From: a bacterium
GTDB lineage: Bacteria > Verrucomicrobiota > Verrucomicrobiia > Limisphaerales > UBA11358
Length of the DNA stretch: 64,000 nt
Reading direction: 5' to 3'
NCBI GenBank assembly: GCA_021780375.1
Contig: JAJXYT010000111.1
Location: 10,809-74,808 of the forward strand
Shown here: piece after piece, positions 1 through 64,000 of the stretch
Position numbering within the stretch: position 1 is the first letter of the stretch
How the letters are laid out: each line of letters begins with the position of its first letter
Position numbers and translations under genes: made by a program
The notes under the pieces: generated by a model
What the model was told of the DNA's origin: nothing
Seen by the model: the letters and a program-made list of their open reading frames with translations, nothing else
Database searches by the model: none

Positions 1-998
1 TCGAGTTCCTGTTTCATCGCCTGGTAACTTTCCACGCCGATGCGGGAGGGGGCGACCGAAATCACAAACACCACCTTGCCGTGCCATGGCGGGTTGTTCT
101 TCAAAAACAACTCGTAGCCGCGCAGCCGGTTGATGAGGCCCTTGGTGTAATCCAGCCGGTCCACGGAAAAAATCACCTTCTGCCCCGCGCATTTTTCGCG
201 CAATTCCGCCACCTGCGAATCCGTTTCCTTGGACGCCGCGGCGGCCGCAAAGCGGTCGAACTCGATGCCCATCGGGAAAGTTTCCACCTTTACCACCCGG
301 TCGCGCAAGGCCAGGCTGCCAAGCTGATGTTCGTAACCGGCCGTGCGCAGCACGGAGGTCAAAAAATGCCGGACGTAATCATGTGTGTGAAAGCCGATCA
401 GGCTCGCGCCGAGCAGGCCTTCGATAATTTCCTCGCGCCAGCCGCGCGGCAGCATCCGGAAAATTTCCCAGGACGGAAACGGGATGTGCAGGAAGAAGCC
501 GATGGGCATTTCGGGGAATTTTTCGCGCACCAGCTTCGGCAGCAGCATCAGGTGATAGTCGTGGATCCAGAGCAGGTCATCCGGTTGCAGGGCGTTCACC
601 ACCGCCTCGCCGAAGCGGCGGTTCACGCTCTGGTATTCCTGCCAGTATTCCTCCTCGTACCGGGTCAGCGTGGGGAAATAATGAAACAGCGGCCAGATGG
701 TCTTGTTGCAAAAACCGAGGTAAAAACGGTCCATGCTTTCCTCCGGCAGAAAAACGGGGCTGGACTTGAACTGCTGCGTGCCGTAAGTCCGCACCGCCGC
801 CTCCTGTTCCGGCGGGATGTTCGCGCCGGGCCAGCCCATCCATAAATAATCCGGACGCTCCACGCCAGCCGGAGACTTGCGGTTCAAATAGCTCCACAAG
901 CCCGTCGTCAACCCGCCGACGCTGGGCTTGAACTCAGGCGCGCCATCCTTAAAGGAAACCGTAAACGGCAGCCGATTTGAGACGACAACCAACCGCAT
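1..998 (-). CDS. otsA: alpha,alpha-trehalose-phosphate synthase (GT20); 3' end runs off the window
   Basis: The minus frame is open from ATG at 996-998 to the window edge, so it has no stop and is absent from the ORF track. Translation MRLVVVSNRLPF...LWIHDYHLMLLP...FFLHIPFPS...DRLDYTKGL matches OtsA/GT20 blocks. The + ORF 81..845 is its antisense shadow. Confidence 0.9.
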   Translation of the reverse strand, partial: MRLVVVSNRLPFTVSFKDGAPEFKPSVGGLTTGLWSYLNRKSPAGVERPDYLWMGWPGANIPPEQEAAVRTYGTQQFKSSPVFLPEESMDRFYLGFCNKTIWPLFHYFPTLTRYEEEYWQEYQSVNRRFGEAVVNALQPDDLLWIHDYHLMLLPKLVREKFPEMPIGFFLHIPFPSWEIFRMLPRGWREEIIEGLLGASLIGFHTHDYVRHFLTSVLRTAGYEHQLGSLALRDRVVKVETFPMGIEFDRFAAAAASKETDSQVAELREKCAGQKVIFSVDRLDYTKGLINRLRGYELFLKNNPPWHGKVVFVISVAPSRIGVESYQAMKQEL

Positions 999-1140
999 AA
1001 AAAAAGTTCTGACATTTTCAGCAATTGTTCAAGCCATTCGTCTGAAAAATTTAGAATAATTTGCGCTCAATCCCCATAGCGGCTTCCTGAACACGCGCTG
1101 GCCACGGCCACCTGTTTTACCCCAAACCAAACAGTGACTG

Positions 1141-1165
1141 AAAAAACGCGACGGGGGCGTCGCGC
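1141..1165 (-). terminator. GC hairpin plus U-tract (minus strand), about 140 nt upstream of the otsA start
   Basis: On the minus strand, GCGCGACG-ccccc-CGTCGCG is followed by TTTTTT. A second GCGACG..CGTCGC hairpin lies at 1175-1190. No CDS ends here. Confidence 0.45.
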
Positions 1166-1589
1166 TCACCCTTCAGCGACGAGGCGTCGCCGCTGCCTGC
1201 CTGCGCTCTTGCTGCATGGTTACGGCCAAGACCAAGCCCATACGGGCCGTCAAAATTGCGAACCGGGGCGATAGACTCGTCCAGGCTGCGGCAATACTGC
1301 CAGGTTGTCACCGGGACAGCAGTTCCCAGCCCTGCCCAGGCCTGCCGCGGAGCGGCAGGCATGCGTGGGGCGGGATTGCTTGAAGATGAATTGTGTCCAG
1401 ATGAAGTCATGCGAAGGTTCCACGTGTCCACGATATCAAAAGCCAGAGGCGCCTGACCCCTCGGGACCGGGAGTGTAGCCGTTTCATGTGACTATCGAAC
1501 ATGGCTTTTCAGTGTTAAACTTTGTCAGACTTAAAGAACTTTCAACGATTTCTTGAACCAAACTGAACAAGAAATCAGAGTGTGGCATT

Positions 1590-2534
1590 ATGAAAATCAA
1601 ATCACCAACGAGGTGGCTGGCGGCCGTGCTTGCCGTGGCGGGCGGATTGACATTGGCCAGCCGGGTGCAGGCTCAAGACATCTACTACTGGTATTATTTC
1701 TATCCACCCTGGCCACCCAACAGTTCGCTGTACGCTAATTGGAACAACTACCCAACCAACCCTTCGGCTGTGAACTTTAACACGGTGTTTGCTTACACGA
1801 ACCAGGTGTTGGACGAAGCGGCGTCCGGTCTGGAAGTAACGTCGACGATTGGTGGTTATGGCAGCGGTTATGCTGACCTGAACAGCGGCACGGGCGTTAC
1901 CTTTGCCAACGGAAATTTTGCGCTCGCTACCAACGACACGACTTGCACCCTGACTTTTACAGTCAATCCGACGCCGGGCATGGCGTCCTCGGGGACATCG
2001 TTTTATACCAATTACAACTGGATAGGAATACAGTTCTACTTGAATCTCGACAGTGGTCCATACACCAGTCTGCCTGTCCTTTACGGCGGATGGAACAATC
2101 CGGGTAACTCTAATGGCATCGTGTGGGCGGGCAGCAACGTCACGATGACGGTAAATTTGTCATCCTTGCCTAAATTTGCGGCCTACACCCAGGGTGGAAC
2201 GAATCACTTTTACGGTTGCAACCTGGGCGTTAATCCGGCGGTCATTTTTAATGATCCTAGTGGGAGTTCCGGATTGCCTTACGATATCACGTTCAACACT
2301 ATCGAATTTGCTCCAGCGGCAGCGCCGCCGCCGAACCTTTCCATCGGCCATGTCGGCACCAATGTCATCGTCTCCTGGCCCGCGAGCGGCCCCTACACCT
2401 TGCAACAAAGCGCCAATCTGGCCAGATTCAGTTGGTCGCCCTGGGGTTTTCCAGCCGACTCGAATAACGGAATCTACAGTATCACCATTCCGGCGCCCAC
2501 GAACACTTTGTTTTTCCGCCTGAGCAGTCCGTAG
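1590..2534 (+). CDS. secreted hypothetical protein with C-terminal ...FFRL module
   Basis: Signal peptide MKIKSPTRWLAAVLAVAGGLTLASRVQAQ. The last ~70 aa (LSIGHVGTNVIVSWPA...YTLQQS...LFFRLSSP) resemble the C-termini of the 4589..6634 and 63256.. proteins. Confidence 0.75.
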   Translation: MKIKSPTRWLAAVLAVAGGLTLASRVQAQDIYYWYYFYPPWPPNSSLYANWNNYPTNPSAVNFNTVFAYTNQVLDEAASGLEVTSTIGGYGSGYADLNSGTGVTFANGNFALATNDTTCTLTFTVNPTPGMASSGTSFYTNYNWIGIQFYLNLDSGPYTSLPVLYGGWNNPGNSNGIVWAGSNVTMTVNLSSLPKFAAYTQGGTNHFYGCNLGVNPAVIFNDPSGSSGLPYDITFNTIEFAPAAAPPPNLSIGHVGTNVIVSWPASGPYTLQQSANLARFSWSPWGFPADSNNGIYSITIPAPTNTLFFRLSSP

Positions 2535-2999
2535 CCTGAATGGCGGATGATACGTCCGGCGGGTGGCGCTCATGAACCGGGCAGCGCCGCTATAGCATCG
2601 ACAGGGGAAAACGGCCACCATCGCCTCGCTAATTCAGGCGGCCAGGTTTCGGCGGCAGGGGACCATTAATGTGGTAACGCCGATCGCGAACAAGCCAAAA
2701 ATTGATGGTTCAGGTACAGGTTGGCAGGCGAGTCCGGCCGGTGCCTACAATCCGAAGGTATGGGTGCCTTGCACTGCGTCCGGAGGTATTCCGCCGGGCA
2801 ATACCAAGAGGAGTCGTCCGTTTGCGGCTCCATATTTATGGGTGCGGTGCCATGGAGGGACATTGCTCGGTGCGTCCAGACTAAAAACCTTAAAATAACA
2901 CCTCCAAGTAATAAATTAGAATCGCTGTGCGGTTGTTTATCCTCCCGGTTTATAAAGAGAATATGGGTATTTTTCAACCCCGGGCCTTGTTTTCGGAGA

Positions 3000-3063
3000 G
3001 TCGTAAAACATTAAATAAAATACGTGAACCCTCAATGACAGCCGGGGCTTGGATTAGTAGAAT
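3000..3063 (+). promoter_or_regulatory. promoter module copy 1 (conserved activator-site-like block, -35 ATGACA, -10 TAGAAT)
   Basis: GTCGTAAAACATTAAATAAAATACGTGAACCCTCAATGACA, then 17 nt, then TAGAAT. The ATG of the next gene is at 3085. One of five near-identical modules. Confidence 0.7.
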
Positions 3064-3084
3064 ACGATTATTAAATCAGCGTTT

Positions 3085-3894
3085 ATGTTTGTGAGACTAT
3101 CACGTGCTTATAAAACGGCTGCTTCTCCTTTGGGCTTCACTTTGATTGAGTTGCTGGTGGTGATCGCGATTATCGCGCTCCTGGCCAGCATGCTGCTCCC
3201 CGCTCTTGGCGCGGCCAAAATGCGGGCCAAGTCGATCGCCTGTCTCAGCAACCTGAAACAAATGTCCCTCGGCAGCCAGCTCTACGCTGGCGACGATCCG
3301 GCCGGCGCCCTCACCGGCGTTGACCCCGGCAATTGGGGCGACGACGACGTTAATTGGCTTTACCCGCAATATGTTAAAAATTTAAAGGTGTTCGTATGTC
3401 CTGCGACGCAGAATTTTATCCGGAACCAGCCGGTCGTGCTCGATCCCAAAACCTACGCTGCTTACATCCAGCGATTGCACGGGAATCAGACTTATATTCC
3501 CGATCTGCAAAACACCGCTCTGGGCACAGGATACTTGCCGGGTCATAGCTACGACGTTTATGGAAATATGACCTCGCACATTCGTAAAACAGAAAACGTG
3601 GTCGGACACTATATTCTGGTTGCGCCAGGCAGACCCAAGGCAGCGCTCATGTTGCTCAAGGGGATGGAAGTGGGTCCCTCCAAGATCTGGGTGTTTCTTG
3701 ATAATCTGGACCGGATTATTGGCGCGCCGCTGGCGTATCCGGACCGGCCAACCCGGTGGAGCAACCACGGCGCGGCTGGGGATAATGTGTCGTTTGCAGA
3801 CGGGCACGTGGCCTTCATTAAGGCCACGGACTGGGATTATGCATACGTCATCGGTAATGATTACCCGGCGCCCGGCAATAATACTCCCAATTAA
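3085..3894 (+). CDS. DUF1559-type protein with prepilin N-terminal cleavage/methylation domain (pseudopilin-like)
   Basis: N-terminus [25 protein letters not shown], then ...CLSNLKQM. C-terminal H-X9/10-DG-like [10 protein letters not shown]. Confidence 0.85.
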
Positions 3895-3898
3895 CAGC

Positions 3899-4285
3899 AT
3901 GACCCGGGATTTTAGTCGCAGCCCCAATCGTCGCGTGCTCGCTGCTCTGCTGGCAGCGGTGGTCGGCGTTGGCCTCTGCGGGTGTTCAAAGTCGGGACCC
4001 AAGGACTGGGAAGTGAACGGCTATTTGGACACGGTAACCGGTTACAAGTTTTACACAGACAAGGACGTTTTTGCCGAAAAGAGCCCTGTGCATCCTGACG
4101 ATCGCTTTGTGCAGGTGCTTGTTTTTATCTATCCCCGGGGTAATAGCGTTATTGCCGCTCGCGACGCCCAAAACCTGGAAGATCCGCAAACGCATAAAAC
4201 GCCGGTGAGTGTTCGCTATCCGACCGAAGCTGAACTGAAGGCCTGGGGCGCCGTGAAGGCAACCCGGCAGGAAGTGTGCAATTGA
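3899..4285 (+). CDS. small lipoprotein, hypothetical
   Basis: Internal ATG of ORF 3620..4285, 5 nt after the upstream stop. MTRDFSRSPNRRVLAALLAAVVGVGLCGCSKSG carries a lipobox (L-C-G-C). Confidence 0.65.
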   Translation: MTRDFSRSPNRRVLAALLAAVVGVGLCGCSKSGPKDWEVNGYLDTVTGYKFYTDKDVFAEKSPVHPDDRFVQVLVFIYPRGNSVIAARDAQNLEDPQTHKTPVSVRYPTEAELKAWGAVKATRQEVCN

Positions 4286-4480
4286 TCGGTCGGCAGGTGT
4301 CGGGTGATTCATCTCCTTTCCGCCGGTAGCAAGCCGGTAAAGGAATTTTTCCCGGGGCACGACCTAAAACCTTAATATCTTACTTTTGAATAATCAGCCA
4401 AAATCAGCCGCTCAATTGTTTGTCCCACAGTTTATGCGAAAAAAAGGGCTTTTTTTAACGCTGGCGTTTGCCCTGGCGAA

Positions 4481-4544
4481 GTCGTAAAACCATAAATAAA
4501 ATGCGTGAACTCTCAATGACACGGCCGTTCTGAGTCAGTAAAAT
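4481..4544 (+). promoter_or_regulatory. promoter module copy 2 (-35 ATGACA, 17 nt, -10 TAAAAT)
   Basis: GTCGTAAAACCATAAATAAAATGCGTGAACTCTCAATGACA is almost identical to copy 1 over 41 nt. The next ATG is at 4589. Confidence 0.7.
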
Positions 4545-4588
4545 ACAATGACGTTAAACCACTTGAAACATCCAAACCACTCAACTCT

Positions 4589-6634
4589 ATGAAAGCAGAC
4601 TTCGCACCATTGTTGACGATGATTGTGGTCGCTTGCGCCACAGTCCTCCCTGTCCCGTACGTGCAAGAAGCCCAGGCAGCGCCGTCGGTTGTCGGTCTCT
4701 GGCGGTTCGATGAAGGCAGTGGAACCAATGTCTTCGATTCATCAGGTTTGGGAAACAATGGGACATTGATGGGTGAGAACGGTAATGTTCCGACGTGGGT
4801 CGCGGGCCAGGCAGGCTTCAACAGCGCCCTGCGTTTCACCAACAATGGTGCCGACCATGCCTATGTGAACATCCCTGGTGCCAGCTCACTGATGATCGGC
4901 CAGACGGCGACCAATGCGTGGACGATTACGTGCTGGGCATATGAAGAATCAAATGGCACGAGTAATTTTGTCTCGAGTTATGGGCGAATGTTGACAACGG
5001 ATGACGGAGCGGCATTCCAGTTGGAATCCGGGGCGGTGGGGGACGCGGAATTGTACACCTGGAGTGAGATGACTCCCTCCTGGCAGATTGCCTGGGGCGT
5101 GGGTTCCAGTGTCGCCCCGCTTCTGGATCAGTGGGTCCATTGGGCCGTCGTTTATGATGGAACCAACATTACCATCTATCGCAACGGCAACCAGGGTCCC
5201 AACGGTGGGGTTGCTTCCCAGCCGGTGACGGCACCGCTGGCATTCCCCGGTTACACGGGAGCAGTGGTGATCGGTTCACAACTGGATCAGGCGGGCACCG
5301 CCAATTGGAACGGGATGCTGGACGACGTGGCGGTGTTTAACGGTGCTTTGACGCAATCCCAAGTTGACACCGTGATGACCAATAATTTTTCTCCATTCAT
5401 TGGTGGCCCGGTCAATTTTGTCAGTGGGCCACAAAGCCAGACGGTGTTTCAAGGCGCCAGCGTCAGTTTCAGCGTCGGTGTGGCCGGACAGGCGCCCTTC
5501 CAATATCAATGGTATTTCAACGGAACCAACCCGCTGTCGAGTGTCAGCAACCCGACGGCGACGAACGCGACGTTGGTGCTGTCAAATGTCCAATTGGACC
5601 AGTCGGGGACTTATTCGGTGGTCGTCAGCAACTCTTTGGGTAGCGCAACCAATCCGGCGGTTACTCTTACCGTTTTCCGGCCTCAACCCCTGGTCGGGCT
5701 CTGGCGGTTTAATCAAGGCAGCGGGACCAATGTCCTTGATTCATCAGGCCTGGGGAACAATGGGTTTATTGCCGGCGAAAATGGCAATGTCCCGGCCTGG
5801 ACCACCGGCCAGGCGGGATTTGGTGACGCTCTGCGTTTCACCAATAACGGCGCCGACCATGCCTATGTCGTTATTCCCCCCAGCGGTACCTTGCTGATTG
5901 GCCAGACGGCCACGAATCCCTGGACCATCACCGGCTGGGCTTATGAGAGCTCCGACGGCACGAGCAATTTTGTGGCGACTTACGGACGGATCCTGGTCAT
6001 CGACGACGGCACGGCATTCCAATTTGAATCAGGGGCATCCGGCGATGACGAAATGTACACCTGGGCGCGCGCCAATATAGCATGGCAAATCGGTTGGGCG
6101 GGATTTTCCGGTGTAACGCCGCTCTTGGATCAATGGGTGCATTGGGCGGTGGTTTATGATGGAACCAATATCACTGTTTATCGTAATGGAAACCAGGGTC
6201 CCAACGGCGGAATGGCCTCTCTCCCGCTGAGTCCCCCTTCACCACTTGGCGGCTACTTCGGATTCCAGGATGGCATCCTGATTGGTTCTGAGCTGGCACA
6301 ATCCGGTAATCGCACCTGGAACGGCATGTTGGACGATGAGGCCGTATTCAACGTCGCGTTGTCCCAGGCCCAAATTCAAACCGTCATGGCCGGCAATTTC
6401 AGCGCTTTCATGACGCAGCCTCCGCCGCAGTTGTCCATCGGCAACAGTGCCGGGAACATTATGCTCAGTTGGCCGGCGGCCCCCCAGGCCGCGTACCAGC
6501 TTCAATCCACCGCCAGCCTGGCTCCGTCCTCGTGGACCAGCGTTACCAACTTGCCGGTGCAAAATGGCAGTGCGCTGACCGTGACTCTGCCGGGTAGTTC
6601 GGGAACGCAGTTCTTCCGTCTGATGGGACAATAG
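4589..6634 (+). CDS. secreted protein: two LamG/concanavalin-A-like lectin domains, an Ig-like domain and a C-terminal ...FFRL module
   Basis: Signal peptide ...VPYVQEAQA. Two ~177-aa units (GLWRF.EGSGTNV.DSSGLGNNG...LDQWVHWAVVYDGTNIT.YRNGNQGPNGG) flank an I-set-like segment (FQYQWYFNG...SGTYSVVVSN). The protein ends QFFRLMGQ. Confidence 0.85.
   Translation: MKADFAPLLTMIVVACATVLPVPYVQEAQAAPSVVGLWRFDEGSGTNVFDSSGLGNNGTLMGENGNVPTWVAGQAGFNSALRFTNNGADHAYVNIPGASSLMIGQTATNAWTITCWAYEESNGTSNFVSSYGRMLTTDDGAAFQLESGAVGDAELYTWSEMTPSWQIAWGVGSSVAPLLDQWVHWAVVYDGTNITIYRNGNQGPNGGVASQPVTAPLAFPGYTGAVVIGSQLDQAGTANWNGMLDDVAVFNGALTQSQVDTVMTNNFSPFIGGPVNFVSGPQSQTVFQGASVSFSVGVAGQAPFQYQWYFNGTNPLSSVSNPTATNATLVLSNVQLDQSGTYSVVVSNSLGSATNPAVTLTVFRPQPLVGLWRFNQGSGTNVLDSSGLGNNGFIAGENGNVPAWTTGQAGFGDALRFTNNGADHAYVVIPPSGTLLIGQTATNPWTITGWAYESSDGTSNFVATYGRILVIDDGTAFQFESGASGDDEMYTWARANIAWQIGWAGFSGVTPLLDQWVHWAVVYDGTNITVYRNGNQGPNGGMASLPLSPPSPLGGYFGFQDGILIGSELAQSGNRTWNGMLDDEAVFNVALSQAQIQTVMAGNFSAFMTQPPPQLSIGNSAGNIMLSWPAAPQAAYQLQSTASLAPSSWTSVTNLPVQNGSALTVTLPGSSGTQFFRLMGQ
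4688..5218 (+). repeat. LamG unit 1 of an intragenic tandem duplication
   Basis: Aligns with 5690-6220 at DNA and protein level; roughly 70% amino-acid identity by eye. Confidence 0.8.
5690..6220 (+). repeat. LamG unit 2 of an intragenic tandem duplication
   Basis: See 4688-5218. Confidence 0.8.
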
Positions 6635-6650
6635 TTGCTTTTGTGAAGGA

Positions 6651-6683
6651 CGAGGGGGGCGATTGAATTCGCCCCTCTCGTTT
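6651..6683 (+). terminator. hairpin plus short T run between the LamG gene and the next gene (possible attenuator)
   Basis: CGAGGGGGGCGA-ttgaa-TTCGCCCCTCTCG followed by TTT. The stem is imperfect. Confidence 0.4.
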
Positions 6684-6700
6684 AAACAGTGATTGTATGT

Positions 6701-9409
6701 ATGACAAAATTTACGGGTGTAAAGGGTTGGCAATCCGCGCAGAACGTGTATCCGCGAAGTAATGCAGGAATTCGCTTCCTTCCTTTTAGAAAAACGTGGT
6801 GGTTGCTTGCGGTGGTCACGGTTTGTATCAAGGTCCAGGCGGCCACCAATCTCCCTTCTTATTACGCCCATCCAACCGAATTGGATTCGAACGGTGTCAT
6901 TGCGCCCTGGTATCATGGGCTGAACGGCCAGTTGGACGAACGTTTGCGCATTGCGGTGGACGTCTATAAGCGTTATCCGTGGGTGGACAAACCCAAGGCG
7001 GTGATGGCGGCGCCGGACTTTGTTTATAGCTCCCACTGGAGTACCAAACCGGATGGCACCATTTTAATGGCCCCGACCAGCGACTGGATGTGCGGTGATT
7101 TGGCTCAACGCGCCTGGAGCATCATCAAAGGCCTCACGGCTTATTACCAATACAGCGGCGATCCGATTGCGTTCGTCTATATCCCGCGCACCGTGGATTA
7201 CATTTTGGATTACGGGTTGACCGATAAAAACGCCGACTGGCCGCTGTTTCCCATCAGCACGCCGACACGGGGAAAAGCCTACGGCAAATGCGATCCATCG
7301 GGTCGGAACCAGCTTGACCTCTGCGCCATCGTTGGCATCGAGGTGCTCCGAGCCTATAAGCTCACCGGCAATCCCCGCTACCTTCAAATGGCGGAACATT
7401 GGGGCGATGTGTTTGCCGCCAAGGGTCAGTTTAACGATCCGGATATTTCTCCGTGGAATCGTTATGTGGACCCGTCCGTCGTCGGCTGGTCTGACGTCCT
7501 TACCGGCACGACGTCGATCATTGTTGATTTTTTGGATGATCTGATCCAGATGGGTGACACCGGCAAAGAGGGCGCAATTCTCAAGGCGAGAGATGCCGGG
7601 AGACGTTTTTTAAATGAACGGATGCTGCCCGCCTGGTGGGTGGATGACACCTGGGGACGAACTTATTGGGATTGGGACAATCCGATGATGTGCGGCATGG
7701 TGGCGATGTGCGCCGACCATTTCCTGAAACATCCCCAAGCCTATCCCAACTGGCGAAACGATGTGCGAAACATGCTTTCCTTGCTCTGGAACCGCAACTG
7801 CGCCGCCCCGGATTCGTTCGGTGACGTGTATAGCGGCGCCTGGGCGTTTCCCGAATCCTCGGTTTGCTGCGGCACTTCGCTTTCTTACAACCAGTACACC
7901 GCCGGCCCCACGCTGCTCCACTACGGCGCGCTGGCTCACAGCGCGTGGGCCGCCGAAATCGGGCGGCGCATGATGCTCATGGCCACTTACGACAGCCTTC
8001 CCAATGGCATCGTCAAAGACGGTTTGTTTGGCGATCAAGTTGCCACGATCGACTGGTCAAACCTGGCTCACCCGTGGCCGTTGTGTCAGGTGATGGCCGC
8101 CATTGCGTGGCTGCCTGAAGATTTCGCTCCGAACCGCGAAAACCATATTGTCCGTTCCTCCTCGGTCGTGCAGAAGGTCCTTTATGAAAAGGGCAGGATT
8201 GCCTACACCACCTTTGATGCACCGCCGGGCGTGCAGGAAGTCATGCGGCTGGCGTTTTGTCCTGAATCGATTCGAGCCGATGGCCGCCGACTTAAGGAAC
8301 GTTCTGCCCTGGATGCCAGCGGTTATACGCTCATTCCCTTGTCAAACGGCGATTGGCTGGTTGCCGTGCGCCACGACGGCTGCCGGGACGTCGAAGTGAC
8401 CGGAGACGGTGATCCACAACAGGTTGCCAACGTCGATGACCACGCGTTCGCCTTTAACGGCGCGTGGACCGTGGTGAAAGACAGCGGTGCGCCGCATGGC
8501 GCCTTCCGATCGGCAGATCAATCGGGCGCGATGATGACTTTCCGGTTTTCCGGCAATCAAGTGCGCTTGCTGGGCGTGGTCGGTCCCGAGGGCGGCTGGG
8601 CGGATGCCTTTATGGATGGTGTGAAACAACCGACCCTGATCGAGTGTTGGAATCCTGCCGTGCGACATGAACAGCCGATTTTTATCAAGAGTGGTCTGAC
8701 CCAAGGCCGGCATGAATTGAAAATTGTCGTGCGCGGCGAGAAAAATCCTCTGGCGCGCGGCGCTCAAATTGGAATCGAGTCCGCCCAGTTTTCCGCCGCG
8801 ACCGGCGACGCCGGTTTCGGCTCCGGTGGCGGTCCGGCCGGCCCGCAGCGGCTGATCTTTGGTTACACCCGGCGGCACGATTATATGGACTCGAAGGGGA
8901 ACACCTGGCGGCCCGGCACCGAGTTTGTCGCCCGGGTGGGAGCGGACGTGGATACGGTGGCGCGCTGCTGGTGGCGGGACCGCCGCAGCATGTATATCGG
9001 TGGAACTCCGGACGAAGAAATCTACCGATATGGCGTTCATGCGCCGGAGTTTTGGGTGAATCTCACCGCGGCGCCGGGCCATTACACCGTGCGTTTGCAT
9101 TGGGCGGACACGCCCGAAACGCCGTGGGTCGAGCGCGCAGGAACCAATTGGGAAACGATTTCACGTCCCACCACGGTGCTCATCAATGGCAAAACGGTGA
9201 TTGAAGATTTGAATGTGCGGGACAAGGTGGGGACGTTCCACGCTTACACTCGCGAATTCAAAGACGTCGAGCCGCAAAACGGAATTATTGAATTGCGGTT
9301 CAAATCCACCCCCGATCACGAGGCAATGATTCAGGCGGTGGAGATCATTCCTGACAAAAACGGCGAGGAGCGCAAGTCCGCCCGTCCCTCAGGAAACCCG
9401 CGGTTATGA
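6701..9409 (+). CDS. large secreted protein: N-terminal unrecognised alpha/alpha-barrel-like region, CBM-like middle, C-terminal malectin-like domain
   Basis: Signal-like [17 protein letters not shown]. The C-terminus ([10 protein letters not shown]...[19 protein letters not shown]...INGK.V.EDL) is malectin-like. The N-terminal ~560 aa are paralogous to 17536..19278. Start chosen at the first ATG (track starts at GTG 6689). Confidence 0.75.
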
Positions 9410-10215
9410 GAGCCAAAATCGGCGTCCGTTCTTCGACGGCCGGGTCAGCTTTCACGCTGATCGAGTTGTTGGTGGTCATCGCCATCATCGCGATTCTGGC
9501 CGCCATGCTGTTGCCGGCGCTTTCACGGGCCAGGAGCAAGGCCGAGCAAATCTCTTGTCTCAATAACCTGAGGCAGATTGGAATTCTCATGCAACTCTAC
9601 ACCGACAGTCACAACGACATCTTCCCGGCACACCGCAATCAGGATATTAACAACAACAATGTCAATATCTCGATGACCAATTGGTGGGGCACCGCCTTGC
9701 TGGCCATGGCCAACAACTCGTCGCAAAGCAATCTCTTTCATTGTCCCGCCCTCAAAGGACGGAGGATCGATGCGGGAGTGGCCTGGTCGTGGAAGTTTGA
9801 TCCTCATTTTGTCGGTTACGGATATAACAATTATTTTCTTGGCTTGCACCCGTTCCTGGCTACCACCTTGCTGGTGGGCGGAATCCGTTTTGACACGGCG
9901 CCCGATTTCAAGCGAAGTTCCATCCACCGTCCCTCGCAGACACTTGAGATTGCCGACTGCATGCCGGCATCGGGCAACGCGGCTTCTTTGAACTGCTGGA
10001 GTTCAGATTGTTGGTGGCCGTATTCGTCCCACACCGGCCTTCAGGGCGTTGATACGTACCGGCATTTCGGGGTGGGAAACATTGTGTTCACCGATGCTCA
10101 TGCCGAGGCGCGCAAGGACGCAAATATCAACCCGCCTGTGGATCCGGCTTCGGCAACCGTCCAGGCACTGACCAACTGCCGATTTTGGGATCCGTTGCAG
10201 AGGTCCACTCGTTAG
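9406..10215 (+). CDS. DUF1559-type protein with prepilin N-terminal cleavage/methylation domain (pseudopilin-like)
   Basis: [26 protein letters not shown]...CLNNLRQIG, with C-terminal [17 protein letters not shown] start/stop overlap with the upstream gene. Confidence 0.85.
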
Positions 10216-10248
10216 CCCTTTTTATTTTAACCAACCACCGTTAACCAC

Positions 10249-11775
10249 ATGAAGCGAATATACTCATTCATTATCCTCCTGCTGTTATCTCGCAGCGCGG
10301 TTTTCGCCCAGCTCGACCCCGGCAATCCGTTGTCCGGCCTCGAAAAACTCAAAGATTTCAAAACCATGCGCGCGTCGTCCACCGATCCCGACTGGCGCAA
10401 TGGCAACGGCGATTGCCGGTGGATCCGGGCGGGCGGCAGCCTGACCCTGGCGGAACTCAAAGGCCCCGGCGAAATCGTCCATTTCTGGTGCACCATCGCC
10501 GACCAGGAGCCGAATTACTCCCGGTTGCTCACCTTGCGCATTTATTGGGACGGCGAAACCAATGCCAGTGTCGAATGTCCGATTGGCGATTTCTTTGGCA
10601 TAGGCATGGGGGTTGACAAACCGTTCACCTCGCTGCCCGTCCGCGTGAGTTCCGACGGCCGTGGTCGCAATTGCTATTGGCCGATGCCGTTCCGAAAATC
10701 GGCCCGGATTGTCGTGACCAATGACGGCAAGAAACCATGCGACGCCTTTTACTACTACATCGACTGGCAGAAATTGAAGTCCTTGCCGGATGACAGCGCC
10801 TACTTCCACGCGATGTACCGGCAGGAGTTTCCGTGCGTGATGGGCCGGAATTATTTGATTGCGGATATCACGGGCCGCGGACAGTACGTCGGTACCGTAT
10901 TGAGCGTTTATCTGACTTCTCCGGGCTGGTTTGGCGAGGGAAACGATTACTTTTTTATCGACGGCGAAAAAGAGCCGAGTTTGCGCGGGACGGGAACGGA
11001 AGACTATTTTTGCGATGGCTGGGGTTTTCGTGAGCAGTCCGGCCCGTTCTATGGCACACCGCTTTGGGAAGGTTATGACACCGGTGATCGAGGCAGTGCT
11101 TATCGCTGGCATATTCCCGACCCGGTCACTTTCAAGAAATCGCTGCGTGTGGAAATCCAGCATCGAGGCTACCAGAAATTTCCTGACGGCAAGGAAACCG
11201 GTTACATCGAGCGCGATGATCTGATGTCCAGCGTGGCCTTCTGGTATCAAATCGGGCCGCACAAACCTTATCCGCCGTTGCCGCCCGGGCCGGAGCGATT
11301 GCCGTTCCGTGACCGGATTTTACTTAAAGGCTATGCGGCCGTGGCCACGGCGAAACATTCCGATGACCCGATGGAAGTGCAGCCTTTGGATGGCGTCACC
11401 GACGGCAAACAACTCTGGTTTCATCCCCACAATGACAAGGGGTGGGTGGAAGTCTCGTTCGAGAGTCCCACCAATCAAAGCATCGAATTGACCGCCAAAA
11501 TGGTGCATTCCTACGACTATGGGATTTATCGTGTGCTGCTCGACGGTGAACCGATTGCGGTCCTGGACCTTTACAACCCGGATATTGTTCCCACCGCGGA
11601 AAAACTGGGGATGCAGAAGCTGGCGGCGGGAACCCATACTCTGCGGTTCGAATGCGTGGGGAAGTCGCCCAAGTCAGCGGGATATTTTCTGGGGTTTGAT
11701 GCGTTGGTGGAGCGGATCCCGGCGTACTTCAGACCTCCAAGCGTTGACTTGCGTACGCTGCAAAAGCACAAGTGA
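10249..11775 (+). CDS. DUF2961 / GH172 family glycoside hydrolase with C-terminal CBM-like extension
   Basis: Signal peptide. Motifs DFFGIG, NCYWPMPF, FYYYIDWQ and RGTGTEDYFCDGW are typical of DUF2961. There are ~150 extra C-terminal residues. Confidence 0.8.
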   Translation: MKRIYSFIILLLLSRSAVFAQLDPGNPLSGLEKLKDFKTMRASSTDPDWRNGNGDCRWIRAGGSLTLAELKGPGEIVHFWCTIADQEPNYSRLLTLRIYWDGETNASVECPIGDFFGIGMGVDKPFTSLPVRVSSDGRGRNCYWPMPFRKSARIVVTNDGKKPCDAFYYYIDWQKLKSLPDDSAYFHAMYRQEFPCVMGRNYLIADITGRGQYVGTVLSVYLTSPGWFGEGNDYFFIDGEKEPSLRGTGTEDYFCDGWGFREQSGPFYGTPLWEGYDTGDRGSAYRWHIPDPVTFKKSLRVEIQHRGYQKFPDGKETGYIERDDLMSSVAFWYQIGPHKPYPPLPPGPERLPFRDRILLKGYAAVATAKHSDDPMEVQPLDGVTDGKQLWFHPHNDKGWVEVSFESPTNQSIELTAKMVHSYDYGIYRVLLDGEPIAVLDLYNPDIVPTAEKLGMQKLAAGTHTLRFECVGKSPKSAGYFLGFDALVERIPAYFRPPSVDLRTLQKHK

Positions 11776-11780
11776 TTCAT

Positions 11781-13016
11781 TTACTCCAGGCGAAACCGGC
11801 CTCTTGAGGACAGTTCCGCCTGCTTGCGATATTGTCCCGGTGTGATGCCCGTTTTCTGGGTGAAGACGGTGTGCAGATACTCGGCGTAGTTGAAGCCGGT
11901 CCTTTCGGCAATCTGCGCCAGATTCCAATCGGTGTCGGTCAGCAGTTGTTTGACTCGTTCCAGCCGCAACCGCAGTACCTCGGCTTTGGGCGACCGTCCC
12001 ATCTGCGCCACGAACCGCCGTTCAAAGACGCGCCGGCACAGACCCGTCACCTTGGCCACTTCCTTGATGGTGATGGGATCAAAGGCGTGATCCCGGATGA
12101 AACGCAATCCGACGGCCAACTGGCGGTCGTCCAGGGCCAGCACCTCGGTGGAACGGCGGGTGACAATTCCACGCGGAGGGATGTGGATGGATTTGGCCGG
12201 CGGTTTGCCGCCGGCCATCATCCGTTCGAGAAGAACCGCCGCATCATACCCGATCCGAAATGTATCCGGCACCACGCTGCTCAAAGGCGGGTCAGACAGT
12301 TCACAAAGAATCTCGTCATTGTCCATGCCAATGACCGCCACTTCTTCGGGCACCGCCAAACCCAGCTGGCGGCAAAGATTCAGGACATGCTGGCCGCGGA
12401 TGTCATTACACGCCATGACTCCGACGGGTTTGGGAAGCGAGACCAGCCAGCGACCGAGGTCTTCCTGAAATAGAAGACCTTTCTTTTCGTATTCGATGGT
12501 TTGCGCCGCCATCGTCCGTGTCGGCGGACGGTAGGCGTGACACTGGAACCCGGACTGGGCCAGTCGCTCCTGGAACCAACGGGAGCGCTTGTCTGAATAA
12601 TTCGCTCCGAGGAATCCACAGAACGCGTACTGTCGAAACCCCCGATTGATGAGATGTTCAGCCGCCAGATACGCCACCTTTTGGTCGTCGGTGTCAATCA
12701 GGGGGAAACCAAAACCGCTGACCGAGCCGCGCAAATCCACCGCCGGTACTTTGAGTCGTTTGATAAACGCGGCCATTTCCGTCGTTTCCACCCGGGCAAT
12801 GACGCCGTCCCCATCCCAATTCTTGAGCCAGCCTGGAAAGGAGTCGGTCCACTTCCATTCCTCGCTTTGCACCGACCATTCGTGGTGCTCACGCACAAAT
12901 TTGGCGATGCCGAGAAACAAACCCCGGCCATAAGCGCGCGATGATTCGATGAGTAATGCCACGCGCCGCCCACGCTTTCGAAAAATGCGTTCACGGAGAA
13001 GCTTCATGCCGTGCAC
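11781..13016 (-). CDS. XylR-like transcriptional regulator (periplasmic-binding-protein-like sugar-binding fold plus AraC-type HTH)
   Basis: N-terminus has a LacI/PBP-like core (VALLIESSRAYGRG..., ACNDIRG). The C-terminal AraC HTH is IKEVAKVTGLCRRVFERRF...LAQIAERTGFNYAEYLHTVFTQKTGITPGQYR. Confidence 0.85.
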   Translation of the reverse strand: MHGMKLLRERIFRKRGRRVALLIESSRAYGRGLFLGIAKFVREHHEWSVQSEEWKWTDSFPGWLKNWDGDGVIARVETTEMAAFIKRLKVPAVDLRGSVSGFGFPLIDTDDQKVAYLAAEHLINRGFRQYAFCGFLGANYSDKRSRWFQERLAQSGFQCHAYRPPTRTMAAQTIEYEKKGLLFQEDLGRWLVSLPKPVGVMACNDIRGQHVLNLCRQLGLAVPEEVAVIGMDNDEILCELSDPPLSSVVPDTFRIGYDAAVLLERMMAGGKPPAKSIHIPPRGIVTRRSTEVLALDDRQLAVGLRFIRDHAFDPITIKEVAKVTGLCRRVFERRFVAQMGRSPKAEVLRLRLERVKQLLTDTDWNLAQIAERTGFNYAEYLHTVFTQKTGITPGQYRKQAELSSRGRFRLE

Positions 13017-13190
13017 AGTTTAATTGAATACCGATTGCCAATCCCGTACGCCGCCGCGCCTGGAAAACGCGCGTGCGGGTGACCGGAATCTTAATGAATT
13101 CCGGGACAAGCCGCTAAAATATTTTACGCCAGCGGTCTTTGCTTCGGGCGTTTTTCTCAAAATCAAGGGTATTCACGACAATTCTTCCAT

Positions 13191-13232
13191 GTCGCAAAAG
13201 TTTAATGGAAAAAACGCGAAATCTCAATGACA
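13191..13232 (+). promoter_or_regulatory. promoter module copy 3 (no convincing -10 at the expected spacing)
   Basis: GTCGCAAAAGTTTAATGGAAAAAACGCGAAATCTCAATGACA. CAAAAG lies 17 nt downstream, where the other copies have TA.AAT. Confidence 0.55.
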
Positions 13233-13387
13233 ATCATTCCAAACTACGGCAAAAGAGCAACAAACCTTGGTTGCGGCGGGTGCTTGTTTCACTGGGTGAA
13301 TAAACTGAATAAAGATTTTTATCACGAAACGCTTGCCACTCTTATGGATGGCTCCTTGATTGCCGGATGGAAGTCGGTCTCAGTTCC

Positions 13388-13643
13388 ATGAACGTTCCTG
13401 AATCAAGAACCGAAAACCCAGGCGGCCACCTTGGTTTGCAGGAGCGGCATCACCAAGAGCTTTGGCAATGTGACGGTATGAAATGACGCGCAACTTGAAG
13501 TGCGCAGCCGTGAGGTTCACGTATTGGTCGGCGAAAGCGGGGCCGGCCAAAGCACGTCAATCAGGATTCTGGCCGGGGTTTACACGGAATTTGAAGGCCG
13601 GATTGAAATCGGCGGCCGGGAAGTCCGTCCGCGCCAAGACCAG
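13388..13643 (+). pseudogene. relic of the N-terminus of a sugar-type ABC transporter ATP-binding protein
   Basis: The frame reads ...[65 protein letters not shown]. There is an in-frame TGA at 13479-13481. The Walker A Lys is Gln (GESGAGQST vs GxxGxGKST). The only ATG (13388) is in another frame. Similarity stops at the GH116 start. Confidence 0.7.
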
Positions 13644-13645
13644 GT

Positions 13646-16600
13646 ATGCGAAAATGTAAATGCTCCGGCCCGTGTGCAGCTCCGGCCGGCGATCTGACCC
13701 GGCGCGAATTTCTAGCCATGATGGGCGCGGCGACGGGCGCGATGCTGGTGTCGGGTTCCGCGCGGGCCGTCTTTGAACTTCCCGAAAGCGACTGGAAACA
13801 ATGGCAGCAAACACTTTTTGAGACGGCGCCCTCTCGACGCTACCTCTCCCATGTCCATACGGATGCGAGGATGCATCTGGGCGGCATTGGCACCGGCAAT
13901 TTTGAAATCGGCGCGGATGGACAGTTGACGACCTGGCAGTTGTTCAACACGTTGCGAGACGGGCAGATTCCCTTTTATTTCTGTGTCAAGGCCGGCAAGG
14001 TGGCGAAACTTTTGCAGACGGCGGGCGGTCCGGATTGGCCCCGCGTCCAAAAAAACGAAATGACCGGCGAATATCCTCTGGCCAAACTGCTCTTCCAGGA
14101 TGGTGAATTGCCGGTGCAAGTCGAACTGGAGGCGTTCAGTCCGTTTGTCCCGTTGGACGCTGATACATCTTCGTTGCCGCTCGCGTTGTTCCATTTCCGG
14201 GTTCACAACCCGACCAGACAAGCGCAGGTGGTCTCACTCGGCGCCCTGCTCCTGAATCCCGTGGGCTATGACGCCAGCGGGGAAATCCATGGGAATTCGC
14301 ACCCGAACTTCGGCGGGAACGTGAACGAAGTTTACTCTGAAGATCAAACCACAGGCCTGTTTTTACGCGCCGAACCCGGCAATGAACCCACGCTGGACCG
14401 CACCCTTTGTCTCTATGTGCCGGATACCTTCCAGGAACTCAAATTGTTATCCTTTGACCGCCCTGAGAATCTGAAAATCAATATCCTCGACACCCAAACT
14501 TTGGCCACGCGCAACGTGGCGGATTCCAACGACGTCGTAATCTGGCTGGACGACACCTCGACCGCGATTACAGTGGCTTGGTTGCGTATGGTTTTTGAAA
14601 CTACGCGAGCGGGAGGCACTTTAATCTTCTCCGGTCGCACGATGCCGTTGTTAAGCGCCTATGCGACGGTTACCGGTGGCAAGCCGCTCGACCGGGCCGC
14701 CTTGCGGCCGGATGTTGTGTTCGAGGATTTCGAGCAGGGTTACTCCAAATGGACGGTGGCAGGCGAGGCGTTCGGGCGGGAACCGGCCCACGGCACCTTG
14801 CCCAACCAACAGCCGGTGTCCGGTTTTTCAGGCAAAGGTTTGGTTGACTCCCGCCTCGATGGCGATCAAACCACCGGCAAGCTCACCGGCCGGACTTTCA
14901 CCGTTGAGCGCAACTTTATCTGCTTTCGGGTCGGCGGTGGACATTACCGGACAACCGGGATTCGTCTCGTGGTCGGAGGCAACGTGGTCCGCGCCACGTC
15001 GGGCAAGGACGACGAGCAGCTTGAGCCGGCATTTTGGGATGTGCGAGAGTTTCTCGGCCGTTCCGCGCACATCGAAATCGTGGACAATCAAACCGATGGA
15101 TGGGGCCATATTAACATTGACCAGATTGTCTTTGCCGACTGGCCGGGTGACCGCGAACAGTTGGAATTATTGGACGAGTTGTTGCCGATCTGGTTCGAGG
15201 GAGTGCAAGAACAGCCGTCCAGGTCTGACGGCCTTGGTCAGGTTGCTTTTCAAAAGCTGGCACTGCGTCCGGGAACTCAGAGAACCAGCTTAAGGAATGA
15301 ATCCGTGGTGTTCACGCGCCGGATGGGTAACGGCCAGGTGGCCCTGGTTGCCGGCCAATTTCTGGATGCGGCCCGTCTTTATTCAATCCCGGCACGGCAG
15401 ATGGCCTATTCGATACTGTGTGAGCTGGCGGGCGCCAGGTATGTCGAGCAGGAAGGACAATCAGCGAAGGCGCCCGGCTTCGGGACGCTGTCTTTGGCGA
15501 CCACCGGTCCGAACGCGACTGGATTGGCCCATTTTGAGGAATGGACTGAAGCCTGGGACCTGTTTTCAAAGCAAGGACATTTTCTCGCAGCCGAGGCCGC
15601 CCGGCCGAATTCCCCTACCGCCGCCGGCAAAAGCGTTCAGGGTGCGCTGGCCACGACCATTTCGGTGCCGCCGGGTGGGACCGTCGAGATTCCTTTCTTT
15701 TTTGCCTGGCATTACCCGAACAGCTATTACCCGGAGACCGGAGAGCGGATTGGATGTCATTATGCGACCCGATGGACTGACGCCCGTGCGGTGATTCGTT
15801 CGGCGGTTGCGAATCATAAGTCCTTGCGCCAAAGAACCGAACTGTACCACAAGACTTTTTACGACAGTACCTTGCCTTACTGGCTGCTCGATTGTCTTAC
15901 GGCGAATTCAGGAATCATGCGTCATATCGGCGTCGTTTTCCGGATTGCCAATCACGACATTTACGGGTGGGAAGGATCCAATGGCTGTTGCACTCCCACC
16001 TGCACGCACGTTTGGGGTTACGAGCAGTCGCTCGCCCGACTTTTTCCAGATCTCGAAAGAGACCTGCGGCGGATTGACTTCAAACATCAGCAAAATCCTG
16101 ACGGCGGCATCAATAATCGCACCCTGGTGCCTTCGCCGCCTCATCCCACCGGGGAACACCCTTTTGCGGACGGCCACGCGAGCTGCGTGCTTAAGGCTTA
16201 TCGCGAGGCGCTGAATTCCACCGACGAATCGTTCTTCCGAGACTGCTGGCCACACGTGAAACGCGCAGTCGAGTATCTCATCCAACGTGATGCCAAAGCG
16301 GCGCACGGCCAGCCTCGGGGCATTTTGCAGGATGATCAATGGTGCACCTACGATGAAGCCTTGCATGGCGTCACCACTTTTATCAGCGGCTACTATCTGG
16401 CCGCATTAAGAGCCGGAGAAGAATGGGCGCGGCGCATGAATGACACGGCAACCGCCGGCCGTTTTCACGGCATTTTTGAGAAGGGACAAAGCAAGCTCGT
16501 CGAATGGTGCTGGAACGGAGAGTATTTTCAGCAACATCTTCCGGATTATCTGACCCGTCCGGGCGAAGTGGGACCGGGTTGCCTGTCCGATCAATTGCTC

Positions 16601-17395
16601 GGACAATGGTGGGCGCACCAACTGGGTCTTGGATATATTCTGCCCAAGGAGAAAGTGGTTTCCGCCTTGCGATCTATTTTCAAATACAACTTTAAATCGG
16701 ACCTGACGGGGTGGCGGTTTATGCCGCGCGCCTTCGCCGGGGCGAAGGACAAAGGACTTATGGTTTGCACCTGGCCCAAAGGCGGACGTCCTGCCGACGT
16801 GATGCTATATGCCGACGAGGTCTGGACCGGCATCGAATATCAGGTGGCGTCCCACATGATCTACGAGGGGCTACTGGAAGAAGGGCTGGGCGTTGCGAAG
16901 GGGGCGCGCGATCGTTATGACGGTGTTCCCCGCCCGCCCATGCCACGCAATCCCTGGAGCGAAATCGAATGCGGCGGTCATTACGCCCGCGCTATGTCTT
17001 CCTGGTCCCTGCTCCTGGCACTCTCGGGTTATCATTGCGACGGCCCGGGGTGCGTGCTTGGCTTTTCGCCACGATATAATCCCGACGATTTTAAATCATA
17101 CTTCTGCGCGCCGGAAGGCTGGGGCAACTTCACCCAAAGATTGGAGGGCGACGCTCAGCAAGTCCGGATTAACGTGAACTGGGGAATCGTGCGCGTGAAA
17201 ACCCTGTGTTTGGCGGCGGCAAATAATTCCAGGCCCGCAACGGTTGCCGTATTCGCCAACGGCGAGCGCAGGTCGGCAGATGTCCAGGTAAAGGATGGCA
17301 CTGTGAAAATTGACTTTGGGGAACCGTTGGTGGTTAAGGAGCGTGAAGAATTACAGATAACCATCTCTTACGGCAGGATGCGAAGCGCAGTTTAG
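13646..17395 (+). CDS. GH116-family glycoside hydrolase (GBA2-type beta-glucosidase-like) with Tat signal and a large lectin-like insertion
   Basis: Tat motif [17 protein letters not shown]. The GH116 N-domain block is [24 protein letters not shown]. The catalytic-domain block is [27 protein letters not shown]. The inserted DFEQGYSKW...GKLTGRTF...[11 protein letters not shown] segment is a concanavalin-like jelly roll. Confidence 0.8.
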
Positions 17396-17421
17396 CCCGG
17401 TAACCAGAGGGTTTCGAGCTG

Positions 17422-17487
17422 GCTGCAAAATCTTAATGAAAGAAACGCGAACCCTCAATGACACGCACCAGCCTGTTCACTTAGAAT
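17422..17487 (+). promoter_or_regulatory. promoter module copy 4 (-35 ATGACA, 18 nt, -10 TAGAAT)
   Basis: GCTGCAAAATCTTAATGAAAGAAACGCGAACCCTCAATGACA, then TAGAAT at 17482-17487. Confidence 0.7.
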
Positions 17488-17535
17488 GGGTTTAATGGAA
17501 TTCGAGCCGTGGTGCGGGCAAAAGCAGAGGTACCC

Positions 17536-19278
17536 ATGAATATGACAGCGCCGGTTTACCACCGGGATCGCAAGTTTCGGCGATACCGTTATTTCAAAAC
17601 CAGCGCCTGGAGTGGAATCCTGGTTTGGTTCCTGAGCGCAACTATGTTGCTGGGGGACCAACTCTTCAGCCACCAGGTCCGACTGGATGATCAAGGCAAA
17701 CTCCTGAGCTGGGTTAATTCCGCTGCTCCCTATGACCAGATCCTGCGAACGGACTGGGCCATGTTCGAGAGCATTCCGGTCCAGCCCGATGGTTATCGGA
17801 CCTATTTTACTTATCCGGAATTCAACGGCCCCAATGATCCCTCGAAACCCCTCTTTGAGGGCCGTCCTTGGGCGCACAATCCGGCGGGAGTGTTCACCAT
17901 GCTTACCGATTCGGCCGTCCTCTATTATGCTTATAGCGGAGACGAGGTGGTCATGGATCGGGTTCGGGAGATGCTCGATCACATGCTGGAGGACGGGACC
18001 AGCAGTGTGACCGATTCCTGGGCCCAGGTCCCCTATGCCAGTTCGGATGCGGGCAATCCGGTTTATCGCGGCGGCACGGACACGATTTATTGTGACGGTC
18101 ACAAGCCCTGCGGGCGCGGCGATGGGCTGGGATACCTGGAACCGGACAAGGTTGGCGAACTCGGATGTGCCTACCTCCAATATTACGAATTTTCGCTGAA
18201 CAAGAAATATCTCCAGGCCGCCATACACTGCGCAGATGCGTTGGCGGGGCATGTGCGGCCGGGAGACGAGTCCCATTCGCCGTGGCCGTTTCGGGTCGAT
18301 GCCCTGACCGGCGCGCAGATTCGCGAGCAATACACCGCCAACACCATCGGGCCCATTCGCCTCTTCGACGAGCTTCTTCGCTTGCGGCAAGGCAATCAAA
18401 AAGCCTATGCCCGCGCCCGAAAAATGGCCTGGAAGTGGTTGATGAAGTATCCGATGGCAAACCAGATCTGGACACAATATTTCGAAGACGTGCAGATCTA
18501 CCCCAATTATCGCATCAACCGGAATCAATACTCGGCGCTGGAAACTGCTCGTTACCTGCTCCAGCACCCGGAAATGGACCCGCAAGCGCTCGCCCACGCG
18601 AAGGGGATTCTTGATTGGGTCACCCGTTTTTTTGGCAAAGATTCGAGGACTATGGCCGGACTTCGCGAAAAGGGGCTGCAATGGGGAGCGAGAGTCCTCT
18701 CCGAGCAGGTCAACGACATGGATAAAATGGCCAGCCACACCGCCCGCTACGCTTCGGTTTGTGCGCTTTATTACGCGGTCACCGGCGATCGCGACTACCG
18801 GGAACGGGCGTTCCGTTCCTTCAATTGGGCGACGTATGCCTCGCGTGAAGACGGACTGGTGATCGGAGGCGGGACGGATCCAGCCACCAGTTGCTGGTTT
18901 TCGGATGGCTATGGCGATTACCTGCGCCATTTTGAACGGGGCCTGGCCTGCGTGCCCGAATGGGCGCCGTCAAAGGAGCCGCATCTGCTGGGATCAACTT
19001 CGGTGGTACGCTCCGTTCATTATGGCAGCAACCGGATTGATTACCTGACGTTCGATGACCAGTCACGCGAAGTGCTGAAATTGTGCGAGCCACCGTCGGC
19101 CGTTCAGGCTGGCCATAAACTGTTGCACCGTGTCAATAATCTCCGGAGACACACCGAAGGCTACACCTCGGAACCGAGCAGGGGTGGCGGATTTGTGGTT
19201 CGCATTCAGCACAAGCGTTCGGGAAGCGTCTCGATCCAATTCGGAAGTACCGGGGCCGCGACCAGCTCCACAAAGTAA
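17536..19278 (+). CDS. hypothetical exported protein, paralogue of the N-terminal region of 6701..9409 (alpha/alpha-barrel-like)
   Basis: Shared blocks include STSVVRSVHYGSNRIDYLTFD vs [21 protein letters not shown] and LYYAYSGDE vs AYYQYSGDP. Start moved to ATG 17536 (GAGG 8 nt upstream) because the predicted -10 at 17482 leaves GTG 17509 very close to the transcription start. Confidence 0.7.
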   Translation: MNMTAPVYHRDRKFRRYRYFKTSAWSGILVWFLSATMLLGDQLFSHQVRLDDQGKLLSWVNSAAPYDQILRTDWAMFESIPVQPDGYRTYFTYPEFNGPNDPSKPLFEGRPWAHNPAGVFTMLTDSAVLYYAYSGDEVVMDRVREMLDHMLEDGTSSVTDSWAQVPYASSDAGNPVYRGGTDTIYCDGHKPCGRGDGLGYLEPDKVGELGCAYLQYYEFSLNKKYLQAAIHCADALAGHVRPGDESHSPWPFRVDALTGAQIREQYTANTIGPIRLFDELLRLRQGNQKAYARARKMAWKWLMKYPMANQIWTQYFEDVQIYPNYRINRNQYSALETARYLLQHPEMDPQALAHAKGILDWVTRFFGKDSRTMAGLREKGLQWGARVLSEQVNDMDKMASHTARYASVCALYYAVTGDRDYRERAFRSFNWATYASREDGLVIGGGTDPATSCWFSDGYGDYLRHFERGLACVPEWAPSKEPHLLGSTSVVRSVHYGSNRIDYLTFDDQSREVLKLCEPPSAVQAGHKLLHRVNNLRRHTEGYTSEPSRGGGFVVRIQHKRSGSVSIQFGSTGAATSSTK

Positions 19279-19323
19279 CAACCGAATTCTGAAAACGGGG
19301 ATGGAATGCGGGTTGGATAACCG

Positions 19324-21480
19324 ATGAAAACAAACCGCCGACAATTTCTCCAGGCCACAGCTGCCACCTTGCTGGCCTTGGGAGTCTGGCCAGCCCAAGC
19401 CGCCCAAATCCTGGCGCCATTCCGGTTTGATCCTTCCCAGGACATCATCCCGGCTCCCGATGACCCGACCCAGTGGCCGGCCTTCCGGGATGCTTTGGCT
19501 CGTTGGCGCGATCAAATTCGAGCCGATCTGAAATATAATGATGTTCTCTACCGCCGGCCGGATTTAAAGTGGTCGGCTTCGAATTATTCCTGCGGTTTTG
19601 TCATGGTCTGGGATGAGCAGTTTTACGATTACCGGTCCGGACGTTATACGGTGGATGATTTTCTGAATGAAGGAGACCGGGAATTTGGCGGCTATGACAG
19701 CATCGTGTTGTGGCAGGCGTATCCCCGCATCGGAGTGGATGGGCGCAACCAGTTTGATTTCTATCGCGATTTGCCCGGCGGCTTGCGTGGATTGCGACGC
19801 GTTGTGCGCCGGTGTCATCACCGTGGCGTCCGGGTTTACATTGACTATAACCCGTGGGACACAGGCACACGGCGGGAACCCGAATCAGATATAGCTGCAC
19901 TGGTCGGGATGGTACGCGTGCTGGAGGCGGACGGGATTTTTCTGGACACATTGGATAAGGGTGGCGCCGATTTCCGCGCCAGGCTCGATGCCGCGCGGCC
20001 GGGCGTGATACTGGAAGGTGAAATGGCCCTGCCGGTTGAAGCTCTGGCAGATTACCTTGCCTCCTGGGCGCAATGGTTCGACGACAGTTTCGTGCCGGGC
20101 GTGCTGCGGAACAAATGGATCGAGCGGCGGCACATGCAACACCAAATCCGGCGCTGGGACCGCGATCACACAGGCGAACTCCACTCGGCCTGGATGAATG
20201 GAAGTGGAATGTTGGTCTGGGAAAATGTGTTTGGTTCCCTGGTGCCCTGGAACCAGCGCGATCGCTCAATCCTCCGCGCCATGCTGCCGATTCAACGCCG
20301 GTTCACCGGCTTGTTCAGCGGCGAGCACTGGACACCCTGGGTGCCGGTTCGGCCAAGCGGTGTGTTCGCCTCGCTATGGGAAAACCAGGACCTGCGGCTT
20401 TGGACGCTGGTCAATCGGACTGGAAAAAACATCGAAGGAATGCTGCTCCAGGTGCCAGCGGTGCCGGAACACCGTTACTTCGATCTGGTGGCCGGCAAGG
20501 AAATCCAACCCGAGGGCAGGGGTGATAACGTCCTGCTGTCCGGCGTGATGCCAGCCCGCAGCGTCGGCTGTTTTCTGTCCGGCCCGCCCGGGAAGCTCGG
20601 AGCTGGTTTTAAACCATTTTTAAGGCGGCAGGCGCGTTTGGATACCGGGAAAAATTTCCGTACCACGACCCCCGGAGCATCCACACAACTCATTCCCGTC
20701 AGGCCCAGCCGGGCTCATTGGCGTGCGCCGGCGGGTATGGTGGAAATTGCCGCCGCCAGGGTGGAATTGAACATCGAAATGCGCGTGCGGGAATGCGGTT
20801 TCTATGATTCCACGCCGCCGGGCGGAGACGTTTATAATTTTCAAACGCGGCGATTTTCCCGGAAGGTTTCCTTGCCGCGATTTGCGATGGATGAGGCGCT
20901 GGTGACCAACGCGCAGTTTGCCGGGTTTCTGGCTGCCAGCCGGTACCGGCCAGGGCATCCGGAAAATTTCCTGAAGCATTGGCCCGACGGTCGGCTGCCA
21001 TCAGGCAGGGAAGATCATCCGGTTGTTTACGTGGATCTGGAAGACGCACGGGCTTACGCGAGTTGGGCCGGCAAACGGCTCCCGACCGAGGACGAATGGC
21101 AATACGCGGCCCAGGGCCTGGACGGCCGGAAATATCCCTGGGGCGGACATTGGGAAACGGGACGATGCAATGACGGAACAACCGGTTCAACGACGCCGGT
21201 TAAAGCGTTCCCATCCGGGCGATCGCCCTTCGGTTGTTATGATATGTGCGGCAATGTCTGGGAATGGACGGAAAGCGAACGCAGCGACGGCCGAACCCGG
21301 TTCTGCATTATCCGGGGAGGCGCCTTTTTTGCTGCCAAAGGGTCGAATTGGTATGTGGATGGTGGTCCGCGTCCGGCCAACTTCGCCACGAAGCTCATCT
21401 TGATGTGGCCGGGGCTGGATCGGTGCAGCACGATTGGATTTCGTTGCGCTGCTGACCTGGCCGCCTCTGCCCGCTCGTAA
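19324..21480 (+). CDS. Tat-exported fusion: glycosidase-like TIM-barrel-like N-region plus C-terminal FGE/SUMF1-type domain
   Basis: Tat signal NRRQFLQATAATLLALGVWPAQA. The C-terminus VTNAQFAGFL...HPVVYVDLEDARAYASWAGKRLPTEDEWQYAAQG...YPWG...GCYDMCGNVWEWTES...RGGAFF matches the FGE-sulfatase domain pattern. Confidence 0.75.
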   Translation: MKTNRRQFLQATAATLLALGVWPAQAAQILAPFRFDPSQDIIPAPDDPTQWPAFRDALARWRDQIRADLKYNDVLYRRPDLKWSASNYSCGFVMVWDEQFYDYRSGRYTVDDFLNEGDREFGGYDSIVLWQAYPRIGVDGRNQFDFYRDLPGGLRGLRRVVRRCHHRGVRVYIDYNPWDTGTRREPESDIAALVGMVRVLEADGIFLDTLDKGGADFRARLDAARPGVILEGEMALPVEALADYLASWAQWFDDSFVPGVLRNKWIERRHMQHQIRRWDRDHTGELHSAWMNGSGMLVWENVFGSLVPWNQRDRSILRAMLPIQRRFTGLFSGEHWTPWVPVRPSGVFASLWENQDLRLWTLVNRTGKNIEGMLLQVPAVPEHRYFDLVAGKEIQPEGRGDNVLLSGVMPARSVGCFLSGPPGKLGAGFKPFLRRQARLDTGKNFRTTTPGASTQLIPVRPSRAHWRAPAGMVEIAAARVELNIEMRVRECGFYDSTPPGGDVYNFQTRRFSRKVSLPRFAMDEALVTNAQFAGFLAASRYRPGHPENFLKHWPDGRLPSGREDHPVVYVDLEDARAYASWAGKRLPTEDEWQYAAQGLDGRKYPWGGHWETGRCNDGTTGSTTPVKAFPSGRSPFGCYDMCGNVWEWTESERSDGRTRFCIIRGGAFFAAKGSNWYVDGGPRPANFATKLILMWPGLDRCSTIGFRCAADLAASARS

Positions 21481-21528
21481 CCGCAGGCGCAACCCCGGCG
21501 GTCGCGGAGCGGTCACCGATTTTAACGG

Positions 21529-21594
21529 CATCGCAAAATCTCAACAGAAAAACGCGATTCCTCAATGACAACCGCCTTCTTTTCGGCAGAGAAT
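21529..21594 (+). promoter_or_regulatory. promoter module copy 5 (-35 ATGACA, 18 nt, -10 GAGAAT)
   Basis: CATCGCAAAATCTCAACAGAAAAACGCGATTCCTCAATGACA. The -10 overlaps the ORF-track start at 21593, so the real start must be downstream. Confidence 0.65.
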
Positions 21595-21622
21595 GACAGA
21601 AATACCGTTACCACAGGTAACT

Positions 21623-22720
21623 ATGAAATCGTCATTGCTCTTGCGTTTGGTTTGTTTTTCCTTAATTACCACCGCATCGGTGGTCCGCGCGGCAGACCCT
21701 CCGGATACCCCGGGCGGCCTGCTGGCGAATCTTTGTCGCACTTCCAAAGCTTTGTCCCGCTCCATCAGTCCGGAGAATTTCACCGGTGAAAAAGGCAAGG
21801 GCGGAATGGCCACCCAGGGCACCGGACAACAAGCGGCTCGTGAGCTGGGTCAGGGCTGGAAAGTCTCGCCCTCGGTCGTCATCAAGGCCGGAACGACCTT
21901 CATGCTGGCCGATATCCAGGGGCCGGGTTGCATCAATCACATTTGGATGACGCCCACCGGCAACTGGCGCCATTCCATTCTCCGCTTCTTCTGGGATGGT
22001 CAAACCAACGCGTCCGTCGAATCTCCGGTGGGCGACTTCTTCGCCTGCGGTTGGGGAAAATACTGTCAGATCAGCTCGCTGGCGGTTTGCGTTAATCCGG
22101 GGAGTGCGTTCAACTGCTACTGGCCCATGCCGTTCCGCCGGGAGGCGCGGATCACGATGGAGAACACCGACGACAAGGACATGTTGCTTTATTACCAGAT
22201 AGACTACACCCTGGCGAAAGTGCCCAAGGACGCCGGCTATTTCCACGCGCGTTTTCGCTCGGAAACGCCGCTCCAGACCAAGGGCCTTTATACCATCCTC
22301 GACGGTGTTCAGGGCCATGGTCAATACGTGGGCACGTATCTGGCGATTAAAGTGCATGACTCCGGCTGGTGGGGCGAAGGCGAGATCAAGTTTTACCTGG
22401 ATGGCGACACGAAGTTCCCAACCATTTGCGGCACCGGCACGGAAGATTACTTTTGCGGTTCCTACGATTTCGAGAGCCAGGAGACCCACAAATATGTGAC
22501 CTTTTCCACGTCCTACACAGGCCTGGCCCAGGTGATTCCGCCGGATGAAATTTACCAGCCGGAACAATGCTTCGGACTTTACCGCTGGCATATCACCGAC
22601 CCGATCCGCTTTCAAAAGGACCTCAAGGTGACGATTCAGGCTCTGGGATGGAAATCGGGGGTGGGTTATGAGCGTTTAGACCCCGACATCGCGTCGGTCG
22701 CGTATTGGTATCAAAATTGA
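21623..22720 (+). CDS. DUF2961 / GH172 family glycoside hydrolase
   Basis: Starts at MKSSLLLRLVCFSLITTASVVRA (signal peptide). Motifs DFFACGWG, NCYWPMPF, LLYYQIDY and CGTGTEDYFCGSYDF. Confidence 0.85.
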   Translation: MKSSLLLRLVCFSLITTASVVRAADPPDTPGGLLANLCRTSKALSRSISPENFTGEKGKGGMATQGTGQQAARELGQGWKVSPSVVIKAGTTFMLADIQGPGCINHIWMTPTGNWRHSILRFFWDGQTNASVESPVGDFFACGWGKYCQISSLAVCVNPGSAFNCYWPMPFRREARITMENTDDKDMLLYYQIDYTLAKVPKDAGYFHARFRSETPLQTKGLYTILDGVQGHGQYVGTYLAIKVHDSGWWGEGEIKFYLDGDTKFPTICGTGTEDYFCGSYDFESQETHKYVTFSTSYTGLAQVIPPDEIYQPEQCFGLYRWHITDPIRFQKDLKVTIQALGWKSGVGYERLDPDIASVAYWYQN

Positions 22721-22796
22721 CAACCGGTTATTTGAAAAATGCATTGCGGTTTGATTCCGTACAGGAATCAGACTGAAATTTCGTTCCCAAGGCTCA

Positions 22797-24428
22797 ATGA
22801 AATCTCCGCCAACCTTGAAACCCAGGCAGACTTACCTCGTCGCCAGCGGCGATTTGCGCCTCTCGGCCAACCAACAGTGCTGGCCCGAACAGGCGAAGAT
22901 GGAGGCGGCACTCGCGCGCGCCTTGAAGGCTGAAGGCTGGACCGTCGTCCGGGCTCACCCCTGCGATAAAGAGAAACAGCATGGGTTTATTGATTCGCAG
23001 AAGATGGGGATCGAGGTCTTTCGCCGCATGGACCCGGCCGCGCCCGTGATCGTGGCCGAATCGGTGTGGCAATACAGCCACCATGTCCTCGCCGGGCTCT
23101 GGACCCATGGCGGGCCGGTGCTGACGGTGGCCAACTGGAGCGGCACCTGGCCCGGCCTGGTCGGCATGCTGAACCTGAACGGCTCGCTCACCAAGGCCGG
23201 TATCCGCTACAGCACCCTCTGGAGCGAGAACTTCACCGATGCTTTCTTCCGCCATGGCCTTCGCCAGTGGCTCGCCGAAGGCGTGGTGACTCACGACCAA
23301 AGCCACGTCCGGGATTTGCGCCTGCTTAAACTGCCGATGGAGGAGGAACGCCTCGGCAAACGCCTCGCCCGCCAGTTCCAGCAGCACAAATGGATCCTGG
23401 GCGCTTTTGACGAGGGTTGCATGGGCATGTTCAATGCCATCCTCCCCGATGATTTGCTCTCCTCGACGGGTGTGTTCAAAGAGCGGCTCAGCCAGTCCAC
23501 TCTCTATGCCGCGATGCAGCAGGTGAGTGACGAAGAAGCCTTGGAAGTTCTCGATTGGTTGTTGAAGAAAGGCATGAAATTTGAATGGGGAACCTGCGAG
23601 GAGACAGACCTGACTCGGGCCCAAACCCTCCAGCAATGTAAGATGTACATCGCGGCGGTCCGTCTCGCCGCGGAATTCGGCTGTGCCGCCATTGGCATTC
23701 AGTACCAGCAAGGACTCAAAGACCTTGCGCCAGCCAGCGATCTTGCCGAAGGATTGCTCAACAACACCGATCGCCCGCCGGTGAAATGTCCCGACTCCGG
23801 CCGTGTTTTGTTTTCGGGCGAGGCGGTGCCGCATTTTAACGAGGTGGATGAATGCGCCGGACTCGACGGCCTGGTGACCTACCGGCTTTGGCGTGAACTG
23901 GGGTTTGCTCCGGAGAACACGCTGCATGACTTGCGCTGGGGCCAGCCTTACCCAATGAACGGCACAGCTGCTTATGTCTGGGTTCTGCTCATTTCGGGTG
24001 CGGTTCCCCCCGCACACTTGATTGGCGGATTCCGGGGCGCCACCAGCCAACGCCAGCCGCCAATGTATTTCCGCCTCGGCGGCGGCACCATTAAAGGCAT
24101 CTCGAAGCCGGGGCATGGCGTCTGGAGCCGTATCTTCGTCATGGACGGCAAACTCCACTGCGACCTCGGGGTGTTGGAAGTCGTCAGGCTCCCCGAAGAG
24201 GAAACCCGGCGCCGCTGGCGCGAAACCACGCCGCAGTGGCCCATCGCCCACGCTGTTTTTGATGGGATCCGCCGTGACCAGATGATGGCGCGGCACAAGG
24301 CGAACCACATACAAATCGTTTACGCCCCCAACCGGAAACAGGCGAGCCGGGCCTGTCGCATCAAAGCTTCCATGCTGGCTGCGCTGGGCATCGAAGTCCA
24401 CCTGTGCGGAAAAGTGGATATCACTTAA
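22797..24428 (+). CDS. L-fucose isomerase-like sugar isomerase (FucI/AraA superfamily)
   Basis: Length and blocks resemble FucI: WQYSHHVL..THGGPVLTVANWSGTWPGLVGMLNLNG vs FucI WCYGSET...IWGFNGTERPGAVYL, and C-terminal WPIAHAVF...ANHIQIVY...AAMLAALGIEVH. Judged from memory of FucI only. Confidence 0.6.
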   Translation: MKSPPTLKPRQTYLVASGDLRLSANQQCWPEQAKMEAALARALKAEGWTVVRAHPCDKEKQHGFIDSQKMGIEVFRRMDPAAPVIVAESVWQYSHHVLAGLWTHGGPVLTVANWSGTWPGLVGMLNLNGSLTKAGIRYSTLWSENFTDAFFRHGLRQWLAEGVVTHDQSHVRDLRLLKLPMEEERLGKRLARQFQQHKWILGAFDEGCMGMFNAILPDDLLSSTGVFKERLSQSTLYAAMQQVSDEEALEVLDWLLKKGMKFEWGTCEETDLTRAQTLQQCKMYIAAVRLAAEFGCAAIGIQYQQGLKDLAPASDLAEGLLNNTDRPPVKCPDSGRVLFSGEAVPHFNEVDECAGLDGLVTYRLWRELGFAPENTLHDLRWGQPYPMNGTAAYVWVLLISGAVPPAHLIGGFRGATSQRQPPMYFRLGGGTIKGISKPGHGVWSRIFVMDGKLHCDLGVLEVVRLPEEETRRRWRETTPQWPIAHAVFDGIRRDQMMARHKANHIQIVYAPNRKQASRACRIKASMLAALGIEVHLCGKVDIT

Positions 24429-24565
24429 TGGCCGACAATTTTTGATCCGACGACCGGCCCGGACATCAAAACCGGGACGACCGCTTTCAGTGGAACATGG
24501 CGCGCTTTAATTTTAAGGCGGCGGCTCCCGGTCGCGAGACCGCCCATCGACAGGCAAGGGTATGG

Positions 24566-25795
24566 TCAATCGCCAGATGTTTCTTCCGGCAGCGTGAAGA
24601 AAAACACCGCGCCTTTGCCCGGCTCGCTTCTGGCCCAGACCTGGCCTTCATGATTTTGAACGATGTGCTTTACAATCGAAAGCCCCAGACCGGTACCGCC
24701 TTGTTCGCGTGAGCGCGCCTTGTCCACGCGGTAAAATCGTTCGAACACGCGGTCGAGTGACTCGGTCGGAATACCCGGCCCGTCGTCCTGCACAAAAGCC
24801 TCAATTTTACCGGCGTCGGTTTTTCGCCCACCCACGGTCACGGTGCCCTGGGTGCGGCCGTATTTAATGGCGTTGTCCACGAGGTTGGCGAACACCTGCT
24901 CGAGGCGGTGCGCGTCCGCCAGGGCGGTCAAGTCGCTCAATTGATTGACCAGTTTCACCTCTTTCTCCTCGGCCCGCGTTTTTAAATCCGTAAAAACCTT
25001 TTCCACCAGCGGACGCAATTCCACCGGTTGCAGGTTCAGTTTGACCTGGCCTGATTCCAATGCGGAGATCGTGAGCAAATCCTGAATCAGCAAATCGAGC
25101 CGTTGCGTGTTCCGCTCGATAATTTTGAGAAAACGCTCCGCGACTTCGGGATTGTTGCGCGCGCCGTCCAGCAGCGTTTCGACGTAGCCTTTGATGAGCG
25201 ACAGCGGCGTGCGCAACTCATGGCTGACGTTGGCTACGAATTCCTCGCGGGTGCGCTCCAGTTGCTTGATCCGGGTCAGGTCGTGAAAAACGAGGATGGT
25301 GCCTTCACGTTCGCCGGCGGAATTGGAAATGGCGGCGGCGTTGACCTGCAGCCAGCGCTCGCTCAATTCCGGCAGCTTCAATTCGTAGTCGAAAACCTGG
25401 CCGTCGCGCTCGACCCGTTCGACGAGGGCGGCCAGATCATGCACGCGCAACGCTTCCATGATGGTTTTGCCGCGCAGCTCGGTTTTCAGGCCGAACAAAT
25501 TTTTGAAAGCGCGGTTGGCGAGATAAATCCGGCGGTGGCGATCGAGTAACAGCAGTCCTTCCAACATGCTGTTAAACAGGACCTGTTGTTGCGCCCTGGC
25601 GTCCACGGCGGTCTGCTGCTCCCGCCGCTGAAAATCCTCCATGTCGGCCTGCAATTGTCGCTGCTGGCGCCGGAATTTCTGCCGCCACCCGAAATGGATG
25701 CCCGCGGCAACGGCAACGGCCAGGATGGTCAGGAGCGGCCACATGCCCTGGTGATAATTAAAAACACCGAACAGCCAACGCCGAACATCCAACAT
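24566..25795 (-). CDS. PAS-domain sensor histidine kinase (PhoR-like)
   Basis: One N-terminal TM segment, a PAS-like region, the HisKA H-box FVANVSHELRTPL, and HATPase_c blocks (NLVDNAIKYG, DDGPGIP, GGTGLGLSIVK). Confidence 0.9.
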   Translation of the reverse strand: MLDVRRWLFGVFNYHQGMWPLLTILAVAVAAGIHFGWRQKFRRQQRQLQADMEDFQRREQQTAVDARAQQQVLFNSMLEGLLLLDRHRRIYLANRAFKNLFGLKTELRGKTIMEALRVHDLAALVERVERDGQVFDYELKLPELSERWLQVNAAAISNSAGEREGTILVFHDLTRIKQLERTREEFVANVSHELRTPLSLIKGYVETLLDGARNNPEVAERFLKIIERNTQRLDLLIQDLLTISALESGQVKLNLQPVELRPLVEKVFTDLKTRAEEKEVKLVNQLSDLTALADAHRLEQVFANLVDNAIKYGRTQGTVTVGGRKTDAGKIEAFVQDDGPGIPTESLDRVFERFYRVDKARSREQGGTGLGLSIVKHIVQNHEGQVWARSEPGKGAVFFFTLPEETSGD

Positions 25796-25843
25796 CGAAT
25801 GGTCAACCGCCGCAAATCATTCGGCGTTCGATGTTGGATGTTC
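25783..25843. other. 17-bp perfect inverted repeat spanning the kinase start codon (intercistronic hairpin)
   Basis: GAACATCCAACATCGAA (25783-25799) pairs with TTCGATGTTGGATGTTC (25827-25843), with a 27-nt loop. The kinase ATG (complement of 25793-25795) lies inside the left arm. Confidence 0.7.
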
Positions 25844-25868
25844 AGAGTTCGATGTTCCCGACCTTCAT

Positions 25869-26636
25869 TCACTCCACAAACCGATACCCGACCCCGCGTA
25901 CGGTGTCCAGATGCTTTGCGGCCGGGCCGAGCTTTTCGCGCAGACGACGCATGTGGGTGTCCACCGTCCGCGTGTCAATGAGGCTGTCGTATTCCCACAC
26001 ATCACGCAGCAGATGGTCGCGCGATTGCACCCGCCCGGCGCGCTGGGCGAGCACGACCAGGAGTTTGAATTCAGTGGCCGTCAGCTCGATGGCTTTGCCC
26101 TTCCAACTGGCCACGTGCCGCGGCAGGTCAATCAGCAAATCGCCAAAACGCATCTGGTCGCTCGGCTTTTCGCCGTTCTGCCCGCGCGACAGAATTTTTT
26201 TGATGCGCAGCAGCAGTTCGCGCGGGCTGAACGGCTTGGTCAGGTAATCGTCGGCGCCCAGTTCGAGGCCGAGCACGCGGTCAATTTCCGCCGCCTTGGC
26301 CGTCAGCAGGATGACCGGCACGCGCGCCGTGACCGGTTCCAGCCGCAGCGTTTTGCAAATCTCGAAGCCGTCCATTTCCGGGAGCATCACGTCGAGCACG
26401 ATGAGGTCCGGCGGTTGTGCGCGCGCCTTTTTCAGCGCCTCCGCGCCGTCCGCGGCCGTGCTGACCGCATATCCAGCCTGTTTGAGGTTGAATTCCACAA
26501 GCTCGACGGCTTCCGGTTCGTCGTCCACCACTAGTATCTTAGGCTTCACCTTTGCTTTCACATCATGCCTTAAATCGCCGCCGCCGCACAATTTCAAACC
26601 GGTGACAACCGTGTGACGATTCGGTGACAATTTCAT
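25869..26636 (-). CDS. OmpR/PhoB-family response regulator
   Basis: Receiver KILVVDDEPEAVELV...DLIVLDVMLPEMDG plus a winged-helix output (LTATEFKLLVVLA...RTVDTHMRRLREKL...VRGVGYRF). The true start may be an internal GTG about 30 codons downstream. Confidence 0.9.
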   Translation of the reverse strand: MKLSPNRHTVVTGLKLCGGGDLRHDVKAKVKPKILVVDDEPEAVELVEFNLKQAGYAVSTAADGAEALKKARAQPPDLIVLDVMLPEMDGFEICKTLRLEPVTARVPVILLTAKAAEIDRVLGLELGADDYLTKPFSPRELLLRIKKILSRGQNGEKPSDQMRFGDLLIDLPRHVASWKGKAIELTATEFKLLVVLAQRAGRVQSRDHLLRDVWEYDSLIDTRTVDTHMRRLREKLGPAAKHLDTVRGVGYRFVE

Positions 26637-26712
26637 TTATGATTGTTGATTGATGATTTATGATTTGCTGTGCGCGCACTTGAAAAAATCATCAATCGTA
26701 AATCATAAATAG
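26637..26712. repeat. AT-rich imperfect palindrome in the divergent regulator/nnr intergenic region
   Basis: TTTATGATTGTTGATTGATGATTT ... AAAATCATCAATCGTAAATCATAAA. About 21 of 25 positions pair, around a GC-rich loop. Confidence 0.6.
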
Positions 26713-26721
26713 ATAAATGCC

Positions 26722-28191
26722 ATGCCAGTTCCGGTCGTCAATATTGCCCAGATGCGCGAGTGGGAAAAGGCCACCTGGGCCACCGGCCAAACCGAGGCCG
26801 AAGTCATCCGCCGCGTCGGCGGAAAAATCGCCGGACTCGCATTGCGCCTGACCCGGCCGGGTGACGGCATTCTGATTCTCGCCGGCAAGGGCCATAACGG
26901 TGACGATGCCCGCGCCGGGCGCGAATTTTTGACCGGCCGGAAAATTATTTTATTGGACGTGGCCGATCCTGAAGCGGCCTTGGCGGAATTTCAGCGCAGG
27001 ACAGCCCCGAAAACTTTCGGGGCTGTCTCTGACTCTTCTGTTTCAGATGGAGACAGGCTGGAAGCCCGTCCTACCTTAATCATTGACGGCTTGTTCGGTA
27101 TCGGCTTGAGCCGCCCGCTCGATGGCGGCTGGAAGAAAATGATCACGACGGTCAATCGATCCCCAATTCCGGTTCTCGCCGTGGACGTGCCGTCCGGCTT
27201 GAACGCCGACACCGGCCAGCCCCAAGGAACAGCCATTGCGGCAGCGGTAACGCTGACGGTGGGCGCGCCCAAAATCGGAATGCTCCAACAAAGTGCCTGG
27301 CCATTTGTCGGCCGGCTGGAAGTGGCCGAAGATATCGGCCTGATTCCCTGTCCGCATCGGGGCGAAATGAATTGGACGCTGCCGGGCGAGTTCGCCGGTT
27401 TTCCACCGCGCCGCGACGTAGCCGGCCACAAAGGTTCATTCGGGCATCTGGCGATTATCGCGGGCAGTTTCGGATTTCATGGCGCGGCGGTTCTGGCCGC
27501 GCGGGCGGCACAACGCGCGCAACCAGGGCTGATCACGCTGTTCACCCAAGAAATCATCTACCGTCCCGTGGCGGTGCAATTGCAGGCCGTGATGGTTAAC
27601 ATTTGGAAACCGGAAACCCGATTACCGGAATCCACCAGCGCCATTCTGATCGGGCCGGGTCTGGCCGCGCCGGAAATAACCGAAGCCATGAAAGCGCCGA
27701 CCCGTCAATTTTGGCGCGAGTCGGAACTGCCGGTAATTGTGGATGCCAGCGCACTTGCCTGGCTCGAGTCAGGCGCCGCGCCAAAGAATACCATTCGCGT
27801 CGTCACGCCGCATCCCGGCGAAGCGGCCCGAATGCTGGGTAAAACCGTGCCGCAAGTGCAGGCGGACCGGCCGCAGGCCCTGCGCGAGATTTCACAACAC
27901 TTTGGCAATTGCTGGGTCGTGTTGAAAGGACATCAAACGCTGGTGGGCCGGAGCACGGGCGAAATCTCTGTAAATTCATCCGGCAATCCGCATCTGGCCC
28001 AGGGCGGCAGCGGGGACGTGCTGTCAGGTTTCATTGCGGGACTGCTCGCGCAACCCGCGCTGCAAGCCGATGCCGGCAAAACCCTCCGCTTCGCCGTTTG
28101 GCGGCACGGCCATGCGGCGGATACCTTGCAGGCGGCACGAACAAATTGGGTGGTGGAAGATCTGGTCGCCGAATTGGGCAAGGCAGGCTGA
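26722..28191 (+). CDS. nnr: bifunctional NAD(P)H-hydrate repair enzyme (epimerase / ADP-dependent dehydratase)
   Basis: YjeF-N blocks GKGHNGDDA and VDVPSGLNADTG. Carbohydrate-kinase blocks HKGSFGHLAIIAGS and GNPHLAQGGSGDVLSG. Confidence 0.9.
   Translation: MPVPVVNIAQMREWEKATWATGQTEAEVIRRVGGKIAGLALRLTRPGDGILILAGKGHNGDDARAGREFLTGRKIILLDVADPEAALAEFQRRTAPKTFGAVSDSSVSDGDRLEARPTLIIDGLFGIGLSRPLDGGWKKMITTVNRSPIPVLAVDVPSGLNADTGQPQGTAIAAAVTLTVGAPKIGMLQQSAWPFVGRLEVAEDIGLIPCPHRGEMNWTLPGEFAGFPPRRDVAGHKGSFGHLAIIAGSFGFHGAAVLAARAAQRAQPGLITLFTQEIIYRPVAVQLQAVMVNIWKPETRLPESTSAILIGPGLAAPEITEAMKAPTRQFWRESELPVIVDASALAWLESGAAPKNTIRVVTPHPGEAARMLGKTVPQVQADRPQALREISQHFGNCWVVLKGHQTLVGRSTGEISVNSSGNPHLAQGGSGDVLSGFIAGLLAQPALQADAGKTLRFAVWRHGHAADTLQAARTNWVVEDLVAELGKAG
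27000..27027. repeat. 13-bp perfect palindrome inside the nnr coding sequence
   Basis: GACAGCCCCGAAA-ac-TTTCGGGGCTGTC. It is followed by CTGTCTC..GAGACAG and GACAGGCT-gga-AGCCCGTC hairpins up to about 27075. Confidence 0.75.
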
Positions 28192-28246
28192 AAATTCAAC
28201 GGTTCTTCAATTCAGCCGTTTGGCGGCGTGGCAAACTTTTACGCCA

Positions 28247-28291
28247 TTTCCTTCACCTTCCGCAAATCCAGCCTGCCGGTGCCAGCAGCGG
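28247..28291. repeat. decayed copy of the last ~45 nt of the aas coding sequence
   Basis: TTTCCTTCACCTTCCGCAAATCCAGCCTGCCGGTGCCAGCAGCGG vs 28777-28822 TTTCCTTCACTTTTCGCAAATCCAGCTTGCCGGTGCCCAGCAGTGG (about 41/46). On the minus strand it reads ..AAGTGRLDLRKVKEMA*, compared with the genuine end ..LLGTGKLDLRKVKETA... Confidence 0.75.
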
Positions 28292-28681
28292 TCTTCTATT
28301 TTTGGACTGCGGCGGGAAGCGCAGCGCCACGCCGCTTGCGCACGCACGAGCCATTGCCTGCACTCGAAAATCTTGGGTCCGTCCGAAAGCGGTGTCGTCG
28401 CTTCGCTCTGCCACCGCACTCCAAGACGCTCCGCGTTCACCAGGCCACCGTGCCGTCCCGCCAGCGTCTTGGGCTCCGTAGCCCGCCGCCGCTCTCGCTT
28501 TGCGTTAATTCGCGGGATTCGCGGATCAAAAATCCGTCATCCAATGACATCCCTTCGCGCATCTTTGACCAAGACCGGTGGGCGCGCTCATGCTTCCTCG
28601 CCCCGCGACGCAGGAGCGGGGAGAGGATCGAGGAGAGAGGCGGCTTTATTGATTGAATTGACAGGCTCCTCCTCTCTCCGG

Positions 28682-28710
28682 CCCGCGCCTCCATTTTATG
28701 GAGGCGCGGG
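28682..28710 (-). terminator. 13-bp GC-rich perfect hairpin 28 nt downstream of the aas stop (no U-tract)
   Basis: CCCGCGCCTCCAT-ttt-ATGGAGGCGCGGG. Confidence 0.45.
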
Positions 28711-28738
28711 AGTGGTTGCGGCGCAAGCCGCGCCGTGT

Positions 28739-31700
28739 TTATCCGTGTCCATCTGTGGTTGAAAGTTTCCGGGCTGTTTCCTTCACTTTTCGCAAATCCA
28801 GCTTGCCGGTGCCCAGCAGTGGAAACTGCTCCACGCGGAAAAACTGGTCGGCACGCGGTTTCCAGAGATTCGGCAGGTCACATTGCGCCAGCTTTTCCAG
28901 ACACGGCGCCAATTTTTCGACGGTCAACTTGTGCAGCACCACCAGGCGTTCGCCTTTCTTTTCGTCCGGGACACCGGCGACAACGAAGGTCTGCTCGGTC
29001 GCGCCGGCCAGTTCGTGCAATTTTTCCTCCACCTTGATGTGCGGCACCATTTCGCCGCCGATTTTGCTGAAGCGGCTCAGGCGATCGGTGATTTGCAGGA
29101 AACCGTCTTCGTCAATCGCCGCAATGTCGCCGGTACAATACCATTTTGCTTCGTTGGCGGAGCGCGGATTGTCTTCAATCCGCAGCGGTCGATTTTGCAG
29201 AGGTGCTGCGAGTTGGGACAACTCGCGCTCCGGTTCTCGCAGCACTTCAGCCGTCTTCTCCGGTTTGCCGAGGTACCCGAGCATCACATTCGGGCCGCTC
29301 ACAAGCATCAGACCGGGCTGACCGACCGGCAGGTTTTCCCCGCTCCACGGATTTTCCGGATCAACAATTTTGACGCTCACGCCCGGCAGCGGATGGCCGA
29401 TTTTTCCCCGTTTGGCGCCGATCTGGCGGAAACCCGCCGAGCGGAAATCGTGCGTGTTCACCGCCACGGCCGGCGCGCATTCGGTACAGCCGTAGCCTTC
29501 GAGCGGGCGGAGGCCGAACTGCTCTTCGAACGCCAACGCGAGCCGGTCCGGCAGTTTTTCCGCGGCGGTCACCACGACCCGCAGGCTGCCGAAATCCTCC
29601 GCCGGACAGCCGCGCAGGTAAAGTTGCAGGAACGTCGGCGTGGCGAGCAGGAAGGTGAGCCGGTAATCGCGCACCAGCGGGCCGATGGCTTTCGCGTCGA
29701 GCGGATTCGGATGATAAACCACGCCCACGCCCAGGATGGCCGGCAGGCAAAGCGTGCCGGTGAAACCGAACGAATGGAAGAACGGCAGGATGCCCAGGAA
29801 ACCATCGCGGTAGGCGAGGCCAAACACCTGTTCGAGTTGTTCGACGTTCGAGCCGATGTTGTAGTGGCTCAACATCACGCCTTTCGGGTCGCCGGTGCTG
29901 CCGCTGGAGAAAATCACCGTGGCCAGATCATCGAGCTGCGATTTTCTTTCCGCGCCGAGCCACGATTGCAACCAGCGGTCGGGCACAAACCACGCGATGA
30001 AAAAAGCGGCGAGCTTCTCGCCGATGCCCGGAGCGCCGGGCACCAGCCCGGCGGGTTTGCCAGCATTCCCACTTTGCGTCGAAACGGTGTTCGGCGTTCC
30101 GAGTTGTTCCTGGCGGTCTGTTTCACGCCGGGTCGGAGACCGGCGCTCCACTCCCATTACGTCCTCCAGCAGAACGGTTTCGCAGGGCAGCTTCAGCTTG
30201 AGCCGGTCAAGAAACGCCTTTGCGGTGACGACGGTTTTGAGGTCGCATTGCCGGAGGCACGAGGCGAGTGTTTCCTCCGACACGGTGTAATTCAAATTCA
30301 CCGGCACCTTGCCGAGCAGCAGCGCGGCATAATTGACGAGGGCGCCCGGCACCGACGGCGGCAGCAGTACACCGACCATGGGCTGATTCAACCAGATTTT
30401 TCGCAGCCGCCGCGCAAGAAAAACGGACCGTACCAGCGCTGCGCCGAAGCTGACCCGGGTGTTTTGCACGTCCGCCATGGCGAAGCGGAAGGGATGGTTG
30501 CGCGCCGTGTTGACGAAGGCGATGGGCAACGGACGCATCCGTTTCTTGCGAGCCTGCCAGGCCTCGACGAGCAGTTCCTGCACCGTGGAGCGCACTTGAA
30601 AAGGGGTGGCCGTGGGCGGTAGCGGTTTACCATAGTTAATCGTGATGGGGTAGGGGTAACGCCGCGGCAGTTTCCACAGGAACCGGCCTTTTTCAAAACT
30701 AAAGATGCTGCCCCAGACGCCGTCCATGGCCACCGGAACAATCGGCGCGTCCACACCTTTCATGATGCGTTCGAAGCCGCGCCGGAACGGCAACAGATGG
30801 CCGATGCGCGTGATTTGCCCCTCGGCGAAAATACAAACCACGTCGCCGGCGCGGATGGCGTCACTGGCGGTTTGGAGCGACTTGAGCATTTCGCGCGGGC
30901 GTTGCTCGGACGAAATTGGAATGATGCCAAGAATTCTGGCGAACGGCTTGACGTACGGCAGTTCGTAGAGGCCCTTGAACATCATGAACCGGACCCGCCG
31001 GTCGGTGGACGCCAGCAGCAGCACCGCGTCCACAAATGACACGTGATTGCAGACAAAGAGGGCGCCGCCCTTTTCGGGAATGTGGTCGCGGCCGAGGACG
31101 CGGATGCGATACAGCGAATGCGTCGCGCACCAGAGCACGAACCGCAGCAGCGAATCCGGCATCAGCTTGACGCAATAAATGGTTCCCGCCAGCGACAGCA
31201 CCGCGCCGAACAGGAAAATTTGCGGCGCCTTCAGATGCAACCCAACCGTGAGCAGCGAATAGACTTCCGACGCGAGCAGCATGCCAATCCAGCTCAACAA
31301 CGTGGAGGCGGCGATGACCTTCCCCTTGTTATCGGCGTCGGGCCGGTGCTGGATGATGGCGTTGACGGGCACGTTATAAAATCCGCCGAAAAAACCGAGG
31401 AGGCCAAGGCCCCACGCGAAGGCGGCAACACCCAGTCCGGCGTGGGCGAGCAGCGCGGAAAAAATCGTCAAGCCGGCCATGCCGAGCGGTATCAAACCGT
31501 ATTCGATTTTTCCGCCCGACAGGAATCCGGCCGCCAGGCTGCCCGCGCCGACGCCAACGAGCATTCCGCCCTGCAAATAGCTGCTGTGCCGGTCGTCGAA
31601 ATGAAAAATGTCCTTGCCGTAAAAAAGAATGGTGAATTGCAACAGCATGGCGAGAAACCAGAGGAAGGCATTGCCGATGACGCCGAGAAACAAGACGCGA

Positions 31701-32431
31701 TCGCGGCGGATTGCCTTCAATTGCGACCAGAAATCGCCGAGAAAATTCGCACGGAATTTTTTATGCGGATCGGCGGCGGGCAGGCGCGTGATGCCGAGGC
31801 AGAGTGACAATCCGACCAGGGCCAGCGCGAGGAGGATGAGTCCAGACCAGATTTGCCGTTGGCCGAACGTATCCGAAAGCATGCCGGCAAAAATCGTCCC
31901 GGTGATGGCGGCGGAGAAGGTGCCCAGGCCGAAAATGCCGTTGCCCCACGACAATTTCTTTTCCGGCAACAGCTCCGGCAACATCCCGTATTTCGTCGGA
32001 CCGAAAATCGCGCTGTGCGTGCTCATCAAAAAAATGCCTGTCAGCATCAGGGGAATATTATTGAGCCACAGACCGAGCGCCGCCGTGGACATAATGCCGA
32101 GTTCGGCGCATTTGACGGCGATGGCGACGCTGCGTTTGCTGTAGCGATCTGCAAAAAATCCACCGGCCATCGAAAACAGGACAAACGGCAGTGCGAACAC
32201 GGTGCCGACCAGCGGCACCAGCGAATCGCGTTTTTCCAGCGACAAACCCATGCCGACAATCAAAAACGAGACGAGCCACCGGAGGACGTTGTCGCTGAAG
32301 GCATTTTGAAATTCGACGGCGAACATGAGCCAGAAACTGCGCAGATGGGAAGCCGGAGTCCGAAGGTGCGCAGACTGATTTCCGCCGTCTGTCTGCGGCC
32401 GTCCGGCGGCCGGGGTCTGGTTTGCGGTCAC
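28739..32431 (-). CDS. aas: triple fusion: MFS lysophospholipid transporter (LplT-like), PlsC-type acyltransferase and acyl-ACP synthetase/AMP-binding (Aas-like)
   Basis: The N-terminal ~420 aa are a 12-TM MFS. The acyltransferase carries HX4D (CNHVSFVDAV) and FAEGQITR. The AMP-binding motif is IFSSGSTGDPKGVMLSH, with C-terminal GTGKLDLRKV. Confidence 0.85.
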   Translation of the reverse strand: MTANQTPAAGRPQTDGGNQSAHLRTPASHLRSFWLMFAVEFQNAFSDNVLRWLVSFLIVGMGLSLEKRDSLVPLVGTVFALPFVLFSMAGGFFADRYSKRSVAIAVKCAELGIMSTAALGLWLNNIPLMLTGIFLMSTHSAIFGPTKYGMLPELLPEKKLSWGNGIFGLGTFSAAITGTIFAGMLSDTFGQRQIWSGLILLALALVGLSLCLGITRLPAADPHKKFRANFLGDFWSQLKAIRRDRVLFLGVIGNAFLWFLAMLLQFTILFYGKDIFHFDDRHSSYLQGGMLVGVGAGSLAAGFLSGGKIEYGLIPLGMAGLTIFSALLAHAGLGVAAFAWGLGLLGFFGGFYNVPVNAIIQHRPDADNKGKVIAASTLLSWIGMLLASEVYSLLTVGLHLKAPQIFLFGAVLSLAGTIYCVKLMPDSLLRFVLWCATHSLYRIRVLGRDHIPEKGGALFVCNHVSFVDAVLLLASTDRRVRFMMFKGLYELPYVKPFARILGIIPISSEQRPREMLKSLQTASDAIRAGDVVCIFAEGQITRIGHLLPFRRGFERIMKGVDAPIVPVAMDGVWGSIFSFEKGRFLWKLPRRYPYPITINYGKPLPPTATPFQVRSTVQELLVEAWQARKKRMRPLPIAFVNTARNHPFRFAMADVQNTRVSFGAALVRSVFLARRLRKIWLNQPMVGVLLPPSVPGALVNYAALLLGKVPVNLNYTVSEETLASCLRQCDLKTVVTAKAFLDRLKLKLPCETVLLEDVMGVERRSPTRRETDRQEQLGTPNTVSTQSGNAGKPAGLVPGAPGIGEKLAAFFIAWFVPDRWLQSWLGAERKSQLDDLATVIFSSGSTGDPKGVMLSHYNIGSNVEQLEQVFGLAYRDGFLGILPFFHSFGFTGTLCLPAILGVGVVYHPNPLDAKAIGPLVRDYRLTFLLATPTFLQLYLRGCPAEDFGSLRVVVTAAEKLPDRLALAFEEQFGLRPLEGYGCTECAPAVAVNTHDFRSAGFRQIGAKRGKIGHPLPGVSVKIVDPENPWSGENLPVGQPGLMLVSGPNVMLGYLGKPEKTAEVLREPERELSQLAAPLQNRPLRIEDNPRSANEAKWYCTGDIAAIDEDGFLQITDRLSRFSKIGGEMVPHIKVEEKLHELAGATEQTFVVAGVPDEKKGERLVVLHKLTVEKLAPCLEKLAQCDLPNLWKPRADQFFRVEQFPLLGTGKLDLRKVKETARKLSTTDGHG
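29172..29231. repeat. 60-nt repeat element, copy inside the aas CDS (encodes ERELSQLAAPLQNRPLRIED)
   Basis: TCTTCAATCCGCAGCG..GCTGCGAGTTGGGACAACTCGCGCTCC. It contains the 8-bp palindrome GCGAGTTG/CAACTCGC. The second copy is at 32576-32635. Confidence 0.75.
30030..30149. repeat. 120-nt segment inside aas bounded by a perfect 10-bp inverted repeat
   Basis: GGAGCGCCGG (30030-30039) and CCGGCGCTCC (30140-30149). It encodes a low-complexity stretch ..RRSPTRRETDRQEQLGTPNTVSTQSGNAGKPAGLVPGAP... Confidence 0.5.
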
Positions 32432-32575
32432 GCGACCAGACTATCTCTTTGTGAGCCAGGCTGTGAATTGAAAAACTTTGGCCGGACATTGTTTGTACTG
32501 ATGGAACCGTCGGCCGGATGAAGCCCGGCAAAAATGGAAATTTGGGGTGTCCTGATTTGCCGGGAGCGCGGATCG

Positions 32576-32635
32576 TCTCAATCCGCAGCGTTTGGGGTAG
32601 TCGAACCGGCTGCGAGTTGAGACAACTCGCGCTCC
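32576..32635. repeat. 60-nt repeat element, intergenic copy
   Basis: TCTCAATCCGCAGCG..GCTGCGAGTTGAGACAACTCGCGCTCC, in the same orientation as the 29172-29231 copy. It lies in the aas/CHAD divergent region. Confidence 0.75.
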
Positions 32636-32748
32636 ACGTCGGCAATTCGGATTTCAAAGCGGGACACTACCGGAAATTCCTTGAACTGAAGCCGGCCGGC
32701 GGGCATGGTTAAACCTGAAGAAATTCTCCGCTCAAGACCCGGCGGTTT

Positions 32749-33678
32749 ATGGCATTTCATTTCAAAAAAAAGGAATCTCCGACCAAAGCGGTACGGCGCT
32801 TGAGCCGGGAACGGCTCGAAAAGGCGCTGGACCACTTGCGGAAGTGTGACCGGCTGGAGGCCATTCACCGCGTGCGTAAAGAGATCAAAAAAGTGCGCGC
32901 GACCCTGGGGTTGGTACGTGAGAATACAGGTGCGAACGCCTATCGCAAGCGCGTGAAGACGTTGCGCGCAGCGGCGAAGCGCCTGCAGGACCCCCGGGAC
33001 GCGCGGGTCCGGCCCCAAGCGCTGGAACGATTAATCGGGCATTTCCAGAACCGGCTGCCCGCCCGGCCGTTTGCCGGGATTGAAAAAGTTTTAAGCCAAC
33101 ATTGCCGCAAGGAAATTCGCGAGTTCAACCAGAGCAAATCCGTGACGGCGGTCGGCCGCCTGTTGCAGAAAATATACCGGGGCACCGGCGGTTTGAAAGT
33201 CAAGGCGAACGGCTGGACCGCCATTCAACCGGGATTGCAGGAAAGTTACAGCGACGGGCGGAAAGCATACGAAACAGCTGTTCACGAAACATCGCCGAAG
33301 AATCTTCATCAGTGGCGGAAACACGTGCAGAGCCTCTGGCATCAACTCCGCCTGCTTCATTCGATCCAGCCGGAAAGACTGCAAACTGCGGTCGGTGAAA
33401 TGAAGCTGCTGAGCCAATATCTTGGCGACGATCATGATTTGGTCATGCTCAGGCAATTCGTCGCCGGCCACTGTGCCCGCCGATATGCCCGGGAAGTCAG
33501 GATGCTGGATCTGCTGATTGATTTGCGCCAAAAGGAACTGCGGTCGGCCGCCTTTGCCCTGGGCGCGCGTTTTTATGCGGAGAAACCTTCCTCGTTTTGC
33601 CGGCGACTTGAAAGTTACTGGCATAGCTGGCGAACCGCGGGGAAGAGTCCACTGGTTGAACGGGTATCGCAGCCGTGA
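32749..33678 (+). CDS. CHAD domain-containing protein
   Basis: Helical His-rich pattern: AIHRVRKEIKKVRATL, LHQWRKHVQSLWHQLRLL, LGDDHDLVML. Confidence 0.75.
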   Translation: MAFHFKKKESPTKAVRRLSRERLEKALDHLRKCDRLEAIHRVRKEIKKVRATLGLVRENTGANAYRKRVKTLRAAAKRLQDPRDARVRPQALERLIGHFQNRLPARPFAGIEKVLSQHCRKEIREFNQSKSVTAVGRLLQKIYRGTGGLKVKANGWTAIQPGLQESYSDGRKAYETAVHETSPKNLHQWRKHVQSLWHQLRLLHSIQPERLQTAVGEMKLLSQYLGDDHDLVMLRQFVAGHCARRYAREVRMLDLLIDLRQKELRSAAFALGARFYAEKPSSFCRRLESYWHSWRTAGKSPLVERVSQP

Positions 33679-33915
33679 GACGTCTCTGGGTTCAGTCATT
33701 CGGGCTTGCTGCAATCCGGCGCCGGCGATATGGCACCCGGCAGCTGCCTGGCGGCTCAAATCAATTCGCGACCCAAGTCATTCCAAATAAATGAGTTGGC
33801 AGATGAGTGGGAATGTCCGGTACGGCAAATAATCCCTTCAAATTGGCACATCCGCTGCTGCTTTATCGGCGGGGCAAGAGCCTCGTAGAAATGTAGAGCA
33901 GGCGATTGCCGGTAG

Positions 33916-34839
33916 ATGCATGGAAAAATGAACGTGGGAAACGCAAAATCCAAGACCATCGTCTTTGTCGAAGACGATCCGGTGGTGCTGGCGGCTTATC
34001 GGATGCTTCTTGAACAGGGGGGATTTCAAATCAAGGTGATGACCGATGGCCTGGAAGCGATGAGGCTCCTTTCGCATTTCGTACCGGATCTGGTGATCCT
34101 TGACCTGATGTTGCCCAGGTTCAATGGAGGAGAAGTTCTCAAGTATATCCACTCCAATCCCTGCCTCAACGCGGTGCCCGTCATCACGCTTTCCACCAAT
34201 TCCATAGTGGAAGGGACCGAGGAATATGTTTGGGAACGGGCACACCGGCGGCTTCTGAAAGACTCCTGCACACCGGCCATCAAGCTGCAGACGGTTCAGG
34301 AATTGCTCGCCGAACATTCGGTTCCCGTTGACGTTGTATCGGCCAACCCGCCGGATGATTCACCCGCCGCAAAAGACCAGATCGTTCTTTTTATCGAGGA
34401 TAATCCCGTCGTGTTGGCGGCGTACCGCCACCAACTGGACCAGGGCGGCTATCACGTGGAATCGGCCCGGGATGGCCTGGAAGCGATGAAGCTGCTTGGC
34501 CGGCTGACGCCCGACGTGGTGGTGCTTGACCTGCTGTTGCCCAAATTCAACGGTGTGGACGTGCTCAAGTTCATCTGCTCGACTCCGCGTCTGAGTTCAG
34601 TCCGCGTCGTCCTCTTCTCCACCGGTTCCATCATCGCCGCGATGGAGGAATATGTGCTGGAGCGCGCCAACAAGCGTCTCCTCAAGGACGTCTGCACACC
34701 GGCCATCATGTTTCAAACCATTCGAGAATTGCTGGCCGGCTCGCCGGGCCAAAATGATGTTTCTTCTGCGAATCAATCGAGCGAAACCAACAGCGAAAAG
34801 GTTGCTGCCGGCACACACGTTGCTAGAACGCCTCTTTAA
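33916..34839 (+). CDS. stand-alone protein with two tandem response-regulator receiver domains
   Basis: Two ~125-aa units: IVFVEDDPVVLAAYR...DLVILDLMLPRFNGGEVLKYI and IVLFIEDNPVVLAAYR...DVVVLDLLLPKFNGVDVLKFI. No output domain. Confidence 0.85.
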   Translation: MHGKMNVGNAKSKTIVFVEDDPVVLAAYRMLLEQGGFQIKVMTDGLEAMRLLSHFVPDLVILDLMLPRFNGGEVLKYIHSNPCLNAVPVITLSTNSIVEGTEEYVWERAHRRLLKDSCTPAIKLQTVQELLAEHSVPVDVVSANPPDDSPAAKDQIVLFIEDNPVVLAAYRHQLDQGGYHVESARDGLEAMKLLGRLTPDVVVLDLLLPKFNGVDVLKFICSTPRLSSVRVVLFSTGSIIAAMEEYVLERANKRLLKDVCTPAIMFQTIRELLAGSPGQNDVSSANQSSETNSEKVAAGTHVARTPL

Positions 34840-34912
34840 AAGCCGGTTTGAAGTCTGAATTCATCGTCTTTCCAGTTAGACACGACCGTCCAGAATCTTT
34901 TGGCACATGGCC

Positions 34913-35815
34913 TTATGGCACGCGTGGCAAATCCGCCAAGGTTCCCACCACGGTGTCCGCGAGAATCTCCGCGTCACGAGGATCTTTATGCTTGAACTCC
35001 CGCCGATTCAGCCAGAGCACCTCGCGCGTTTGAACATCCACCAGCGCAATGTTATGCTGGAGAGAATTATCCGAGCGCCAGAAAGGATCAACCCAGACAG
35101 GTACCGGCGCCGAGTCCGCTCCCACCAAAACGGCTGCCGCGAGGATGGCCAGGTTAACCCCCACTTCGGCGGTGGCAAGCAATCCGCCGCCGGTCCAATT
35201 CCAAACTACGCGCTGGGTGTGTTTATGCTCCGATTCAAAAAACGCCTTGGTGTCCACCAGCAAGACCGCCTCCGAGTTGGTGGCGCCCATCCAGAACAAC
35301 ACGTTGGTGAGCGAAGAAGTCATCTGGTAATGAAATGGATTGTGTTCAAACCGGGCAGGACTCCACGTTGCCAGGTAACGAAAGAAGCCGAGCGCGGTAT
35401 TGGTCTGGAACGTCAACGGTCGGCCGTCAGCGGGAAAAGGGAATTGCTGCAGCAGGTTTTCGCAAAGGTCCATTTGCACGGTTTCGAGCGGTCCACAGAA
35501 TCCCGTCCCCCACCCGGCGGAGCTTTGGTCACCCTGCCAAAGCTGAACCGGCCCGACTACTTCATAACCTTTCGATTGAAGCTCCCGTCGGATTGTGCGG
35601 ACCAGATCTTTGCCCGATTGCCGGCAGAGCACCTGCAAATCGTTGGTCGAGAGCGAACGGTCAATATTACCCGCGCCCTCGAACCACACCGGCAGAACTT
35701 GCACGTGCCGATGCGCGGCCGGTTGCGCCATGAACCGCTCATCCACCGTCCGGAAGGTGGTCTGGCAGCCGGCCAAGATCACCGCCAGCATCAGAAGCGG
35801 GACGATTTTTTTCAT
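34913..35815 (-). CDS. hypothetical lipoprotein
   Basis: MKKIVPLLMLAVILAGCQT lipobox. No recognisable domain. Confidence 0.7.
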   Translation of the reverse strand: MKKIVPLLMLAVILAGCQTTFRTVDERFMAQPAAHRHVQVLPVWFEGAGNIDRSLSTNDLQVLCRQSGKDLVRTIRRELQSKGYEVVGPVQLWQGDQSSAGWGTGFCGPLETVQMDLCENLLQQFPFPADGRPLTFQTNTALGFFRYLATWSPARFEHNPFHYQMTSSLTNVLFWMGATNSEAVLLVDTKAFFESEHKHTQRVVWNWTGGGLLATAEVGVNLAILAAAVLVGADSAPVPVWVDPFWRSDNSLQHNIALVDVQTREVLWLNRREFKHKDPRDAEILADTVVGTLADLPRVP

Positions 35816-35887
35816 CGTGGCCGGCGCCTTTCAGTTTCAGTGTTGGTTGAGTTTCAAAATTCATTTCCGGCTCGCGGCGCGGAGCTT

Positions 35888-36469
35888 TCAATCCGAACGT
35901 CCGTTGTTCTGAATGAACCCGGCGATTTGGCTGACCGAATATGAAATCAGCCCCATGCGGGTGGACTCATCGGATTTGAAGGTCGGATTATCCGTTAACT
36001 CCATTCCGTGATACGCTTTGCCGCCCTCCAATTCGGCGATGAGTTCTCCGGAGGGCGTCTGGAAATCGGCGGTGAACCTCAAAACGGCCCGCCCCGCGCC
36101 GAAGCCGACCAGTGTGCGCAGAGCGCGATCTCCCTCGTCGAACCGGTGGACCCGCACGTTCATAACCATTTCCGGATCGGTTTCAACCAGCGTGTAGCCG
36201 AGCGCCTGGAGTCTGCCTTTGAGCAATCCTTCGAACATGGGTACGCCCTCTCTGGAATAGGGTGTGTTGACGGCATCAGTGACCATCAGTTTGGCCCGAT
36301 GAAAACGCTGTAAATCCCCGGCTGCCGGCGGAGGCTTCGTCACGCGCGGCGACACGCATCCGACCAGCACACTTGTTGCGGTCGCGAGGAGAATGACCAT
36401 CGCTCTTTTTATGGTCATCGCTTTCAGATTGAACCGGCTTAGTGCCAGACTGCTTATGATCGTTTTCAT
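35888..36469 (-). CDS. hypothetical lipoprotein (possibly DUF4410-like)
   Basis: Lipobox ...ATATSVLVGCVSP and a GFGAGRAVL motif. AAGGA lies upstream of the first ATG. An alternative start is at 36418. Confidence 0.65.
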   Translation of the reverse strand: MKTIISSLALSRFNLKAMTIKRAMVILLATATSVLVGCVSPRVTKPPPAAGDLQRFHRAKLMVTDAVNTPYSREGVPMFEGLLKGRLQALGYTLVETDPEMVMNVRVHRFDEGDRALRTLVGFGAGRAVLRFTADFQTPSGELIAELEGGKAYHGMELTDNPTFKSDESTRMGLISYSVSQIAGFIQNNGRSD

Positions 36470-36497
36470 TTAAGTTCCTTTCTATTAATTGAAGGGT

Positions 36498-36665
36498 TCA
36501 CGTGACGATCAGATCATCTATTCCCCATGGCGTTGGGTCTTTCAAATCGTCGCTGAAGTCATCGCTGCCATTGAAGTTTGCGTAACATGCGTTGGCCAAG
36601 ATTGCCGCCAGGACACCGGCCATTAAAACTGCTTGGTTTGCTTTCATATTGTTTCTGCCTTTCAT
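36498..36665 (-). CDS. possible small secreted peptide (55 aa; not in the ORF track)
   Basis: My own translation: MKGRNNMKANQAVLMAGVLAAILANACYANFNGSDDFSDDLKDPTPWGIDDLIVT*. It has a signal-like N-terminus and an acidic tail, and sits between two minus-strand genes. Confidence 0.3.
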   Translation of the reverse strand: MKGRNNMKANQAVLMAGVLAAILANACYANFNGSDDFSDDLKDPTPWGIDDLIVT

Positions 36666-36727
36666 TTTTTTCCGCCCGTCTCGCCAAAACTGGCGTGTCG
36701 GCCAACGGATTCATCACCACGGCGTGA

Positions 36728-36764
36728 CCGGTTGCGCGAGCCTTTCAGGATCACGCGCAACCGG
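36728..36764 (-). other. 11-bp perfect GC hairpin just downstream of the EEP gene stop
   Basis: CCGGTTGCGCG-15 nt-CGCGCAACCGG. No U-tract. Confidence 0.4.
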
Positions 36765-36789
36765 GTGTTCTGACTCACCCAGCCGTGGC

Positions 36790-37968
36790 TTATTGGAGCC
36801 GGAATTGGGCGCTGATGGCCGCATGATCGGATGCCCAAAGCGGCGGTTGGGTGCGGTCAAGTCCCATGTCCACCACGTTCGCCTGCGTCGGACCGAAGCC
36901 CGCGCCTCTGTAAAACACCAGATCAATGCGACGATTAAACTGGACGAAAGGATTGGCGAGATATTCGTCGTGTCCCCAGGTCAAACCGCCAGTGAGATCG
37001 TCCGGGTGCAACACGGCCCAGGCGTCGCTGAAGCCGGCCGCCGGGAACAGGTCGTAAGCGATCGAACCGTCGCGTCCGTAGGGATCGGCATTGAAATCGC
37101 CGACCATGATGACGGGCAGGTTGACGTTGGCCGGACCGTCCAGGAGTTCCTGCGCTTCGAGGACCTGGATTTCGGGAGCGGTTTCTTCCGTCAAATGCGC
37201 GCAGATATATCTGAAGTTCTCGCCGCGGATGAACACGTCCACGGAGCACCAGCCGTAAAGCAGCGGCAATCCGGTGGGGGTGACCACCACGTTGCTGAAA
37301 TTGTCGCCTTGCGGATTCGTCACGCGGAACTGACCGGGCGGCAAATCGGTTCGGACGAGAATCGCTTCGCGGTCGGTCAGCCGCGCGTCATCAATCGTGT
37401 AGGTCTGTAGATTGAGCATCGGCATCTCGGCGTCGAACCCGCAGGTGACAGCGGCGACGGCATAGTGCGCACCGCGAGCGTTGAGCGCGTCCACGAGCGT
37501 TTGCAGGTAATCGAACACGACATTGGTCGCGGGACTTGTGCCCCCGTAGAGGAGGTCGCCCGGCGATTGAAGGCGGAGGAGCGACGCTTCCTCGACGCTG
37601 ACGAGATCCGGCATCCGCGCCGCGATTTGGTCCGCCACCGCGTGCAGGCGGACTGGCGGCTGGGAGGCGACGATTTCATAAAAAATGCCTGTTACCGCCA
37701 CGACGAGGTTGCTGGCGTAGCCGGGGTCCGTGGGATTAAGTGCCACGGCCCGCTGAAGTCCGCCGCCGACGTAGAGGTTGACCTGCATCACGTCCACGCT
37801 GCGCTTGCCGCCAATCCCGGTCTCCTGGGCTTGAACCGGTGCCGCCGCCATCAACAAGCCCGCCAGCAGCAACGCGCCGAGCAGACCATGCCGCATCCCG
37901 TTTGGCGCGCGAGGCAGCACGCGCCAGGTCGAATTGTTTGCGTCTTGGTACTTTTCATTGATCTTCAT
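36790..37968 (-). CDS. endonuclease/exonuclease/phosphatase (EEP) family protein, secreted
   Basis: Signal peptide ...LLMAAAPVQA. EEP blocks: VMQVNLY, DLVSVEEA, ICAHL, VIMVGDFNADP, ASDHAAISAQF. Confidence 0.8.
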   Translation of the reverse strand: MKINEKYQDANNSTWRVLPRAPNGMRHGLLGALLLAGLLMAAAPVQAQETGIGGKRSVDVMQVNLYVGGGLQRAVALNPTDPGYASNLVVAVTGIFYEIVASQPPVRLHAVADQIAARMPDLVSVEEASLLRLQSPGDLLYGGTSPATNVVFDYLQTLVDALNARGAHYAVAAVTCGFDAEMPMLNLQTYTIDDARLTDREAILVRTDLPPGQFRVTNPQGDNFSNVVVTPTGLPLLYGWCSVDVFIRGENFRYICAHLTEETAPEIQVLEAQELLDGPANVNLPVIMVGDFNADPYGRDGSIAYDLFPAAGFSDAWAVLHPDDLTGGLTWGHDEYLANPFVQFNRRIDLVFYRGAGFGPTQANVVDMGLDRTQPPLWASDHAAISAQFRLQ

Positions 37969-38125
37969 AATGAGTTGTCATTTTCTGCGGCAGACTTTTG
38001 TTGTCATCGGCGTCGGCACTGTCGCCTGTCGCCACCGATGATTACAACGGTTCTGTTTTACCACCCGGTGCGGGCGGATGTTAATCAAAAAAACTGAAAC
38101 CAACATTGAATAAATCGTTGCCAGC

Positions 38126-38359
38126 TTATGGGTGTGGCGACATGCCTGGGGCGCGGCCTGCCGGCGGACAACCAACGCGGTTTTCAACCCGTGTGACAAT
38201 CAATTTCGCCATCGAGGCGGCCACTGGCCGTTTCAGTTTTCCGATCAGATCAGCCGAACCGACGAGCGCACCGGCGCCCATCCCGATCAGGGCCGCGAGC
38301 CAAAGTTCTCTCTCTGGGATTGGGTGAAGCTCGTCTGCTGATCGGTTAGCGGTTTTCAT
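38126..38359 (-). CDS. possible small glycine-zipper membrane protein (77 aa)
   Basis: Internal ATG of ORF 38126..38686, overlapping the WD40 stop by 14 nt. Contains LWLAALIGMGAGALVGSADLIG. Weak evidence. Confidence 0.3.
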   Translation of the reverse strand: MKTANRSADELHPIPERELWLAALIGMGAGALVGSADLIGKLKRPVAASMAKLIVTRVENRVGCPPAGRAPGMSPHP

Positions 38360-39560
38360 AAGGTTTCTCCGGCATTTCGAGCACGACGAATTCGCCGCTG
38401 CGACCGGCGGCGAGCCAGCGGTTGTCGTCAGAAATAGAAATGCCATAGACGTAAGCGGGGCCGTCACTAAAACGCAGCCGCCCGGCTTCCTTGCCCGTCG
38501 CCGTTTCCCAGACGCTGGCGGTGGTGTCGCCCGAACTGGACGCGAGCCGGGAAGCGTCCGACGAGAACGCCAGTGCCACCACCCAGTTCTTATGCGCGTT
38601 AAGAAAACGCAAGCATTTCCCTGAGTCCGTGTCCCAAATGCCGATGTTGTAGGGCGCGTAACCCACGGCGCATAATTTCCCATCACGGCTCATGGCGACG
38701 GAAAGCGGGCCGGAACGATATTTCTCGTCCGCCAGCTCGCGCAGCGTGTGCCCGGTCTCGGCGTCGAGTAATGCGACGGCACCTTCGCGAACCACAGCCA
38801 GGGTTTTTCCGTCGCCCGCAAATGAGACCGCCTGGAAGTCGCAACGCCCGATTTTGCCGGCCCAGAGTTTCTCCCCGTTCGTGGCGTTCAGCATCAGGAG
38901 TGATTCGTCCGGTTTAATCCATGCCCGGTTCGTGCCGTATTTCCCGTTGCAGGCGCAGACCAACCGCGAACCGTCGGGAGTGACCGCCAGCGCCGTTACG
39001 GGCCAGCCCTGCCAATCAAATACCTTTCGGGCGCCGGTTGAACCTTCTTGCCAGACAAAAAGAGAACCCCGTTCCGTCCCGGCGAAAATTTTCATGCCGT
39101 CCTTCGAGGTGGCGAGGCAGCGGGCTGCGTCATCGAGTCCGCCGAGGGTGGCCTCGACTTCGCCTTCGGGCAGCCGGAGGAGTTTCACCTGACCGTCGTC
39201 CTGAGCAACAGCCAGGCGGCGCGTGCCGGGCAGGAACAGCAATTTCGAATTAAAGGCCTCGTCCTTTGACCGGAAGACTTCCTTCAGGGCGAGCGCCGCG
39301 TCTTCGGCGTGTTGCTTCTTCAACTCCGCGGCGCGTGCTTCCATTTCCGGCAACTCCGGGCCGAGCGCCTCGTAAAGGCGGTCGATGCGCTTCGTCTGCC
39401 CGGCCAGTTGCTCGCGAAGCAGGCGGATTTCGTCCGCAGAGTTTGGTGCGGCAGGATTTCCGGTCCCGGCCAACACCGGCAACGGGCCGAATACGCCGAT
39501 GATCATACCGAGCAAGCCGACAAGCTGGCGCAACTTTTTACCGGCAGTCCTGGTTTTCAT
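38346..39560 (-). CDS. exported WD40/beta-propeller repeat protein with N-terminal coiled coil
   Basis: Signal peptide. Coiled-coil segment LRLLREQLAGQTKRIDRLYEAL...AAELKKQHAED. Repeated ..G...A.S.DG..LA....D..I.(L/W).. units. Confidence 0.75.
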   Translation of the reverse strand: MKTRTAGKKLRQLVGLLGMIIGVFGPLPVLAGTGNPAAPNSADEIRLLREQLAGQTKRIDRLYEALGPELPEMEARAAELKKQHAEDAALALKEVFRSKDEAFNSKLLFLPGTRRLAVAQDDGQVKLLRLPEGEVEATLGGLDDAARCLATSKDGMKIFAGTERGSLFVWQEGSTGARKVFDWQGWPVTALAVTPDGSRLVCACNGKYGTNRAWIKPDESLLMLNATNGEKLWAGKIGRCDFQAVSFAGDGKTLAVVREGAVALLDAETGHTLRELADEKYRSGPLSVAMSRDGKLCAVGYAPYNIGIWDTDSGKCLRFLNAHKNWVVALAFSSDASRLASSSGDTTASVWETATGKEAGRLRFSDGPAYVYGISISDDNRWLAAGRSGEFVVLEMPEKPYENR

Positions 39561-39603
39561 GTTTTCCCTCCCGTCGGGTTGCGACGGTTACGGCGGTGCT
39601 CAT

Positions 39604-40209
39604 TCAGTTCCGGTGCTTCAACTGTGTTGGTTCTTCCCAGGCGTTCGTGTTGTTGACGTATTTGAGTATGAACCGCTGCAATTCCTTTGTGTCGGCAGTC
39701 AGAATAATCCGACCACCCTGTTCGTCCCCGGCTTTTTCGCGCAACACCATGTGCCGGATTGCGTTGGGGTGGTTCTTCACCAATTTGGCGAGCCAATCGT
39801 AATTCAGGTTGGCCGTTTCGAGTACCGGCCCGATTCGTGTGACTTTGGACACCTGATGAACCGGCACAAAGTCCAGCGAACGATTGGTGGGGAAAGAATC
39901 CAAAAACAACTGTTGTTTCAGACGAAACAGGTGCACTTCCATGCTGTTGGTTTCGTGCCCGCCAAATACGGTCGCCCAATATCCCTTCTCACCCAACGAT
40001 TCGATCTGCACATATTCGGCGGGCTGATTGGTCGTGCCGGCTTCCACCCATTCGCCGATCAGCGCCGGGTCGAAGACCAAATCTTTGTCCGTGTAATACG
40101 GATAGATGGAGGTGACGACGCAGCCGGCAAAGAACATCATGATTGCGAACAACGCCGCCACCGTGAAGGTGATGCGGCCCGATAGCTGGTTCAGGATTCG
40201 TATTTTCAT
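39604..40209 (-). CDS. hypothetical lipoprotein / membrane-anchored protein
   Basis: N-terminus ITFTVAALFAIMMFFAGCVV. No known domain recognised. Confidence 0.65.
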   Translation of the reverse strand: MKIRILNQLSGRITFTVAALFAIMMFFAGCVVTSIYPYYTDKDLVFDPALIGEWVEAGTTNQPAEYVQIESLGEKGYWATVFGGHETNSMEVHLFRLKQQLFLDSFPTNRSLDFVPVHQVSKVTRIGPVLETANLNYDWLAKLVKNHPNAIRHMVLREKAGDEQGGRIILTADTKELQRFILKYVNNTNAWEEPTQLKHRN

Positions 40210-40277
40210 AATTTACCTTTCATTTTTGCTTTCGGGACGTGGGCGGTGCCACTTTCTCGAAAAATCATTGACTGTTT

Positions 40278-41777
40278 CTACGCCGCGAGCTTTCGTTCCG
40301 GCCGTACCGCGTCCAGCCTCCGCTGTGCGGCGACGGAGGACGGGTGCCGGCCAAAATTCGGCGATGTTTTCAACATGCGTTTGAATTCTGCGCGGCGTTC
40401 GTGCGTTTCCTCCGCGGAGTAAAGCTGCTTCACCAGTTTCAGAAACCCGCTCTGCAATCCGGCAACGCTCATCTTTTTCGGCTGGAAATTGATATCGAAC
40501 AAAGTGCAAAGCTCCCATGCGTTGTCGCGGAGGATGCGGCCTTCCTTTCTCAGCCGCGCATAAAGCGGGGTGCCCGGAAACGCGGTTTGGAACGTCACCT
40601 GCACTTCGTAAAGTCCGGAGTCGCGCACGAAATCCAGCACGTCGTCGAAAGTTTCCGGTGTGTCACCGTCGAGGCCGAGGATAAAACAGCCGTTGACGGT
40701 GATGCCGTAAGACTGGATTTTGGCGATGGCTGTTTTGTAATGTTCCTGCTGGCGAGCCTTCCAGTTGTGTTTGAGTTCGATACCGTTGAGATTGGCACGG
40801 CGCGGGCTTTCCAGGCCGATGAGCACCTGCTGGCAGCCGGAATCGCGCATCAGACCGAGCAATTCGTCGTCCTCCGCCACGCTAATGTCGGCTTCGGTGA
40901 ACCAGCGGACATTTTCCTCCGCCAGTTCGCGGAGCAGTTTTTTGTAATGCGCGTGATGGACAAAGCTGTTGTCGTCGGCAAACTCGATGAACGGCTGGGA
41001 CCAGATTTTTTTAATCTCGCGGATTTCGGCGATGGCTTTTTCCACCGGCTTCACCTTGTAACGCGGCGTCAGCAGAATGGAACTCGCGCAGAACTCGCAG
41101 CGGTGCGGGCAGCCGCGGCTCGTTTGCACGGTCAGGCGGTTGTATTTTTGCGGCGCCAGCAAATCAAAGCGCGGCATCGGCGCGTCGGCCAGGTCAAATT
41201 CCTTCTTCGGCGTGTAAAACGGTTTCAAATCGCCGCGCTCGAAATCCGCGAGTACTTCCGGCCAGAGCAATTCACCTTCGCCGATGACAACGCTGGTGCA
41301 GTGCTCCTTGGCCTGCTCGCGCAACGACGACACCGTGATGCCACCCATGATGACGGGAATTCCTCGCGTTTGGTAAAAATCCGCAACGTCGCACGCCTCG
41401 TAAAATTGCGCCGTGAAGGTGCTGAGGGCGACGAGGTCAAAGTCGGTCGGCAGATCCAGCCTGAAGGTAGCGCGGCCGTCCCCGGCTGCGGGTGGAGGCG
41501 GCGTCTCGCCGCCATTGCCGTTGCCGGGCGGGTCGCCCGGCGAACCCGCAGGCGGGACGCCTGCGCTACGGCGCCAATCAGCGATTTCGTGGTAGGCGAT
41601 TTCAAATCTGTCCGGCGTCAAGCCGGCGAGGGTGAGCAGGCCGAGGCTGGGCAGGGAAGCGATGATTTTATTGCGGTCCACGAAGCCGGGCAGGGTGAGG
41701 CCGAGCCGGGTGAGTTCCTCGTTATGGGCGCGGACGCCGCTCATGGCGATGAAAGCGATGTGTTTTTTTGTATTCAT
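40278..41777 (-). CDS. B12-binding-domain radical SAM protein
   Basis: Start at MNTKKHIAFIAMSG, with an ATGA overlap with the upstream gene. The CX3CX2C motif is SRGCPHRCEFCAS. The N-terminal cobalamin-binding-like domain is interrupted by the low-complexity stretch PPAGSPGDPPGNGNGGETPPPPAAGDG. The ORF-track extension to 42125 overlaps the upstream gene. Confidence 0.8.
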   Translation of the reverse strand: MNTKKHIAFIAMSGVRAHNEELTRLGLTLPGFVDRNKIIASLPSLGLLTLAGLTPDRFEIAYHEIADWRRSAGVPPAGSPGDPPGNGNGGETPPPPAAGDGRATFRLDLPTDFDLVALSTFTAQFYEACDVADFYQTRGIPVIMGGITVSSLREQAKEHCTSVVIGEGELLWPEVLADFERGDLKPFYTPKKEFDLADAPMPRFDLLAPQKYNRLTVQTSRGCPHRCEFCASSILLTPRYKVKPVEKAIAEIREIKKIWSQPFIEFADDNSFVHHAHYKKLLRELAEENVRWFTEADISVAEDDELLGLMRDSGCQQVLIGLESPRRANLNGIELKHNWKARQQEHYKTAIAKIQSYGITVNGCFILGLDGDTPETFDDVLDFVRDSGLYEVQVTFQTAFPGTPLYARLRKEGRILRDNAWELCTLFDINFQPKKMSVAGLQSGFLKLVKQLYSAEETHERRAEFKRMLKTSPNFGRHPSSVAAQRRLDAVRPERKLAA

Positions 41778-42160
41778 AGTTTTGTTACCTCCCATAAAGT
41801 CAAAATCCCGCCGGTGATGAGGCTCACCACGGGCACGGCAAAAATCAGGTGTGCCCTCGGAAAATGCGCCATGACGATGCAGCAAACCGGCGTGGTGATG
41901 GCACCAATGATGAAAGCCCATGACGCGATTTCTACGTGTAATTCCGCCGGAGAAATTGTTTGCAGTGTCAGCCAGAACAGCAGATTCACCGCGCCGAGGC
42001 CGAAGCAGGAAATGTGGCCGAGCCGGTACATCCGGCGTTTGAAGCTGCCATAACCGCCCAGCCAGTTTTCGTGGTGGAAGAACAAGCCCAGCACCAGGCC
42101 GGTCCCCAATCCGAGCAAAATCCACAGCCAGGCGAGGAAAAGATTTGGATTAGATTTCAT
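41774..42160 (-). CDS. small integral membrane protein (4 TM), hypothetical
   Basis: MKSNPNLFLAWLWILLGLGTGLVLGLFF... Hydrophobic throughout. Translationally coupled to the radical SAM gene. Confidence 0.65.
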   Translation of the reverse strand: MKSNPNLFLAWLWILLGLGTGLVLGLFFHHENWLGGYGSFKRRMYRLGHISCFGLGAVNLLFWLTLQTISPAELHVEIASWAFIIGAITTPVCCIVMAHFPRAHLIFAVPVVSLITGGILTLWEVTKL

Positions 42161-42196
42161 TTGAGTGTTTCTGATTGCCTGTTACAAACTTATGGG

Positions 42197-42607
42197 ATGA
42201 AACCCGCCAAAGAAAAGTATTATCGGGGTCTCTTCACCATCGCCGCCTTTTACGACCTGCTGCTCGGCGTCACGTTCACCTTCTTCCCGGCGCGGGCCTT
42301 TGCCGCGCTGGGCATCAGCGAAAAGCTGCCGGCGTTCGGCGGCTATGTCACGCTGCTGGGCGCCTTCCTGCTGGTAATTGGCATCGCCTACGCGTTGATT
42401 TCGCGCGGCCATCTGCGGTGCAACGGGGATTTGATCCTCGTGGGCACGCTTTACAAACTGGCCTATTCGGCGACGGCTTTTTATTACTGGGCGGCGGGTA
42501 CGCTGCCGCACGTCGCGTTCGGCGCGCTGTTCGGCGTGGCCGATGCAGTCTTTTTCGTCCTGATGGCCGAGTGCTGGCTCTGCCTCAAGCGGGAAACCAG
42601 AACCTGA
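42197..42607 (+). CDS. small integral membrane protein, hypothetical
   Basis: Internal ATG of ORF 41960..42607: MKPAKEKYYRGLFTIAAFYDLLLGVTFTFF... Four hydrophobic segments. Confidence 0.6.
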   Translation: MKPAKEKYYRGLFTIAAFYDLLLGVTFTFFPARAFAALGISEKLPAFGGYVTLLGAFLLVIGIAYALISRGHLRCNGDLILVGTLYKLAYSATAFYYWAAGTLPHVAFGALFGVADAVFFVLMAECWLCLKRETRT

Positions 42608-42639
42608 ATTGAAATTGGTTTTCATTTTGAAAACGAGGT

Positions 42640-43230
42640 TCAATAAATGATTTGGAACAGCTTGAACGCCAACCAGCCGAGCAATGCACCGGCGGGCAGG
42701 TCCACGACATAATGTTGTTTGGTGAACAGGCAGCTCAATGCGATCAGCAGCGGAAACGCGACCATCACGGGACCGAAGGACGGATACAGATGCAGTGCGG
42801 TCAGCGTGGCCACCGAAGTATGCATGCTGGGGAAGCTGTTTGAGCGCCCGTCAAAACTTTGAACGAAGGCGAGAAACCGTTCCGACTGTCCCCGGCCCGA
42901 GACAGCGGCACGCCATTCCGCCGGGGTTGTGACCGGAAGAAAGATGAAGAAAGCCATTTGAAATCCAAGCAGCAGCATGTAGCTGATGGCCACGTAGAGA
43001 AATTGGCGCGGTGAGGTGACGGTCCAATTGATGGCGACGATGACAGGGTAATAGAGGAAGCTGTAAATCCACACCCAGCGCGGGCGATACGGGATGCGGT
43101 CGTCAATCGGCAGCCGGAATTCGCGCGGCGACGTCACGTAGTTCCGCTGGCACCAGAAATAAAACTGGTAAACGCCCACGATGAGAAACGCGCTGACCAC
43201 GAGTTGGACGAGACGGTCAATCGGTTGCAT
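42640..43230 (-). CDS. PAP2-superfamily membrane protein lacking the C1 motif (sphingomyelin/IPC-synthase-like phosphotransferase type)
   Basis: C2 motif FPSMHTS and C3 motif HYVVDLPAG are present. There is no KxxxxxxRP motif. About 6 TM segments. Confidence 0.7.
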   Translation of the reverse strand: MQPIDRLVQLVVSAFLIVGVYQFYFWCQRNYVTSPREFRLPIDDRIPYRPRWVWIYSFLYYPVIVAINWTVTSPRQFLYVAISYMLLLGFQMAFFIFLPVTTPAEWRAAVSGRGQSERFLAFVQSFDGRSNSFPSMHTSVATLTALHLYPSFGPVMVAFPLLIALSCLFTKQHYVVDLPAGALLGWLAFKLFQIIY

Positions 43231-43303
43231 GGCTAATGGCGGTTAAGGGCTTGGTCATCCGGACTGTTCCTGCCACACTTATACCGCGGCTGGCGGGCGG
43301 CGG

Positions 43304-43342
43304 GTTAAATGATAAAACATTTGCAACATCGGCTGGATCAAT
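43304..43342. promoter_or_regulatory. conserved intergenic element, copy A
   Basis: GTTAAATGATAAAAC-atttgca-ACATCGGCTGGATCAAT. It lies 74-112 nt upstream of the PAP2 gene start. Confidence 0.6.
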
Positions 43343-43380
43343 CGCTAACTTCATTGGGAATTGCCCTTTTGGCTTCATGG

Positions 43381-44115
43381 TTAAAACTTGAAGGTCAAGG
43401 CCATCAGGACCGAGTGCGTCATGGTCCCGTCTGATTCGAATTCAGTCGGGTTGCCATTAGAATCGAAGCCTGGTCCGACGTCGTGGTCGGTCGTGCCGAG
43501 GAACTTGTAGGCAACGCCAATATCCCACCGGTCGTTGATCGCGTATTTGATGCCCGCCAGGCCCTGGAAGCCAAACGTCGTATCGCTCGCAGTCGTTCCG
43601 CCGAATTCGTTGCTATAATCGCTGAAGACTCCGCCGATACCGCCGCCGACATAAGCCGAGAAATGGCGGCCCAGCGGTTGTGTATAGATCACGTTGACCA
43701 TGATGGGAAGCTCGACCCAATCGACTTCCATGAAATCGGTTCCGAGGAAGAACGAGTTTTTGACCTGATTGACGATGAGGCCGATTTCCAGTTCGGCAGC
43801 CCAATTTTTAGTGAAGTTGTATCCGAAATCGAAATCCAGTCTTGCCCCGGGATCAAACGTCACCTTCTCGCTGTCGCCAATGGGGTCGCTCATGGTGATG
43901 TCCTGTTGCCAGGCAGGACCGAGGTCGAAGCTCAGATACACTTTGCCGCTCAGCGGCGTTGCATAATAACGGCCCGGCATTGTGCCGGTTGGCGCGCCGG
44001 AGTACGGCGTATCGTAGTAGGCGGGCCAGTACGGTTGCGCCTGAAGGCATGATGCGGAGTTTGCCAGGGCAAGTCCGGCAACCCCGGCGAGGATTTTAAT
44101 TCGGATTGTTTTCAT
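43381..44115 (-). CDS. outer-membrane beta-barrel protein (OmpA-N/OmpW-like small barrel)
   Basis: Signal peptide, alternating-hydrophobic strands, Gly/aromatic-rich sequence, and terminal ...ALTFKF. Confidence 0.75.
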   Translation of the reverse strand: MKTIRIKILAGVAGLALANSASCLQAQPYWPAYYDTPYSGAPTGTMPGRYYATPLSGKVYLSFDLGPAWQQDITMSDPIGDSEKVTFDPGARLDFDFGYNFTKNWAAELEIGLIVNQVKNSFFLGTDFMEVDWVELPIMVNVIYTQPLGRHFSAYVGGGIGGVFSDYSNEFGGTTASDTTFGFQGLAGIKYAINDRWDIGVAYKFLGTTDHDVGPGFDSNGNPTEFESDGTMTHSVLMALTFKF

Positions 44116-44206
44116 AGGTTCAGCGGTTTGAGTTTTCGGTTATGGTTATGGTTTTGTCCGACATTGGTGTTTCTGCCTGTCTTGTAACTCCATTGGCCAT
44201 GCAGGT

Positions 44207-44246
44207 GTTAATTGATAAAACTTCGGCGAACATCGGCTGGCTCAAT
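44207..44246. promoter_or_regulatory. conserved intergenic element, copy B
   Basis: GTTAATTGATAAAAC-ttcggcga-ACATCGGCTGGCTCAAT. It lies 92-131 nt upstream of the OMP gene start. Confidence 0.6.
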
Positions 44247-44280
44247 GAGCGGTCTCTCCCTCGGATTTTCAGCGCGTTCG

Positions 44281-45129
44281 TCATGGCAAAGCGCCTCCCA
44301 AACCGGCCAGGCCGCGGAGCCTGCGGCGCAACCACAGCCGGGTGAAACGGACGGTCAGCAGAAGTTTGTCGCTCCGACGGCGGGTATGAAATTTCCTGGC
44401 TGGCGATTCGCAGGCGGACAGCGCAATGACTTCCTCCCGGGCCACCGCCGCAATCCGGCGCCAGCCGGCGGCGTGATTGGCGACGGTTTCAAAAGTCATC
44501 GGTGCTCCGATTTGCAGAACGATTTTTCGGGGGCGCACTGCGCGGGCCTCGGGCGGCATCGCGGCAAAACTACCCGACAGACGGCATGGCAAGACCGGGA
44601 TGGCGGTTCCGGCAACGAGCGTGGCAAAGCCCGACTTGAACTCGTGCAGTTGGCCGTCCCGGCTGCGGCTGCCTTCGGGAAACACAATATAAATGGCCTG
44701 CTGATTGATCAGCCGCCCGCGCAAATCGCCGAGTTCATGACGCTGGCCGCCACGGCGGTTGCGCCAGACAGGCAGCGCATTGAGAATCACCGCCGAGAAA
44801 CCGGCGAGCGGCGGCGTGGCAAAAAAATAGTCGCCGGCGGCCAGTGGCGAAACCTGGTCGCGCCAGCGCGCCGAAAGCGCCGAGGCCAGCACGACCGTGT
44901 CCAAGTGGCTGGAATGATTGGCCACGATGACGAATGGCGGTTGCGCGGGCAGATTTTCCAGGCCGCAAATTTCCAGGCGGTTCCAGCATTTAAGAATGGT
45001 CCGCACCGTCATCAGCCAGCCCAGGCGCAGCACGTTGGAAGTCAAATCCGATTCACGGAGCGGACTGCAATGGCGTTCTTTGGTTTGCAGTCCCAGGTCG
45101 CGCGCCGAAAGGTATCGCCAGTCGTTCAC
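44281..45129 (-). CDS. lysophospholipid acyltransferase (PlsC/LPLAT family)
   Basis: HX4D motif VANHSSHLDT and the FPEGSRSRDG block. Confidence 0.8.
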   Translation of the reverse strand: MNDWRYLSARDLGLQTKERHCSPLRESDLTSNVLRLGWLMTVRTILKCWNRLEICGLENLPAQPPFVIVANHSSHLDTVVLASALSARWRDQVSPLAAGDYFFATPPLAGFSAVILNALPVWRNRRGGQRHELGDLRGRLINQQAIYIVFPEGSRSRDGQLHEFKSGFATLVAGTAIPVLPCRLSGSFAAMPPEARAVRPRKIVLQIGAPMTFETVANHAAGWRRIAAVAREEVIALSACESPARKFHTRRRSDKLLLTVRFTRLWLRRRLRGLAGLGGALP

Positions 45130-45131
45130 GA

Positions 45132-46139
45132 TCAGCCTCCGGTGAGGATCCGCATTGGCTGGTTTTGGCCCAGCGGACCCAGTTCATACGACAGAAAATG
45201 ATAAACGGCCGGGGGAACCAGCACGAGGCTGTCAAAACGGTCCAGCCAGCCGCCGTGTCCGGCGATGCAGACGCCAAGGTCTTTTACGCCGAGGTCGCGT
45301 TTGATAGCGGACAGAATCAGGTCGCCGAGCTGGCCGAGCAGGCTGATGAGCAAGCCGAGCTTCAGCAACGAGAAGTCATTGCCCATCGCCGTTCCGGCAA
45401 AAATACTTTTCCCCATCCCTGTTACCAGTGCCGTGGTCAGAACCAGCGCGCCGAGGGAGCCGGCAACGGTTTTGCCGGGACTGATGTTCGACAATAATTT
45501 GCGGCCGCCGAAAATTTTTCCGACGCAATAGGCGAAAATGTCGTTCAATTCCACGCTCAACAGCACGAGGATGAGCAGGGGACGGTAGTGCGAATCGTTG
45601 GCCATCAAGCCGAGATAGCCGATGGAATAGCCGAAGAGCAAAAAGCCCAGGATGCCGAGCGAGACACGCTGGAGGTAGCCTTGGGGGCGGTTTTCCGGCA
45701 GCGTGACCATGGCGATGACGCCGCTGGTCAGCGCGGCCAGTGAAAAATACATCCGGTCGTAGTGGTCCACGTTGGCGATCCCTAGCGCGAAGATGCCGAC
45801 CAGGACGACGGCGACGATCGGGAATTCGCGGAACAGTCCGGTGGCGCGGGCGAATTCCTGGAAGCAAAACCAACTCAACACCGCCACCGCGATCATGACC
45901 CAGGCCGCGCCCAGCAGAATCGGGCCAACCATTGCCGCGGTCAGCCACAACCAGGATTTCCAGCGCCGCCAGAGTTCTTCGTGTAACTGTGGTGAAATGA
46001 CGTTGAGCCTCGACAGCGCGTGAATCACCAGCGGCGCGAGGGCGAGCGCCGCGAGAATGCCCGTGACCGCGCAGACGGTGACCGGATGGTCAAAGGCGGT
46101 ACGCCAGCCAAACAAATGTTGCCAGGCCGTGGAGTTCAT
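45132..46139 (-). CDS. cdsA: phosphatidate cytidylyltransferase
   Basis: Polytopic membrane protein with C-terminal signature SAIKRDLGVKDLGVCIAGHGGWLDRFDSL. Confidence 0.85.
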   Translation of the reverse strand: MNSTAWQHLFGWRTAFDHPVTVCAVTGILAALALAPLVIHALSRLNVISPQLHEELWRRWKSWLWLTAAMVGPILLGAAWVMIAVAVLSWFCFQEFARATGLFREFPIVAVVLVGIFALGIANVDHYDRMYFSLAALTSGVIAMVTLPENRPQGYLQRVSLGILGFLLFGYSIGYLGLMANDSHYRPLLILVLLSVELNDIFAYCVGKIFGGRKLLSNISPGKTVAGSLGALVLTTALVTGMGKSIFAGTAMGNDFSLLKLGLLISLLGQLGDLILSAIKRDLGVKDLGVCIAGHGGWLDRFDSLVLVPPAVYHFLSYELGPLGQNQPMRILTGG

Positions 46140-46840
46140 TTTTTGATCGGGTAGGATTGGGAGACTTCACCGGCGATTCGTTTTAGCCGGCGGAACACGG
46201 TAACGATCCCGCCTGACACGATGGCGGCCAGTCCGAACGACATCAGACCGAAAGGGTTATTTCCAATTTGCACGAGCGGCTGCCAGCCGGCCGGCGTCAA
46301 CCCGCAATACAGCGAGATGAGCAGAATTACCACCATGCGCCCCGGCTTGGCCATCGGGCCGCAGTAATGTTGCATTGCACCGGTGACTTTGCCTTCGGCG
46401 CGGACGTAAGCGACGAACACGGCCGTGAGCGCCGCGCTGAATCCGAGCGCCGGGTTTCCGCCGGCGGCGTATCCTGCGCCCACCAGAACCGCCATGTCGG
46501 CCAAGCGGTCCGGGATTTCGTTGAATAACTCGCCGAACGGCGAGGCTTTTCCACTGCCCACCGCGACCATGCCGTCGAGGAGATTTCCCATGCCGCGCAC
46601 CACGATCCCGGCGACGGCAAGGAGGAACAGGAGTTGGGGCAGCGCCAGCCGTTGTGTCGCGGCAAGCGCCAGTCCGGCCCCGATGCCGCCAGCCATGCCC
46701 GCCAGCGAAATAACGTTCGGCGATACCTTTCGGGCGATGAGCCAGCGGGCGAATTGTCGGGAAATGTTCCAGTCGCGTGTGAACATCGGACGGCGTTCCG
46801 GCGCAACGATGGGCGTTGAGATGATTTGGTTTGTTTTCAT
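46136..46840 (-). CDS. CDP-alcohol phosphatidyltransferase family protein
   Basis: Start at MKTNQIIS, with an ATGA overlap with the upstream gene. The motif DG(x)2A(x)8G(x)3D(x)3D appears as LDGMVAVGSGKASPFGELFNEIPDRLAD. Confidence 0.8.
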   Translation of the reverse strand: MKTNQIISTPIVAPERRPMFTRDWNISRQFARWLIARKVSPNVISLAGMAGGIGAGLALAATQRLALPQLLFLLAVAGIVVRGMGNLLDGMVAVGSGKASPFGELFNEIPDRLADMAVLVGAGYAAGGNPALGFSAALTAVFVAYVRAEGKVTGAMQHYCGPMAKPGRMVVILLISLYCGLTPAGWQPLVQIGNNPFGLMSFGLAAIVSGGIVTVFRRLKRIAGEVSQSYPIKK

Positions 46841-47190
46841 GATGTTCTCCCCAGCAAATACATGCCGCCGATGAGCAATGCCATGCCGGCGACGTTGGCA
46901 GCGGAAATTATCCGGCCATACAACACGTGTTCGATGAGCGCGGCCCAGATGAATGTCGTGGCATACAGCGGATAGAGCGCACTGGGCGAAGCCTTCTGCT
47001 TGAACGCGGCCACGAACAGCACCATCACCGCAACGTAACAACACGCGCCCACCAGAATCCGGCTGTTCAATAAATAACTTTGGAGGGTCCCGCGCGTCCG
47101 GTCGGCGCCGGCCTTGTAAAAGAATTGTCCGACCGCTCCCAGCACCGAAGCGAACAGGAAGCAGAGAATGGCCAGCGGCGTGGTTTTCAT
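46837..47190 (-). CDS. small DMT-superfamily (EamA/ArnE-like) membrane protein
   Basis: MKTTPLAILCFLFASVLGAVGQFFYK..., about 4 TM segments. ATG 47190 is preceded by GAGG. The track starts at GTG 47199. Confidence 0.65.
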   Translation of the reverse strand: MKTTPLAILCFLFASVLGAVGQFFYKAGADRTRGTLQSYLLNSRILVGACCYVAVMVLFVAAFKQKASPSALYPLYATTFIWAALIEHVLYGRIISAANVAGMALLIGGMYLLGRTS

Positions 47191-47225
47191 TTGCCTCACA
47201 CTTTAAGCGCGCTTGCCTTGCGGGC

Positions 47226-47265
47226 GTTAATTGATAAAACTGGCGGCATCATCGCTACAACCAAT
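47226..47265. promoter_or_regulatory. conserved intergenic element, copy C (fills the divergent LysR / lipid-operon spacer)
   Basis: GTTAATTGATAAAAC-tggcgg-CATCATCGCTACAACCAAT. The final AT.. runs into the LysR ATG at 47264. Confidence 0.6.
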
Positions 47266-48157
47266 GAACATCCATCACTTGGAGTTGTTCTATTACGTCG
47301 CCCGTCATGGCGGCATCATGCCGGCGGTGCACAACATCCCCTACGGCATCCAGCAACCCGCGGTCAGTTCCCAGATTGCCCAACTTGAGGAATTTCTCGG
47401 CGCGACGTTGTTTCAGCGCCGGCCGTTTGCGCTGACGCCGGCGGGCCAGGCGCTGTACGATTACGTCAAGCCGTTTTTTGACAACCTGGATCCGGTGGCC
47501 GAGAAAATCCGCGGCGGCGTTTCCCAGCACCTGCGCATCGCCGCGTCCGAAACAGTGCTGCGGGAACATCTGCCGGTGATGCTGCAGGAGCTGCGGCGGC
47601 CGTTTCCGAAGTTGAAGGTGACGTTGCGCGAAGGTTATCATCCGGAGGTTGTCACCTGGCTGCAACAACGGGAAATTGACGTGTCTCTCGGACTGGTTGG
47701 CAACAAGCCGCCCCCGGGCGTGAACGCCTTGCCCTTGTTCAAACTGCCGCTGGTATTGCTCGTCCCGAAAACGAGCAAGCTGAAATCCGCCCAGGAACTC
47801 TGGGAACGCGATCCGATCGGGGAATCACTCATCACGGTGCCGAGCAACGAATTTATCAGCCGTGCGTTCCAGGCGGGGTTGGCGAAACTCGGGGTGGACT
47901 GGTTCAGCCGGATTGAGGTCAATTCCGTCGAAATTGTGCAAACGTATGTTGCCAACGGCTACGGCATTGGCGTGACCGTGGGCGTGCCGAAGATGAAGAT
48001 CCACCCGCAGGTGCGGGTGCTGCCGCTCGAAGGGTTCGAGCCGGTCAAATTTGGCGTCCTCTGGCAGGGCGGAAAAAATCCCCTGCTCGAGGCCTTTCTC
48101 AAAATTGTCCAGGCCACCGCGCGCCGGTTGCTGGCCGGAGAAAACCTGGACTTGTGA
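47264..48157 (+). CDS. LysR-family transcriptional regulator
   Basis: MNIHHLELFYYVARHGGIMPAVHNIPYGIQQPAVSSQIAQLEEFLG (LysR HTH) plus a substrate-binding domain. The first ATG in the frame was used. Confidence 0.85.
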   Translation: MNIHHLELFYYVARHGGIMPAVHNIPYGIQQPAVSSQIAQLEEFLGATLFQRRPFALTPAGQALYDYVKPFFDNLDPVAEKIRGGVSQHLRIAASETVLREHLPVMLQELRRPFPKLKVTLREGYHPEVVTWLQQREIDVSLGLVGNKPPPGVNALPLFKLPLVLLVPKTSKLKSAQELWERDPIGESLITVPSNEFISRAFQAGLAKLGVDWFSRIEVNSVEIVQTYVANGYGIGVTVGVPKMKIHPQVRVLPLEGFEPVKFGVLWQGGKNPLLEAFLKIVQATARRLLAGENLDL

Positions 48158-48444
48158 TTCTCCAGGCGCGGAGTCTCTCCCGGAATCTGGTCGCCGCGGG
48201 AATTTTTTACATTGGTGTGATTCCCGGGGGCGATTTTACCCGAATTTGTTTCGCGCCGACAATCGGTAATGGGCCATGGACGGCCATTTCCGAGACAGCG
48301 CGCCTTGGGTCGGGACAAATCCATGCTGAATTAAAGTGATTTCCCCCCGCATTGGAATCTGGCGCGGCGATTGCTAAAGTTGCGAAGAATCTGTTGGAAA
48401 GCTGCGTGCAACCAGGTAATTAAAACTGAACGATTAAGCAACCA

Positions 48445-49524
48445 ATGCAAATGGGTTTGCCATTTCTGAACGGTGTCGCGGGAAAAAGCCGGAACCAAAT
48501 GATCTCGGTTGATCTGGGGAGCCGCACGACGAAGGCCGTGCTTTTGGAGCGGCGGGGAGAGGGTTTTGCCCTGACTCGTTATGCGTTGCTGGACGCCCCG
48601 ATTTTCGAAAAAATCCTTTCGCCGGAATTGCTGGCGGAACATCTGAAAACCATTTGTGAAACATTGGAAGCCAGAGCCAAGTTGGTGACCTTGTCCATTG
48701 GCGTAAATGACGCCATGGTGCGAACGGTGGAACTGCCACTCATACCCGTGGACGAGATGCGCCTGGTGTTGAAAAACAACACCCGCGGTTATCTACAACA
48801 GGATTTGCCCAATCGCGTTTTCGACTGCCATATTATTCCGATCAAACCGCTGCCCAAACCTGCCGACGCCGGCAAAACCCCGTCGCTCTCCAAAGTGAAA
48901 GTATTGGTGGCGGCTGCCGGAAAGCAGTTGATCGGCGATTTCCAAAGCGCGGTCGGGGAGGCGGGGCTTGTGGCGGACCACATCGTGCCCGGTCTGATTG
49001 GTCCGGTGAATGCTTTTGAGATGGCCATGCCCGAAGCGTTCGCCAGCGACTCCGTTGCGCTGGTGGATATCGGATTCAAACACTCCTCGATCGCCCTCCT
49101 GCATCAAGGTGAACTGGCATTAAGCCGGGTGGTGGGGATCGGCGGCGACAAATTGACAGCCGGTTTGGCGGAGGCGATGAATATCAGTTACGCCGAGGCG
49201 GAGGGGATTAAAATAGGCATGGCTCCGGAAATTCAGTCCACCCTGGAAACGCAAGTATTGCCGCTCGGCCGCGAATTGCGGGCGTCCCTTGACTTTTTTG
49301 AACATCAACAGGACCGGCCGGTCTCGCATGTTTATGTCAGCGGTGGTTCCGCCCGGTCGGAACTCATCCTGCAAATGCTGCACAGCGAGTTGATCGCAGA
49401 ATGCAAGGCCTGGAATCCGACGACCTTCCTTCAACTGGCATTGCCGGAACAGCAGACGGCCGAGCTTGAACACGTCGCGCCGCAACTCACGGTAGCCATC
49501 GGTGCTGCGATGGCCGCCTTTTAA
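48445..49524 (+). CDS. pilM: type IV pilus assembly protein PilM
   Basis: Actin-like ATPase fold blocks ISVDLGSRTTKAV, VDIGFKHSS and YVSGGSA. Followed by pilNOPQ-like genes. Confidence 0.85.
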   Translation: MQMGLPFLNGVAGKSRNQMISVDLGSRTTKAVLLERRGEGFALTRYALLDAPIFEKILSPELLAEHLKTICETLEARAKLVTLSIGVNDAMVRTVELPLIPVDEMRLVLKNNTRGYLQQDLPNRVFDCHIIPIKPLPKPADAGKTPSLSKVKVLVAAAGKQLIGDFQSAVGEAGLVADHIVPGLIGPVNAFEMAMPEAFASDSVALVDIGFKHSSIALLHQGELALSRVVGIGGDKLTAGLAEAMNISYAEAEGIKIGMAPEIQSTLETQVLPLGRELRASLDFFEHQQDRPVSHVYVSGGSARSELILQMLHSELIAECKAWNPTTFLQLALPEQQTAELEHVAPQLTVAIGAAMAAF

Positions 49525-49527
49525 GTT

Positions 49528-50172
49528 ATGCCGATACGCCTCAATCTGCTGGCCGAAGCCCAAGCCGCCGAAGAATTACGGCGCCGGGACCCGATCAAGC
49601 GCGTGATCTTCGGCGGGGTGCTGGTCGTGGTATTGATGTTGGTGTGGTGGAGTTGGCTCCAACTGCGGGTCATCGTCGCCAACGCGAGCCTGTCCCAGAC
49701 CAAAGCCCAGATCGAATCACACACCAATGCCTATCAAGTTGTATTGGTCGGTGAAAAAAAGATCACGGAGGCGAAGGAAAATCTGGCAGCCCTGCAAAAA
49801 TTAACCAATAACCGTTTCCTGCAAGGCAACCTGTTGAATGCCTTGCAGGAGGCCACCGTGCCCGGCGTACAGCTGGTCAGGTTGCGGGTGAACCAGGCGT
49901 ATCAGGCCAATCAAGGAACCGGGGTTCAGACCAACGCCACGATTACGGAAAAAATTGTCCTGTCACTGGATGCGGAGGACTTCAGTAGCAACCCGGGTGA
50001 TCAGGTAAACAAATTTAAAGATGCCATCAGTGACGAGCCCTACTTCCAAACCAAACTGGGCAGCGCGAATGCTGTTCGTCTGACGAACCTGTCGGCGCCC
50101 CAGGTTGATCCGAGTGGCAAAGCGTCGGTCTTGTTCAGTTTGCAGTGCGCTTATCCCGATCACACCCGATGA
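49528..50172 (+). CDS. pilN: PilN-like pilus assembly protein
   Basis: MPIRLNLLAE..., a single TM segment, a coiled-coil region, and its position after pilM. Confidence 0.75.
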   Translation: MPIRLNLLAEAQAAEELRRRDPIKRVIFGGVLVVVLMLVWWSWLQLRVIVANASLSQTKAQIESHTNAYQVVLVGEKKITEAKENLAALQKLTNNRFLQGNLLNALQEATVPGVQLVRLRVNQAYQANQGTGVQTNATITEKIVLSLDAEDFSSNPGDQVNKFKDAISDEPYFQTKLGSANAVRLTNLSAPQVDPSGKASVLFSLQCAYPDHTR

Positions 50173-50735
50173 AATTGTCCAAAGACAAACGCAATCAGCT
50201 CGCCCTTGTGCTCGTCTGCACATTGGCAGTAATCGCCATGATGTGGTTTGAGTTAATTCGGCCCCGGTACGCGGTGCTGACCCAGGTAGTCGCAAGTCAG
50301 AGTGTTGCTGAAAAAAAACTCGATGGTATTCAAACGGCCATAAAGCATGCCAACACCACCGCCGCCGAATTGACCAATGTGACGCAGACTCTGTCCGAAG
50401 CCGAGAAGGATATGGCTTCGGGGGACCTGTACTCCTGGACTTATAACACCATTCGGCTTTTTAAAGCCCGGTATCAAGTGGACATTCCGGAAATAGGCCA
50501 TCCGGATGTCGGGCCGGTGGATCTGTTTTCGTCTTTTCCATTCAAACAGGTGAAATTCACCGTTACCGGGACAGCCTATTACCATGACTTGGGCAAATTC
50601 ATTGCCGATTTCGAAAATACCTATCCGCATATTCGGGTGGTCAATCTGCAACTCCAGCCTGCTAACGCAGATGACGGTGGCGAAAAGCTTTCCTTCAAAA
50701 TGGATATCATTGCTTTGGTAAAATCCACCTCTTAG
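50169..50735 (+). CDS. pilO: PilO-like pilus assembly protein
   Basis: ATGA overlap with pilN. One TM segment (LALVLVCTLAVIAMMWF) followed by coiled-coil and ferredoxin-like regions. Confidence 0.65.
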   Translation: MKLSKDKRNQLALVLVCTLAVIAMMWFELIRPRYAVLTQVVASQSVAEKKLDGIQTAIKHANTTAAELTNVTQTLSEAEKDMASGDLYSWTYNTIRLFKARYQVDIPEIGHPDVGPVDLFSSFPFKQVKFTVTGTAYYHDLGKFIADFENTYPHIRVVNLQLQPANADDGGEKLSFKMDIIALVKSTS

Positions 50736-50760
50736 CCCACAAAACTCCTGTGAAGCGGCC

Positions 50761-51192
50761 ATGAAAAATTTTAGCGAAAAAACCATGACGGGTTTGCTGG
50801 TGATTGGCTGCGCGATGGTCCTTACGACCGGCGCCGCGCCGGCGCCGCAACGCAACATTACCCATGCGAACCGCTCAATATTCATTCTTCCGTCAAATCC
50901 CAGGGAAGGCCGCGACCCATTTTTTCCCGACTCCACCCGGCCCTATAAAATTGCCGTCGCCGCCAATCCTCGGGTGGCGGATGTGAGTTCACTGGTGGTG
51001 AAGGGATTTTCCGGCTCGATGAACCGCCGATTAGTCATCATCAACAATCACACTTTTGCCGCCGGCGATGAAGGCGACGTTGTGACTCCCGATGGCCGCA
51101 TCCATCTAAGCTGCATCGAAATCAGAACCAATTCCGTTGTGATTGAAGTTGGCGGCCAACGCCACGAACTGTTTTATTCCGACCAACTTTAA
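50761..51192 (+). CDS. PilP-like small periplasmic protein
   Basis: Signal peptide and a C-terminal beta-rich segment VVKGFSGSMNRRLVIINNHTFAAGDEG. Sits between the pilO-like gene and the secretin. Confidence 0.5.
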   Translation: MKNFSEKTMTGLLVIGCAMVLTTGAAPAPQRNITHANRSIFILPSNPREGRDPFFPDSTRPYKIAVAANPRVADVSSLVVKGFSGSMNRRLVIINNHTFAAGDEGDVVTPDGRIHLSCIEIRTNSVVIEVGGQRHELFYSDQL

Positions 51193-51423
51193 GGTCGAAC
51201 ACCAGGAGAGCCTTAAAATTTAAACCAGCGTTCATTCCGAATTTGTTTGTTCGGGAAGGCGGTTTTTTTGCTTTGAGTCTGGTTGGGCGAAATCTCCTTT
51301 TCCGGCCGGCGCGGAACGCCGGCGCTTCTCGTTAACATAAAAGTCCAGGGCTGTTTCAGGGTTGGCTCGGTATCTGCTAAGTACTTCCACCATTGGACTG
51401 AAAAACCAATAAAAACAAAAAAT

Positions 51424-53292
51424 ATGAAATCGAAACTGCTAATTGCCACGCTGTGTGCGGGACTTGTCTCGCAATGGTGGGCTATGTCTCAAACTGATAC
51501 CAACAGTGTCGCGACGAATCAGCCTGCGATGAGTGAGTCGGCCCCCGCTGCTCAACCCGCCGCCGCCTCCACTGTTGAAACCACGGCCACCGCTGCCACC
51601 AATGCTGCGGCGATGCCGGCTGCCAGCACCGACACGTCTTCCTCCAGTGCGACCAGTGGCAACGATACGGCCACTGCTGCCACGGGCAGCACATCGGCCA
51701 TGACCGCAACGAACGCGGAATCTTCCGGCGCGGAGGGCGCCAGTGAAATTGCCGGCGCCGCCTCCAACGCGCCGGTCGTGTTGCCCATTCAATTCCAGGA
51801 TGTTCCCATTACCACGGCCATCGAAAATCTGGCCCGCCTGGCGGGAATCAATTACCTGCTCGACCCGAAGATTGGTTACGGCCAGCCCGATAAAAATGGC
51901 CAGATCAAGCCGGAACCGACGATTTCTGTCCGTTGGGAAAACGTCTCCGCCCGTCAGGCGCTGTTGGCGGTGTTGGATAATTACAACCTGCAACTGACGG
52001 AAGAACCGAAAACCAAAATTGCCCGCATCAGCATCAAAAACCCCAATGCGCCGCCGCCGCTGATTACCCGGGTCATCCAGCTCAAATACTCCAGCGTCTC
52101 CAACATTATGGTCGCCGTGGAAAGCACGTTGACCGACAAGCGAAGCAGGGTGGTGGGGGATTCACGCACCAGTCAATTGGTTGTGGTTGCCACCGAGAAC
52201 GAACAAGACGCGGTGGATACGCTGATTGACCAGCTTGACAAACCCACCCGCCAGGTTTTGATCGAAACCCGCCTGATGGAGGTTTCCAGCTCGCCCAGCA
52301 CCACCAAAGGCATTGATTGGTCGGGCACTCTCAGTGCGCAAAATGTCTCCTTTGGAAATGATGCGCTTGCGGGACTGGCGCCACAAGCTGCAATTCCGGC
52401 TTCCGCCGGACCACCACCGACACTCGCACAACCGGCTACTCAAGGCATCATTGGTGGAATTCTTAACAATCCAGCCGTGCTAGCCAGTACGGCAAAAGGA
52501 TTTAATCCTTCTACGTTCTTCCTGAACGCTGATGGCGTCCGGGCGGTGCTGTCTTTTTTGAACAACGATTCCGATGCCCAAACGATCGCCACTCCTCGCG
52601 TGGTGACGCTGGACAATCAATTGGCGCATATCGAGGTTACCCGGGCCGTCCCGATCTTTGCCACCACTGCGGGTACACAAGGTTCGCCCGGCGGTTCGCA
52701 GGTGGCCTACACCAACTTGGGAACCATCCTGGATGTCACCCCGCGCATTTCCGCCAACGATTATATCTGGCTCACCGTTCAGCCGGAAGTCTCCAGTGTG
52801 TTTGACACCATCACAAAAATCGTTGCCGGGGTGGAAAACCAGGCGGACGAATATGACGTGCGCAAGGTTAAAACCCAGGTTTTAATCCCCAACGCGAATA
52901 CCCTGGTCATGGGTGGATTTATCAAGGACAACACCAAAAGCATATACACAAAAGTGCCGATCCTGGGTGACATTCCGATTCTTGGATATGCCTTTCGGTC
53001 TGAAAGCAAGGGCCTCGATAAAGATAATCTGCTGATTTTCATCACCCCGACCATTGTCAAAGACACTGACTATCAGCCGACCTCAACGGCATTCCTGCAG
53101 TCCAGTCCCCTGGGGCCCAAACCGCCCATGAATCCCAAGACCCCATGGAACAGTGCCAAGCCTTATGACTGGAGCAATCCGAAAAATACGGACCCTTATT
53201 ACGACGTAGCCAATCAACCCTCATCCGACCGGCAGGAACCCAACAATGCGACCGAACCTTCGACGATGACGAATTCGACGGTTAATCCGTGA
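51424..53292 (+). CDS. pilQ: type IV pilus / type II secretion secretin
   Basis: Start at MKSKLLIATLCAGLVS (signal peptide). Ala/Thr/Ser-rich spacer. Secretin blocks: RVVTLDNQLAHIEV, VPILGDIPILGYAFRS, NLLIFITPTIV. Confidence 0.85.
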   Translation: MKSKLLIATLCAGLVSQWWAMSQTDTNSVATNQPAMSESAPAAQPAAASTVETTATAATNAAAMPAASTDTSSSSATSGNDTATAATGSTSAMTATNAESSGAEGASEIAGAASNAPVVLPIQFQDVPITTAIENLARLAGINYLLDPKIGYGQPDKNGQIKPEPTISVRWENVSARQALLAVLDNYNLQLTEEPKTKIARISIKNPNAPPPLITRVIQLKYSSVSNIMVAVESTLTDKRSRVVGDSRTSQLVVVATENEQDAVDTLIDQLDKPTRQVLIETRLMEVSSSPSTTKGIDWSGTLSAQNVSFGNDALAGLAPQAAIPASAGPPPTLAQPATQGIIGGILNNPAVLASTAKGFNPSTFFLNADGVRAVLSFLNNDSDAQTIATPRVVTLDNQLAHIEVTRAVPIFATTAGTQGSPGGSQVAYTNLGTILDVTPRISANDYIWLTVQPEVSSVFDTITKIVAGVENQADEYDVRKVKTQVLIPNANTLVMGGFIKDNTKSIYTKVPILGDIPILGYAFRSESKGLDKDNLLIFITPTIVKDTDYQPTSTAFLQSSPLGPKPPMNPKTPWNSAKPYDWSNPKNTDPYYDVANQPSSDRQEPNNATEPSTMTNSTVNP

Positions 53293-53310
53293 TGGAAGCC
53301 GATCCTCGAC

Positions 53311-53345
53311 GGCGCGCTCAAAAAAAGCGCGCCGTTTTTGTTTTT
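53311..53345 (+). terminator. rho-independent terminator after pilQ
   Basis: GGCGCGCT-caaaaaa-AGCGCGCC followed by GTTTTTGTTTTT. Confidence 0.85.
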
Positions 53346-53658
53346 AGCGGGATGAATTTTCGGCAGCCACCTTCTGCAAATAATCAAACGAATATATTCC
53401 GGTTGCATGTCCATCTGCCCAAACCGGCTGAATGGCATAGCCACCCACATGGGAAAACCGGACCAACTGGAATGCCGGCGGCGCCAGTTGTCGTTCGGGA
53501 TTTTTATGAATATTCCCCAAGATATCCGCTTCACCCTGGCAGCCGGCGCAGGGACACCGTCGCCGCAACGTTTTCAGCGGAATGAAACTTTCATTCCCGT
53601 CATCCCATTTGATGGCCAGTTCCTGGCCGATCAGTTGAATGTCCAATGGTCGTATCAA
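53344..53658 (-). CDS. DUF971 domain protein
   Basis: ...RRRCPCAGCQGE... and ...GYAIQPVWADGHATGIYSFDYL match the DUF971 pattern. Confidence 0.75.
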   Translation of the reverse strand: MIRPLDIQLIGQELAIKWDDGNESFIPLKTLRRRCPCAGCQGEADILGNIHKNPERQLAPPAFQLVRFSHVGGYAIQPVWADGHATGIYSFDYLQKVAAENSSR

Positions 53659-54116
53659 CGCTTTTTCAGGCGCCGCTCAAAGGCGGCCAGGGTTTCCGGG
53701 CTGACGTGATGTTCGATGCCCTCCGCATCCAGTTGCGCGGCTTTTGGGGAAATGCCGAGCGATTGCAGAAAGGCCACCACCGTTTCGTGCCGTTGCTTGC
53801 TCTCCGCCGCCAGCGTGCGGCCGGCGGCGGTCAGGAAAATGGCGCGGTAAGGCCTGGTGTTCACGTAACCTGCCTGTCGCAGGCGCGCCAGCGTGCGATT
53901 GACCGTGACGTGGGTGACGCCCAGCCGCCGCGCCAGATCCACCACGCGCGCTTTGCCGACGGAGGCCGACAAATCAGCAATGGCCTCGACGTAATCCTGC
54001 ACGACTTCCGTGGCGCGATCGCGCCGCGAACGGCGGAAGTTTTCGGCCTGCAGCGCGGACAGCCGTGTCAGTGAGCTGCGGGTCACCGCCGGCGAATTTC
54101 GATTGGCACGCGGCAT
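53655..54116 (-). CDS. mntR: manganese-responsive transcriptional regulator (DtxR/MntR family)
   Basis: VQDYVEAIADL...ARVVDLARRLGVTHVTVNRTLARLRQAGYV... Length is ~150 aa. Divergent from an Nramp gene. Confidence 0.8.
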   Translation of the reverse strand: MPRANRNSPAVTRSSLTRLSALQAENFRRSRRDRATEVVQDYVEAIADLSASVGKARVVDLARRLGVTHVTVNRTLARLRQAGYVNTRPYRAIFLTAAGRTLAAESKQRHETVVAFLQSLGISPKAAQLDAEGIEHHVSPETLAAFERRLKKR

Positions 54117-54163
54117 GATTTGGAAAGTGGAGCCGAAGGCGCTTTCAAAGTCCAGTTTTATTT

Positions 54164-54222
54164 TGTAACTCAGGCTACATTCGGCTTTGACACCCGGAAG
54201 TTTGCTTGTATCTTAGGCTACA
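54164..54222. promoter_or_regulatory. two 16-bp quasi-palindromic boxes in the mntR/mntH divergent region (candidate MntR operators)
   Basis: TGTAACTCAGGCTACA (54164-54179) and TGTATCTTAGGCTACA (54207-54222), with a TGTA..C......G.TACA dyad. Centres are 43 nt apart. Confidence 0.55.
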
Positions 54223-54248
54223 CATTTTTGAATCGTGAGCACCAGGGT

Positions 54249-55661
54249 GTGAAAACCGCAAACTCCAAACCGGGCGACCGGGTTGCTGCCGAATCAGCCT
54301 GGCGCGTGCCCAGGGGACGGGTTTCCCTGCCGGAAGTTCACCGCAGCATCGTCGTTCCCACGAACGCCCCTTTTTGGCGGAAGCTGCTGGCGTTTTCCGG
54401 CCCCGGCTTTCTCATCGCCGTCGGTTACATGGATCCCGGCAACTGGGCGACCGACCTCTCCGGCGGCGCGCAGTTTGGCTACACTTTGCTGTTCATCGTC
54501 ATGCTCTCCAACCTCATGGCGATCCTGCTCCAGCACCTTTCCATTAAACTGGGCGTCGCCACCGGACGCGACCTGGCGCAGGCGTGCCGCGACCATTACT
54601 CCACGGCAACGGTATGGTTTCTGTGGATTCTCTGTGAAATTGCCATTGGCGCCTGCGACCTGGCGGAAGTCGTCGGCTCCGCCATTGCGTTACAACTGTT
54701 ATTTGGCATCCCGCTGGTCTGGGGCTGCCTCATCACCGCGCTGGACGTGATCGCCGTGCTTTTTTTGCAGGCAAAAGGTTTCCGTTATATCGAAGCATTG
54801 GTCATCATACTGATTGCGACCATCGCCGGTTGTTTCAGCGTGGAACTGTTTTTTTCGAAACCCCAGGTTGGGCCCATGCTGCTGGGCTTCCTTCCCGGCC
54901 CGGAGCTGTTGAAGAACCAGAACATGCTTTACGTTGCCATCGGCATCATTGGCGCGACGGTGATGCCGCACAACCTGTATCTGCATTCGTCCATTGTCCA
55001 GACGCGCAAATACGAGCAGACGGCCGGTGGCAAACGCGAAGCCATCAAGTTTGCGACCATTGACTCGACCGTGGCGCTCATGTTTGCGCTGCTCGTCAAT
55101 GGCGCCATCCTTGCCCTGGCGGCGGCGGCGTTCCACTGGTCGGGCCATCAAAATGTGGCGGAAATTCAGGACGCCTACAAGTTGCTCAGTCCTTTGCTGG
55201 GTGTTGGGGTTGCCAGTGTCTTGTTTGCCGTGGCGTTGCTCGCGTCCGGACAGAACTCCACGCTCACCGGTACGCTCGCGGGTCAGGTCGTCATGGAAGG
55301 TTTCGTAAACATCCGGCTCCGTCCGTGGCTGCGCCGGTTGCTGACCCGGTTGCTTGCCATTGTTCCGGCGGTGTGCGTCATCGGATTTTTCGGCGAAAGC
55401 AAAACCACCGAACTGCTCATCGCCAGCCAGGTGGTATTAAGCATGCAGTTGGGATTTGCGGTCTGGCCGTTGCTGCGGTTTACCGGTGAGAAGGCGAAAA
55501 TGGGCGAGTTCGCCAACGCGCTTTGGCTGAAAATTCTCGGCTGGACGACCGCGGCCACCATCATCATCCTGAACGGGAAACTGCTCTTAGACGCCTTTTT
55601 GCCCGGCCCGGTCTTGAAGGTGCTCTACGGGCATCTCGGATTGCCCCTGCCGACGCAGTAG
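54249..55661 (+). CDS. mntH: Nramp-family divalent metal (Mn2+/Fe2+) transporter
   Basis: GPGFLIAVGYMDPGNWATDL and MPHNLYLHS signatures. The start was moved to GTG 54249 because the track start at 54120 would cover the operator region. There is no in-frame ATG before the conserved core. Confidence 0.85.
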   Translation: MKTANSKPGDRVAAESAWRVPRGRVSLPEVHRSIVVPTNAPFWRKLLAFSGPGFLIAVGYMDPGNWATDLSGGAQFGYTLLFIVMLSNLMAILLQHLSIKLGVATGRDLAQACRDHYSTATVWFLWILCEIAIGACDLAEVVGSAIALQLLFGIPLVWGCLITALDVIAVLFLQAKGFRYIEALVIILIATIAGCFSVELFFSKPQVGPMLLGFLPGPELLKNQNMLYVAIGIIGATVMPHNLYLHSSIVQTRKYEQTAGGKREAIKFATIDSTVALMFALLVNGAILALAAAAFHWSGHQNVAEIQDAYKLLSPLLGVGVASVLFAVALLASGQNSTLTGTLAGQVVMEGFVNIRLRPWLRRLLTRLLAIVPAVCVIGFFGESKTTELLIASQVVLSMQLGFAVWPLLRFTGEKAKMGEFANALWLKILGWTTAATIIILNGKLLLDAFLPGPVLKVLYGHLGLPLPTQ

Positions 55662-55666
55662 CGACC

Positions 55667-56095
55667 ATGTACCAACATATTCTCATTCCGCTGGAAAACA
55701 GCGCCGCCGACCAGGTCATTCTGGACCACATCACCCCGCTGGTCAGGTTGACCGGGGCGAAATTGCTTTTGTTGCACGTGGCCGACGGCTGGGCGGCGAG
55801 AAATTTCAATCAACTCAAGCTGGCTGAATCCGAGGAAATGAAAAGCGATCGCGAGTACCTCGAAAAAATCGCCGGCCAGCTGCGCGGCGACGGGTTTGCC
55901 GTCCAGACCATGCTGGCGCTGGGCGATCCGCCGCAGGAGATCCTGAAAGTCGCTGAGGGCGAGCATTGCGATTTGATCGCCATGACCAGCCATGGCCACC
56001 GGCTGTTTGGCGACCTTTTTCACGGCAGCACCATCACCGAAGTCCGCCACCAGACTTCCATCCCCATACTCGTCGTTCGCGCGCGAAAAAAATAG
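55667..56095 (+). CDS. universal stress protein (UspA family)
   Basis: MYQHILIPLENS...LLLLHV...DLIAMTSHGH...GSTITEVRHQTSIPILVV. Confidence 0.85.
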   Translation: MYQHILIPLENSAADQVILDHITPLVRLTGAKLLLLHVADGWAARNFNQLKLAESEEMKSDREYLEKIAGQLRGDGFAVQTMLALGDPPQEILKVAEGEHCDLIAMTSHGHRLFGDLFHGSTITEVRHQTSIPILVVRARKK

Positions 56096-56107
56096 CGCGG
56101 GCACAAA

Positions 56108-56509
56108 TCACTTTCCCGCCAGTGGCGATTCCGCCGGTCGCTCAACCAGATGCAGCAGATTTCCTTCGAAATCCTCGAAGAACAACACCCGACCACCACC
56201 CGCCGCCGGCCGGACTTCTTCGCCAAACTTCACGCCGCGTCTTTCCAATTCGGCTTTGGCCACCTCGATCGAATCCACCCGCAGGGCAACGTGGCGAAAG
56301 CCGGCGAGTTTGTTGTTACCACGTTTTTCCGGCGCGCCTTCGGCGGCATAAATTTCAAACCAGCCGCCGCCCGGCAGGGCCATCAGGCACGTCGGCGGAC
56401 TCTGGCCATTGTTGAAAATTTCGCGCGCGCCCAGAACCCGTTCATACCAGCTTCTCAAGGCGGCCGGGTCCGGAGACGGAATGGCGATGTGTTCGATGGC
56501 AAGGTGCAT
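56108..56509 (-). CDS. VOC-family (glyoxalase/bleomycin-resistance/dioxygenase) protein
   Basis: IEHIAIPSPD...FRHVALRVDSIE...LFFEDFEGNLLHLV. Start placed at MHLAIEH. Confidence 0.75.
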   Translation of the reverse strand: MHLAIEHIAIPSPDPAALRSWYERVLGAREIFNNGQSPPTCLMALPGGGWFEIYAAEGAPEKRGNNKLAGFRHVALRVDSIEVAKAELERRGVKFGEEVRPAAGGGRVLFFEDFEGNLLHLVERPAESPLAGK

Positions 56510-56516
56510 TTGAATG

Positions 56517-56578
56517 TTAAATGAGTGATCGGTTGAATAGTTAAATGAGTTGAAGCCGCCCGGCAATCACTCATTTAA
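56517..56578. repeat. 13-bp perfect inverted repeat TTAAATGAGTGAT / ATCACTCATTTAA in an AT-rich island
   Basis: Arms at 56517-56529 and 56566-56578. An extra TAAATGAGTTG lies in the loop. The region is the divergent VOC/eda spacer. Confidence 0.65.
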
Positions 56579-56659
56579 CGAATCACTGATTTAACGGTTA
56601 ACCGGCTTGAATTTTCGTTCGTTGATCCGGGGTTTTCTGTATCATCGCCGCACGACTCT

Positions 56660-57301
56660 ATGAATAGTGAATCTTTTCTCCAACAGCGGTTGATGTGCAT
56701 CACCACCATTGACCGCGCAGACGACGCCGTGCCGTTGGCCAAGGCCCTCCGCGCCGGGGGACTGAACGTGATGGAAATCACCTTCCGTACCGCCGCCGCC
56801 GCCGAATCCATCCGGCGCGTCCGGCAGGAAGTTCCCCAGATGGCCATCGGCGCAGGCACCTTATTGACGGCCGATCAGGTGCAACAGGCAGCGGCCGCTG
56901 GCGCGCAGTTTGGCGTTTCGCCGGGTCTGAACGAAGCGGTTTTGACGGCGGCCGGCAGAGTTCAGATGCCGTTTTTTCCGGGCATCATGACGCCGACCGA
57001 AGTGGATCATGCTTTGAATCTCGGCTGCAAATATTTGAAGTTTTTTCCGGCGGAATCTGCCGGCGGCGCGGCGATGCTCAAGGCGCTGGCCGGACCGTTT
57101 GCGCATACGGGCGTGAAATTCCTTCCTACCGGCGGCATCAACGCCGCCACCCTGGCGAATTACCTGGCCTTGCCGCAGGTGGCCGCGGTCGGCGGTTCGT
57201 GGATGGCCGAAAAGAAGCTCGTCGTCGCAAAAGCCTGGGGCAAAATCACCGCGATTACCGTCGAAGCATTGAAGATGGTTGCGCAGTCTCAGAAAGCGTA
57301 G
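56660..57301 (+). CDS. eda: 2-dehydro-3-deoxy-phosphogluconate (KDPG) / 4-hydroxy-2-oxoglutarate aldolase
   Basis: MEITFRT...AIGAGT...GAQFGVSPG...PGIMTPTEV...LKFFPAE..GG...PTGGI...GGSW is collinear with E. coli Eda. Confidence 0.9.
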   Translation: MNSESFLQQRLMCITTIDRADDAVPLAKALRAGGLNVMEITFRTAAAAESIRRVRQEVPQMAIGAGTLLTADQVQQAAAAGAQFGVSPGLNEAVLTAAGRVQMPFFPGIMTPTEVDHALNLGCKYLKFFPAESAGGAAMLKALAGPFAHTGVKFLPTGGINAATLANYLALPQVAAVGGSWMAEKKLVVAKAWGKITAITVEALKMVAQSQKA

Positions 57302-57360
57302 CAGCCGACGTGAGTCGGCTCATAATTCCAAAGTCAGAGCGGACCAACGTCCGCTGCTAC
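57298..57360. repeat. imperfect 24-bp inverted repeat at the convergent eda / GH105 junction (possible bidirectional terminator)
   Basis: GTAGCAGCCGACGTGAGTCGGCTC ... GAGCGGACCAACGTCCGCTGCTAC, about 20/24 complementary. Each arm holds its own small hairpin. Confidence 0.5.
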
Positions 57361-57369
57361 GAATATAAA

Positions 57370-59898
57370 TCAATTCCCGATCGTCACCTGCAACGGCTGG
57401 TCGCGGCGTTCGGCGAATCGGCGAACGTAATCATTCCACGATTTGGCGGTGGGAAAATCGCCGCTCTCGCTCCAGCCCGCGCCGGCGTAATAAACCAGCG
57501 GCTTGCCGACCTCGGCCCGCGTGGTGGCCAGCAAATCGCGGATTGGCGGCTGGCCTTCGCCGAGCGTGTGGGTCGGTGGTGTGAACGCGCTGGCCGGCAG
57601 ATTCGGATTGTCGTTGGTGAAGGCTTCGACGCTGCCCTTCGGCAACACGATGGCGACCGCGATGGTGCCTTTGGCAAAATCCCGCGGCTGCCAGTAAGTC
57701 ATCCAGCCTTCCTTTTGGTTTTGCACGACCAGGCCCTTGGCGGTGCTGTTTTGCCACGAGTCAATCGCCGGCGAGCCGTCCGGCACAATGACATTGTCGC
57801 CGGGGCGTTCGGCCAGTCCGACACCGATGGTCAGCGGCGATTTGTCGTCACTGCTGAAGGAGCATTCGAAGCGGCTCAGGTTTGAGCCGGCGTCAATGCT
57901 GACGCGTTTGGTTTCGGAGACCATTCTTCCGTCGGCGTCCCACGCGCCGTAGGTCAGTTCAAATTCGGAGCGAATCGGCCCGGTCGTGATGATCCTGTAA
58001 GTGCGCCAGTTTTTGGAGACGTACAGCTTGCCGTCCTGCCAAATGCCCAGCCCACCGCAACCGCGCGTCCTGCCAACCTTGTAATCGTCCTGCGACGGGC
58101 CGCTTATGTTAAACAGGTCCATGGTCCGGTACATGTCGTTGACGACAAGATGGCGGGTGCGTTTGATCCAGACATCCACGCCGCTGCTGGTCAGCGGCTC
58201 TTTCTTCCACGTTTCCAGCGCCTTGCCGTACATGCGGTGCGCGATACGGTCGCTTTCCCAGGCGAAATCGTCCTCTCGTTCCGGTACGTAACGCGCGAAA
58301 GTCTTGACGATGGGCGGCGGCACGGCAGCCAGAGCCGAGGCATCTAAAATGTAGAATTTTCGCGTCTCACGCGGCGCAAGGTCAACCTGGAAAAGCAATT
58401 TGTCTGAGTAAATCGGATTGTTTGTATCAGAGACATAAACTTGAGAATCCAAAATCCGGGAGGAAACTCCATCCATCACGGCCAATATTTTAGCGTGCTT
58501 GCCCGTCGACGGGTTATCGCCCAGGGCCGGAACCAGATTGATTTGAGTAGGAAGTTCAACGGTTTCGCAATCCCGGCGAAATGAAGCAGGATTTGTTACT
58601 TTGACCAATACGCGGCCTGACGGGTGTTGCATGTTTGGCAAAGAAAATGTTTGCGGAAAAATGCGGGGCTCTTCTAAAACCGCCATCCGATAGACTTCGC
58701 TTCCCGCGAGCAAAAACGCGCCGTCGCCGTAAGGTTCAGTCGTGTCAGCATCGAACTTTTTCGGATCAGCGCCGGGAGGTTGAACGTGCGTCAGTTTGCC
58801 ATTGGCGCCCACGCAATCTACCAGTGCCATCCAGCCTTTGCGGACCGCCGGCTCATATTTGGCGCGGTCGAGCAGGCCTTGGTTCACGCCCCAGGCCAGG
58901 GCGTAGGTGAACAGGGCGGAACCGCTGGTTTCCTTTTCAGGATAATCCGCCGGGTCCAGCAAACTGGCCCGCCAAAGGCCGTCGGGTTGCTGCAACGTCA
59001 CTATTTTCGCAGCCATGTCCTTGAACAACTGCTCGAAGCGCGGCCGGTCGGGATGGTTCGTCGGCAGATATTGCAGCACGCGCACCAGCCCGGCCATGAC
59101 CCAGCCGTTGCCCCGGCTCCAGAAGATCTTCTGGCCGTTGGCTTCACGTTTGTCGAAATACGTGCTGTCGCGGAAGAACAGGTGCTCGTCCTTGTCGTAA
59201 AGATAATCCGTGGTGCGCCACCAGTTGGTCACGGCAAAATCCAGATACCGTTCATCACCGGTCGCGGCGTAAAGCCGTACCCACGTCGGCGGCGCCATGA
59301 AGAGCGAATCGCACCAGGACCACAGTTCCTGTGCCTTTCCATGCGGCTGCGTAAAATCGAGGCTGGGTGCGTCTGATGGATGAGCCAGGATGAAATTAAA
59401 CCGTTCCCGCAGGGGAGCGATCATTTTATTTTCACGGTAAAGAAAATAAAGTTCCGTCCAGACCTGTCCCTCGCACTGATCGTCGGCGTGATATTTTCGC
59501 CCTTGGTGCGCCGCCAGCTCCCAATCACTGGCCTCACCCTTGGCGAGCATCGCCTCGCGGTATTTCGGGTCGCCGGAAATTCCGGCCAGGGCCATCATGC
59601 CCGCGTCGCCAACGGCCTGAACCCAGCCGGTGGTCCGGTTCGTAACGGAGTGCGCCAGTTCCCAATCTCCCACGCGCTGCATCGCCGTGAGCACGGCATA
59701 AGGTTTCACCGCCGGGGAAAGGCTCGCGGTCAATGTGACAGGAGCGGGCAGGGGAAATACACCCGGTTGTGTGGTGGGAACGGACCCGGGAGATGTGCCC
59801 GGTTGCGCAAAAAGCGGCAGGGATGCGGTGAGACAGGTCAACGCGGCGAGCAGGCTGGCGAGCCGGTTAAAAGTTCCAGAAAGAGGGATGGTTTTCAT
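57370..59898 (-). CDS. fusion of a GH105/GH88-type unsaturated glycuronyl hydrolase and a DUF4861 domain
   Basis: N-half: WSWCDSLFMAPPTW, WSRGNGWVMAGL and ETSGSALFTYA (Glyco_hydro_88 pattern). C-half: DDFAWESDRIAHRMYG...SGVDVWIKRT (DUF4861 pattern). Signal peptide present. Confidence 0.8.
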   Translation of the reverse strand: MKTIPLSGTFNRLASLLAALTCLTASLPLFAQPGTSPGSVPTTQPGVFPLPAPVTLTASLSPAVKPYAVLTAMQRVGDWELAHSVTNRTTGWVQAVGDAGMMALAGISGDPKYREAMLAKGEASDWELAAHQGRKYHADDQCEGQVWTELYFLYRENKMIAPLRERFNFILAHPSDAPSLDFTQPHGKAQELWSWCDSLFMAPPTWVRLYAATGDERYLDFAVTNWWRTTDYLYDKDEHLFFRDSTYFDKREANGQKIFWSRGNGWVMAGLVRVLQYLPTNHPDRPRFEQLFKDMAAKIVTLQQPDGLWRASLLDPADYPEKETSGSALFTYALAWGVNQGLLDRAKYEPAVRKGWMALVDCVGANGKLTHVQPPGADPKKFDADTTEPYGDGAFLLAGSEVYRMAVLEEPRIFPQTFSLPNMQHPSGRVLVKVTNPASFRRDCETVELPTQINLVPALGDNPSTGKHAKILAVMDGVSSRILDSQVYVSDTNNPIYSDKLLFQVDLAPRETRKFYILDASALAAVPPPIVKTFARYVPEREDDFAWESDRIAHRMYGKALETWKKEPLTSSGVDVWIKRTRHLVVNDMYRTMDLFNISGPSQDDYKVGRTRGCGGLGIWQDGKLYVSKNWRTYRIITTGPIRSEFELTYGAWDADGRMVSETKRVSIDAGSNLSRFECSFSSDDKSPLTIGVGLAERPGDNVIVPDGSPAIDSWQNSTAKGLVVQNQKEGWMTYWQPRDFAKGTIAVAIVLPKGSVEAFTNDNPNLPASAFTPPTHTLGEGQPPIRDLLATTRAEVGKPLVYYAGAGWSESGDFPTAKSWNDYVRRFAERRDQPLQVTIGN

Positions 59899-59935
59899 AC
59901 GCCATGGATCGGATTAACAGATTTTTGGGCCGGCG

Positions 59936-61186
59936 TCAGGGAATTTGTTGGGTCGCGCCGTGTGGCGGATCGGTTGATTTTTGCACTTCACTGCCGGCGA
60001 GGATGAAAGGGCCGATCCCTTTGAGATCATTGTCCACCACCGGTTCGTGGACGTAGTACTCGAATGAACCATCCCGCCCGTAGCCCAGCCCGGCCACCGA
60101 ACAGCAATGGGTCAACGACCATCTCCCGTTGCCGTCGTCCCGGATGAGATGCTCAATGATGCCGCGATAACCTTTCAACACCGCCGGCTCATAGCTGCGC
60201 GGGAGATAACCGTGATTGATGCCTTTGGCCATTGCATAAACGAACATGCCCGACGCCGTCGCTTCAAGGTAATTGCCCTTGCGCTGGCCCTGGTCAACCA
60301 CCTGCCACCAAAGGCCCGTCCGCGGATCCTGATATTTCACCACGCCGGCGCATAATTTCTGGAAGGTGGCGATGATTTGTGGCCGCGCCGGATGATTCGT
60401 CGGGAAATAATCGAGCACATCCACCATCGCCATGGCATACCAGCCGATGGCGCGCCCCCAGAAATTGGACGACGTGCCGGTGATTCTGTCCGCCCACGGC
60501 TGCGATTTGCTTTCATCCCAGCCATGATAAAACAATCCGGTCCTGGGATTGTAAGTGTGCTCGTCAGCCAGACGAATCTGTTTGGCAACGTCGTTGAAAT
60601 CCGCCGGTTCATCGAACAACTTTGCGTACTCGGCATAAAACGGCTCCGCCATGTAAAGTCCATCGAGCCACATCTGATGAGGATATCGCTGCTTATGCCA
60701 GAACCCGCCGTCACCGGTGCGTGGCTGGGTGTCGAATTGCTTTCGCAGCAGGGTGGCGGCGCTGTGATAGCGTTCATCGCCAGTAATTCGCCACAGTGAC
60801 AGCACCGTCCGGCCCGGCGCGAGGTTGTCCAGACTTTCATCCTGCGGCTTGTAACCGTTGATTCCTCCATCCGGCTTGATGAACGAACCCATTGTGTCCT
60901 CGGCGAATTTAAGGTCATGCGGGTTGTGTGTCTGTTCGTTCAATTTGAGCAACGCCAACGTAAACAAGCCGGTGGTGTAATCCCATTTGGCCTTGCCGCC
61001 CGGCTTCCAGGCCAGACTGTCGCCGCGGCGTGCCATTTCCGAATCAGCCAGGCGCTGCGACCAGGCCAGCGGCGAAGCGCCGGAAAATTTCGCGGGTGGC
61101 AACTTTTCCGTCGCGCATGAAACGGACGAAAGACAAAGACCGGCAATGCCCAGCAGACAAAACAACCGATTGAAGATCTTTTTCAT
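59936..61186 (-). CDS. GH105-family unsaturated rhamnogalacturonyl hydrolase (YteR/YesR-like), lipoprotein
   Basis: Start at MKKIFNRLFCLLGIAGLCLSSVSCAT. Blocks: MWLDGLYMAEPFYAEYA, WGRAIGWYAMAMVD, EATASGMFVYA. The track extension to 61660 overlaps kduD. Confidence 0.85.
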   Translation of the reverse strand: MKKIFNRLFCLLGIAGLCLSSVSCATEKLPPAKFSGASPLAWSQRLADSEMARRGDSLAWKPGGKAKWDYTTGLFTLALLKLNEQTHNPHDLKFAEDTMGSFIKPDGGINGYKPQDESLDNLAPGRTVLSLWRITGDERYHSAATLLRKQFDTQPRTGDGGFWHKQRYPHQMWLDGLYMAEPFYAEYAKLFDEPADFNDVAKQIRLADEHTYNPRTGLFYHGWDESKSQPWADRITGTSSNFWGRAIGWYAMAMVDVLDYFPTNHPARPQIIATFQKLCAGVVKYQDPRTGLWWQVVDQGQRKGNYLEATASGMFVYAMAKGINHGYLPRSYEPAVLKGYRGIIEHLIRDDGNGRWSLTHCCSVAGLGYGRDGSFEYYVHEPVVDNDLKGIGPFILAGSEVQKSTDPPHGATQQIP

Positions 61187-61245
61187 TGGACCATAAACCG
61201 TGATTTCATGCCCGTTTGTCAAACGCCCATCGCGCAAACGGATTC

Positions 61246-62019
61246 TCAGCGCCCCAGCCAACCGCCATCCACGCTGAGCACCGAGCCGTTGAGATAATCC
61301 GCGTCGCGGGAAGCCAGAAACACGCAAGCTCCGGCGATGTCTTCGGGTTTGCCCCAACGGCCTTCGGGAATGCGTTCGACGATCGCCTGATTGCGCCGGG
61401 TATCCTCGCGCAAGGCCTGGGTGTTTTCGGTGGCAATGTAGCCTGGCGCAATGGCGTTGACGTTGATGCGTTCCTTCGCCCATTCGTTGGCCAGCGCCTT
61501 GGTGATGCCGGCAAGGCCATGCTTGCTCGCCGTGTAAGCCGGAACCAGGATGCCGCCCTGGAACGAAAGCAGCGACGCAATATTGACGATCTTCAAGCGC
61601 GCGCCGGCAGGCGATTGCTCGCGGCCACCCGTCAGCCACCATTTCGCCACCGCCTGGCAAAGGAAAAAAGGCGTGGACAAATTCGTGCGCAGGACTTCGT
61701 TCCAGTCCGCTTCAGGAAAATCCACCGCCGGCGCGCGGAGAATGATTCCGGCATTGTTGACCAGTGTGTCAATCCGCCCGGTCTGTTTCAAAATTGCCGC
61801 GATCAAACCGGCGGCTTCTGTTTGAGTGGCTTGGCCTAAATCGGCTTTGACCGCAATGAATTCGCCGCCCGCTGCTTTTGCCTTTGCGCCGGTCTCCGCC
61901 AGATCGCTCCGCGCCAGGCCGGCGACGTTCGCGCCTTCCCGCGCGAACGCCACGGCGATGGCCTGCCCGAGGCCCCGGCTCGCGCCGGTGACAACGACCA
62001 CTTGATTTTTGAAACGCAT
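61246..62019 (-). CDS. kduD: 2-dehydro-3-deoxy-D-gluconate 5-dehydrogenase (SDR)
   Basis: TGASRGLG...NIASLLSFQGGILVPAYTASKHGLAGITKALANEWAKERINVNAIAPGYIATENT...DGGWLGR is nearly collinear with E. coli KduD. Confidence 0.85.
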   Translation of the reverse strand: MRFKNQVVVVTGASRGLGQAIAVAFAREGANVAGLARSDLAETGAKAKAAGGEFIAVKADLGQATQTEAAGLIAAILKQTGRIDTLVNNAGIILRAPAVDFPEADWNEVLRTNLSTPFFLCQAVAKWWLTGGREQSPAGARLKIVNIASLLSFQGGILVPAYTASKHGLAGITKALANEWAKERINVNAIAPGYIATENTQALREDTRRNQAIVERIPEGRWGKPEDIAGACVFLASRDADYLNGSVLSVDGGWLGR

Positions 62020-62110
62020 CTTTGGAAAGTAATTCGTTAAATGGGTTAAATGAGTCAGTTTGGTCCCGCTCTGTATCTCGTTTAGCCGATCACTTATTTA
62101 CCAGTTACCC

Positions 62111-62944
62111 TTACCGCAAATCCATCGGTTTCACGCCGTCCATGTCATCAAAGGTTTGGTTTTCGCCGGCCATGCCCCAGATGAACTTGTAATTGCCCGT
62201 GCCGCAGCCGCAATGAATGGACCAGTTCGGCGACAGCGCCACTTCTTCATTATGCAAAAACAGGTGCCGCGTCTGTTGCGGTTCGCCCATGAAATGGGTC
62301 AGCACGTTCTCGCCCAGATCGAAATAAAAATAAATCTCCGTGCGCCGCCAATGGGTGTGCGGTGGAAACGAATTCCACACATTCCCCGCCTCCAGGGCGG
62401 TGAAACCCATTACCAATTGGCAGCTCGGTATGCCGCCGGTATGAATGTATTTGTAAATCGTTCGCTGGTTGGCCGCCGCCGGCGAACCCAGCGGCACGGG
62501 TGACGCATCCTTTGGCTTCATGGTCGCGGCCGGATGGGTCGCGTGCGCCGGACAACTTAGAAAATAAAACCTGGCCGGATGTTTGGCGTCCTGGCTCTCG
62601 AACGTGACTGATTTGGATCCCATCGGCAGATAAACACAATCCAGCCGATCGAGCGAAAACGTTTTGCCATCGGCGTGGACCACACCCGGCCCGCCGACGT
62701 TGATGGCGCCCAGTTCGCGGCGCTCGAGGAAAAAGGCGCGGCCGGTTTCCTTGTGGTTCGGCAAGTCAATCGGCTGCAACGGCATGACGCCGCCGACAAC
62801 CAGACGGTCGAGATCGGTAAACACGCCGCGCAGTTCGCCCGGTGCGAAAAGGTGGGTGACGGCAAACGTATCGCGCAGCTGTTGGGTGGTCAGGGTTGCC
62901 GCATCCTGCGGACGCGGCATCCGGCGGATGGCGTTTTCGAACAT
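62111..62944 (-). CDS. kduI: 5-dehydro-4-deoxy-D-glucuronate isomerase
   Basis: FFLERRELGAINVGG...CQLVMGFTALEAGNVWNSFPPHTHWRRTEIYFYF...WGMAGENQTFDDMD is collinear with E. coli KduI. Confidence 0.9.
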   Translation of the reverse strand: MFENAIRRMPRPQDAATLTTQQLRDTFAVTHLFAPGELRGVFTDLDRLVVGGVMPLQPIDLPNHKETGRAFFLERRELGAINVGGPGVVHADGKTFSLDRLDCVYLPMGSKSVTFESQDAKHPARFYFLSCPAHATHPAATMKPKDASPVPLGSPAAANQRTIYKYIHTGGIPSCQLVMGFTALEAGNVWNSFPPHTHWRRTEIYFYFDLGENVLTHFMGEPQQTRHLFLHNEEVALSPNWSIHCGCGTGNYKFIWGMAGENQTFDDMDGVKPMDLR

Positions 62945-63190
62945 GCCCTCAGCTTGGCAAAAGTGAAACCGCCGGGCAAAACTTTTAACCGTGAATTAAC
63001 TGCCCGGCGAACTCAAAGTTCTCCCGGATGACTCATCTAGCTCCGGCGCGAACCAGGCCGGAACGATGTAGTCGAGCCCGACGGACAATGCCACGCCACC
63101 GATGTCGGCCAGGCGTCGCGCCCGTTTCCATCTAAAAAATCAAATCCTGCGCCGGCTCGCTCCAACCGGCATCGGACCCATGTGTTGACA

Positions 63191-63221
63191 GAAGCGGGGC
63201 GCATTGCGAGCACCCCGCTTC
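63191..63221 (-). terminator. hairpin downstream of the beta-strand-repeat gene
   Basis: GAAGCGGGG-13 nt-CCCCGCTTC, 35 nt past the stop at 63256. No clear U-tract. Confidence 0.4.
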
Positions 63222-63255
63222 CATTTCAAGACACGCCCGGCTGAGGCGATTTTCT

Positions 63256-64000
63256 TCAAGGATTGTAGTTGGTGCTGCTCAACATGAAGAATTGTTGAGG
63301 CGAGCCGGCGGTGATTACATTGGTGCCGATGAAGGTATAGGCACTTCCGCCCAGGACATTGGTTGCCACCGTCTTCCATTGGTTTAGCGGTTGGGCAATA
63401 TTGGTGGTCATCAACAGATAGGCCGTCGCGCCTGCCTGGCCGTTGGAGCCGTTGATGACCGCATTCGCACCCTGAGGACTGAAGCTGGTGATCAGCGGCG
63501 AGTTGGTAAGAACCACGTAGCCGAGGCTGACCTGAACACTTCCATCGGCAACCAGATTGTTGGCCCACGTCAATCCGCCTCCGGTCACTGTCAGCGCTGC
63601 GCCGTTCTCAACCGGGCCGCTGAAGATTTTGAACCTGTCACCCACTGCCAGAGGGGTCGCTCCGCTGTTGGTGATGGTCACCGTTCCGGTCCCGCCGTTG
63701 GTAATGGCGCCGGTGGCGGAGATCAGGTCATTCGATTGCGCAAGCGATTTATCCACGCGAATATGAACTTTGCCAGTGAGGTTCACGTTGCCGTTGACGG
63801 TGAACGTGCCGATGGCGCCCGCCGCGCCGCCGCCGATGGTTCCGCCGGAGCTCACCGTCAGCGGGCCGTTGATGCTCCCGCTGCCGGCCAGGAAGCCGGC
63901 GGAGACTGTAGTCGTATTGGTGTAGGTATTGGCGCCGTTCAAATAGACCGCGCCCGCGCCGGACACGAAGAATGCCGCAGTGGGGCCGGAAATGGCGCCG
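63256..64000 (-). CDS. autotransporter-associated beta-strand repeat protein (C-terminal part; 5' end outside the window)
   Basis: The frame stays open to the window edge. Gly/Thr/Asn-rich repeats (GAGAVYLNGANTYTNTTTVSAGFLAGSGSINGPLTV...). The C-terminal module ends QQFFMLSSTNYNP. Confidence 0.75.
   Translation of the reverse strand, partial: GAISGPTAAFFVSGAGAVYLNGANTYTNTTTVSAGFLAGSGSINGPLTVSSGGTIGGGAAGAIGTFTVNGNVNLTGKVHIRVDKSLAQSNDLISATGAITNGGTGTVTITNSGATPLAVGDRFKIFSGPVENGAALTVTGGGLTWANNLVADGSVQVSLGYVVLTNSPLITSFSPQGANAVINGSNGQAGATAYLLMTTNIAQPLNQWKTVATNVLGGSAYTFIGTNVITAGSPQQFFMLSSTNYNP

Follow-up and report, generated by a model that had tools for sequence, protein, structure and literature searches.

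The stretch of DNA analyzed here, referred to as the window, is 64 kb long and comes from a member of the Verrucomicrobiota known only from metagenome assemblies. Between positions 3000 and 24428 it carries an island of genes that encode predicted glycoside hydrolases, secreted and pseudopilin-like proteins, and a XylR-family regulator:

3085-3894, + strand: pseudopilin-like protein with an N-terminal methylation motif (DUF1559 type)
about 3905-4285, + strand: small conserved open reading frame (ORF) after the pseudopilin-like gene
4589-6634, + strand: secreted LamG (concanavalin-like) and Ig-domain protein
6689-9409, + strand: 906-aa protein with a domain homologous to the 17536-19278 product and a C-terminal malectin domain
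9406-10215, + strand: second N-methyl/DUF1559 pseudopilin-like protein
10249-11775, + strand: GH172 (DUF2961) enzyme, GH172a; nearest enzymes, alphaFFase1, BACUNI_00161, and a Dysgonomonas gadei GH172
11781-13016, - strand: XylR-family regulator and proposed binder of the module described below; Pfam PBP1_XylR, Peripla_BP_3, HTH_18, and HTH_AraC (AraC-type double HTH)
13388 to about 13640, + strand: pseudogene stump of a sugar ABC transporter ATPase (first ~250 nt of the gene, with stop codons)
13646-17395, + strand: GH116 enzyme with a twin-arginine signal, ExoMA2 (exo-beta-D-arabinofuranosidase) subgroup
17536-19278, + strand: 580-aa protein with no Pfam family; predicted (alpha/alpha)6 barrel and beta-sandwich
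19324-21480, + strand: 718-aa protein with a C-terminal FGE-sulfatase (formylglycine-generating-enzyme-like) domain
21623-22720, + strand: GH172 enzyme, GH172b, with a signal peptide; close homolog of ExoMA1 (exo-alpha-D-arabinofuranosidase)
22797-24428, + strand: fucose-isomerase-superfamily protein; Fucose_iso_N1 and Fucose_iso_C hits weak and below Pfam cutoffs

The earlier note on this DNA divided the island into five operons and moved two start codons. Four of the operons (3085-4285, 4589-11775, 17536-21480, and 21623-24428) stood, and the fifth, 13388-17395, had to be given up as a single reading frame, with stop codons occurring before 13646. The starts at 17536 and 21623 are both supported, and orthologs of the gene at 21623 begin at the same MKSS... 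signal peptide. The former start of the latter gene, 21593, falls within the -10 hexamer of copy 5 of a repeated promoter module. Five copies of this module, 41 to 42 nt long and all on the + strand, had been described, and direct inspection of the sequence located every one of them, each in an intergenic gap ahead of + strand genes:

3000-3040, + strand: copy 1, comprising a distal half-site, a proximal half-site, and the -35 hexamer ATGACA (3035-3040); -10 TAGAAT at 3058-3063; upstream of the pseudopilin-like gene at 3085; orthologous site in one relative's locus (L047)
4481-4521, + strand: copy 2; -35 at 4516-4521, -10 TAAAAT at 4539-4544; upstream of the operon at 4589-11775
13191-13232, + strand: copy 3, in the divergent gap adjoining the regulator gene; without a good -10
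17422-17463, + strand: copy 4; -35 at 17458-17463, -10 TAGAAT at 17482-17487; upstream of 17536-21480; orthologous sites in four relatives' loci (L004, L019, L035, and L039)
21529-21570, + strand: copy 5; -35 at 21565-21570, -10 GAGAAT at 21589-21594; upstream of 21623-24428

When 2 mismatches are allowed, the 19-nt core of the module, ACGYGAWHYCTCAATGACA, matches at five places in the 64 kb, compared with an expectation of 0.01 for shuffled sequence; the - strand has no match. A two-block profile trained on about 48 sites gave the five copies scores of 50.7 to 53.7 bits, compared with a maximum of 10.1 in shuffled windows; this profile revealed no further copy elsewhere in the 64 kb, the next best position scoring 2.0 bits. 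Four mismatches over 41 positions separate copies 1 and 2, in agreement with the 90% identity attributed to them. Each module is composed of two half-sites arranged as direct repeats with a period of 21 to 22 bp (CGYRAA-n2-3-CTYAAT). A half-site is ~16 nt long, and its CGYRAA and CTYAAT boxes are separated by approximately one turn of the helix. The consensus is TCGCAAAAnCTTAAT for the distal half-site and ACGCGAAnnCTCAAT for the proximal one, which merges into a near-consensus -35 element, (A)TGACA.

The hexamer ATGACA matches the -35 consensus at 5 of 6 positions and is followed, after 17 to 18 nt, by the -10 hexamers listed above for copies 1, 2, 4, and 5, exactly as the earlier note had proposed. 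Those of copies 1, 2, and 4 also match at 5 of 6 positions, so that these three copies (10/12) are the top three sigma-70-like matches between positions 2500 and 22000; copy 5 scores 9/12. Among 31 non-redundant sites, matches to TATAAT at 4 or more of 6 positions numbered 17 at spacers of 17 to 18 nt and 0 to 4 at any other offset. Copies 1, 2, 4, and 5 therefore have the hexamers, the spacing (16 to 18 nt), and the position upstream of a gene that define a sigma-70-type promoter. Copy 3 departs from this pattern at the -10, for which the sigma-70-like scan found no good hexamer, and its orthologs are likewise poor there. The earlier note listed no -10 for copy 3, an implicit concession. With transcription starts predicted near 3070, 4551, 17494, and 21601, the module would cover about -70 to -30.

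Five near-identical copies within 19 kb, two of them 90% identical, might instead represent a dispersed repeat without a regulatory role, whether an element resembling REPs or MITEs or a duplicated piece of intergenic DNA. Elements of the REP and MITE type are present in many copies, in both orientations, and with no fixed relation to genes, and they are often palindromic, a description that the module does not fit. The same module lies upstream of orthologous genes in 24 other Verrucomicrobiota-like species genomes. All of the ~46 true copies in these genomes are intergenic, never inside genes, and have the orientation of an ORF beginning 18 to 155 nt downstream. There are 1 to 5 copies per genome, grouped on one or two contigs, and a 6.5-Mb chromosome contained a single exact match. 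The module is retained at orthologous positions across the 24 species while the flanking sequence diverges; sites orthologous to copy 2 precede LamG/Ig orthologs in 11 loci, and those orthologous to copy 5 precede GH172b orthologs in 10. Further, the module keeps a fixed distance to the -10 hexamer, contains an internal direct repeat rather than a palindrome, lacks terminal inverted repeats, and had no match in an Rfam search. A dispersed repeat is thus extremely improbable, and the claim that the module is a promoter element held in all 24 genomes. The pattern used for the genome scan fixes CTCAATGACA, so the invariance of this segment among the scanned sites is partly by construction; the same invariance was still seen in a sample selected by the regulator protein, in which up to 3 core mismatches were allowed.

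Comparison with relatives also accounts for copy 3. Relative to locus L023, ~3.5 kb encoding the ATPase, a permease, and an RbsB/YtfQ-like binding protein is missing after the stump. In the ancestral arrangement, copy 3 served as promoter for a CUT2 sugar ABC transporter operon with GH116 after it, and the transporter has been deleted in this genome. The binding protein of the relatives' transporter is of the furanose type (RbsB/YtfQ-like).

The earlier note named the product of 11781-13016 as the cognate regulator. Residues 10 to 398 of this protein align with E. coli XylR (4FE7; E value, 6e-51), making it a full-length homolog with an N-terminal LacI/GalR-type PBP fold and a C-terminal AraC-type double HTH. 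Among 43 motif-bearing 8-kb loci, 16 contain an ortholog of the regulator, and in all 16 a divergent module lies beside it. The gene on the other side of the gap varies among these loci (ABC ATPase, GH172b, FucI-like, and others). A reciprocal sample was assembled from metagenome loci picked by similarity to the regulator protein alone. In this sample, 24 of 28 orthologs carry the module in the divergent upstream gap and 2 carry a degenerate variant, and none of three paralogs 31% identical to the regulator has one. These associations, together with the homology to XylR, uphold the assignment and suggest that the 11781-13016 protein almost certainly binds the modules.

A different factor, with the XylR linkage being coincidental, could be, for example, a global regulator or the OmpR-type response regulator at 25869-26636, which is encoded with its kinase (24566-25795) immediately downstream of the island. 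OmpR/PhoB-type regulators, too, bind direct repeats beside the -35. Their boxes have a period of 10 to 11 bp, though, and the 21- to 22-bp period and bipartite ~16-bp half-site of the module suit monomers with an AraC-type double HTH. Homologs of the kinase and response regulator were found in none of the 43 motif-bearing 8-kb loci, a span that more distant homologs would escape, whereas every XylR ortholog in those loci adjoins a module and selection by the XylR protein alone recovered the module in most cases. We therefore regard another binder as very unlikely.

E. coli XylR binds ~37-bp operators, IA and IF, at the xylAB and xylFGH promoters, each with two direct repeats (gaAa-a-a-AAT) beside the -35, and its binding depends on xylose (Song & Park 1997; Ni et al. 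2013, PMC3561964). XylR-type dimers are antiparallel and able to loop DNA between sites, and Ni et al. proposed that one dimer bridges two sites (PMC3561964). The system in the window resembles that of E. coli in the domain architecture of the regulator; in an operator of ~37 to 42 bp whose two direct repeats lie beside or run into the -35, with occupancy suggested by the co-occurrence described above; in the shared A-rich and AAT boxes, which keep their register, both half-sites fitting nnAa-N5-AAT; and, in relatives, in the linkage of the regulator to a CUT2 sugar ABC transporter with a promoter predicted to be under its control. It differs in phylum and in the sequence of the regulator (~30% identity), in having five target promoters rather than two, and in a cargo of secreted glycoside hydrolases, lectin-domain proteins, and pseudopilin-like proteins in place of xylose isomerase and kinase. 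A further difference is the -35, which approaches the consensus in the window and is poor in E. coli, and the effector here is probably a sugar other than xylose. In class II activators of the AraC/XylS family (AraC at I1-I2, RhaS, XylS, and MelR), bipartite half-sites of ~17 bp form tandem direct repeats with a period of ~21 bp, and the proximal repeat lies over the -35. The tandem bipartite half-sites of the module, of which the proximal one overlaps the -35, share this layout, although the N-terminal domain of those activators is a cupin or of another kind and their mode of dimerization differs. The view of the conserved ~35 nt as a class II-type site is thus upheld as far as layout goes: it is a tandem direct repeat abutting the -35. 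By analogy with these systems, the regulator is predicted to activate.

We propose that a single local regulon, run by the XylR-family protein and with a D-arabinofuranose-glycan cargo, has the five modules as its composite operator-promoters, a reading to which we assign a probability of roughly 0.78. A sugar held by the PBP-like domain would lead the regulator to grip both half-sites through its AraC-type double HTH. The bound regulator would then aid RNA polymerase at the adjoining -35 in a class II-like manner, as E. coli XylR does. The units turned on would be 3085-4285, 4589-11775, the stump with 13646-17395, 17536-21480, and 21623-24428, and their output would be the breakdown and uptake of D-arabinofuranose-containing glycans. 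Relatives would import the released sugar through the CUT2 ABC transporter deleted in this genome.

The strength of the hexamers allows a second possibility, in which the XylR homolog is a repressor or dual regulator whose sugar-free form sits on the half-site abutting the -35 and blocks a competent promoter until sugar releases it. The site does overlap the -35, and the combined score of 10/12, from ATGACA and TAGAAT or TAAAAT, exceeds that of the usual activator-dependent hexamers, including those of the E. coli xyl promoters (PMC3561964). Against repression, activation is the mode of action of family members whose direct repeats end near -35, E. coli XylR needs xylose in order to bind (PMC3561964), and the -10 is weak at copies 3 and 5 and at many orthologous sites, as expected if the polymerase requires help. 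We consider repression unlikely and favor activation by the sugar-bound regulator.

The identity of the sugar is suggested by two of the enzymes. The best PDB match of the GH116 enzyme is ExoMA2 (8IC6), with an E value of 1e-94 compared with 1e-33 for beta-glucosidases. In the alignment it retains the equivalents of all four key ExoMA2 residues, the catalytic E431 and D557 and the Araf-specific H446 and R483, whose roles (Glu431, His446, Arg483, and Asp557) are taken from PMC10509167. GH172b is about 58% identical to ExoMA1 (8IC8; E value, 9e-117). At the position of ExoMA1 Asn253, a bulky residue that keeps fructofuranose out and is replaced by Gly in alphaFFase1, it has Asp, which is compatible with Araf specificity and not proof of it. 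To our knowledge, these nearest relatives of the GH116 and GH172b enzymes are the only characterized exo-beta- and exo-alpha-D-arabinofuranosidases. Because both enzymes are so close to them, the regulon probably targets D-arabinofuranosides, for example, actinobacterial cell-wall D-arabinan. The furanose-type binding protein of the relatives' transporter and the fucose-isomerase-superfamily gene in the same predicted unit as GH172b favor this substrate as well. GH172a has its nearest counterparts among enzymes of the fructofuranosidase type, which counts against a D-arabinan substrate. The effector would probably be a released monosaccharide, with D-arabinose as the leading candidate.

The roles of several other products are less well defined. 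The protein at 22797-24428, some homologs of which bear the NCBI name fucose isomerase, is a possible D-arabinose isomerase. Because of its predicted (alpha/alpha)6 barrel and beta-sandwich fold, the 17536-19278 product is a candidate glycoside hydrolase; the barrel family that it forms with 6689-9409 has over 1,800 homologs and no Pfam family, and neither protein has a PDB sequence match. A Pfam search of the island, with E values up to 1 for these two proteins, found no GH183 (DUF4185) endo-D-arabinanase, and no sugar or pentulose kinase was found within 3000-24428; both results weigh against the proposed substrate, as does the sub-threshold level of the isomerase hits.

A D-arabinose-induced D-arabinan locus with GH172, GH116, an ABC transporter, and an isomerase has been described in Microbacterium arabinogalactanolyticum (Shimokawa et al. 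2023, PMC10509167). The island resembles that locus and its Dysgonomonas gadei counterpart in its GH172 and GH116 exo-D-Araf-ase homologs, the conserved GH116 active-site signature, the isomerase, and, in relatives, the ABC transporter. Unlike them, it lacks a GH183/DUF4185 endo-arabinanase and a kinase, and it contains two paralogous (alpha/alpha)6-barrel proteins along with the LamG/Ig, FGE-domain, and DUF1559 pseudopilin-like proteins. The transporter of the relatives is a CUT2 monosaccharide type rather than the SBP_bac_8 oligosaccharide type. A regulator and operator are defined here, whereas the PMC10509167 text consulted defines none for those loci.

The control logic of the regulon is ordinary, and the organism and its likely substrate are little studied. 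What is new is the homology of the GH116 and GH172b enzymes to D-arabinofuranosidases, which points to the probable substrate of the regulon. We tentatively suggest, as a possibility that is still rather doubtful, that the regulon gives uncultured soil Verrucomicrobia a previously unrecognized means of harvesting glycans that contain D-arabinofuranose, such as the actinobacterial or mycobacterial cell-wall arabinan in necromass. If so, the XylR homolog would be the first protein in its family to sense D-arabinose. The (alpha/alpha)6-barrel, LamG/Ig, FGE-domain, and DUF1559 pseudopilin-like proteins would fill the missing endo-acting and capture steps, and a new glycoside hydrolase family would stand in place of GH183 among the coregulated proteins.

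The five blocks that the earlier note had described at 3000-3040, 4481-4521, 13191-13232, 17422-17463 and 21529-21570 (copies 1 to 5) were confirmed by direct inspection of the sequence, with all five on the plus strand. Each copy is intergenic and lies ahead of a plus-strand open reading frame (ORF). When the window was searched for the 19-nt core ACGYGAWHYCTCAATGACA at a tolerance of two mismatches, only these five places matched (mean of 0.01 in shuffled windows). We also scanned the 64 kb with a two-block profile made from approximately 48 sites. The five copies scored 50.7 to 53.7 bits, the next best position scored 2.0, and the maximum in shuffled windows was 10.1; this gap indicates that the window holds five copies and no weaker sixth. 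Ahead of 9406, 10249, 19324 and 22797 and beyond 26 kb, the profile detected no weaker module above noise, and a window search with CTCAATGACA, one mismatch allowed, yielded additional matches at chance level only. The genes of the island, with their Pfam-based assignments, and the gene pair that follows it are listed here.

3085-3894, plus strand: N-methyl pseudopilin-like protein
4589-6634, plus strand: LamG/Ig protein
6689-9409, plus strand: malectin-domain protein
9406-10215, plus strand: N-methyl/DUF1559 pseudopilin-like protein
10249-11775, plus strand: DUF2961 protein, equivalent to GH172 (GH172a)
11781-13016, minus strand: regulator with PBP1_XylR, Peripla_BP_3 and HTH_18
13646-17395, plus strand: GH116
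17509/17536-19278, plus strand: protein without a family
19324-21480, plus strand: FGE-sulfatase-domain protein
21593/21623-22720, plus strand: second GH172 (GH172b)
22797-24428, plus strand: protein with weak fucose-isomerase matches
24566-26636, minus strand: histidine kinase and OmpR-type response regulator, after the island

The proposal that the modules end in sigma-70-type promoters agreed with a consensus scan of positions 2500 to 22000, in which copies 1, 2 and 4 were the top three matches (ATGACA, a spacer of 17 or 18 nt, and TAGAAT or TAAAAT; 10 of 12 positions). Copy 5 matched at 9 of 12 positions (ATGACA-18-GAGAAT), and copy 3 had no convincing -10 element. An extracytoplasmic function (ECF) sigma promoter (GAAC ... 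CGT) was dropped, because a -10-type CGT is not conserved at the required spacing in the five copies. No Rfam family matched anywhere in the window at gathering thresholds, so a known RNA element was also set aside.

When the promoter-proximal 23 nt were slid upstream, the best or joint-best self-match fell at an offset of 21 to 22 nt in every copy except copy 5, whose self-match was slightly higher at 27 nt. The module is thus a tandem direct repeat, with the consensus TCGCAAAAnCTTAAT for the distal half-site and ACGCGAAnnCTCAAT for the proximal one. In both half-sites, the boxes CGYRAA and CTYAAT are spaced by about one helical turn, and (A)TGACA continues directly from the proximal half-site. 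Beyond the AAT box, the distal half-site is weakly conserved and the proximal GACA is nearly invariant. Because conservation past AAT is strong only at the proximal half-site, we infer that GACA is retained for RNA polymerase rather than for the regulator. If transcription starts about 7 nt past the -10 element, which would be near 3070, 4551, 17494 and 21601 for copies 1, 2, 4 and 5, the module would occupy roughly -70 to -30. Escherichia coli XylR binds sites of about 37 bp, composed of two direct repeats (gaAa-a-a-AAT) adjoining the -35 element, only with xylose, and one antiparallel XylR dimer has been proposed to bridge two sites (PMC3561964). Compared with that operator, both half-sites of the module fit nnAa-N5-AAT in the same register.

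One entry in the five-operon map of the earlier note, 13388-17395, needed correction, as it is not a single ORF. The frame from 13388 contains stop codons before 13646, where GH116 starts. Comparison with L023, the locus of the closest relative (regulator 95% identical), accounts for these stops. There, three genes separate copy 3 from GH116; the first encodes a 523-amino-acid CUT2 ATPase of the xylG/rbsA/araG type, and the others encode a permease and an RbsB/YtfQ-like binding protein. The alignment of the window with L023 runs through the module and ~250 nt into the ATPase gene and resumes at the last nucleotides before the GH116 start, indicating that about 3.5 kb of an ABC transporter has been deleted (compare L023 2462-6095). 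The deletion is clean and joins the copy 3 promoter to GH116. What remains is a stump (13388 to ~13640), and the start codon of GH116 lies 413 nt past the module. The uptake system may truly have been lost, or the deletion may be an artefact of assembly.

Both proposed changes of start codon are supported. The ATG at 21593 falls within the -10 hexamer, and distant orthologues align only from residue 10 or 11 and begin with a signal peptide (MKSS...), which places the start at 21623. A start at 17536 gives 580 amino acids, the length of the database orthologues, and has GAGG 6 nt upstream of its ATG. An ORF at 3620-4285 overlaps the end of the pseudopilin gene, and only its C-terminal ~100 to 125 codons are conserved (in L043, L016 and L047, three of the loci compared); the true gene probably begins near 3905, as a small ORF without a known family. 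Elsewhere in the window, 28739-32431 (minus strand) encodes a 1,230-amino-acid protein in which an MFS transporter is fused with an acyltransferase and an AMP-binding enzyme; it resembles LplT/Aas (lysophospholipid transport and re-acylation) and is unrelated to the regulon.

A scan of one genome from each of 185,579 species with the pattern AAAA-N14-15-CGYGANNNCTCAATGACA gave 51 loci. Eight of these, in unrelated taxa, lack the distal half-site, and we regard them as chance hits. The other 43 carry the whole module (~46 sites in 24 genomes, nearly all labelled Verrucomicrobiia or Verrucomicrobiota). Every true site has a co-oriented ORF 18 to 155 nt downstream, and the downstream genes are orthologues of the targets in the window: pseudopilin (copy 1 type), LamG/Ig (copy 2), sugar ABC transporter ATPase (copy 3), the orthologue of the 17536 protein (copy 4) and GH172b (copy 5), with FucI-like (L025) and GH116-like (L012) genes in addition. 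With a relaxed core, a few variants appeared at the expected orthologous positions, for example in L004 and L039. A dispersed repeat is an unlikely reading of this pattern, since there are one to five exact copies per genome, intergenic, co-oriented with genes and grouped on one or two contigs (a single copy in a 6.5-Mb chromosome); the module neither occurs in both orientations nor lies within genes nor is scattered genome-wide. At 31 sites whose downstream 35 nt are less than 70% mutually identical, hexamers with at least four of six matches to TATAAT numbered 17 at spacers of 17 to 18 nt, against 0 to 4 at any other offset, as expected of a promoter.

A few of the loci have unexpected features. 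L014, L039 and L043 are labelled Limnocylindrales, L018 and L045 are labelled Bifidobacterium, and all five have the full module. Orthologues of window genes at 76 to 96% identity are found in all but L018, which has a weak LamG-like match only. Because the gene content is that of the same lineage and the labels are of unrelated phyla, these are probably binning errors in public metagenome-assembled genomes. In L031, the LamG/Ig gene downstream of the module (456-3455) gave many overlapping tblastn segments in different registers, a pattern suggestive of repeated domains within the gene, of frameshifts or of a collapsed assembly.

The regulator encoded at 11781-13016 aligns over residues 10 to 398 with E. 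coli XylR (4FE7; E value of 6e-51). Sixteen motif-selected loci contain an orthologue of it (59 to 96% identity), each with a module in the adjoining divergent gap that points away from the regulator gene, and the divergent gene varies among them. For a reciprocal sample, we picked 39 loci from metagenome contigs by similarity to the regulator protein alone and evaluated the 28 that had 200 nt or more of DNA upstream of an orthologue at 65% identity or higher. A full divergent module was present 39 to 356 nt from the regulator start in 24 of the 28 and a degenerate variant in two (L072 and L073); the remaining two (L063 and L077), which are rearranged, had no module. None of three paralogues at 31% identity had one. 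These two independent comparative tests support the earlier note's interpretation, including its choice of regulator, and offer strong, though indirect, evidence that the 11781-13016 protein reads the module. Given this linkage, another regulator is unlikely to be the reader; as for the histidine kinase and OmpR-type pair, no homologue of either occurs in any motif-bearing locus (8 kb each). The good -35 and several good -10 elements would also suit a repressor or a dual-acting regulator, a reading that we consider less probable, as the family precedent and the weak -10 element at many sites favour activation. An activator of this kind is a standard XylR/AraC-type operator-promoter mechanism, and its regulatory logic is textbook. 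What is non-standard is the setting in uncultured soil Verrucomicrobiota, the likely D-arabinofuranoside substrate and the co-regulated proteins of unknown function. Among the matches listed in a literature search on XylR/AraC binding motifs, there was no Verrucomicrobia paper.

Two further elements lie near the regulator gene. Within copy 3, a sigma-70-like TTGAGA-17-TAAACT (13227-13199, minus strand; 9 of 12 positions) is directed at that gene. A functional promoter here would place the regulator gene under autoregulation through occupancy of the module, but this remains speculative, as the other modules next to a regulator gene do not conserve the -10 part. Between the regulator start and copy 3 is a perfect 7-bp inverted repeat, CCGGAAT-CTTAATG-ATTCCGG (13081-13106), whose centre, AATCTTAATGA, is identical to the box of the distal half-site of copy 4. 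Its conservation in L023 is only partial, so that a role as an auxiliary or autoregulatory site is possible, as is a chance origin.

The closest solved relative of GH116 is ExoMA2, the exo-beta-D-arabinofuranosidase of Microbacterium arabinogalactanolyticum (E value of 1e-94, compared with ~1e-33 for beta-glucosidases). The catalytic residues Glu431 and Asp557 of ExoMA2 are conserved, as are His446 and Arg483, which the authors of the ExoMA2 report single out as setting arabinofuranose apart from glucose recognition (PMC10509167). GH116 is longer than ExoMA2 (1,249 versus 867 amino acids), with a long additional region at the junction of the N-terminal and catalytic domains, and its twin-arginine signal predicts that it is exported, unlike the intracellular Microbacterium enzyme. 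GH172b is ~58% identical to the exo-alpha-D-arabinofuranosidase ExoMA1 (E value of 9e-117) and has Asp at the position of Asn253 (Gly299 in alphaFFase1), the residue that blocks fructofuranose in ExoMA1. GH172a is nearer to alphaFFase1, BACUNI_00161 and a D. gadei enzyme. The Microbacterium locus is induced by D-arabinose and comprises GH183, GH172, GH116, an ABC transporter, an isomerase and a kinase (PMC10509167); by comparison, the island has a gene of the fucose isomerase superfamily and no GH183 or kinase. Homologues of this FucI-like protein are 78 to 91% identical, and an identical copy is present on an ENA metagenome contig, as would suit a metagenomic origin of the window. The L-fucose isomerase of E. 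coli also isomerises D-arabinose. The transporter of the relatives is of the monosaccharide type, and its binding protein resembles ribose- and galactofuranose-binding proteins. From the homology of GH116 and GH172b, the FucI-like gene and the relatives' transporter, we give about an even chance to D-arabinofuranosides as the target of the regulon and the released pentose as its effector. In the literature searched, no paper linked Verrucomicrobia with D-arabinan.

The proteins encoded at 17536-19278 and 6689-9409 are paralogous, sharing a common domain at 23 to 25% identity. Neither has a Pfam or PDB sequence match, and assignment to GH183/DUF4185 or another known family was therefore rejected. 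More than 1,855 homologues of the former were counted, and in none of them does a Pfam domain cover this region. The AlphaFold model of the former (pLDDT of 80; pTM of 0.84) shows an (alpha/alpha)6 barrel followed by a beta-sandwich at the C terminus, for which Foldseek returned generic barrel relatives only (GH47, GH127, GH76 and AGE-type epimerases; query-normalised TM-scores of 0.29 to 0.49; identity of 8 to 15%). As a hypothesis, the missing endo-acting enzymes could reasonably be sought in these two proteins, and their family is a candidate new glycoside hydrolase family.

To our knowledge, very little work has addressed the control of transcription in Verrucomicrobiota, and the organisms concerned are uncultured. 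A defined operator, a proposed cognate regulator and five target promoters make up a testable regulon, and the module would offer a sugar-inducible expression tool for the phylum. As a marker of co-regulated genes, the module gives a shared physiological role to large families of unknown function, namely, the (alpha/alpha)6-barrel family without a Pfam model, the DUF1559 pseudopilin-like proteins and the LamG/malectin proteins. We know of only two enzyme types that remove alpha- and beta-D-arabinofuranose, and the module links these families to homologues of both. If the proposed substrate is correct, abundant soil Verrucomicrobia would be consumers of actinobacterial cell wall arabinan, and the regulon would provide new enzymes with which to dissect mycobacterial glycans.

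Follow-up and report, generated by a model that had tools for sequence, protein, structure and literature searches.

The same REPIN-like repeat core lies in frame in a verrucomicrobial aas gene and, within a MITE, in the adjacent spacer

How does one short repeat come to lie both inside the reading frame of an acyl-ACP synthetase gene and in the intergenic DNA beside it, and what is the status of the peptide that it encodes? The window analysed here, a stretch of 64,000 nt from the genome referred to as G000, raises this question. A preliminary description had reported a 60-nt element in the aas gene and in the aas/CHAD spacer, and had proposed that the repeat was exapted into a protein loop.

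Results

The shared element is a 73-nt imperfect palindrome

Both of the described stretches are present in the window and have identical orientation. The boundaries of the 60-mer were drawn too narrowly, however. The real unit is a REPIN-like doublet, a 73-nt imperfect palindrome that starts at GGAGCGCGGAT and occurs twice:

29159..29231, + strand: copy 1, REPIN-like core inside aas, which is read from the opposite strand
32563..32635, + strand: core of the second described copy, inside a MITE in the aas/CHAD spacer

The core consists of two inverted 27–28-nt REP-like units, GGAGCGCGGATTGTCTTCAATCCGCAGC and GCTGCGAGTTGGGACAACTCGCGCTCC, with an 18-nt loop between them. The 27-nt right arm is matched at 27/27 positions at 29205-29231 and at 26/27 positions at 32609-32635, a match that was absent from all 100 dinucleotide-preserving shuffles. 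The 8-bp palindrome reported earlier, GCGAGTTG/CAACTCGC, turns out to be the small hairpin of this right arm. The left arm has a compensated hairpin of its own (GGATTG/CAATCC), and a perfect 6-bp hairpin is kept in each arm through compensated differences (GGATTG/CAATCC versus GAGTTG/CAACTC). Both strands of both copies are predicted to fold stably, with ΔG values of -44 to -47 kcal/mol and z-scores of -5 to -6.

The core thus has the make-up of a REPIN, namely an inverted pair of units around a spacer that differs among copies, forming one long predicted hairpin. The 18-nt loops of the aas copy and the spacer copy are unrelated to each other. The REP unit begins with GGAGCGC and has neither a GTAG nor a CGTC tag at either end, whereas other REPINs of G000 do have GTAG. 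Five of the six reading frames through the core are free of stop codons.

The aas copy forms an in-frame insertion

The gene that contains the first copy and the segments discussed below are located as follows:

28739..32431, - strand: aas-like ORF of 1230 aa, comprising an MFS (LplT-like) part, a PlsC-type acyltransferase and an AMP-binding acyl-ACP synthetase
29144..29236, - strand: insert replacing the Asp-Gly codons, 93 nt, 31 codons, EPERELSQLAAPLQNRPLRIEDNPRSANEAK
30124..30150, - strand: second repeat-derived in-frame segment, a REP singlet GGAGCGCCGGTCTCCGACCCGGCG encoding VERRSPTRRE

The ORF, the gene of a lipid-repair enzyme, has Pfam matches to PF07690, PF01553 and PF00501. The source databases of its homologues annotate them as acyl-ACP-phospholipid O-acyltransferase / long-chain-fatty-acid-ACP ligase. 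As had been proposed, the first copy lies in the AMP-binding domain, where it is translated as ..REPERELSQLAAPLQNRPLRIEDNPRSANEAKWYCTGD. The insertion postulated between the PEKTAEVL block and the WYxTGD motif is real and amounts to ~29 extra residues in the homologue alignment. DNA and protein alignments both delimit the insert, which represents a net gain of 87 nt over the two codons, Asp-Gly, of the orthologues. The preliminary description was to be abandoned if distant Aas orthologues shared the peptide or if the alignment revealed no insertion; neither is the case. The uninterrupted sequence ..PEKTAEVLR-DG-WYxTGD is read by 99 of 110 Aas homologues and by the solved structure 8weu, whose chain 8weu_A is contiguous at the insertion point. 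Nine relatives from the genus or order have LRDGWYxTGD without the insert, as do the three closest database homologues at 89–91% identity.

Within the insert, the core encodes ~24 residues and has 5 nt and 15 nt at its sides that cannot be traced to the repeat. These 20 nt among the 93 nt inserted, and the loss of six ancestral nucleotides, speak against a clean cut-and-paste, unless the site was remodelled later. The translated frame yields a hydrophilic peptide, ..ERELSQLAA..LRIEDNPRS.., in which ELSQLAAPLQNRPLR and IEDNPR would be tryptic peptides. A closer relative, G041, has the same core at the identical codon. As its assembly is independent of that of G000, this excludes misassembly and shows that the insert was inherited.

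The singlet at 30124..30150 belongs to another, very abundant REP family with more than 70 near-identical matches in G000, mostly arranged as inverted pairs. The VERRSPTRRE segment sits in a lineage-specific linker insert of ~41 aa that is missing from most orthologues. As a separate observation, a duplicate of the aas 3' end lies further downstream (family D12).

The spacer copy is the cargo of a MITE

The second copy is located where it had been described, between the aas ORF and the divergent CHAD gene (32749-33678), so that one repeat does occur in both coding and non-coding DNA of this locus. The core there forms part of a MITE of 128 nt that is bordered by target-site duplications:

32536..32543, no strand assigned: left 8-bp target-site duplication, GGAAATTT; single GGAAATTC in G004
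32544..32671, + strand: copy 2, MITE of 128 nt with terminal inverted repeats GGGGTGTCCTGATTT...AAAGCGGGACACTACC around the core
32672..32679, no strand assigned: right 8-bp target-site duplication, GGAAATTC, adjoining the MITE

In the sister genome G004, the aas/CHAD spacer is an empty site, without the 128 nt and with a single GGAAATTC. Among the full MITE copies of other genomes, at least 12 are each flanked by their own 7–8-bp direct repeat, and the ends of all full copies read GG(T/C)AGTGTCCTGATTT ... AAATC(A/G)GGACACT(A/G)CC, with GGTAGTGTCCTGATTT as the end sequence of the shell. The 8-bp target duplication differs per copy, being GGAAATTy here and TGAAACCG, GTGAGTTG, GAAAATTT, GGCCTGTT, AAAGAATC, GGTTTTTC and TTCTACTT elsewhere. 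The shell holds interchangeable GGAG...CTCC palindromic cores. The elements found in G000 with TIR-like ends are all short and do not include a parent IS.

The view that the two copies are the same repeat stands, but neither is a local duplicate of the other: their loops show no relationship, and that of the aas copy has its best matches among core-only copies of other genomes (G045, G166 and G034; 91–94% identity). On the same grounds we rejected the neighbouring spacer copy as the source of the aas copy.

The core is dispersed across the genus and linked to a RAYT clade

Counting with blastn-short and nhmmer over whole genomes yielded 8–11 core copies in G000 and matches in 55/101 and 56/163 genus genomes. 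Many of these matches comprise exactly the core and some the 27-nt unit alone. The near-complete genome G166 is the richest, with ~31 cores at up to 94% identity, of which about two (a few percent) are intragenic. A short, imperfectly palindromic unit (27–28 nt, 6-bp stem) in many dispersed copies is what defines a REP. Copies of the core alone, with neither shell sequence nor an apparent target duplication, occur commonly across many genomes. Neither ~12 such copies nor the aas and DUF58 inserts showed direct repeats at their flanks, and no intergenic core-only copy was found with a clean empty-site counterpart.

The 27-nt unit flanks a cognate RAYT, as expected of REPs and REPINs, only in the relatives G096, G113, G102 and G158 and at a broken copy in G006. 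The gene on contig C233 of G096 scores 85.3 bits on the NCBIfam model 'REP-associated tyrosine transposase' (cut-off 80 bits) and has the unit on both sides. All four RAYTs that are at least 78% identical to it, together with the broken G006 copy, are flanked by the unit, compared with 0/25 of the more distant RAYT paralogues. The cognate clade was not found in G000, the assembly of which is 85% complete; the best RAYT match there (on contig C35) is 44% identical and flanked by a different, GTAG-type REPIN. Nor was a close RAYT found in G166. That a RAYT moved these particular copies is therefore inferred. The Y1-transposase genes on contigs C191, C70 and C206 of G000 were considered as a source and rejected, being of a different type (~316 aa) with no family units nearby.

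The core is also read in other genes. A DUF58/VWA gene of G046, G077 and G166 contains it in the same orientation and frame (RELSQLAA...PRS) as aas, while the core is absent from the DUF58/VWA gene of G000 and G045. In G166, a Lnt-like gene carries it in frame as well. Most long open frames over core-only copies in other genomes either are spurious or have the element upstream of the real start, with no Pfam matches or with an Arg-rich antisense composition; these copies were excluded from the coding count. A further candidate, the 'NAD-GH' frame (locus L138), was dropped as unreliable.

The aas insertion site behaves as a permissive loop

Exactly at the Asp-Gly point, 11 of the 110 homologues have unrelated inserts of 15–57 aa. 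The sister genome G004 has a different multi-copy palindromic repeat at the same aas codon, and P0121 has a 165-nt GTAG...CTAC REPIN in the same loop. The aas loop has accepted at least four unrelated repeat families, and three families share the aas and DUF58 sites.

We utilised Alphafold2 to model a fragment of the protein from a 121-sequence alignment, setting aside a model from a 10-sequence alignment (pLDDT 51). The retained model (pTM 0.81) drops below a pLDDT of 50 exactly over the insert, at residues 447-474 of the modelled fragment. The insert is modelled as an excursion of low confidence, for which AF2 gives no confident structure. The model and the recurrence of inserts thus point to a permissive, tolerant surface loop, which would explain how the enzyme tolerates a 31-residue excursion.

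Discussion

Taken together, aas very probably contains the core of a mobile, non-coding REP/REPIN-type palindromic element that is carried as a tolerated passenger, and the spacer copy arose by an independent MITE insertion. We propose that the core spreads alone, without target duplications, presumably through a RAYT acting on single-stranded hairpins. It would also spread as the cargo of a ~130-nt MITE shell that generates 8-bp target duplications and may be mobilised in trans by a DDE transposase. A core-only copy would have entered aas before G000 and G041 diverged, at the Asp-Gly turn that leads from the PEKTAEVL block to the WYxTGD motif of the adenylate-forming domain, where only a frame-keeping length could survive. 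The spacer copy, 3.4 kb away, would be a separate MITE insertion.

Another, rather doubtful possibility is that the same selfish element reached aas by a route other than a RAYT, such as microhomology-mediated template switching or gene conversion from a different copy, or the later trimming of a full MITE by in-frame deletions. Several features of the site are in line with this. The gene flank GCTGCGAG beside the insert has the very sequence with which the REP arm starts, the core is accompanied by the 20 extra nucleotides and the 6-nt deletion, G000 has no detected cognate RAYT, and the shell-plus-core MITE is demonstrably mobile in the lineage. Moreover, 21 nt in the G041 insert region resemble the right arm of the G004 element, suggesting nested or serial events. 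However, core-only copies are common well beyond aas and include the nearest relatives of the aas copy, and no remnant of the shell TIR is recognisable in the gene. The 21-nt remnant may also point to a nested origin, in which the family core inserted into an older G004-type element; the homologues of 89–91% identity, however, carry no insert at all.

Exaptation, as originally proposed, would mean that the peptide was recruited as a functional Aas loop under purifying selection, for example as a modulator of the N-/C-domain hinge, of ACP docking or of membrane contact. We consider this very unlikely. The insert has been kept in frame in two species, G000 and G041, the unrelated DUF58 gene uses the same frame in three species, and G000 and G041 agree fully (100%) in the left REP arm, but such conservation at the DNA level is equally expected of a young repeat. 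Between the same two genomes, the inserted peptide is only 81% identical, compared with 94% for its flanks, and a 21-nt indel falls within the insert region. The closest homologues do without the insert, unrelated sequences fill the loop in 10% of homologues, and AF2 gives the peptide no confident structure. The low conservation, predicted disorder and unrelated inserts at this loop instead fit tolerance at a permissive site. We thus regard the peptide as a probable passenger without a demonstrated new function; its neutrality is suggested by the faster divergence in this one species pair and by the structure prediction.

A function as structured regulatory RNA, whether as terminator, mRNA stabiliser or sRNA or through a hairpin that pauses translation between subdomains, is highly improbable. 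The fold is very stable, and REPs of other bacteria reportedly work as RNA elements, in most cases downstream of a gene (PMC3733652). Yet the fold is as good on one strand as on the other, copies are found in all contexts and in either orientation, and no T-tract follows the hairpin. Over the window, Rfam returned 0 gathering-level matches, the best being a spurious one to a plant miRNA hairpin (22 bits against a threshold of 80 bits). That the intergenic copy is a duplicated fragment of aas, as its distance of 3.4 kb, its shared orientation and the duplicated aas 3' end might suggest, is refuted by orthologues that lack the segment, by the MITE ends, target duplications and empty G004 site, and by dozens of copies elsewhere without aas flanks.

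In-frame intragenic REPs of the GTAG/CGTC type, both singlets and inverted dimers, have been described in ordinary genes, including those of the verrucomicrobium Opitutus terrae (Di Nocera et al. 2013, PMC3733652). Their dimers encode 20–30 residues and some genes have two inserts, as does aas with its two REP-derived segments. Different REPs at about the same site in orthologues (recB of Xanthomonas) likewise parallel the aas and DUF58 sites. Whereas those REPs carry GTAG or CGTC, the core described here starts with GGAGCGC, is nested in a MITE that makes target-site duplications and resides in other host genes.

With the REPIN-RAYT system (Bertels & Rainey 2011, PMC3116915) the family shares the hairpin of an inverted REP doublet, the less conserved spacer, the singlets and the specific association with a single RAYT clade. 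Published REPINs are described as extragenic, however, whereas here one copy lies in a reading frame, the doublet is also found in a MITE and the RAYT is missing from the assembly.

A behavioural parallel is found in the Rickettsia palindromic elements (RPE; Ogata et al. 2000, Science 290:347, summarised in PMC10969869). RPEs are selfish palindromes that, like our core, occur in intergenic DNA and in frame in unrelated housekeeping genes. They encode peptides at sites compatible with the protein fold, comparable to aas (G000 and G041), DUF58 and the Lnt-like gene, the aas insert being a loop of low AF2 confidence. The comparison concerns behaviour and not membership, as phylum and element size differ: RPEs measure ~100–150 bp, form unrelated sequence families and inhabit reduced intracellular genomes, whereas the 73-nt core occurs in free-living Verrucomicrobia. 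In some RPE families, nearly half of the copies are intragenic, compared with ~2/31 in G166.

ERIC, BOX and Anabaena MITEs also make in-frame fusions (PMC10969869). The spacer copy resembles bacterial MITEs in its TIRs, 8-bp duplication, non-coding nature, length of ~130 nt and presence/absence between relatives. It differs from them in the interchangeable GGAG...CTCC cores of its shell and in the lack of an identified parent IS with the same ends.

This type of event is therefore known from Rickettsia and other bacteria, and the aas locus provides a clean example and no new principle or mechanism. As a natural instance of selfish DNA turned into protein sequence it is, however, unusually well documented, with filled and empty alleles both available. 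The element is found in three states, as a REP singlet beside a transposase, as a free REPIN and as MITE cargo, and a second, independent gene reads the same frame.

From the distribution of inserts, several REPIN families of this genus appear to colonise a few loops repeatedly, namely the A6-A7 turn of Aas (~10% of homologues), the DUF58 loop and the inter-domain linker of Aas. One unlikely idea is that this goes beyond a selection filter in two ways. First, such sites may be landing pads, in that a palindrome already in place, or a single-stranded stretch prone to form hairpins, receives further REPINs by targeted, nested insertion. A landing pad would explain why different families occupy the identical codon in sister species. 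Second, the elements may have been selected for being 'translatable', as they are stop-free in five frames and offer a hydrophilic frame, RELSQLAA...PRS, that was reused in at least two unrelated genes. If both hold, REPINs would be a systematic generator of protein loop diversity.

The inserts could also have practical uses. They mark permissive loops usable for the protein engineering of adenylate-forming enzymes, and their presence or absence can serve to type strains of an uncultured soil lineage. Such inserts both inflate and split homology matches, and HMM and BLAST matches to Aas indeed break at the insert.

Anatomy of the repeat shared by aas and the aas/CHAD spacer

A repeat in the same orientation is present both inside aas and in the aas/CHAD divergent spacer, as the preliminary description had reported, although the 60-nt boundaries given there were too narrow and the actual unit, the family-A core, measures 73 nt.

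Features of the aas region (window positions)
28739-32431, minus strand: aas host ORF, 1230 aa, with MFS, PlsC-type acyltransferase and AMP-binding domains
29159-29231: family-A core, copy 1, 73 nt, from GGAGCGCGGAT to GCGCTCC
30124-30150: singlet of a third REP family within aas, encoding VERRSPTRRE
32536-32543: left flanking direct repeat of the spacer MITE, GGAAATTT
32544-32671: full shell-plus-core element, 128 nt, aas/CHAD spacer
32563-32635: family-A core, copy 2, 73 nt, from GGAGCGCGGAT to GCGCTCC
32672-32679: right flanking direct repeat of the spacer MITE, GGAAATTC

Two inverted arms make the core an imperfect palindrome, GGAGCGC-GGATTG-TCyTC-AATCC-GCAGC on the left and GCTGC-GAGTTG-rGA-CAACTC-GCGCTCC on the right. 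The right arm lies at 29205-29231 and, with one mismatch, at 32609-32635; in 100 shuffled versions of the window with dinucleotides preserved, it was never matched at up to three mismatches. Each arm forms its own perfect small hairpin via compensated differences (GGATTG/CAATCC versus GAGTTG/CAACTC), and the 18-nt loop between the arms is unrelated in the two copies. When folded, the entire core forms one extended hairpin at -44 to -47 kcal/mol, with z of about -5 to -6, and does so equally well on both strands. Only one of the six frames of the core contains a stop codon, so that staying open is not remarkable in itself.

Using blastn and nhmmer, the core was located in the host genome (G000; 4.01 Mb in 210 contigs, 85% complete, 58% GC) on contigs C119 (twice), C61, C196, C199, C208, C109 and C54, together with weaker fragments. 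Genus-wide, 55 of 101 and 56 of 163 species genomes gave matches, and the near-complete relative G166 holds ~31 cores with up to 94% identity. Three kinds of match occur: an isolated 27-nt unit, the core of exactly 73 nt, and an element of ~130 nt whose shell, with the terminal inverted repeats GGyAGTGTCCTGATTT...AAATCrGGACACTrCC, surrounds the core. Judging by the organisms named for its protein homologues, the lineage belongs to the Verrucomicrobia.

A MITE in the aas/CHAD spacer

Both sides of the orthologous aas/CHAD spacer align in the sister genome G004, where the 128 nt are absent and a single GGAAATTC is present. At least 12 full shell-plus-core copies, from G000 and from other genomes, each lie between their own 7-8-bp direct repeats (for example TGAAACCG, GTGAGTTG, GAAAATTT, GGCCTGTT, AAAGAATC, GGTTTTTC and TTCTACTT). 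Such per-copy repeats mark insertion by a transposase that duplicates 8 bp of its target. The spacer copy has the characteristics of a MITE and is one; no parent IS of its shell was identified.

The same shell surrounds other GGAG...CTCC palindromic cores in G000 (C192, C194, C12, C34, C73 and C4), a pattern suggestive of a modular MITE superfamily whose hairpin cargo can be swapped. Four of these elements lie at C192:15592-15712, C194:1169-1267, C12:35290-35395 and C34:1390-1467. At least three palindromic cores outside family A, all starting with GGAG and ending with CTCC, occupy the shell, each with its own 8-bp target duplication (e.g. CGCCCATC and GGGGGTTT).

Linkage to a REP-associated tyrosine transposase in relatives

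The relative G096 encodes a 231-aa protein that scores 85.3 bits on the NCBIfam model 'REP-associated tyrosine transposase' (RAYT; cut-off 80 bits) and also matches Pfam Y1_Tnp. The 27-nt unit lies on both sides of this gene, on one side as part of a doublet, and likewise flanks a frameshifted RAYT copy in G006. In a genus-wide search, four RAYTs (in G096, G113, G102 and G158) reached at least 78% identity to the G096 protein, and all of them had the unit at most about 100 nt from the gene; none of 25 more distant paralogues (53-68% identity) did. A 75% identical copy in G142, near a contig start, had no unit in the 103 nt upstream or about 1.3 kb downstream. The G096-type clade was not found in the 85%-complete G000 assembly; the only RAYT-like gene found there (C35:3817-4419; L041 1231-2118) is 44% identical and neighbours a different, GTAG-tagged REPIN. 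These GTAG...CTAC REPINs of ~155-170 nt (GTAGCGGCGGGCATCCTGCC...) lie on both sides of the C35 gene, with a 48-nt direct target duplication. No target duplication was seen at core-only copies, which fits a Y1-transposase mechanism but is no proof of one.

The aas insert is real, inherited and young

Orthologues from nine genus and order relatives read ...GYLGxPEKTAEVLR-DG-WYxTGD, and G000 reads ...PEKTAEVLR-EPERELSQLAAPLQNRPLRIEDNPRSANEAK-WYCTGD at the same site. At the DNA level, 6 nt are replaced in-frame by 93 nt (29144-29236; net +87 nt), of which 73 are the core and 5 + 15 lie beyond the repeat. The solved homologue structure 8weu_A lacks the insert, with a contiguous D367-G-W369. Among 120 database homologues, 99 of the 110 with a readable motif have canonical spacing, and the three closest (89-91% identity) have canonical spacing and no insert. 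The closer relative G041, independently assembled, carries the same core at this codon with 21 nt more, within flanks 94% identical in protein. The orthologue alignment, 8weu_A and G041 thus agree with the insertion first proposed between the PEKTAEVL block and W/Y.TGD and, with the homologue spacing, establish that the insert is real, inherited and young.

The additional 21 nt of G041 (GGCGCGACGCCGGCACCCTCT; L082, G041:C208:614-697) resemble the right arm of the different palindrome that G004 carries at this codon, a hint of nested or serial insertions.

A permissive loop

Unrelated inserts of 15-57 residues occur at the exact Asp-Gly turn in 11 of 110 homologues. In G004, the turn is occupied by 60 nt of another palindromic repeat (GGTGGCTGCGACGCCCTCGTCGCA...GGCGACGACGCGTCGCCACC), whose family, the second, recurs in multiple copies in G000, G016 and G078. 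The 57-residue insert of database homologue P0121 is a 165-nt GTAG...CTAC REPIN (dG -90 kcal/mol) homologous to that beside the C35 RAYT-like gene; translation of the C35 REPIN gives VAGILPAVEP..., the same peptide as the in-frame insert of P0121. AlphaFold2 (121-sequence alignment; mean pLDDT 79.6, pTM 0.81) placed insert residues 447-474 at pLDDT <50 with well-modelled strands on either side. The inserted peptide shares 81% identity between G000 and G041, and the flanks share 94%. Taken together, the unrelated inserts, low pLDDT and faster-diverging peptide point to tolerance at a surface loop rather than acquired function. The preliminary reading as exaptation is not supported.

In-frame repeats in other genes

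A DUF58/VWA gene contains a family-A core in common orientation and frame (..RELSQLAA..AAVWDKPRS..) in G046 (L072, C4), G077 (L074, C97) and G166 (L108, C3). At the same point, other palindromic repeats are found in G004 (L109, C10) and G011 (L110, C5), and neither a family-A core nor any other repeat in G000 (L112, C27) and G045. This loop, directly after ..VISDF.., is a second hot spot of in-frame repeat insertion.

Another in-frame family-A core, with an internal frame switch, lies in G166 (L122, G166:C4:375757-375830) inside an 820-aa HAD + Lnt (apolipoprotein N-acyltransferase)-like frame. Its peptide starts and ends in different element frames, which implies an indel in the loop. Nothing interrupts the G000 orthologue (C64:11326-11847) at the insertion point. 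The third REP family (GGAGCGCCGGTCTCCGACCCGGCG) was hit more than 70 times in G000, for the most part as inverted pairs with about 20 nt between them, and its VERRSPTRRE singlet falls within a lineage-specific inter-domain linker insert of ~41 aa in aas (30020-30160). Its start, GGAGCGC, is that of family A. In-frame repeat insertion is general in this lineage.

Comparison with known systems

REPINs are defined as inverted REP doublets that form a hairpin and are tied to a specific RAYT (PMC3116915). The family-A core matches this definition, with the unit-RAYT link seen in relatives. However, its unit starts with GGAGCGC instead of a GTAG or CGTC tag, and the cognate RAYT clade was found only in relatives and not in the G000 assembly. 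It is REPIN-like, departing from the published type in its tag and in the lack of a local RAYT.

Palindromic repeats inserted in-frame within genes have clear precedents. RPEs in Rickettsia are one (Ogata et al. 2000, as described in PMC10969869); another is GTAG/CGTC REPs, which lie inside genes of a number of species, among them the verrucomicrobium Opitutus terrae, with dimers coding for 20-30 residues and distinct REPs at about one site in orthologues (PMC3733652). The aas case behaves like both; its core is otherwise REPIN-like and its spacer copy is a MITE. It is mildly unusual that a REPIN core sits nested within a target-duplicating MITE shell and that independent insertions are so dense in a single enzyme loop.

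Other repeats near aas

Palindromes at 26990-27085, inside the nnr/YjeF gene (26722-28191), have low-copy matches elsewhere in G000 (27 nt exact on C12; 22-28 nt on C140 and C142) and may represent another in-frame repeat insertion. A second copy of the final ~45 nt of aas lies 530 nt downstream at 92% identity (repeat family D12; 28247-28822). These duplicates bracket a repeat-rich insert that includes a 201-nt stretch 93.5% identical to G000:C83:3815-4015 and several short multi-copy palindromes. The RAYT-plus-REP cassettes at G000:C35 and G096:C233 have similar flanking target duplications of 48-100 nt.

Follow-up and report, generated by a model that had tools for sequence, protein, structure and literature searches.

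A ynbAB-type accessory lipid cassette and a separately conserved radical SAM trio, probably juxtaposed as independent units, in a Limisphaerales contig

The 7-kb stretch at 40278-47190 of the window, i.e., of the whole 64,000 nucleotides analysed, probably consists of juxtaposed independent units, a ynbAB-type accessory cassette (44281-47190) and a separate radical SAM trio (40278-42607), and is not one pathway. All nine open reading frames named in the original prediction are present on the claimed strands when the sequence is read directly, with three ATGA overlaps. Its central claim, that a B12 radical SAM enzyme is coupled to the lipid genes, fails the test of co-conservation. The cassette was found in none of 80 loci centred on the radical SAM gene, 26 of which have at least 3.5 kb upstream, and the radical SAM gene in three of 80 cassette-centred loci, all three from the closest Limisphaerales relatives.

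The cassette covers about 3 kb of the minus strand. It starts with a small DMT/ArnE-like protein of four transmembrane helices (46837..47190; 117 aa from the ATG at 47190, the frame being open from a GTG at 47199, 5' of this ATG), followed by a YnbA-like phosphatidyltransferase (46136..46840; 234 aa), a YnbB-like CDP-diacylglycerol synthase paralog (45132..46139; 335 aa) and a PlsC/Aas-like glycerolipid acyltransferase (44281..45129; 282 aa, GTG start). The first two junctions are ATGA overlaps, at 46837-46840 and 46136-46139, while 2 nt separate the stop codon of the CdsA-like gene from the GTG at 45129. Among 80 species loci from the PVC phyla, Acidobacteriota and Myxococcota, at least six phyla altogether, about 70-78 have the same gene order and orientation, and this wide recurrence places the four-gene order far from chance. 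In about 76 of the 80 loci the YnbA-like gene is followed immediately by the YnbB-like gene, and in about 68 the PlsC-like gene comes third; in 46 of 82 a DMT-like ortholog immediately precedes the YnbA-like gene. No gene family beyond the cassette's own recurs around it among the 80 loci. In four Acidobacteriota loci (L045, L070, L074 and L078), ynbC (550 bits) and ynbD (215 bits) are located directly upstream.

The transferase assignment is real although sub-threshold, with 21.2 bits for PF01066 (cut-off 22) and, among NCBIfam models, 70 bits for archaetidylinositol-phosphate synthase (cut-off 180) and 54 for phosphatidylinositol-phosphate (PIP) synthase (cut-off 170). The motif of this protein, N86-x2-D89-G-x2-A-V-x8-G-x3-N107-E-x-P-D111-R-x2-D115, departs from the canonical D-x2-DG...D-x3-D. 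The family form N-x2-DG...N-E-x2-D is invariant in all 82 members; the first and third aspartates have become Asn and the Arg a hydrophobic residue (Val in the window) in every one, and a new Glu is present. D89, E108, D111 and D115 are all kept, and about 60 positions outside the variant motif do not vary across phyla either, among them R147, K165 and R168, whose counterparts in the alignment form the inositol-phosphate pocket of PIP synthases. The variant motif is shared by E. coli YnbA but not by E. coli PgsA; YnbA also carries the Y-x-GP-x2-K-x2-R motif seen in the cassette family, but retains the Arg that the family replaces. Used as queries, E. coli YnbA matches 82/82 members and PgsA 0/82. 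The top 11 Foldseek matches of the AlphaFold model (pLDDT 80) are all PIP synthases, and the best profile and Foldseek matches are those of M. tuberculosis, R. salmoninarum and M. kansasii, while S. aureus PgsA ranks 25th. From these comparisons, the enzyme is classified as YnbA-like, with a PIP-synthase-like fold, and not as PgsA-like.

The CdsA paralog (PF01148, 172 bits) has a canonical signature, SAIKRDLGVKD...GHGGWLDRFDS, and, in the catalytic part, 44% identity to E. coli YnbB; YnbB outscores E. coli CdsA against every one of the 78 cassette copies. A second cdsA, 32% identical to the cassette copy, is present in a cdsA-dxr-rseP-ispG operon adjoining the cassette in five related loci (L029, L031, L034, L040 and L049), which belong to organisms other than that of the window. 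In the same five loci the signature is degenerate in the operon copy (PGIGGALDLLDS) and canonical in the cassette copy, which weakens a simple reading of the latter as an accessory copy in those lineages. The PlsC-like protein (PF01553, 82.5 bits) has the HX4D (NHSSHLD) and FPEGSR motifs; NHxSHxD and FPEGxR are found in 63 of 70 orthologs, and its best NCBIfam matches, an Aas-type acyltransferase domain and the AGP acyltransferase subfamily, are both below cut-off. The DMT/ArnE-like assignment is likewise sub-threshold yet real, with 19.3 bits for EamA (cut-off 28.2) and 30.8 for ArnE (cut-off 92), and the same weak EamA match is seen in seven of ten orthologs.

We suggest that the cassette makes a minor specialised lipid, not bulk PE or PG. 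The PlsC/Aas-like acyltransferase, judged by its family, would supply or re-acylate the diacyl lipid. From phosphatidate and CTP, the YnbB-like paralog could then form a dedicated CDP-diacylglycerol pool, as its homology and intact signature suggest. The YnbA-like enzyme, with its remodelled metal site (D1 to N, D3 to N, Arg to Val, new Glu), would move the phosphatidyl group onto an acceptor, and the DMT/ArnE-like protein might flip or export the product or import the acceptor. A phosphorylated polyol or sugar is the probable acceptor, given the invariance of the basic residues that correspond to the inositol-phosphate pocket of PIP synthases. However, with the conserved Arg and two of the four aspartates of the canonical catalytic motif replaced, the YnbA-like protein may follow a different chemistry or lack catalytic activity. 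The original prediction had called the pathway undescribed. The core of the cassette is homologous to E. coli ynbA-ynbB, and YnbB has been studied (PMC6362211), so this is true only of the YnbA product: the literature records no lipid product for any YnbA homolog.

Within the lysR-omp intergenic region, the cassette forms an indel of 3,019 bp between two 40-nt direct repeats. One copy (47215..47254) lies in the 73-nt divergent region between lysR and the cassette, the other (44196..44235) between the stop codon of the PlsC-like gene and the start of the OMP gene. The copies of this family, D1, are 78% identical, spaced by 3,019 bp, and have an exact core, GTTAATTGATAAAACT. In contig L087, the cassette is absent at this locus and there is a single repeat copy; the window is colinear with it at 48208-47212 and 44222-41577, at 88-89% DNA identity, and L087 retains the radical SAM trio. 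The place of the cassette relative to the OMP gene varies among relatives, the OMP gene being upstream of it in L009 and L010. The divergent LysR-family regulator (47264..48157, plus strand; HTH_1 and LysR_substrate) keeps its place beside the OMP, p136, TM4 and radical SAM genes whether or not a relative has the cassette. It belongs to the backbone and is a candidate for regulating the units that a repeat precedes.

The outer-membrane beta-barrel (43381..44115, minus strand; PF13505, 50.5 bits) is also a lineage backbone gene outside the cassette, found between lysR and p136 in the cassette-less relatives L003, L087, L088 and L092. Next to it is a PAP2_3 protein (42640..43230, minus strand; 196 aa; PF14378, 59.4 bits), which had rightly been described as a C1-less protein of the sphingomyelin/IPC-synthase type. 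It contains the C2 (SMH) and C3 (HYVVD) motifs and no C1, its top PDB sequence match is the IPC synthase AUR1, and the PAP2_3-like N-domain of YnbD aligns with it. Its orthologs occur in six cassette-less radical SAM loci against only one other cassette locus, and the gene is probably a backbone member as well, mostly travelling with the backbone. The barrel, listed with the lipid genes in the original prediction, is not part of the cassette, and the PAP2 protein probably is not either.

The class B (B12-binding) radical SAM enzyme (40278..41777, minus strand; 499 aa; PF04055, PF13282, PF02310) combines B12-binding, Radical_SAM and DUF4070 domains, with the cluster motif CPHRCEFC and, in the alignment, a lineage-variable Pro/Gly-rich insert at about residues 68-108. 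Its orthologs are 75-83% identical and form more than 120 clusters at 90% identity. It is translationally coupled, by the ATGA overlap at 41774-41777, to TM4, an orphan four-helix membrane protein (41774..42160, minus strand; 128 aa) that lies upstream of the radical SAM gene in 67 of the 68 loci with room for it. The TM4 family comprises 428 clusters at 50% identity; its AlphaFold model (pLDDT 95.6) has four helices and no significant PDB fold match, and the protein has no Pfam or PDB sequence match. Divergent from TM4, with the start codons 36 nt apart, is the orphan membrane protein p136 (42197..42607, plus strand; 136 aa), with three hydrophobic segments by Kyte-Doolittle window. By clustering, its family is present in 50 of the 80 radical SAM loci; it has no match in Pfam or NCBIfam and, by hhalign, no relation to TM4 or the DMT-like protein. 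Together these genes are a separately conserved Verrucomicrobiota trio, whose substrate is presumably membrane-associated.

A single pathway would have the cassette build a special polar lipid that the radical SAM enzyme, with TM4 and p136, methylates or cross-links. In the window, and also in L005, L007, L009 and L010, the genes are close together on one strand, lipid-modifying B12 radical SAM enzymes exist, and obligate small membrane partners fit a membrane substrate. However, 77 of the 80 cassette loci lack the radical SAM gene and none of the loci centred on that gene has the cassette, comparison with a contig that retains the trio shows the cassette as a clean indel, and the position of the cassette relative to the OMP gene differs among relatives. 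Moreover, the enzyme fits no NCBIfam equivalog, lipid-related or other, with 101 bits for HpnJ, the best match (cut-off 577), 44 for HpnR (650) and 66 for the ladderane-type model (360). The co-conservation data nearly eliminate this reading, which is close to refuted; a lineage-specific functional link may exist in the five Limisphaerales genomes where the cassette is within 1-3 kb of the trio. That the lipid genes are instead a housekeeping plsC-cdsA-pgsA set for bulk PG, PE and cardiolipin is scarcely credible. The core pathway uses these same enzyme classes, homologs are annotated by JGI as phosphatidylglycerophosphate synthase, and the canonical signature belongs to the cassette CdsA when the operon copy of some relatives is degenerate. 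Against this stand the failure of PgsA to detect any family member, the non-canonical catalytic motif, the second cdsA in the classical operon of five loci and the absence of the cassette at this locus from close relatives. In E. coli, ynbB is non-essential, and its product synthesises CDP-DAG in vitro but does not replace cdsA for bulk phospholipid (PMC6362211, PMC7018664). Of the original proposal, the dedicated, non-housekeeping character of the lipid genes is therefore supported, and their membership of one pathway with the rest is not.

If the YnbA-like enzyme were itself a PIP synthase, using CDP-DAG and inositol-1-phosphate (or another polyol phosphate), the PAP2_3 protein or YnbD could act as the PIP phosphatase. 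The top NCBIfam, profile and structural matches agree with this, the last two with nearly full-length alignment, as do the invariant basic residues. In addition, YnbD, with PAP2_3-like and DSPc domains, joins the pair in E. coli and Acidobacteriota, and a YnbA-like gene adjoins a PAP2-type gene in another Verrucomicrobial contig. We nevertheless consider it improbable, as the scores are far under the equivalog cut-offs, the metal-binding motif is altered at three conserved positions in every member, no inositol-phosphate synthase recurs near the cassette in the 80 loci, and the PAP2 orthologs of the window are mainly in cassette-less loci. Further, E. coli carries ynbA and is not known to make PI. 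The altered motif could also mean that the YnbA-like protein is an inactive pseudo-enzyme that regulates the YnbB-like synthase or partners it in the membrane, the synthase alone making the product. In E. coli, the synthesis of the MPIase precursor is assigned to CdsA and YnbB, proposed makers of GlcNAc-PP-DAG, and not to YnbA (PMC6362211). However, invariance of the motif and some 60 further positions, including four acidic residues and the basic pocket, is typical of a selected active site, and E. coli YnbA retains the Arg, so that we find this highly improbable.

With the preferred reading of independent units, the closest known system for the cassette is E. coli ynbABCD. In this operon YnbA is CDP-alcohol phosphatidyltransferase-like, YnbB a CdsA paralog, YnbC a hydrolase/methyltransferase and YnbD a PAP2_3-like protein with a DSPc phosphatase. 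The ynbAB pair has the same order and overlapping stop and start codons; YnbA shares N-x2-DG...G-x3-N-E-x2-D-x3-D and Y-x-GP-x2-K-x2-R with the cassette transferase, and YnbB the canonical C-terminal signature. In contrast, the window cassette lacks ynbC and ynbD, adds the PlsC/Aas-like and upstream DMT-like proteins, and its transferase, with Val for the Arg of YnbA, is only about 24% identical to YnbA over 102 residues. With the actinobacterial PIP synthases (M. tuberculosis PgsA1, R. salmoninarum and M. kansasii PIPS) and archaeal AIP synthase, the YnbA-like protein has in common the six-TM fold (TM-score 0.60-0.77), the DRxxD element and basic residues at pocket-aligned positions. However, their metal site, D-x2-DG-x2-AR...D-x3-D, is changed at three positions, and the cassette has a CdsA paralog as partner instead of PimA/PatA and no linked inositol-phosphate synthase.

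The PAP2_3 protein shares PF14378, C2 (SxH), C3 (H-[YH]-x2-D) and the missing C1 with AUR1-type enzymes and the N-domain of YnbD, but it has 196 aa and no DSPc domain, the similarity is confined to C2-C3 (27-31 bits), and its orthologs go with the lineage backbone, not with the cassette. The radical SAM enzyme has the B12-binding domain, CxxxCxxC core and DUF4070 tail of HpnJ, HpnR/HpnP, the ladderane-cluster enzyme, AprD4 and MgmA. The last two are its best PDB sequence relatives, and the substrate of AprD4 is an aminoglycoside. That of MgmA is a protein glutamine (PMC11796369), so the nearest solved structures disagree on substrate class. Compared with the lipid-modifying B12 radical SAM enzymes, the window enzyme scores 6-15 fold under every equivalog cut-off, has no hopanoid or ether-lipid gene context, and is uniquely paired with the orphan proteins TM4 and p136.

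The minus-strand open reading frames between positions 40278 and 47190 match exactly those listed in the original prediction, and the window, which derives from a Verrucomicrobiota genome, has Limisphaerales MAGs as its closest public relatives. A cassette of four genes at 44281-47190 encodes a small DMT-like protein (117-120 aa), a transferase resembling E. coli YnbA (46136-46840, 234 aa), a CdsA-family protein resembling E. coli YnbB (45132-46139, 335 aa) and a PlsC/Aas-type acyltransferase (282 aa, 82.5 bits). Across the whole region, three start/stop overlaps (ATGA) and one 2-nt gap are seen in the DNA itself, and the YnbA-like and YnbB-like genes share the ATGA at 46136-46139. Both the CdsA-like and the PlsC-like protein retain their catalytic motifs. 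The DMT-like protein has three to four hydrophobic segments in a Kyte-Doolittle window and matches EamA (19.3 bits versus a cut-off of 28.2) and ArnE (30.8 versus 92) weakly; the sub-threshold EamA match is repeated in seven of ten orthologs.

Beyond the cassette, the domain search identifies an OMP beta-barrel (43381-44115, minus strand) and a PAP2_3 protein (42640-43230, minus strand, 196 aa), followed by the divergent membrane protein p136 (42197-42607, plus strand, 136 aa), the four-helix protein TM4 (41774-42160, minus strand, 128 aa) and a radical SAM protein with B12-binding and DUF4070 domains (40278-41777, minus strand, 499 aa). Sites in a promoter and terminator scan of 39500-47500 were no more numerous than in shuffled controls, and promoters and terminators were therefore left out of the operon definition. 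Scanning the entire window for Rfam families and tRNAs gave no match; in particular, a cobalamin riboswitch is absent near the radical SAM gene. Directly past the divergent lysR gene (47264-48157, plus strand) lies a type IV pilus assembly operon (PilM, PilN/O-like and PilQ secretin; 48445-53292, plus strand), whose synteny is kept in all close relatives.

The original prediction combined two ideas, a dedicated lipid cassette and its coupling to the B12 radical SAM enzyme. The second is not supported: the lipid genes and the radical SAM gene are not conserved together, an outcome that the original prediction itself had named as refuting it. A metagenome-contig scan gave 80 radical-SAM loci with 66-82% identity, and none of these contains the cassette, with at least 3.5 kb of upstream DNA available in 26 and at least 6.5 kb in 16. 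In the reverse direction, only three of the best 80 cassette loci, from at least 558 matching species, carry the radical SAM gene (L007, L009 and L010), and these belong to the closest Limisphaerales relatives. Relatives with a 76-77% identical radical SAM have the order pilQ...pilM, lysR, OMP, p136, TM4 and radical SAM, followed by a response regulator, CHAD and an LplT/Aas fusion, while the lipid cassette and the PAP2 gene are both absent. The apparent "lipid plus radical SAM" super-cluster is set aside as false and two sharper questions take its place, one about the cassette and the other about a strongly conserved B12 radical SAM protein (66-83% identity) of Verrucomicrobiota with an obligate orphan four-helix membrane partner.

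In Verrucomicrobiota, p136 and TM4 make up a conserved trio of orphans with the radical SAM gene, whose product is 66-83% identical across hundreds of contigs; orthologs of the radical SAM protein at 75-83% identity span more than 120 clusters at 90% identity. TM4 lies directly upstream of the radical SAM gene in 67 of the 68 loci having at least 500 nt upstream, and a p136-like family is present in 50 of the 80 loci. The TM4 gene is translationally coupled to the radical SAM gene, and its start codon is 36 nt from the divergent start codon of p136. Neither TM4 nor p136 has a family in Pfam or NCBIfam; the TM4 family comprises 428 clusters at 50% identity. The AlphaFold model of TM4 is a four-helix bundle (pLDDT 95.6) for which Foldseek returned only generic helical-bundle matches (E >= 0.09), and the TM4 profile has no match in the PDB. 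Comparison by hhalign detected no relationship among TM4, p136 and the DMT-like protein. Two database proteins extend TM4: in P0461 the reading frame runs from TM4 into the radical SAM, which may reflect either a genuine fusion or a frameshift in the assembly, and in P0444 the TM4 domain is fused with a soluble, TPR-like domain about 350 aa long.

By its domains, the radical SAM protein belongs to Class B (B12-binding), with a B12-binding domain (PF02310, weak at 26 bits), a CxxxCxxC core (CPHRCEFC; PF04055, 64 bits) and PF13282 (38 bits). It scores below the thresholds of the NCBIfam equivalogs HpnJ (101.5 versus 577.6), HpnR (43.7 versus 650), rSAM_ladder_B12 (65.7 versus 360), BchE (81.7 versus 481) and PhpK (100 versus 600). 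The nearest solved relatives are AprD4 and MgmA (MCR glutamine methylase), which act on mutually unrelated substrates; a membrane-associated substrate is a sensible guess but no more than that. No relevant paper on a Verrucomicrobial B12 radical SAM enzyme acting on lipids was found in the literature. One loop of the B12-binding domain contains a Pro/Gly-rich low-complexity insert (residues ~68-108; 41455-41575), which most orthologs (450-453 aa) lack and which has another length and sequence in the database proteins P0001 and P0076.

The LplT/Aas-like gene of the window (28739-32431, minus strand) encodes a 1,230-aa fusion of MFS, acyltransferase and AMP-binding domains, resembling a transporter and re-acylase of lysophospholipids. 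In the related loci L001 and L003 this gene is a conserved part of the backbone, 2-3 kb from the radical SAM gene; in the window it lies about 8 kb away, pushed off by extra genes (a 201-aa lipoprotein, a WD40 protein, an EEP-family protein, a DUF4410 protein and a 345-aa ORF).

The idea of a dedicated, non-housekeeping lipid cassette is, however, supported. In E. coli, cdsA is found in the context dxr-ispU-cdsA-rseP, while the window copy sits in the cassette, outside the classical uppS/dxr/cdsA/rseP operon. In five related Udaeobacter-type loci (L029, L031, L034, L040 and L049), a cdsA-dxr-rseP-ispG operon adjoins the cassette divergently and contributes another cdsA, which over the catalytic region is 32% identical to the cassette copy. 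The window copy carries the signature S-x2-KR-x4-KD...GHGG-x2-DR-x-D as SAIKRDLGVKD...GHGGWLDRFD (PF01148, 172 bits). In the five loci, the YnbB-like copy of the cassette is also canonical, but the neighbouring operon copy (L029 1868-2782, L031 8890-9930, L034 8930-9940, L040 8892-9806, L049 2212-3126) has a degenerate PGIGGALDLLDS instead of the near-universal PGHGGxLDRxDS. Given this degenerate signature, either copy may supply bulk CDP-DAG in these organisms, which qualifies the non-housekeeping reading there.

The alignment of the transferase family was searched against 185,579 species genomes; at least 558 species matched, and the best 80 loci were examined. Among these, the CdsA-like gene directly follows the transferase gene in ~76 and the PlsC-like gene comes next in ~68, and gene order and strand are constant wherever the cassette is present. 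The DMT-like gene precedes the transferase gene in ~46 of 82 loci. Carriers include Limisphaerales, Udaeobacter/Chthoniobacterales, Kiritimatiellia and many Planctomycetota, as well as Acidobacteriota, Myxococcota, Hydrogenedentota and one alphaproteobacterial MAG. The planctomycetes with the cassette include Stieleria sedimenti and Singulisphaera acidiphila DSM 18658, in which the locus lies at about 9.063-9.084 Mb of NC_019892. Within 10 kb of the cassette, no gene family other than its own recurs in more than 15 of the 80 loci; this includes inositol-1-phosphate synthase, for which no recurring gene was seen. The cassette is a self-contained, mobile-looking unit. A literature search for it in Planctomycetes or Verrucomicrobia found no relevant paper, and the genes of the cassette/radical SAM region go unmentioned in the essential-genome paper on V. 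spinosum. Variant contexts also exist. On a Verrucomicrobial JGI contig encoding P0155, the YnbA-like gene comes after genes for a 419-aa acyltransferase, a sphingomyelin-synthase-like PAP2_C protein and two small proteins, and a CdsA paralog is absent. In another Verrucomicrobial locus (L011, 9674-10693), a solitary DMT-like/YnbA-like pair lies between thiC and pckG.

A direct comparison is provided by the relative L087, which is 88-89% identical to the window at the DNA level and against which the cassette is a 3,019-bp insertion/deletion difference. The colinear blocks are window 48208-47212 with L087 9-1005 and window 44222-41577 with L087 976-3623. In the window, the cassette is flanked by a 40-nt imperfect direct repeat (44196-44235 and 47215-47254; exact core GTTAATTGATAAAACT), while the cassette-less L087 has a single copy in the lysR-OMP intergenic region. 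The cassette of L009 and L010 is found beyond the OMP gene instead of ahead of it, again with the repeat at the junction. From these positions it follows that the repeat stands ahead of the cassette and of the OMP gene alike. It may be a promoter or operator belonging to the divergent LysR gene, here duplicated, or else it may be a recombination site.

The active site of the cassette transferase is non-canonical. The canonical PF01066 motif, D-x2-D-G-x2-A-R-x8-G-x3-D-x3-D, is found in E. coli PgsA and is absent from the window protein, where the first Asp is replaced by N86, the Arg by V94 and the third Asp by N107. Instead, all 82 family members share the non-canonical N-x2-D-G-x2-A-[VIL]-x8-G-x3-N-E-x-P-D-R-x2-D, with Asn at the first and third Asp positions in 82/82 and Arg in 0/82. 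Four acidic residues (D89, E108, D111 and D115) are still present in the window protein, which reads NLLDGMVAV...GELFNEIPDRLAD followed by YCGPMAKPGR. E. coli YnbA is similar (NALDGMLAR...GAILNETGDVISD, then YAGPFGKSDR), so that N-x2-D-G-x2-A-x-x8-G-x3-N-E-x2-D-x3-D and a following Y-x-G-P-x2-K-x2-R are common to YnbA and all 82 members. A phmmer search with YnbA detects 82 of 82 members (E = 2.7e-10 for the window protein), while PgsA detects none at E<=1e-3. YnbA itself passes PF01066 with 39.2 bits; the window protein, with 21.2 bits, is below the cut-off of 22.

Structurally, the AlphaFold model of the window transferase (pLDDT 80) indicates a PIP-synthase-type six-helix fold. The top 11 Foldseek matches are all PIP synthases (TM-score 0.60-0.77, probability 1.00) and S. 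aureus PgsA ranks 25th. The best NCBIfam matches are archaetidylinositol-phosphate synthase (archin_ph_syn, 70.4 versus 180) and PIP synthase (PIPSynth, 54.4 versus 170), both far sub-threshold, and the BT1523-type equivalog scores 44.9 versus 350. The best match of the family profile is M. tuberculosis PgsA1. Four basic residues (R147, K151, K165 and R168) are invariant in the family, and the profile alignment places R147, K165 and R168 on basic residues of PgsA1.

The PAP2 protein is of the C1-less, SMS/IPC-synthase type, as originally predicted: PF14378 scores 59.4 versus 27, C2 (FPSMH) and C3 (QHYVVD) are present and C1 (KxxxxxxRP) is absent. Its best sequence match in the PDB is the IPC synthase AUR1. 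In the lineage of the window, the ortholog is found mostly without the cassette, and it occurs in six of the 80 radical-SAM loci, all cassette-less. It is nevertheless plausible that YnbA-type enzymes and PAP2 enzymes lacking C1 are functionally tied, because the window protein aligns with the N-terminal domain of YnbD over the C2-C3 motifs (31-33% identity) and because a YnbA-like gene lies beside a PAP2_C gene and an acyltransferase gene on the Verrucomicrobial contig with P0155.

We suggest that the cassette could act in four steps: (i) the acyltransferase would supply or remodel a diacyl lipid, (ii) the YnbB-like enzyme would make a dedicated CDP-DAG pool, (iii) the YnbA-like enzyme would move the phosphatidyl group onto a phosphorylated or anionic acceptor and (iv) the DMT-like protein would flip the product or provide the acceptor. 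The active site is an invariant variant, and the accessory genes differ by phylum, being either an acyltransferase and a DMT-like protein or a hydrolase/methyltransferase and a phosphatase; this pattern points to an unrecognised minor membrane lipid. The YnbB protein of E. coli is not essential; it produces CDP-DAG in vitro and cannot substitute for CdsA in bulk phospholipid supply, while its overproduction increases the glycolipid MPIase, whose anchor is GlcNAc-PP-diacylglycerol (PMC6362211; PMC7018664). It can be speculated, although we consider it improbable, that YnbA-type enzymes, with their co-varying D->N/D->N(/R->hydrophobic) site, are not alcohol phosphatidyltransferases at all and instead join the CDP-diacylglycerol from YnbB to an acceptor that bears a phosphate, for instance a sugar-1-phosphate. 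This would yield a diacylglycerol-pyrophosphate-linked glycolipid like the MPIase anchor, or else a lipid of another unrecognised class, and the ArnE-like protein would flip it. Were this reading correct, the cassette would be the sign of a membrane lipid widespread among PVC bacteria, Acidobacteriota, Myxococcota and others, at least 558 species in all, and the orphan ynbA of E. coli would gain a function. For the minor membrane lipid to which the cassette points, E. coli, Singulisphaera acidiphila and Stieleria are tractable hosts. The value of the region is the invariant remodelled active site and the breadth of the lipid module, not the cluster as first proposed.

The likeness to E. coli extends to gene organisation. 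There, ynbA is followed by an overlapping ynbB, a CdsA paralog, and the window pair overlaps likewise. The CdsA-like protein of the cassette is 44% identical to YnbB over the catalytic part, and that of L031 aligns over nearly its full length (274 residues). YnbB outscores E. coli CdsA in all 78 cassette CdsA-like copies, but the bit score was rejected as proof of orthology, since operon-context paralogs also slightly favour YnbB, and synteny was used instead. In four Acidobacteriota loci (L045, L070, L074 and L078), ynbC (up to 550 bits) and ynbD (~200-215 bits) directly precede the cassette, and in L077 and L044 ynbD adjoins it without ynbC. This synteny is decisive and identifies the cassette core as a ynbAB-type module. 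In the window itself there are no homologs of YnbC (Hydrolase_4 and Methyltransf_20) or of YnbD, which combines an N-terminal PAP2_3-like membrane domain with a C-terminal dual-specificity phosphatase (DSPc) domain. Where ynbC and ynbD stand in ynbABCD, the window cassette has the PlsC-like and DMT-like genes. The ynbA promoter is activated by BglJ-RcsB (PMC3950696); a literature search on the YnbA product and on the function of ynbC and ynbD found no paper. The pair ynbA/ynbB, long an orphan in E. coli, appears here at the core of a cassette conserved by hundreds of species from soil and aquatic habitats, and the window cassette is a variant of the ynbAB operon, a kind that is already known yet functionally orphan.
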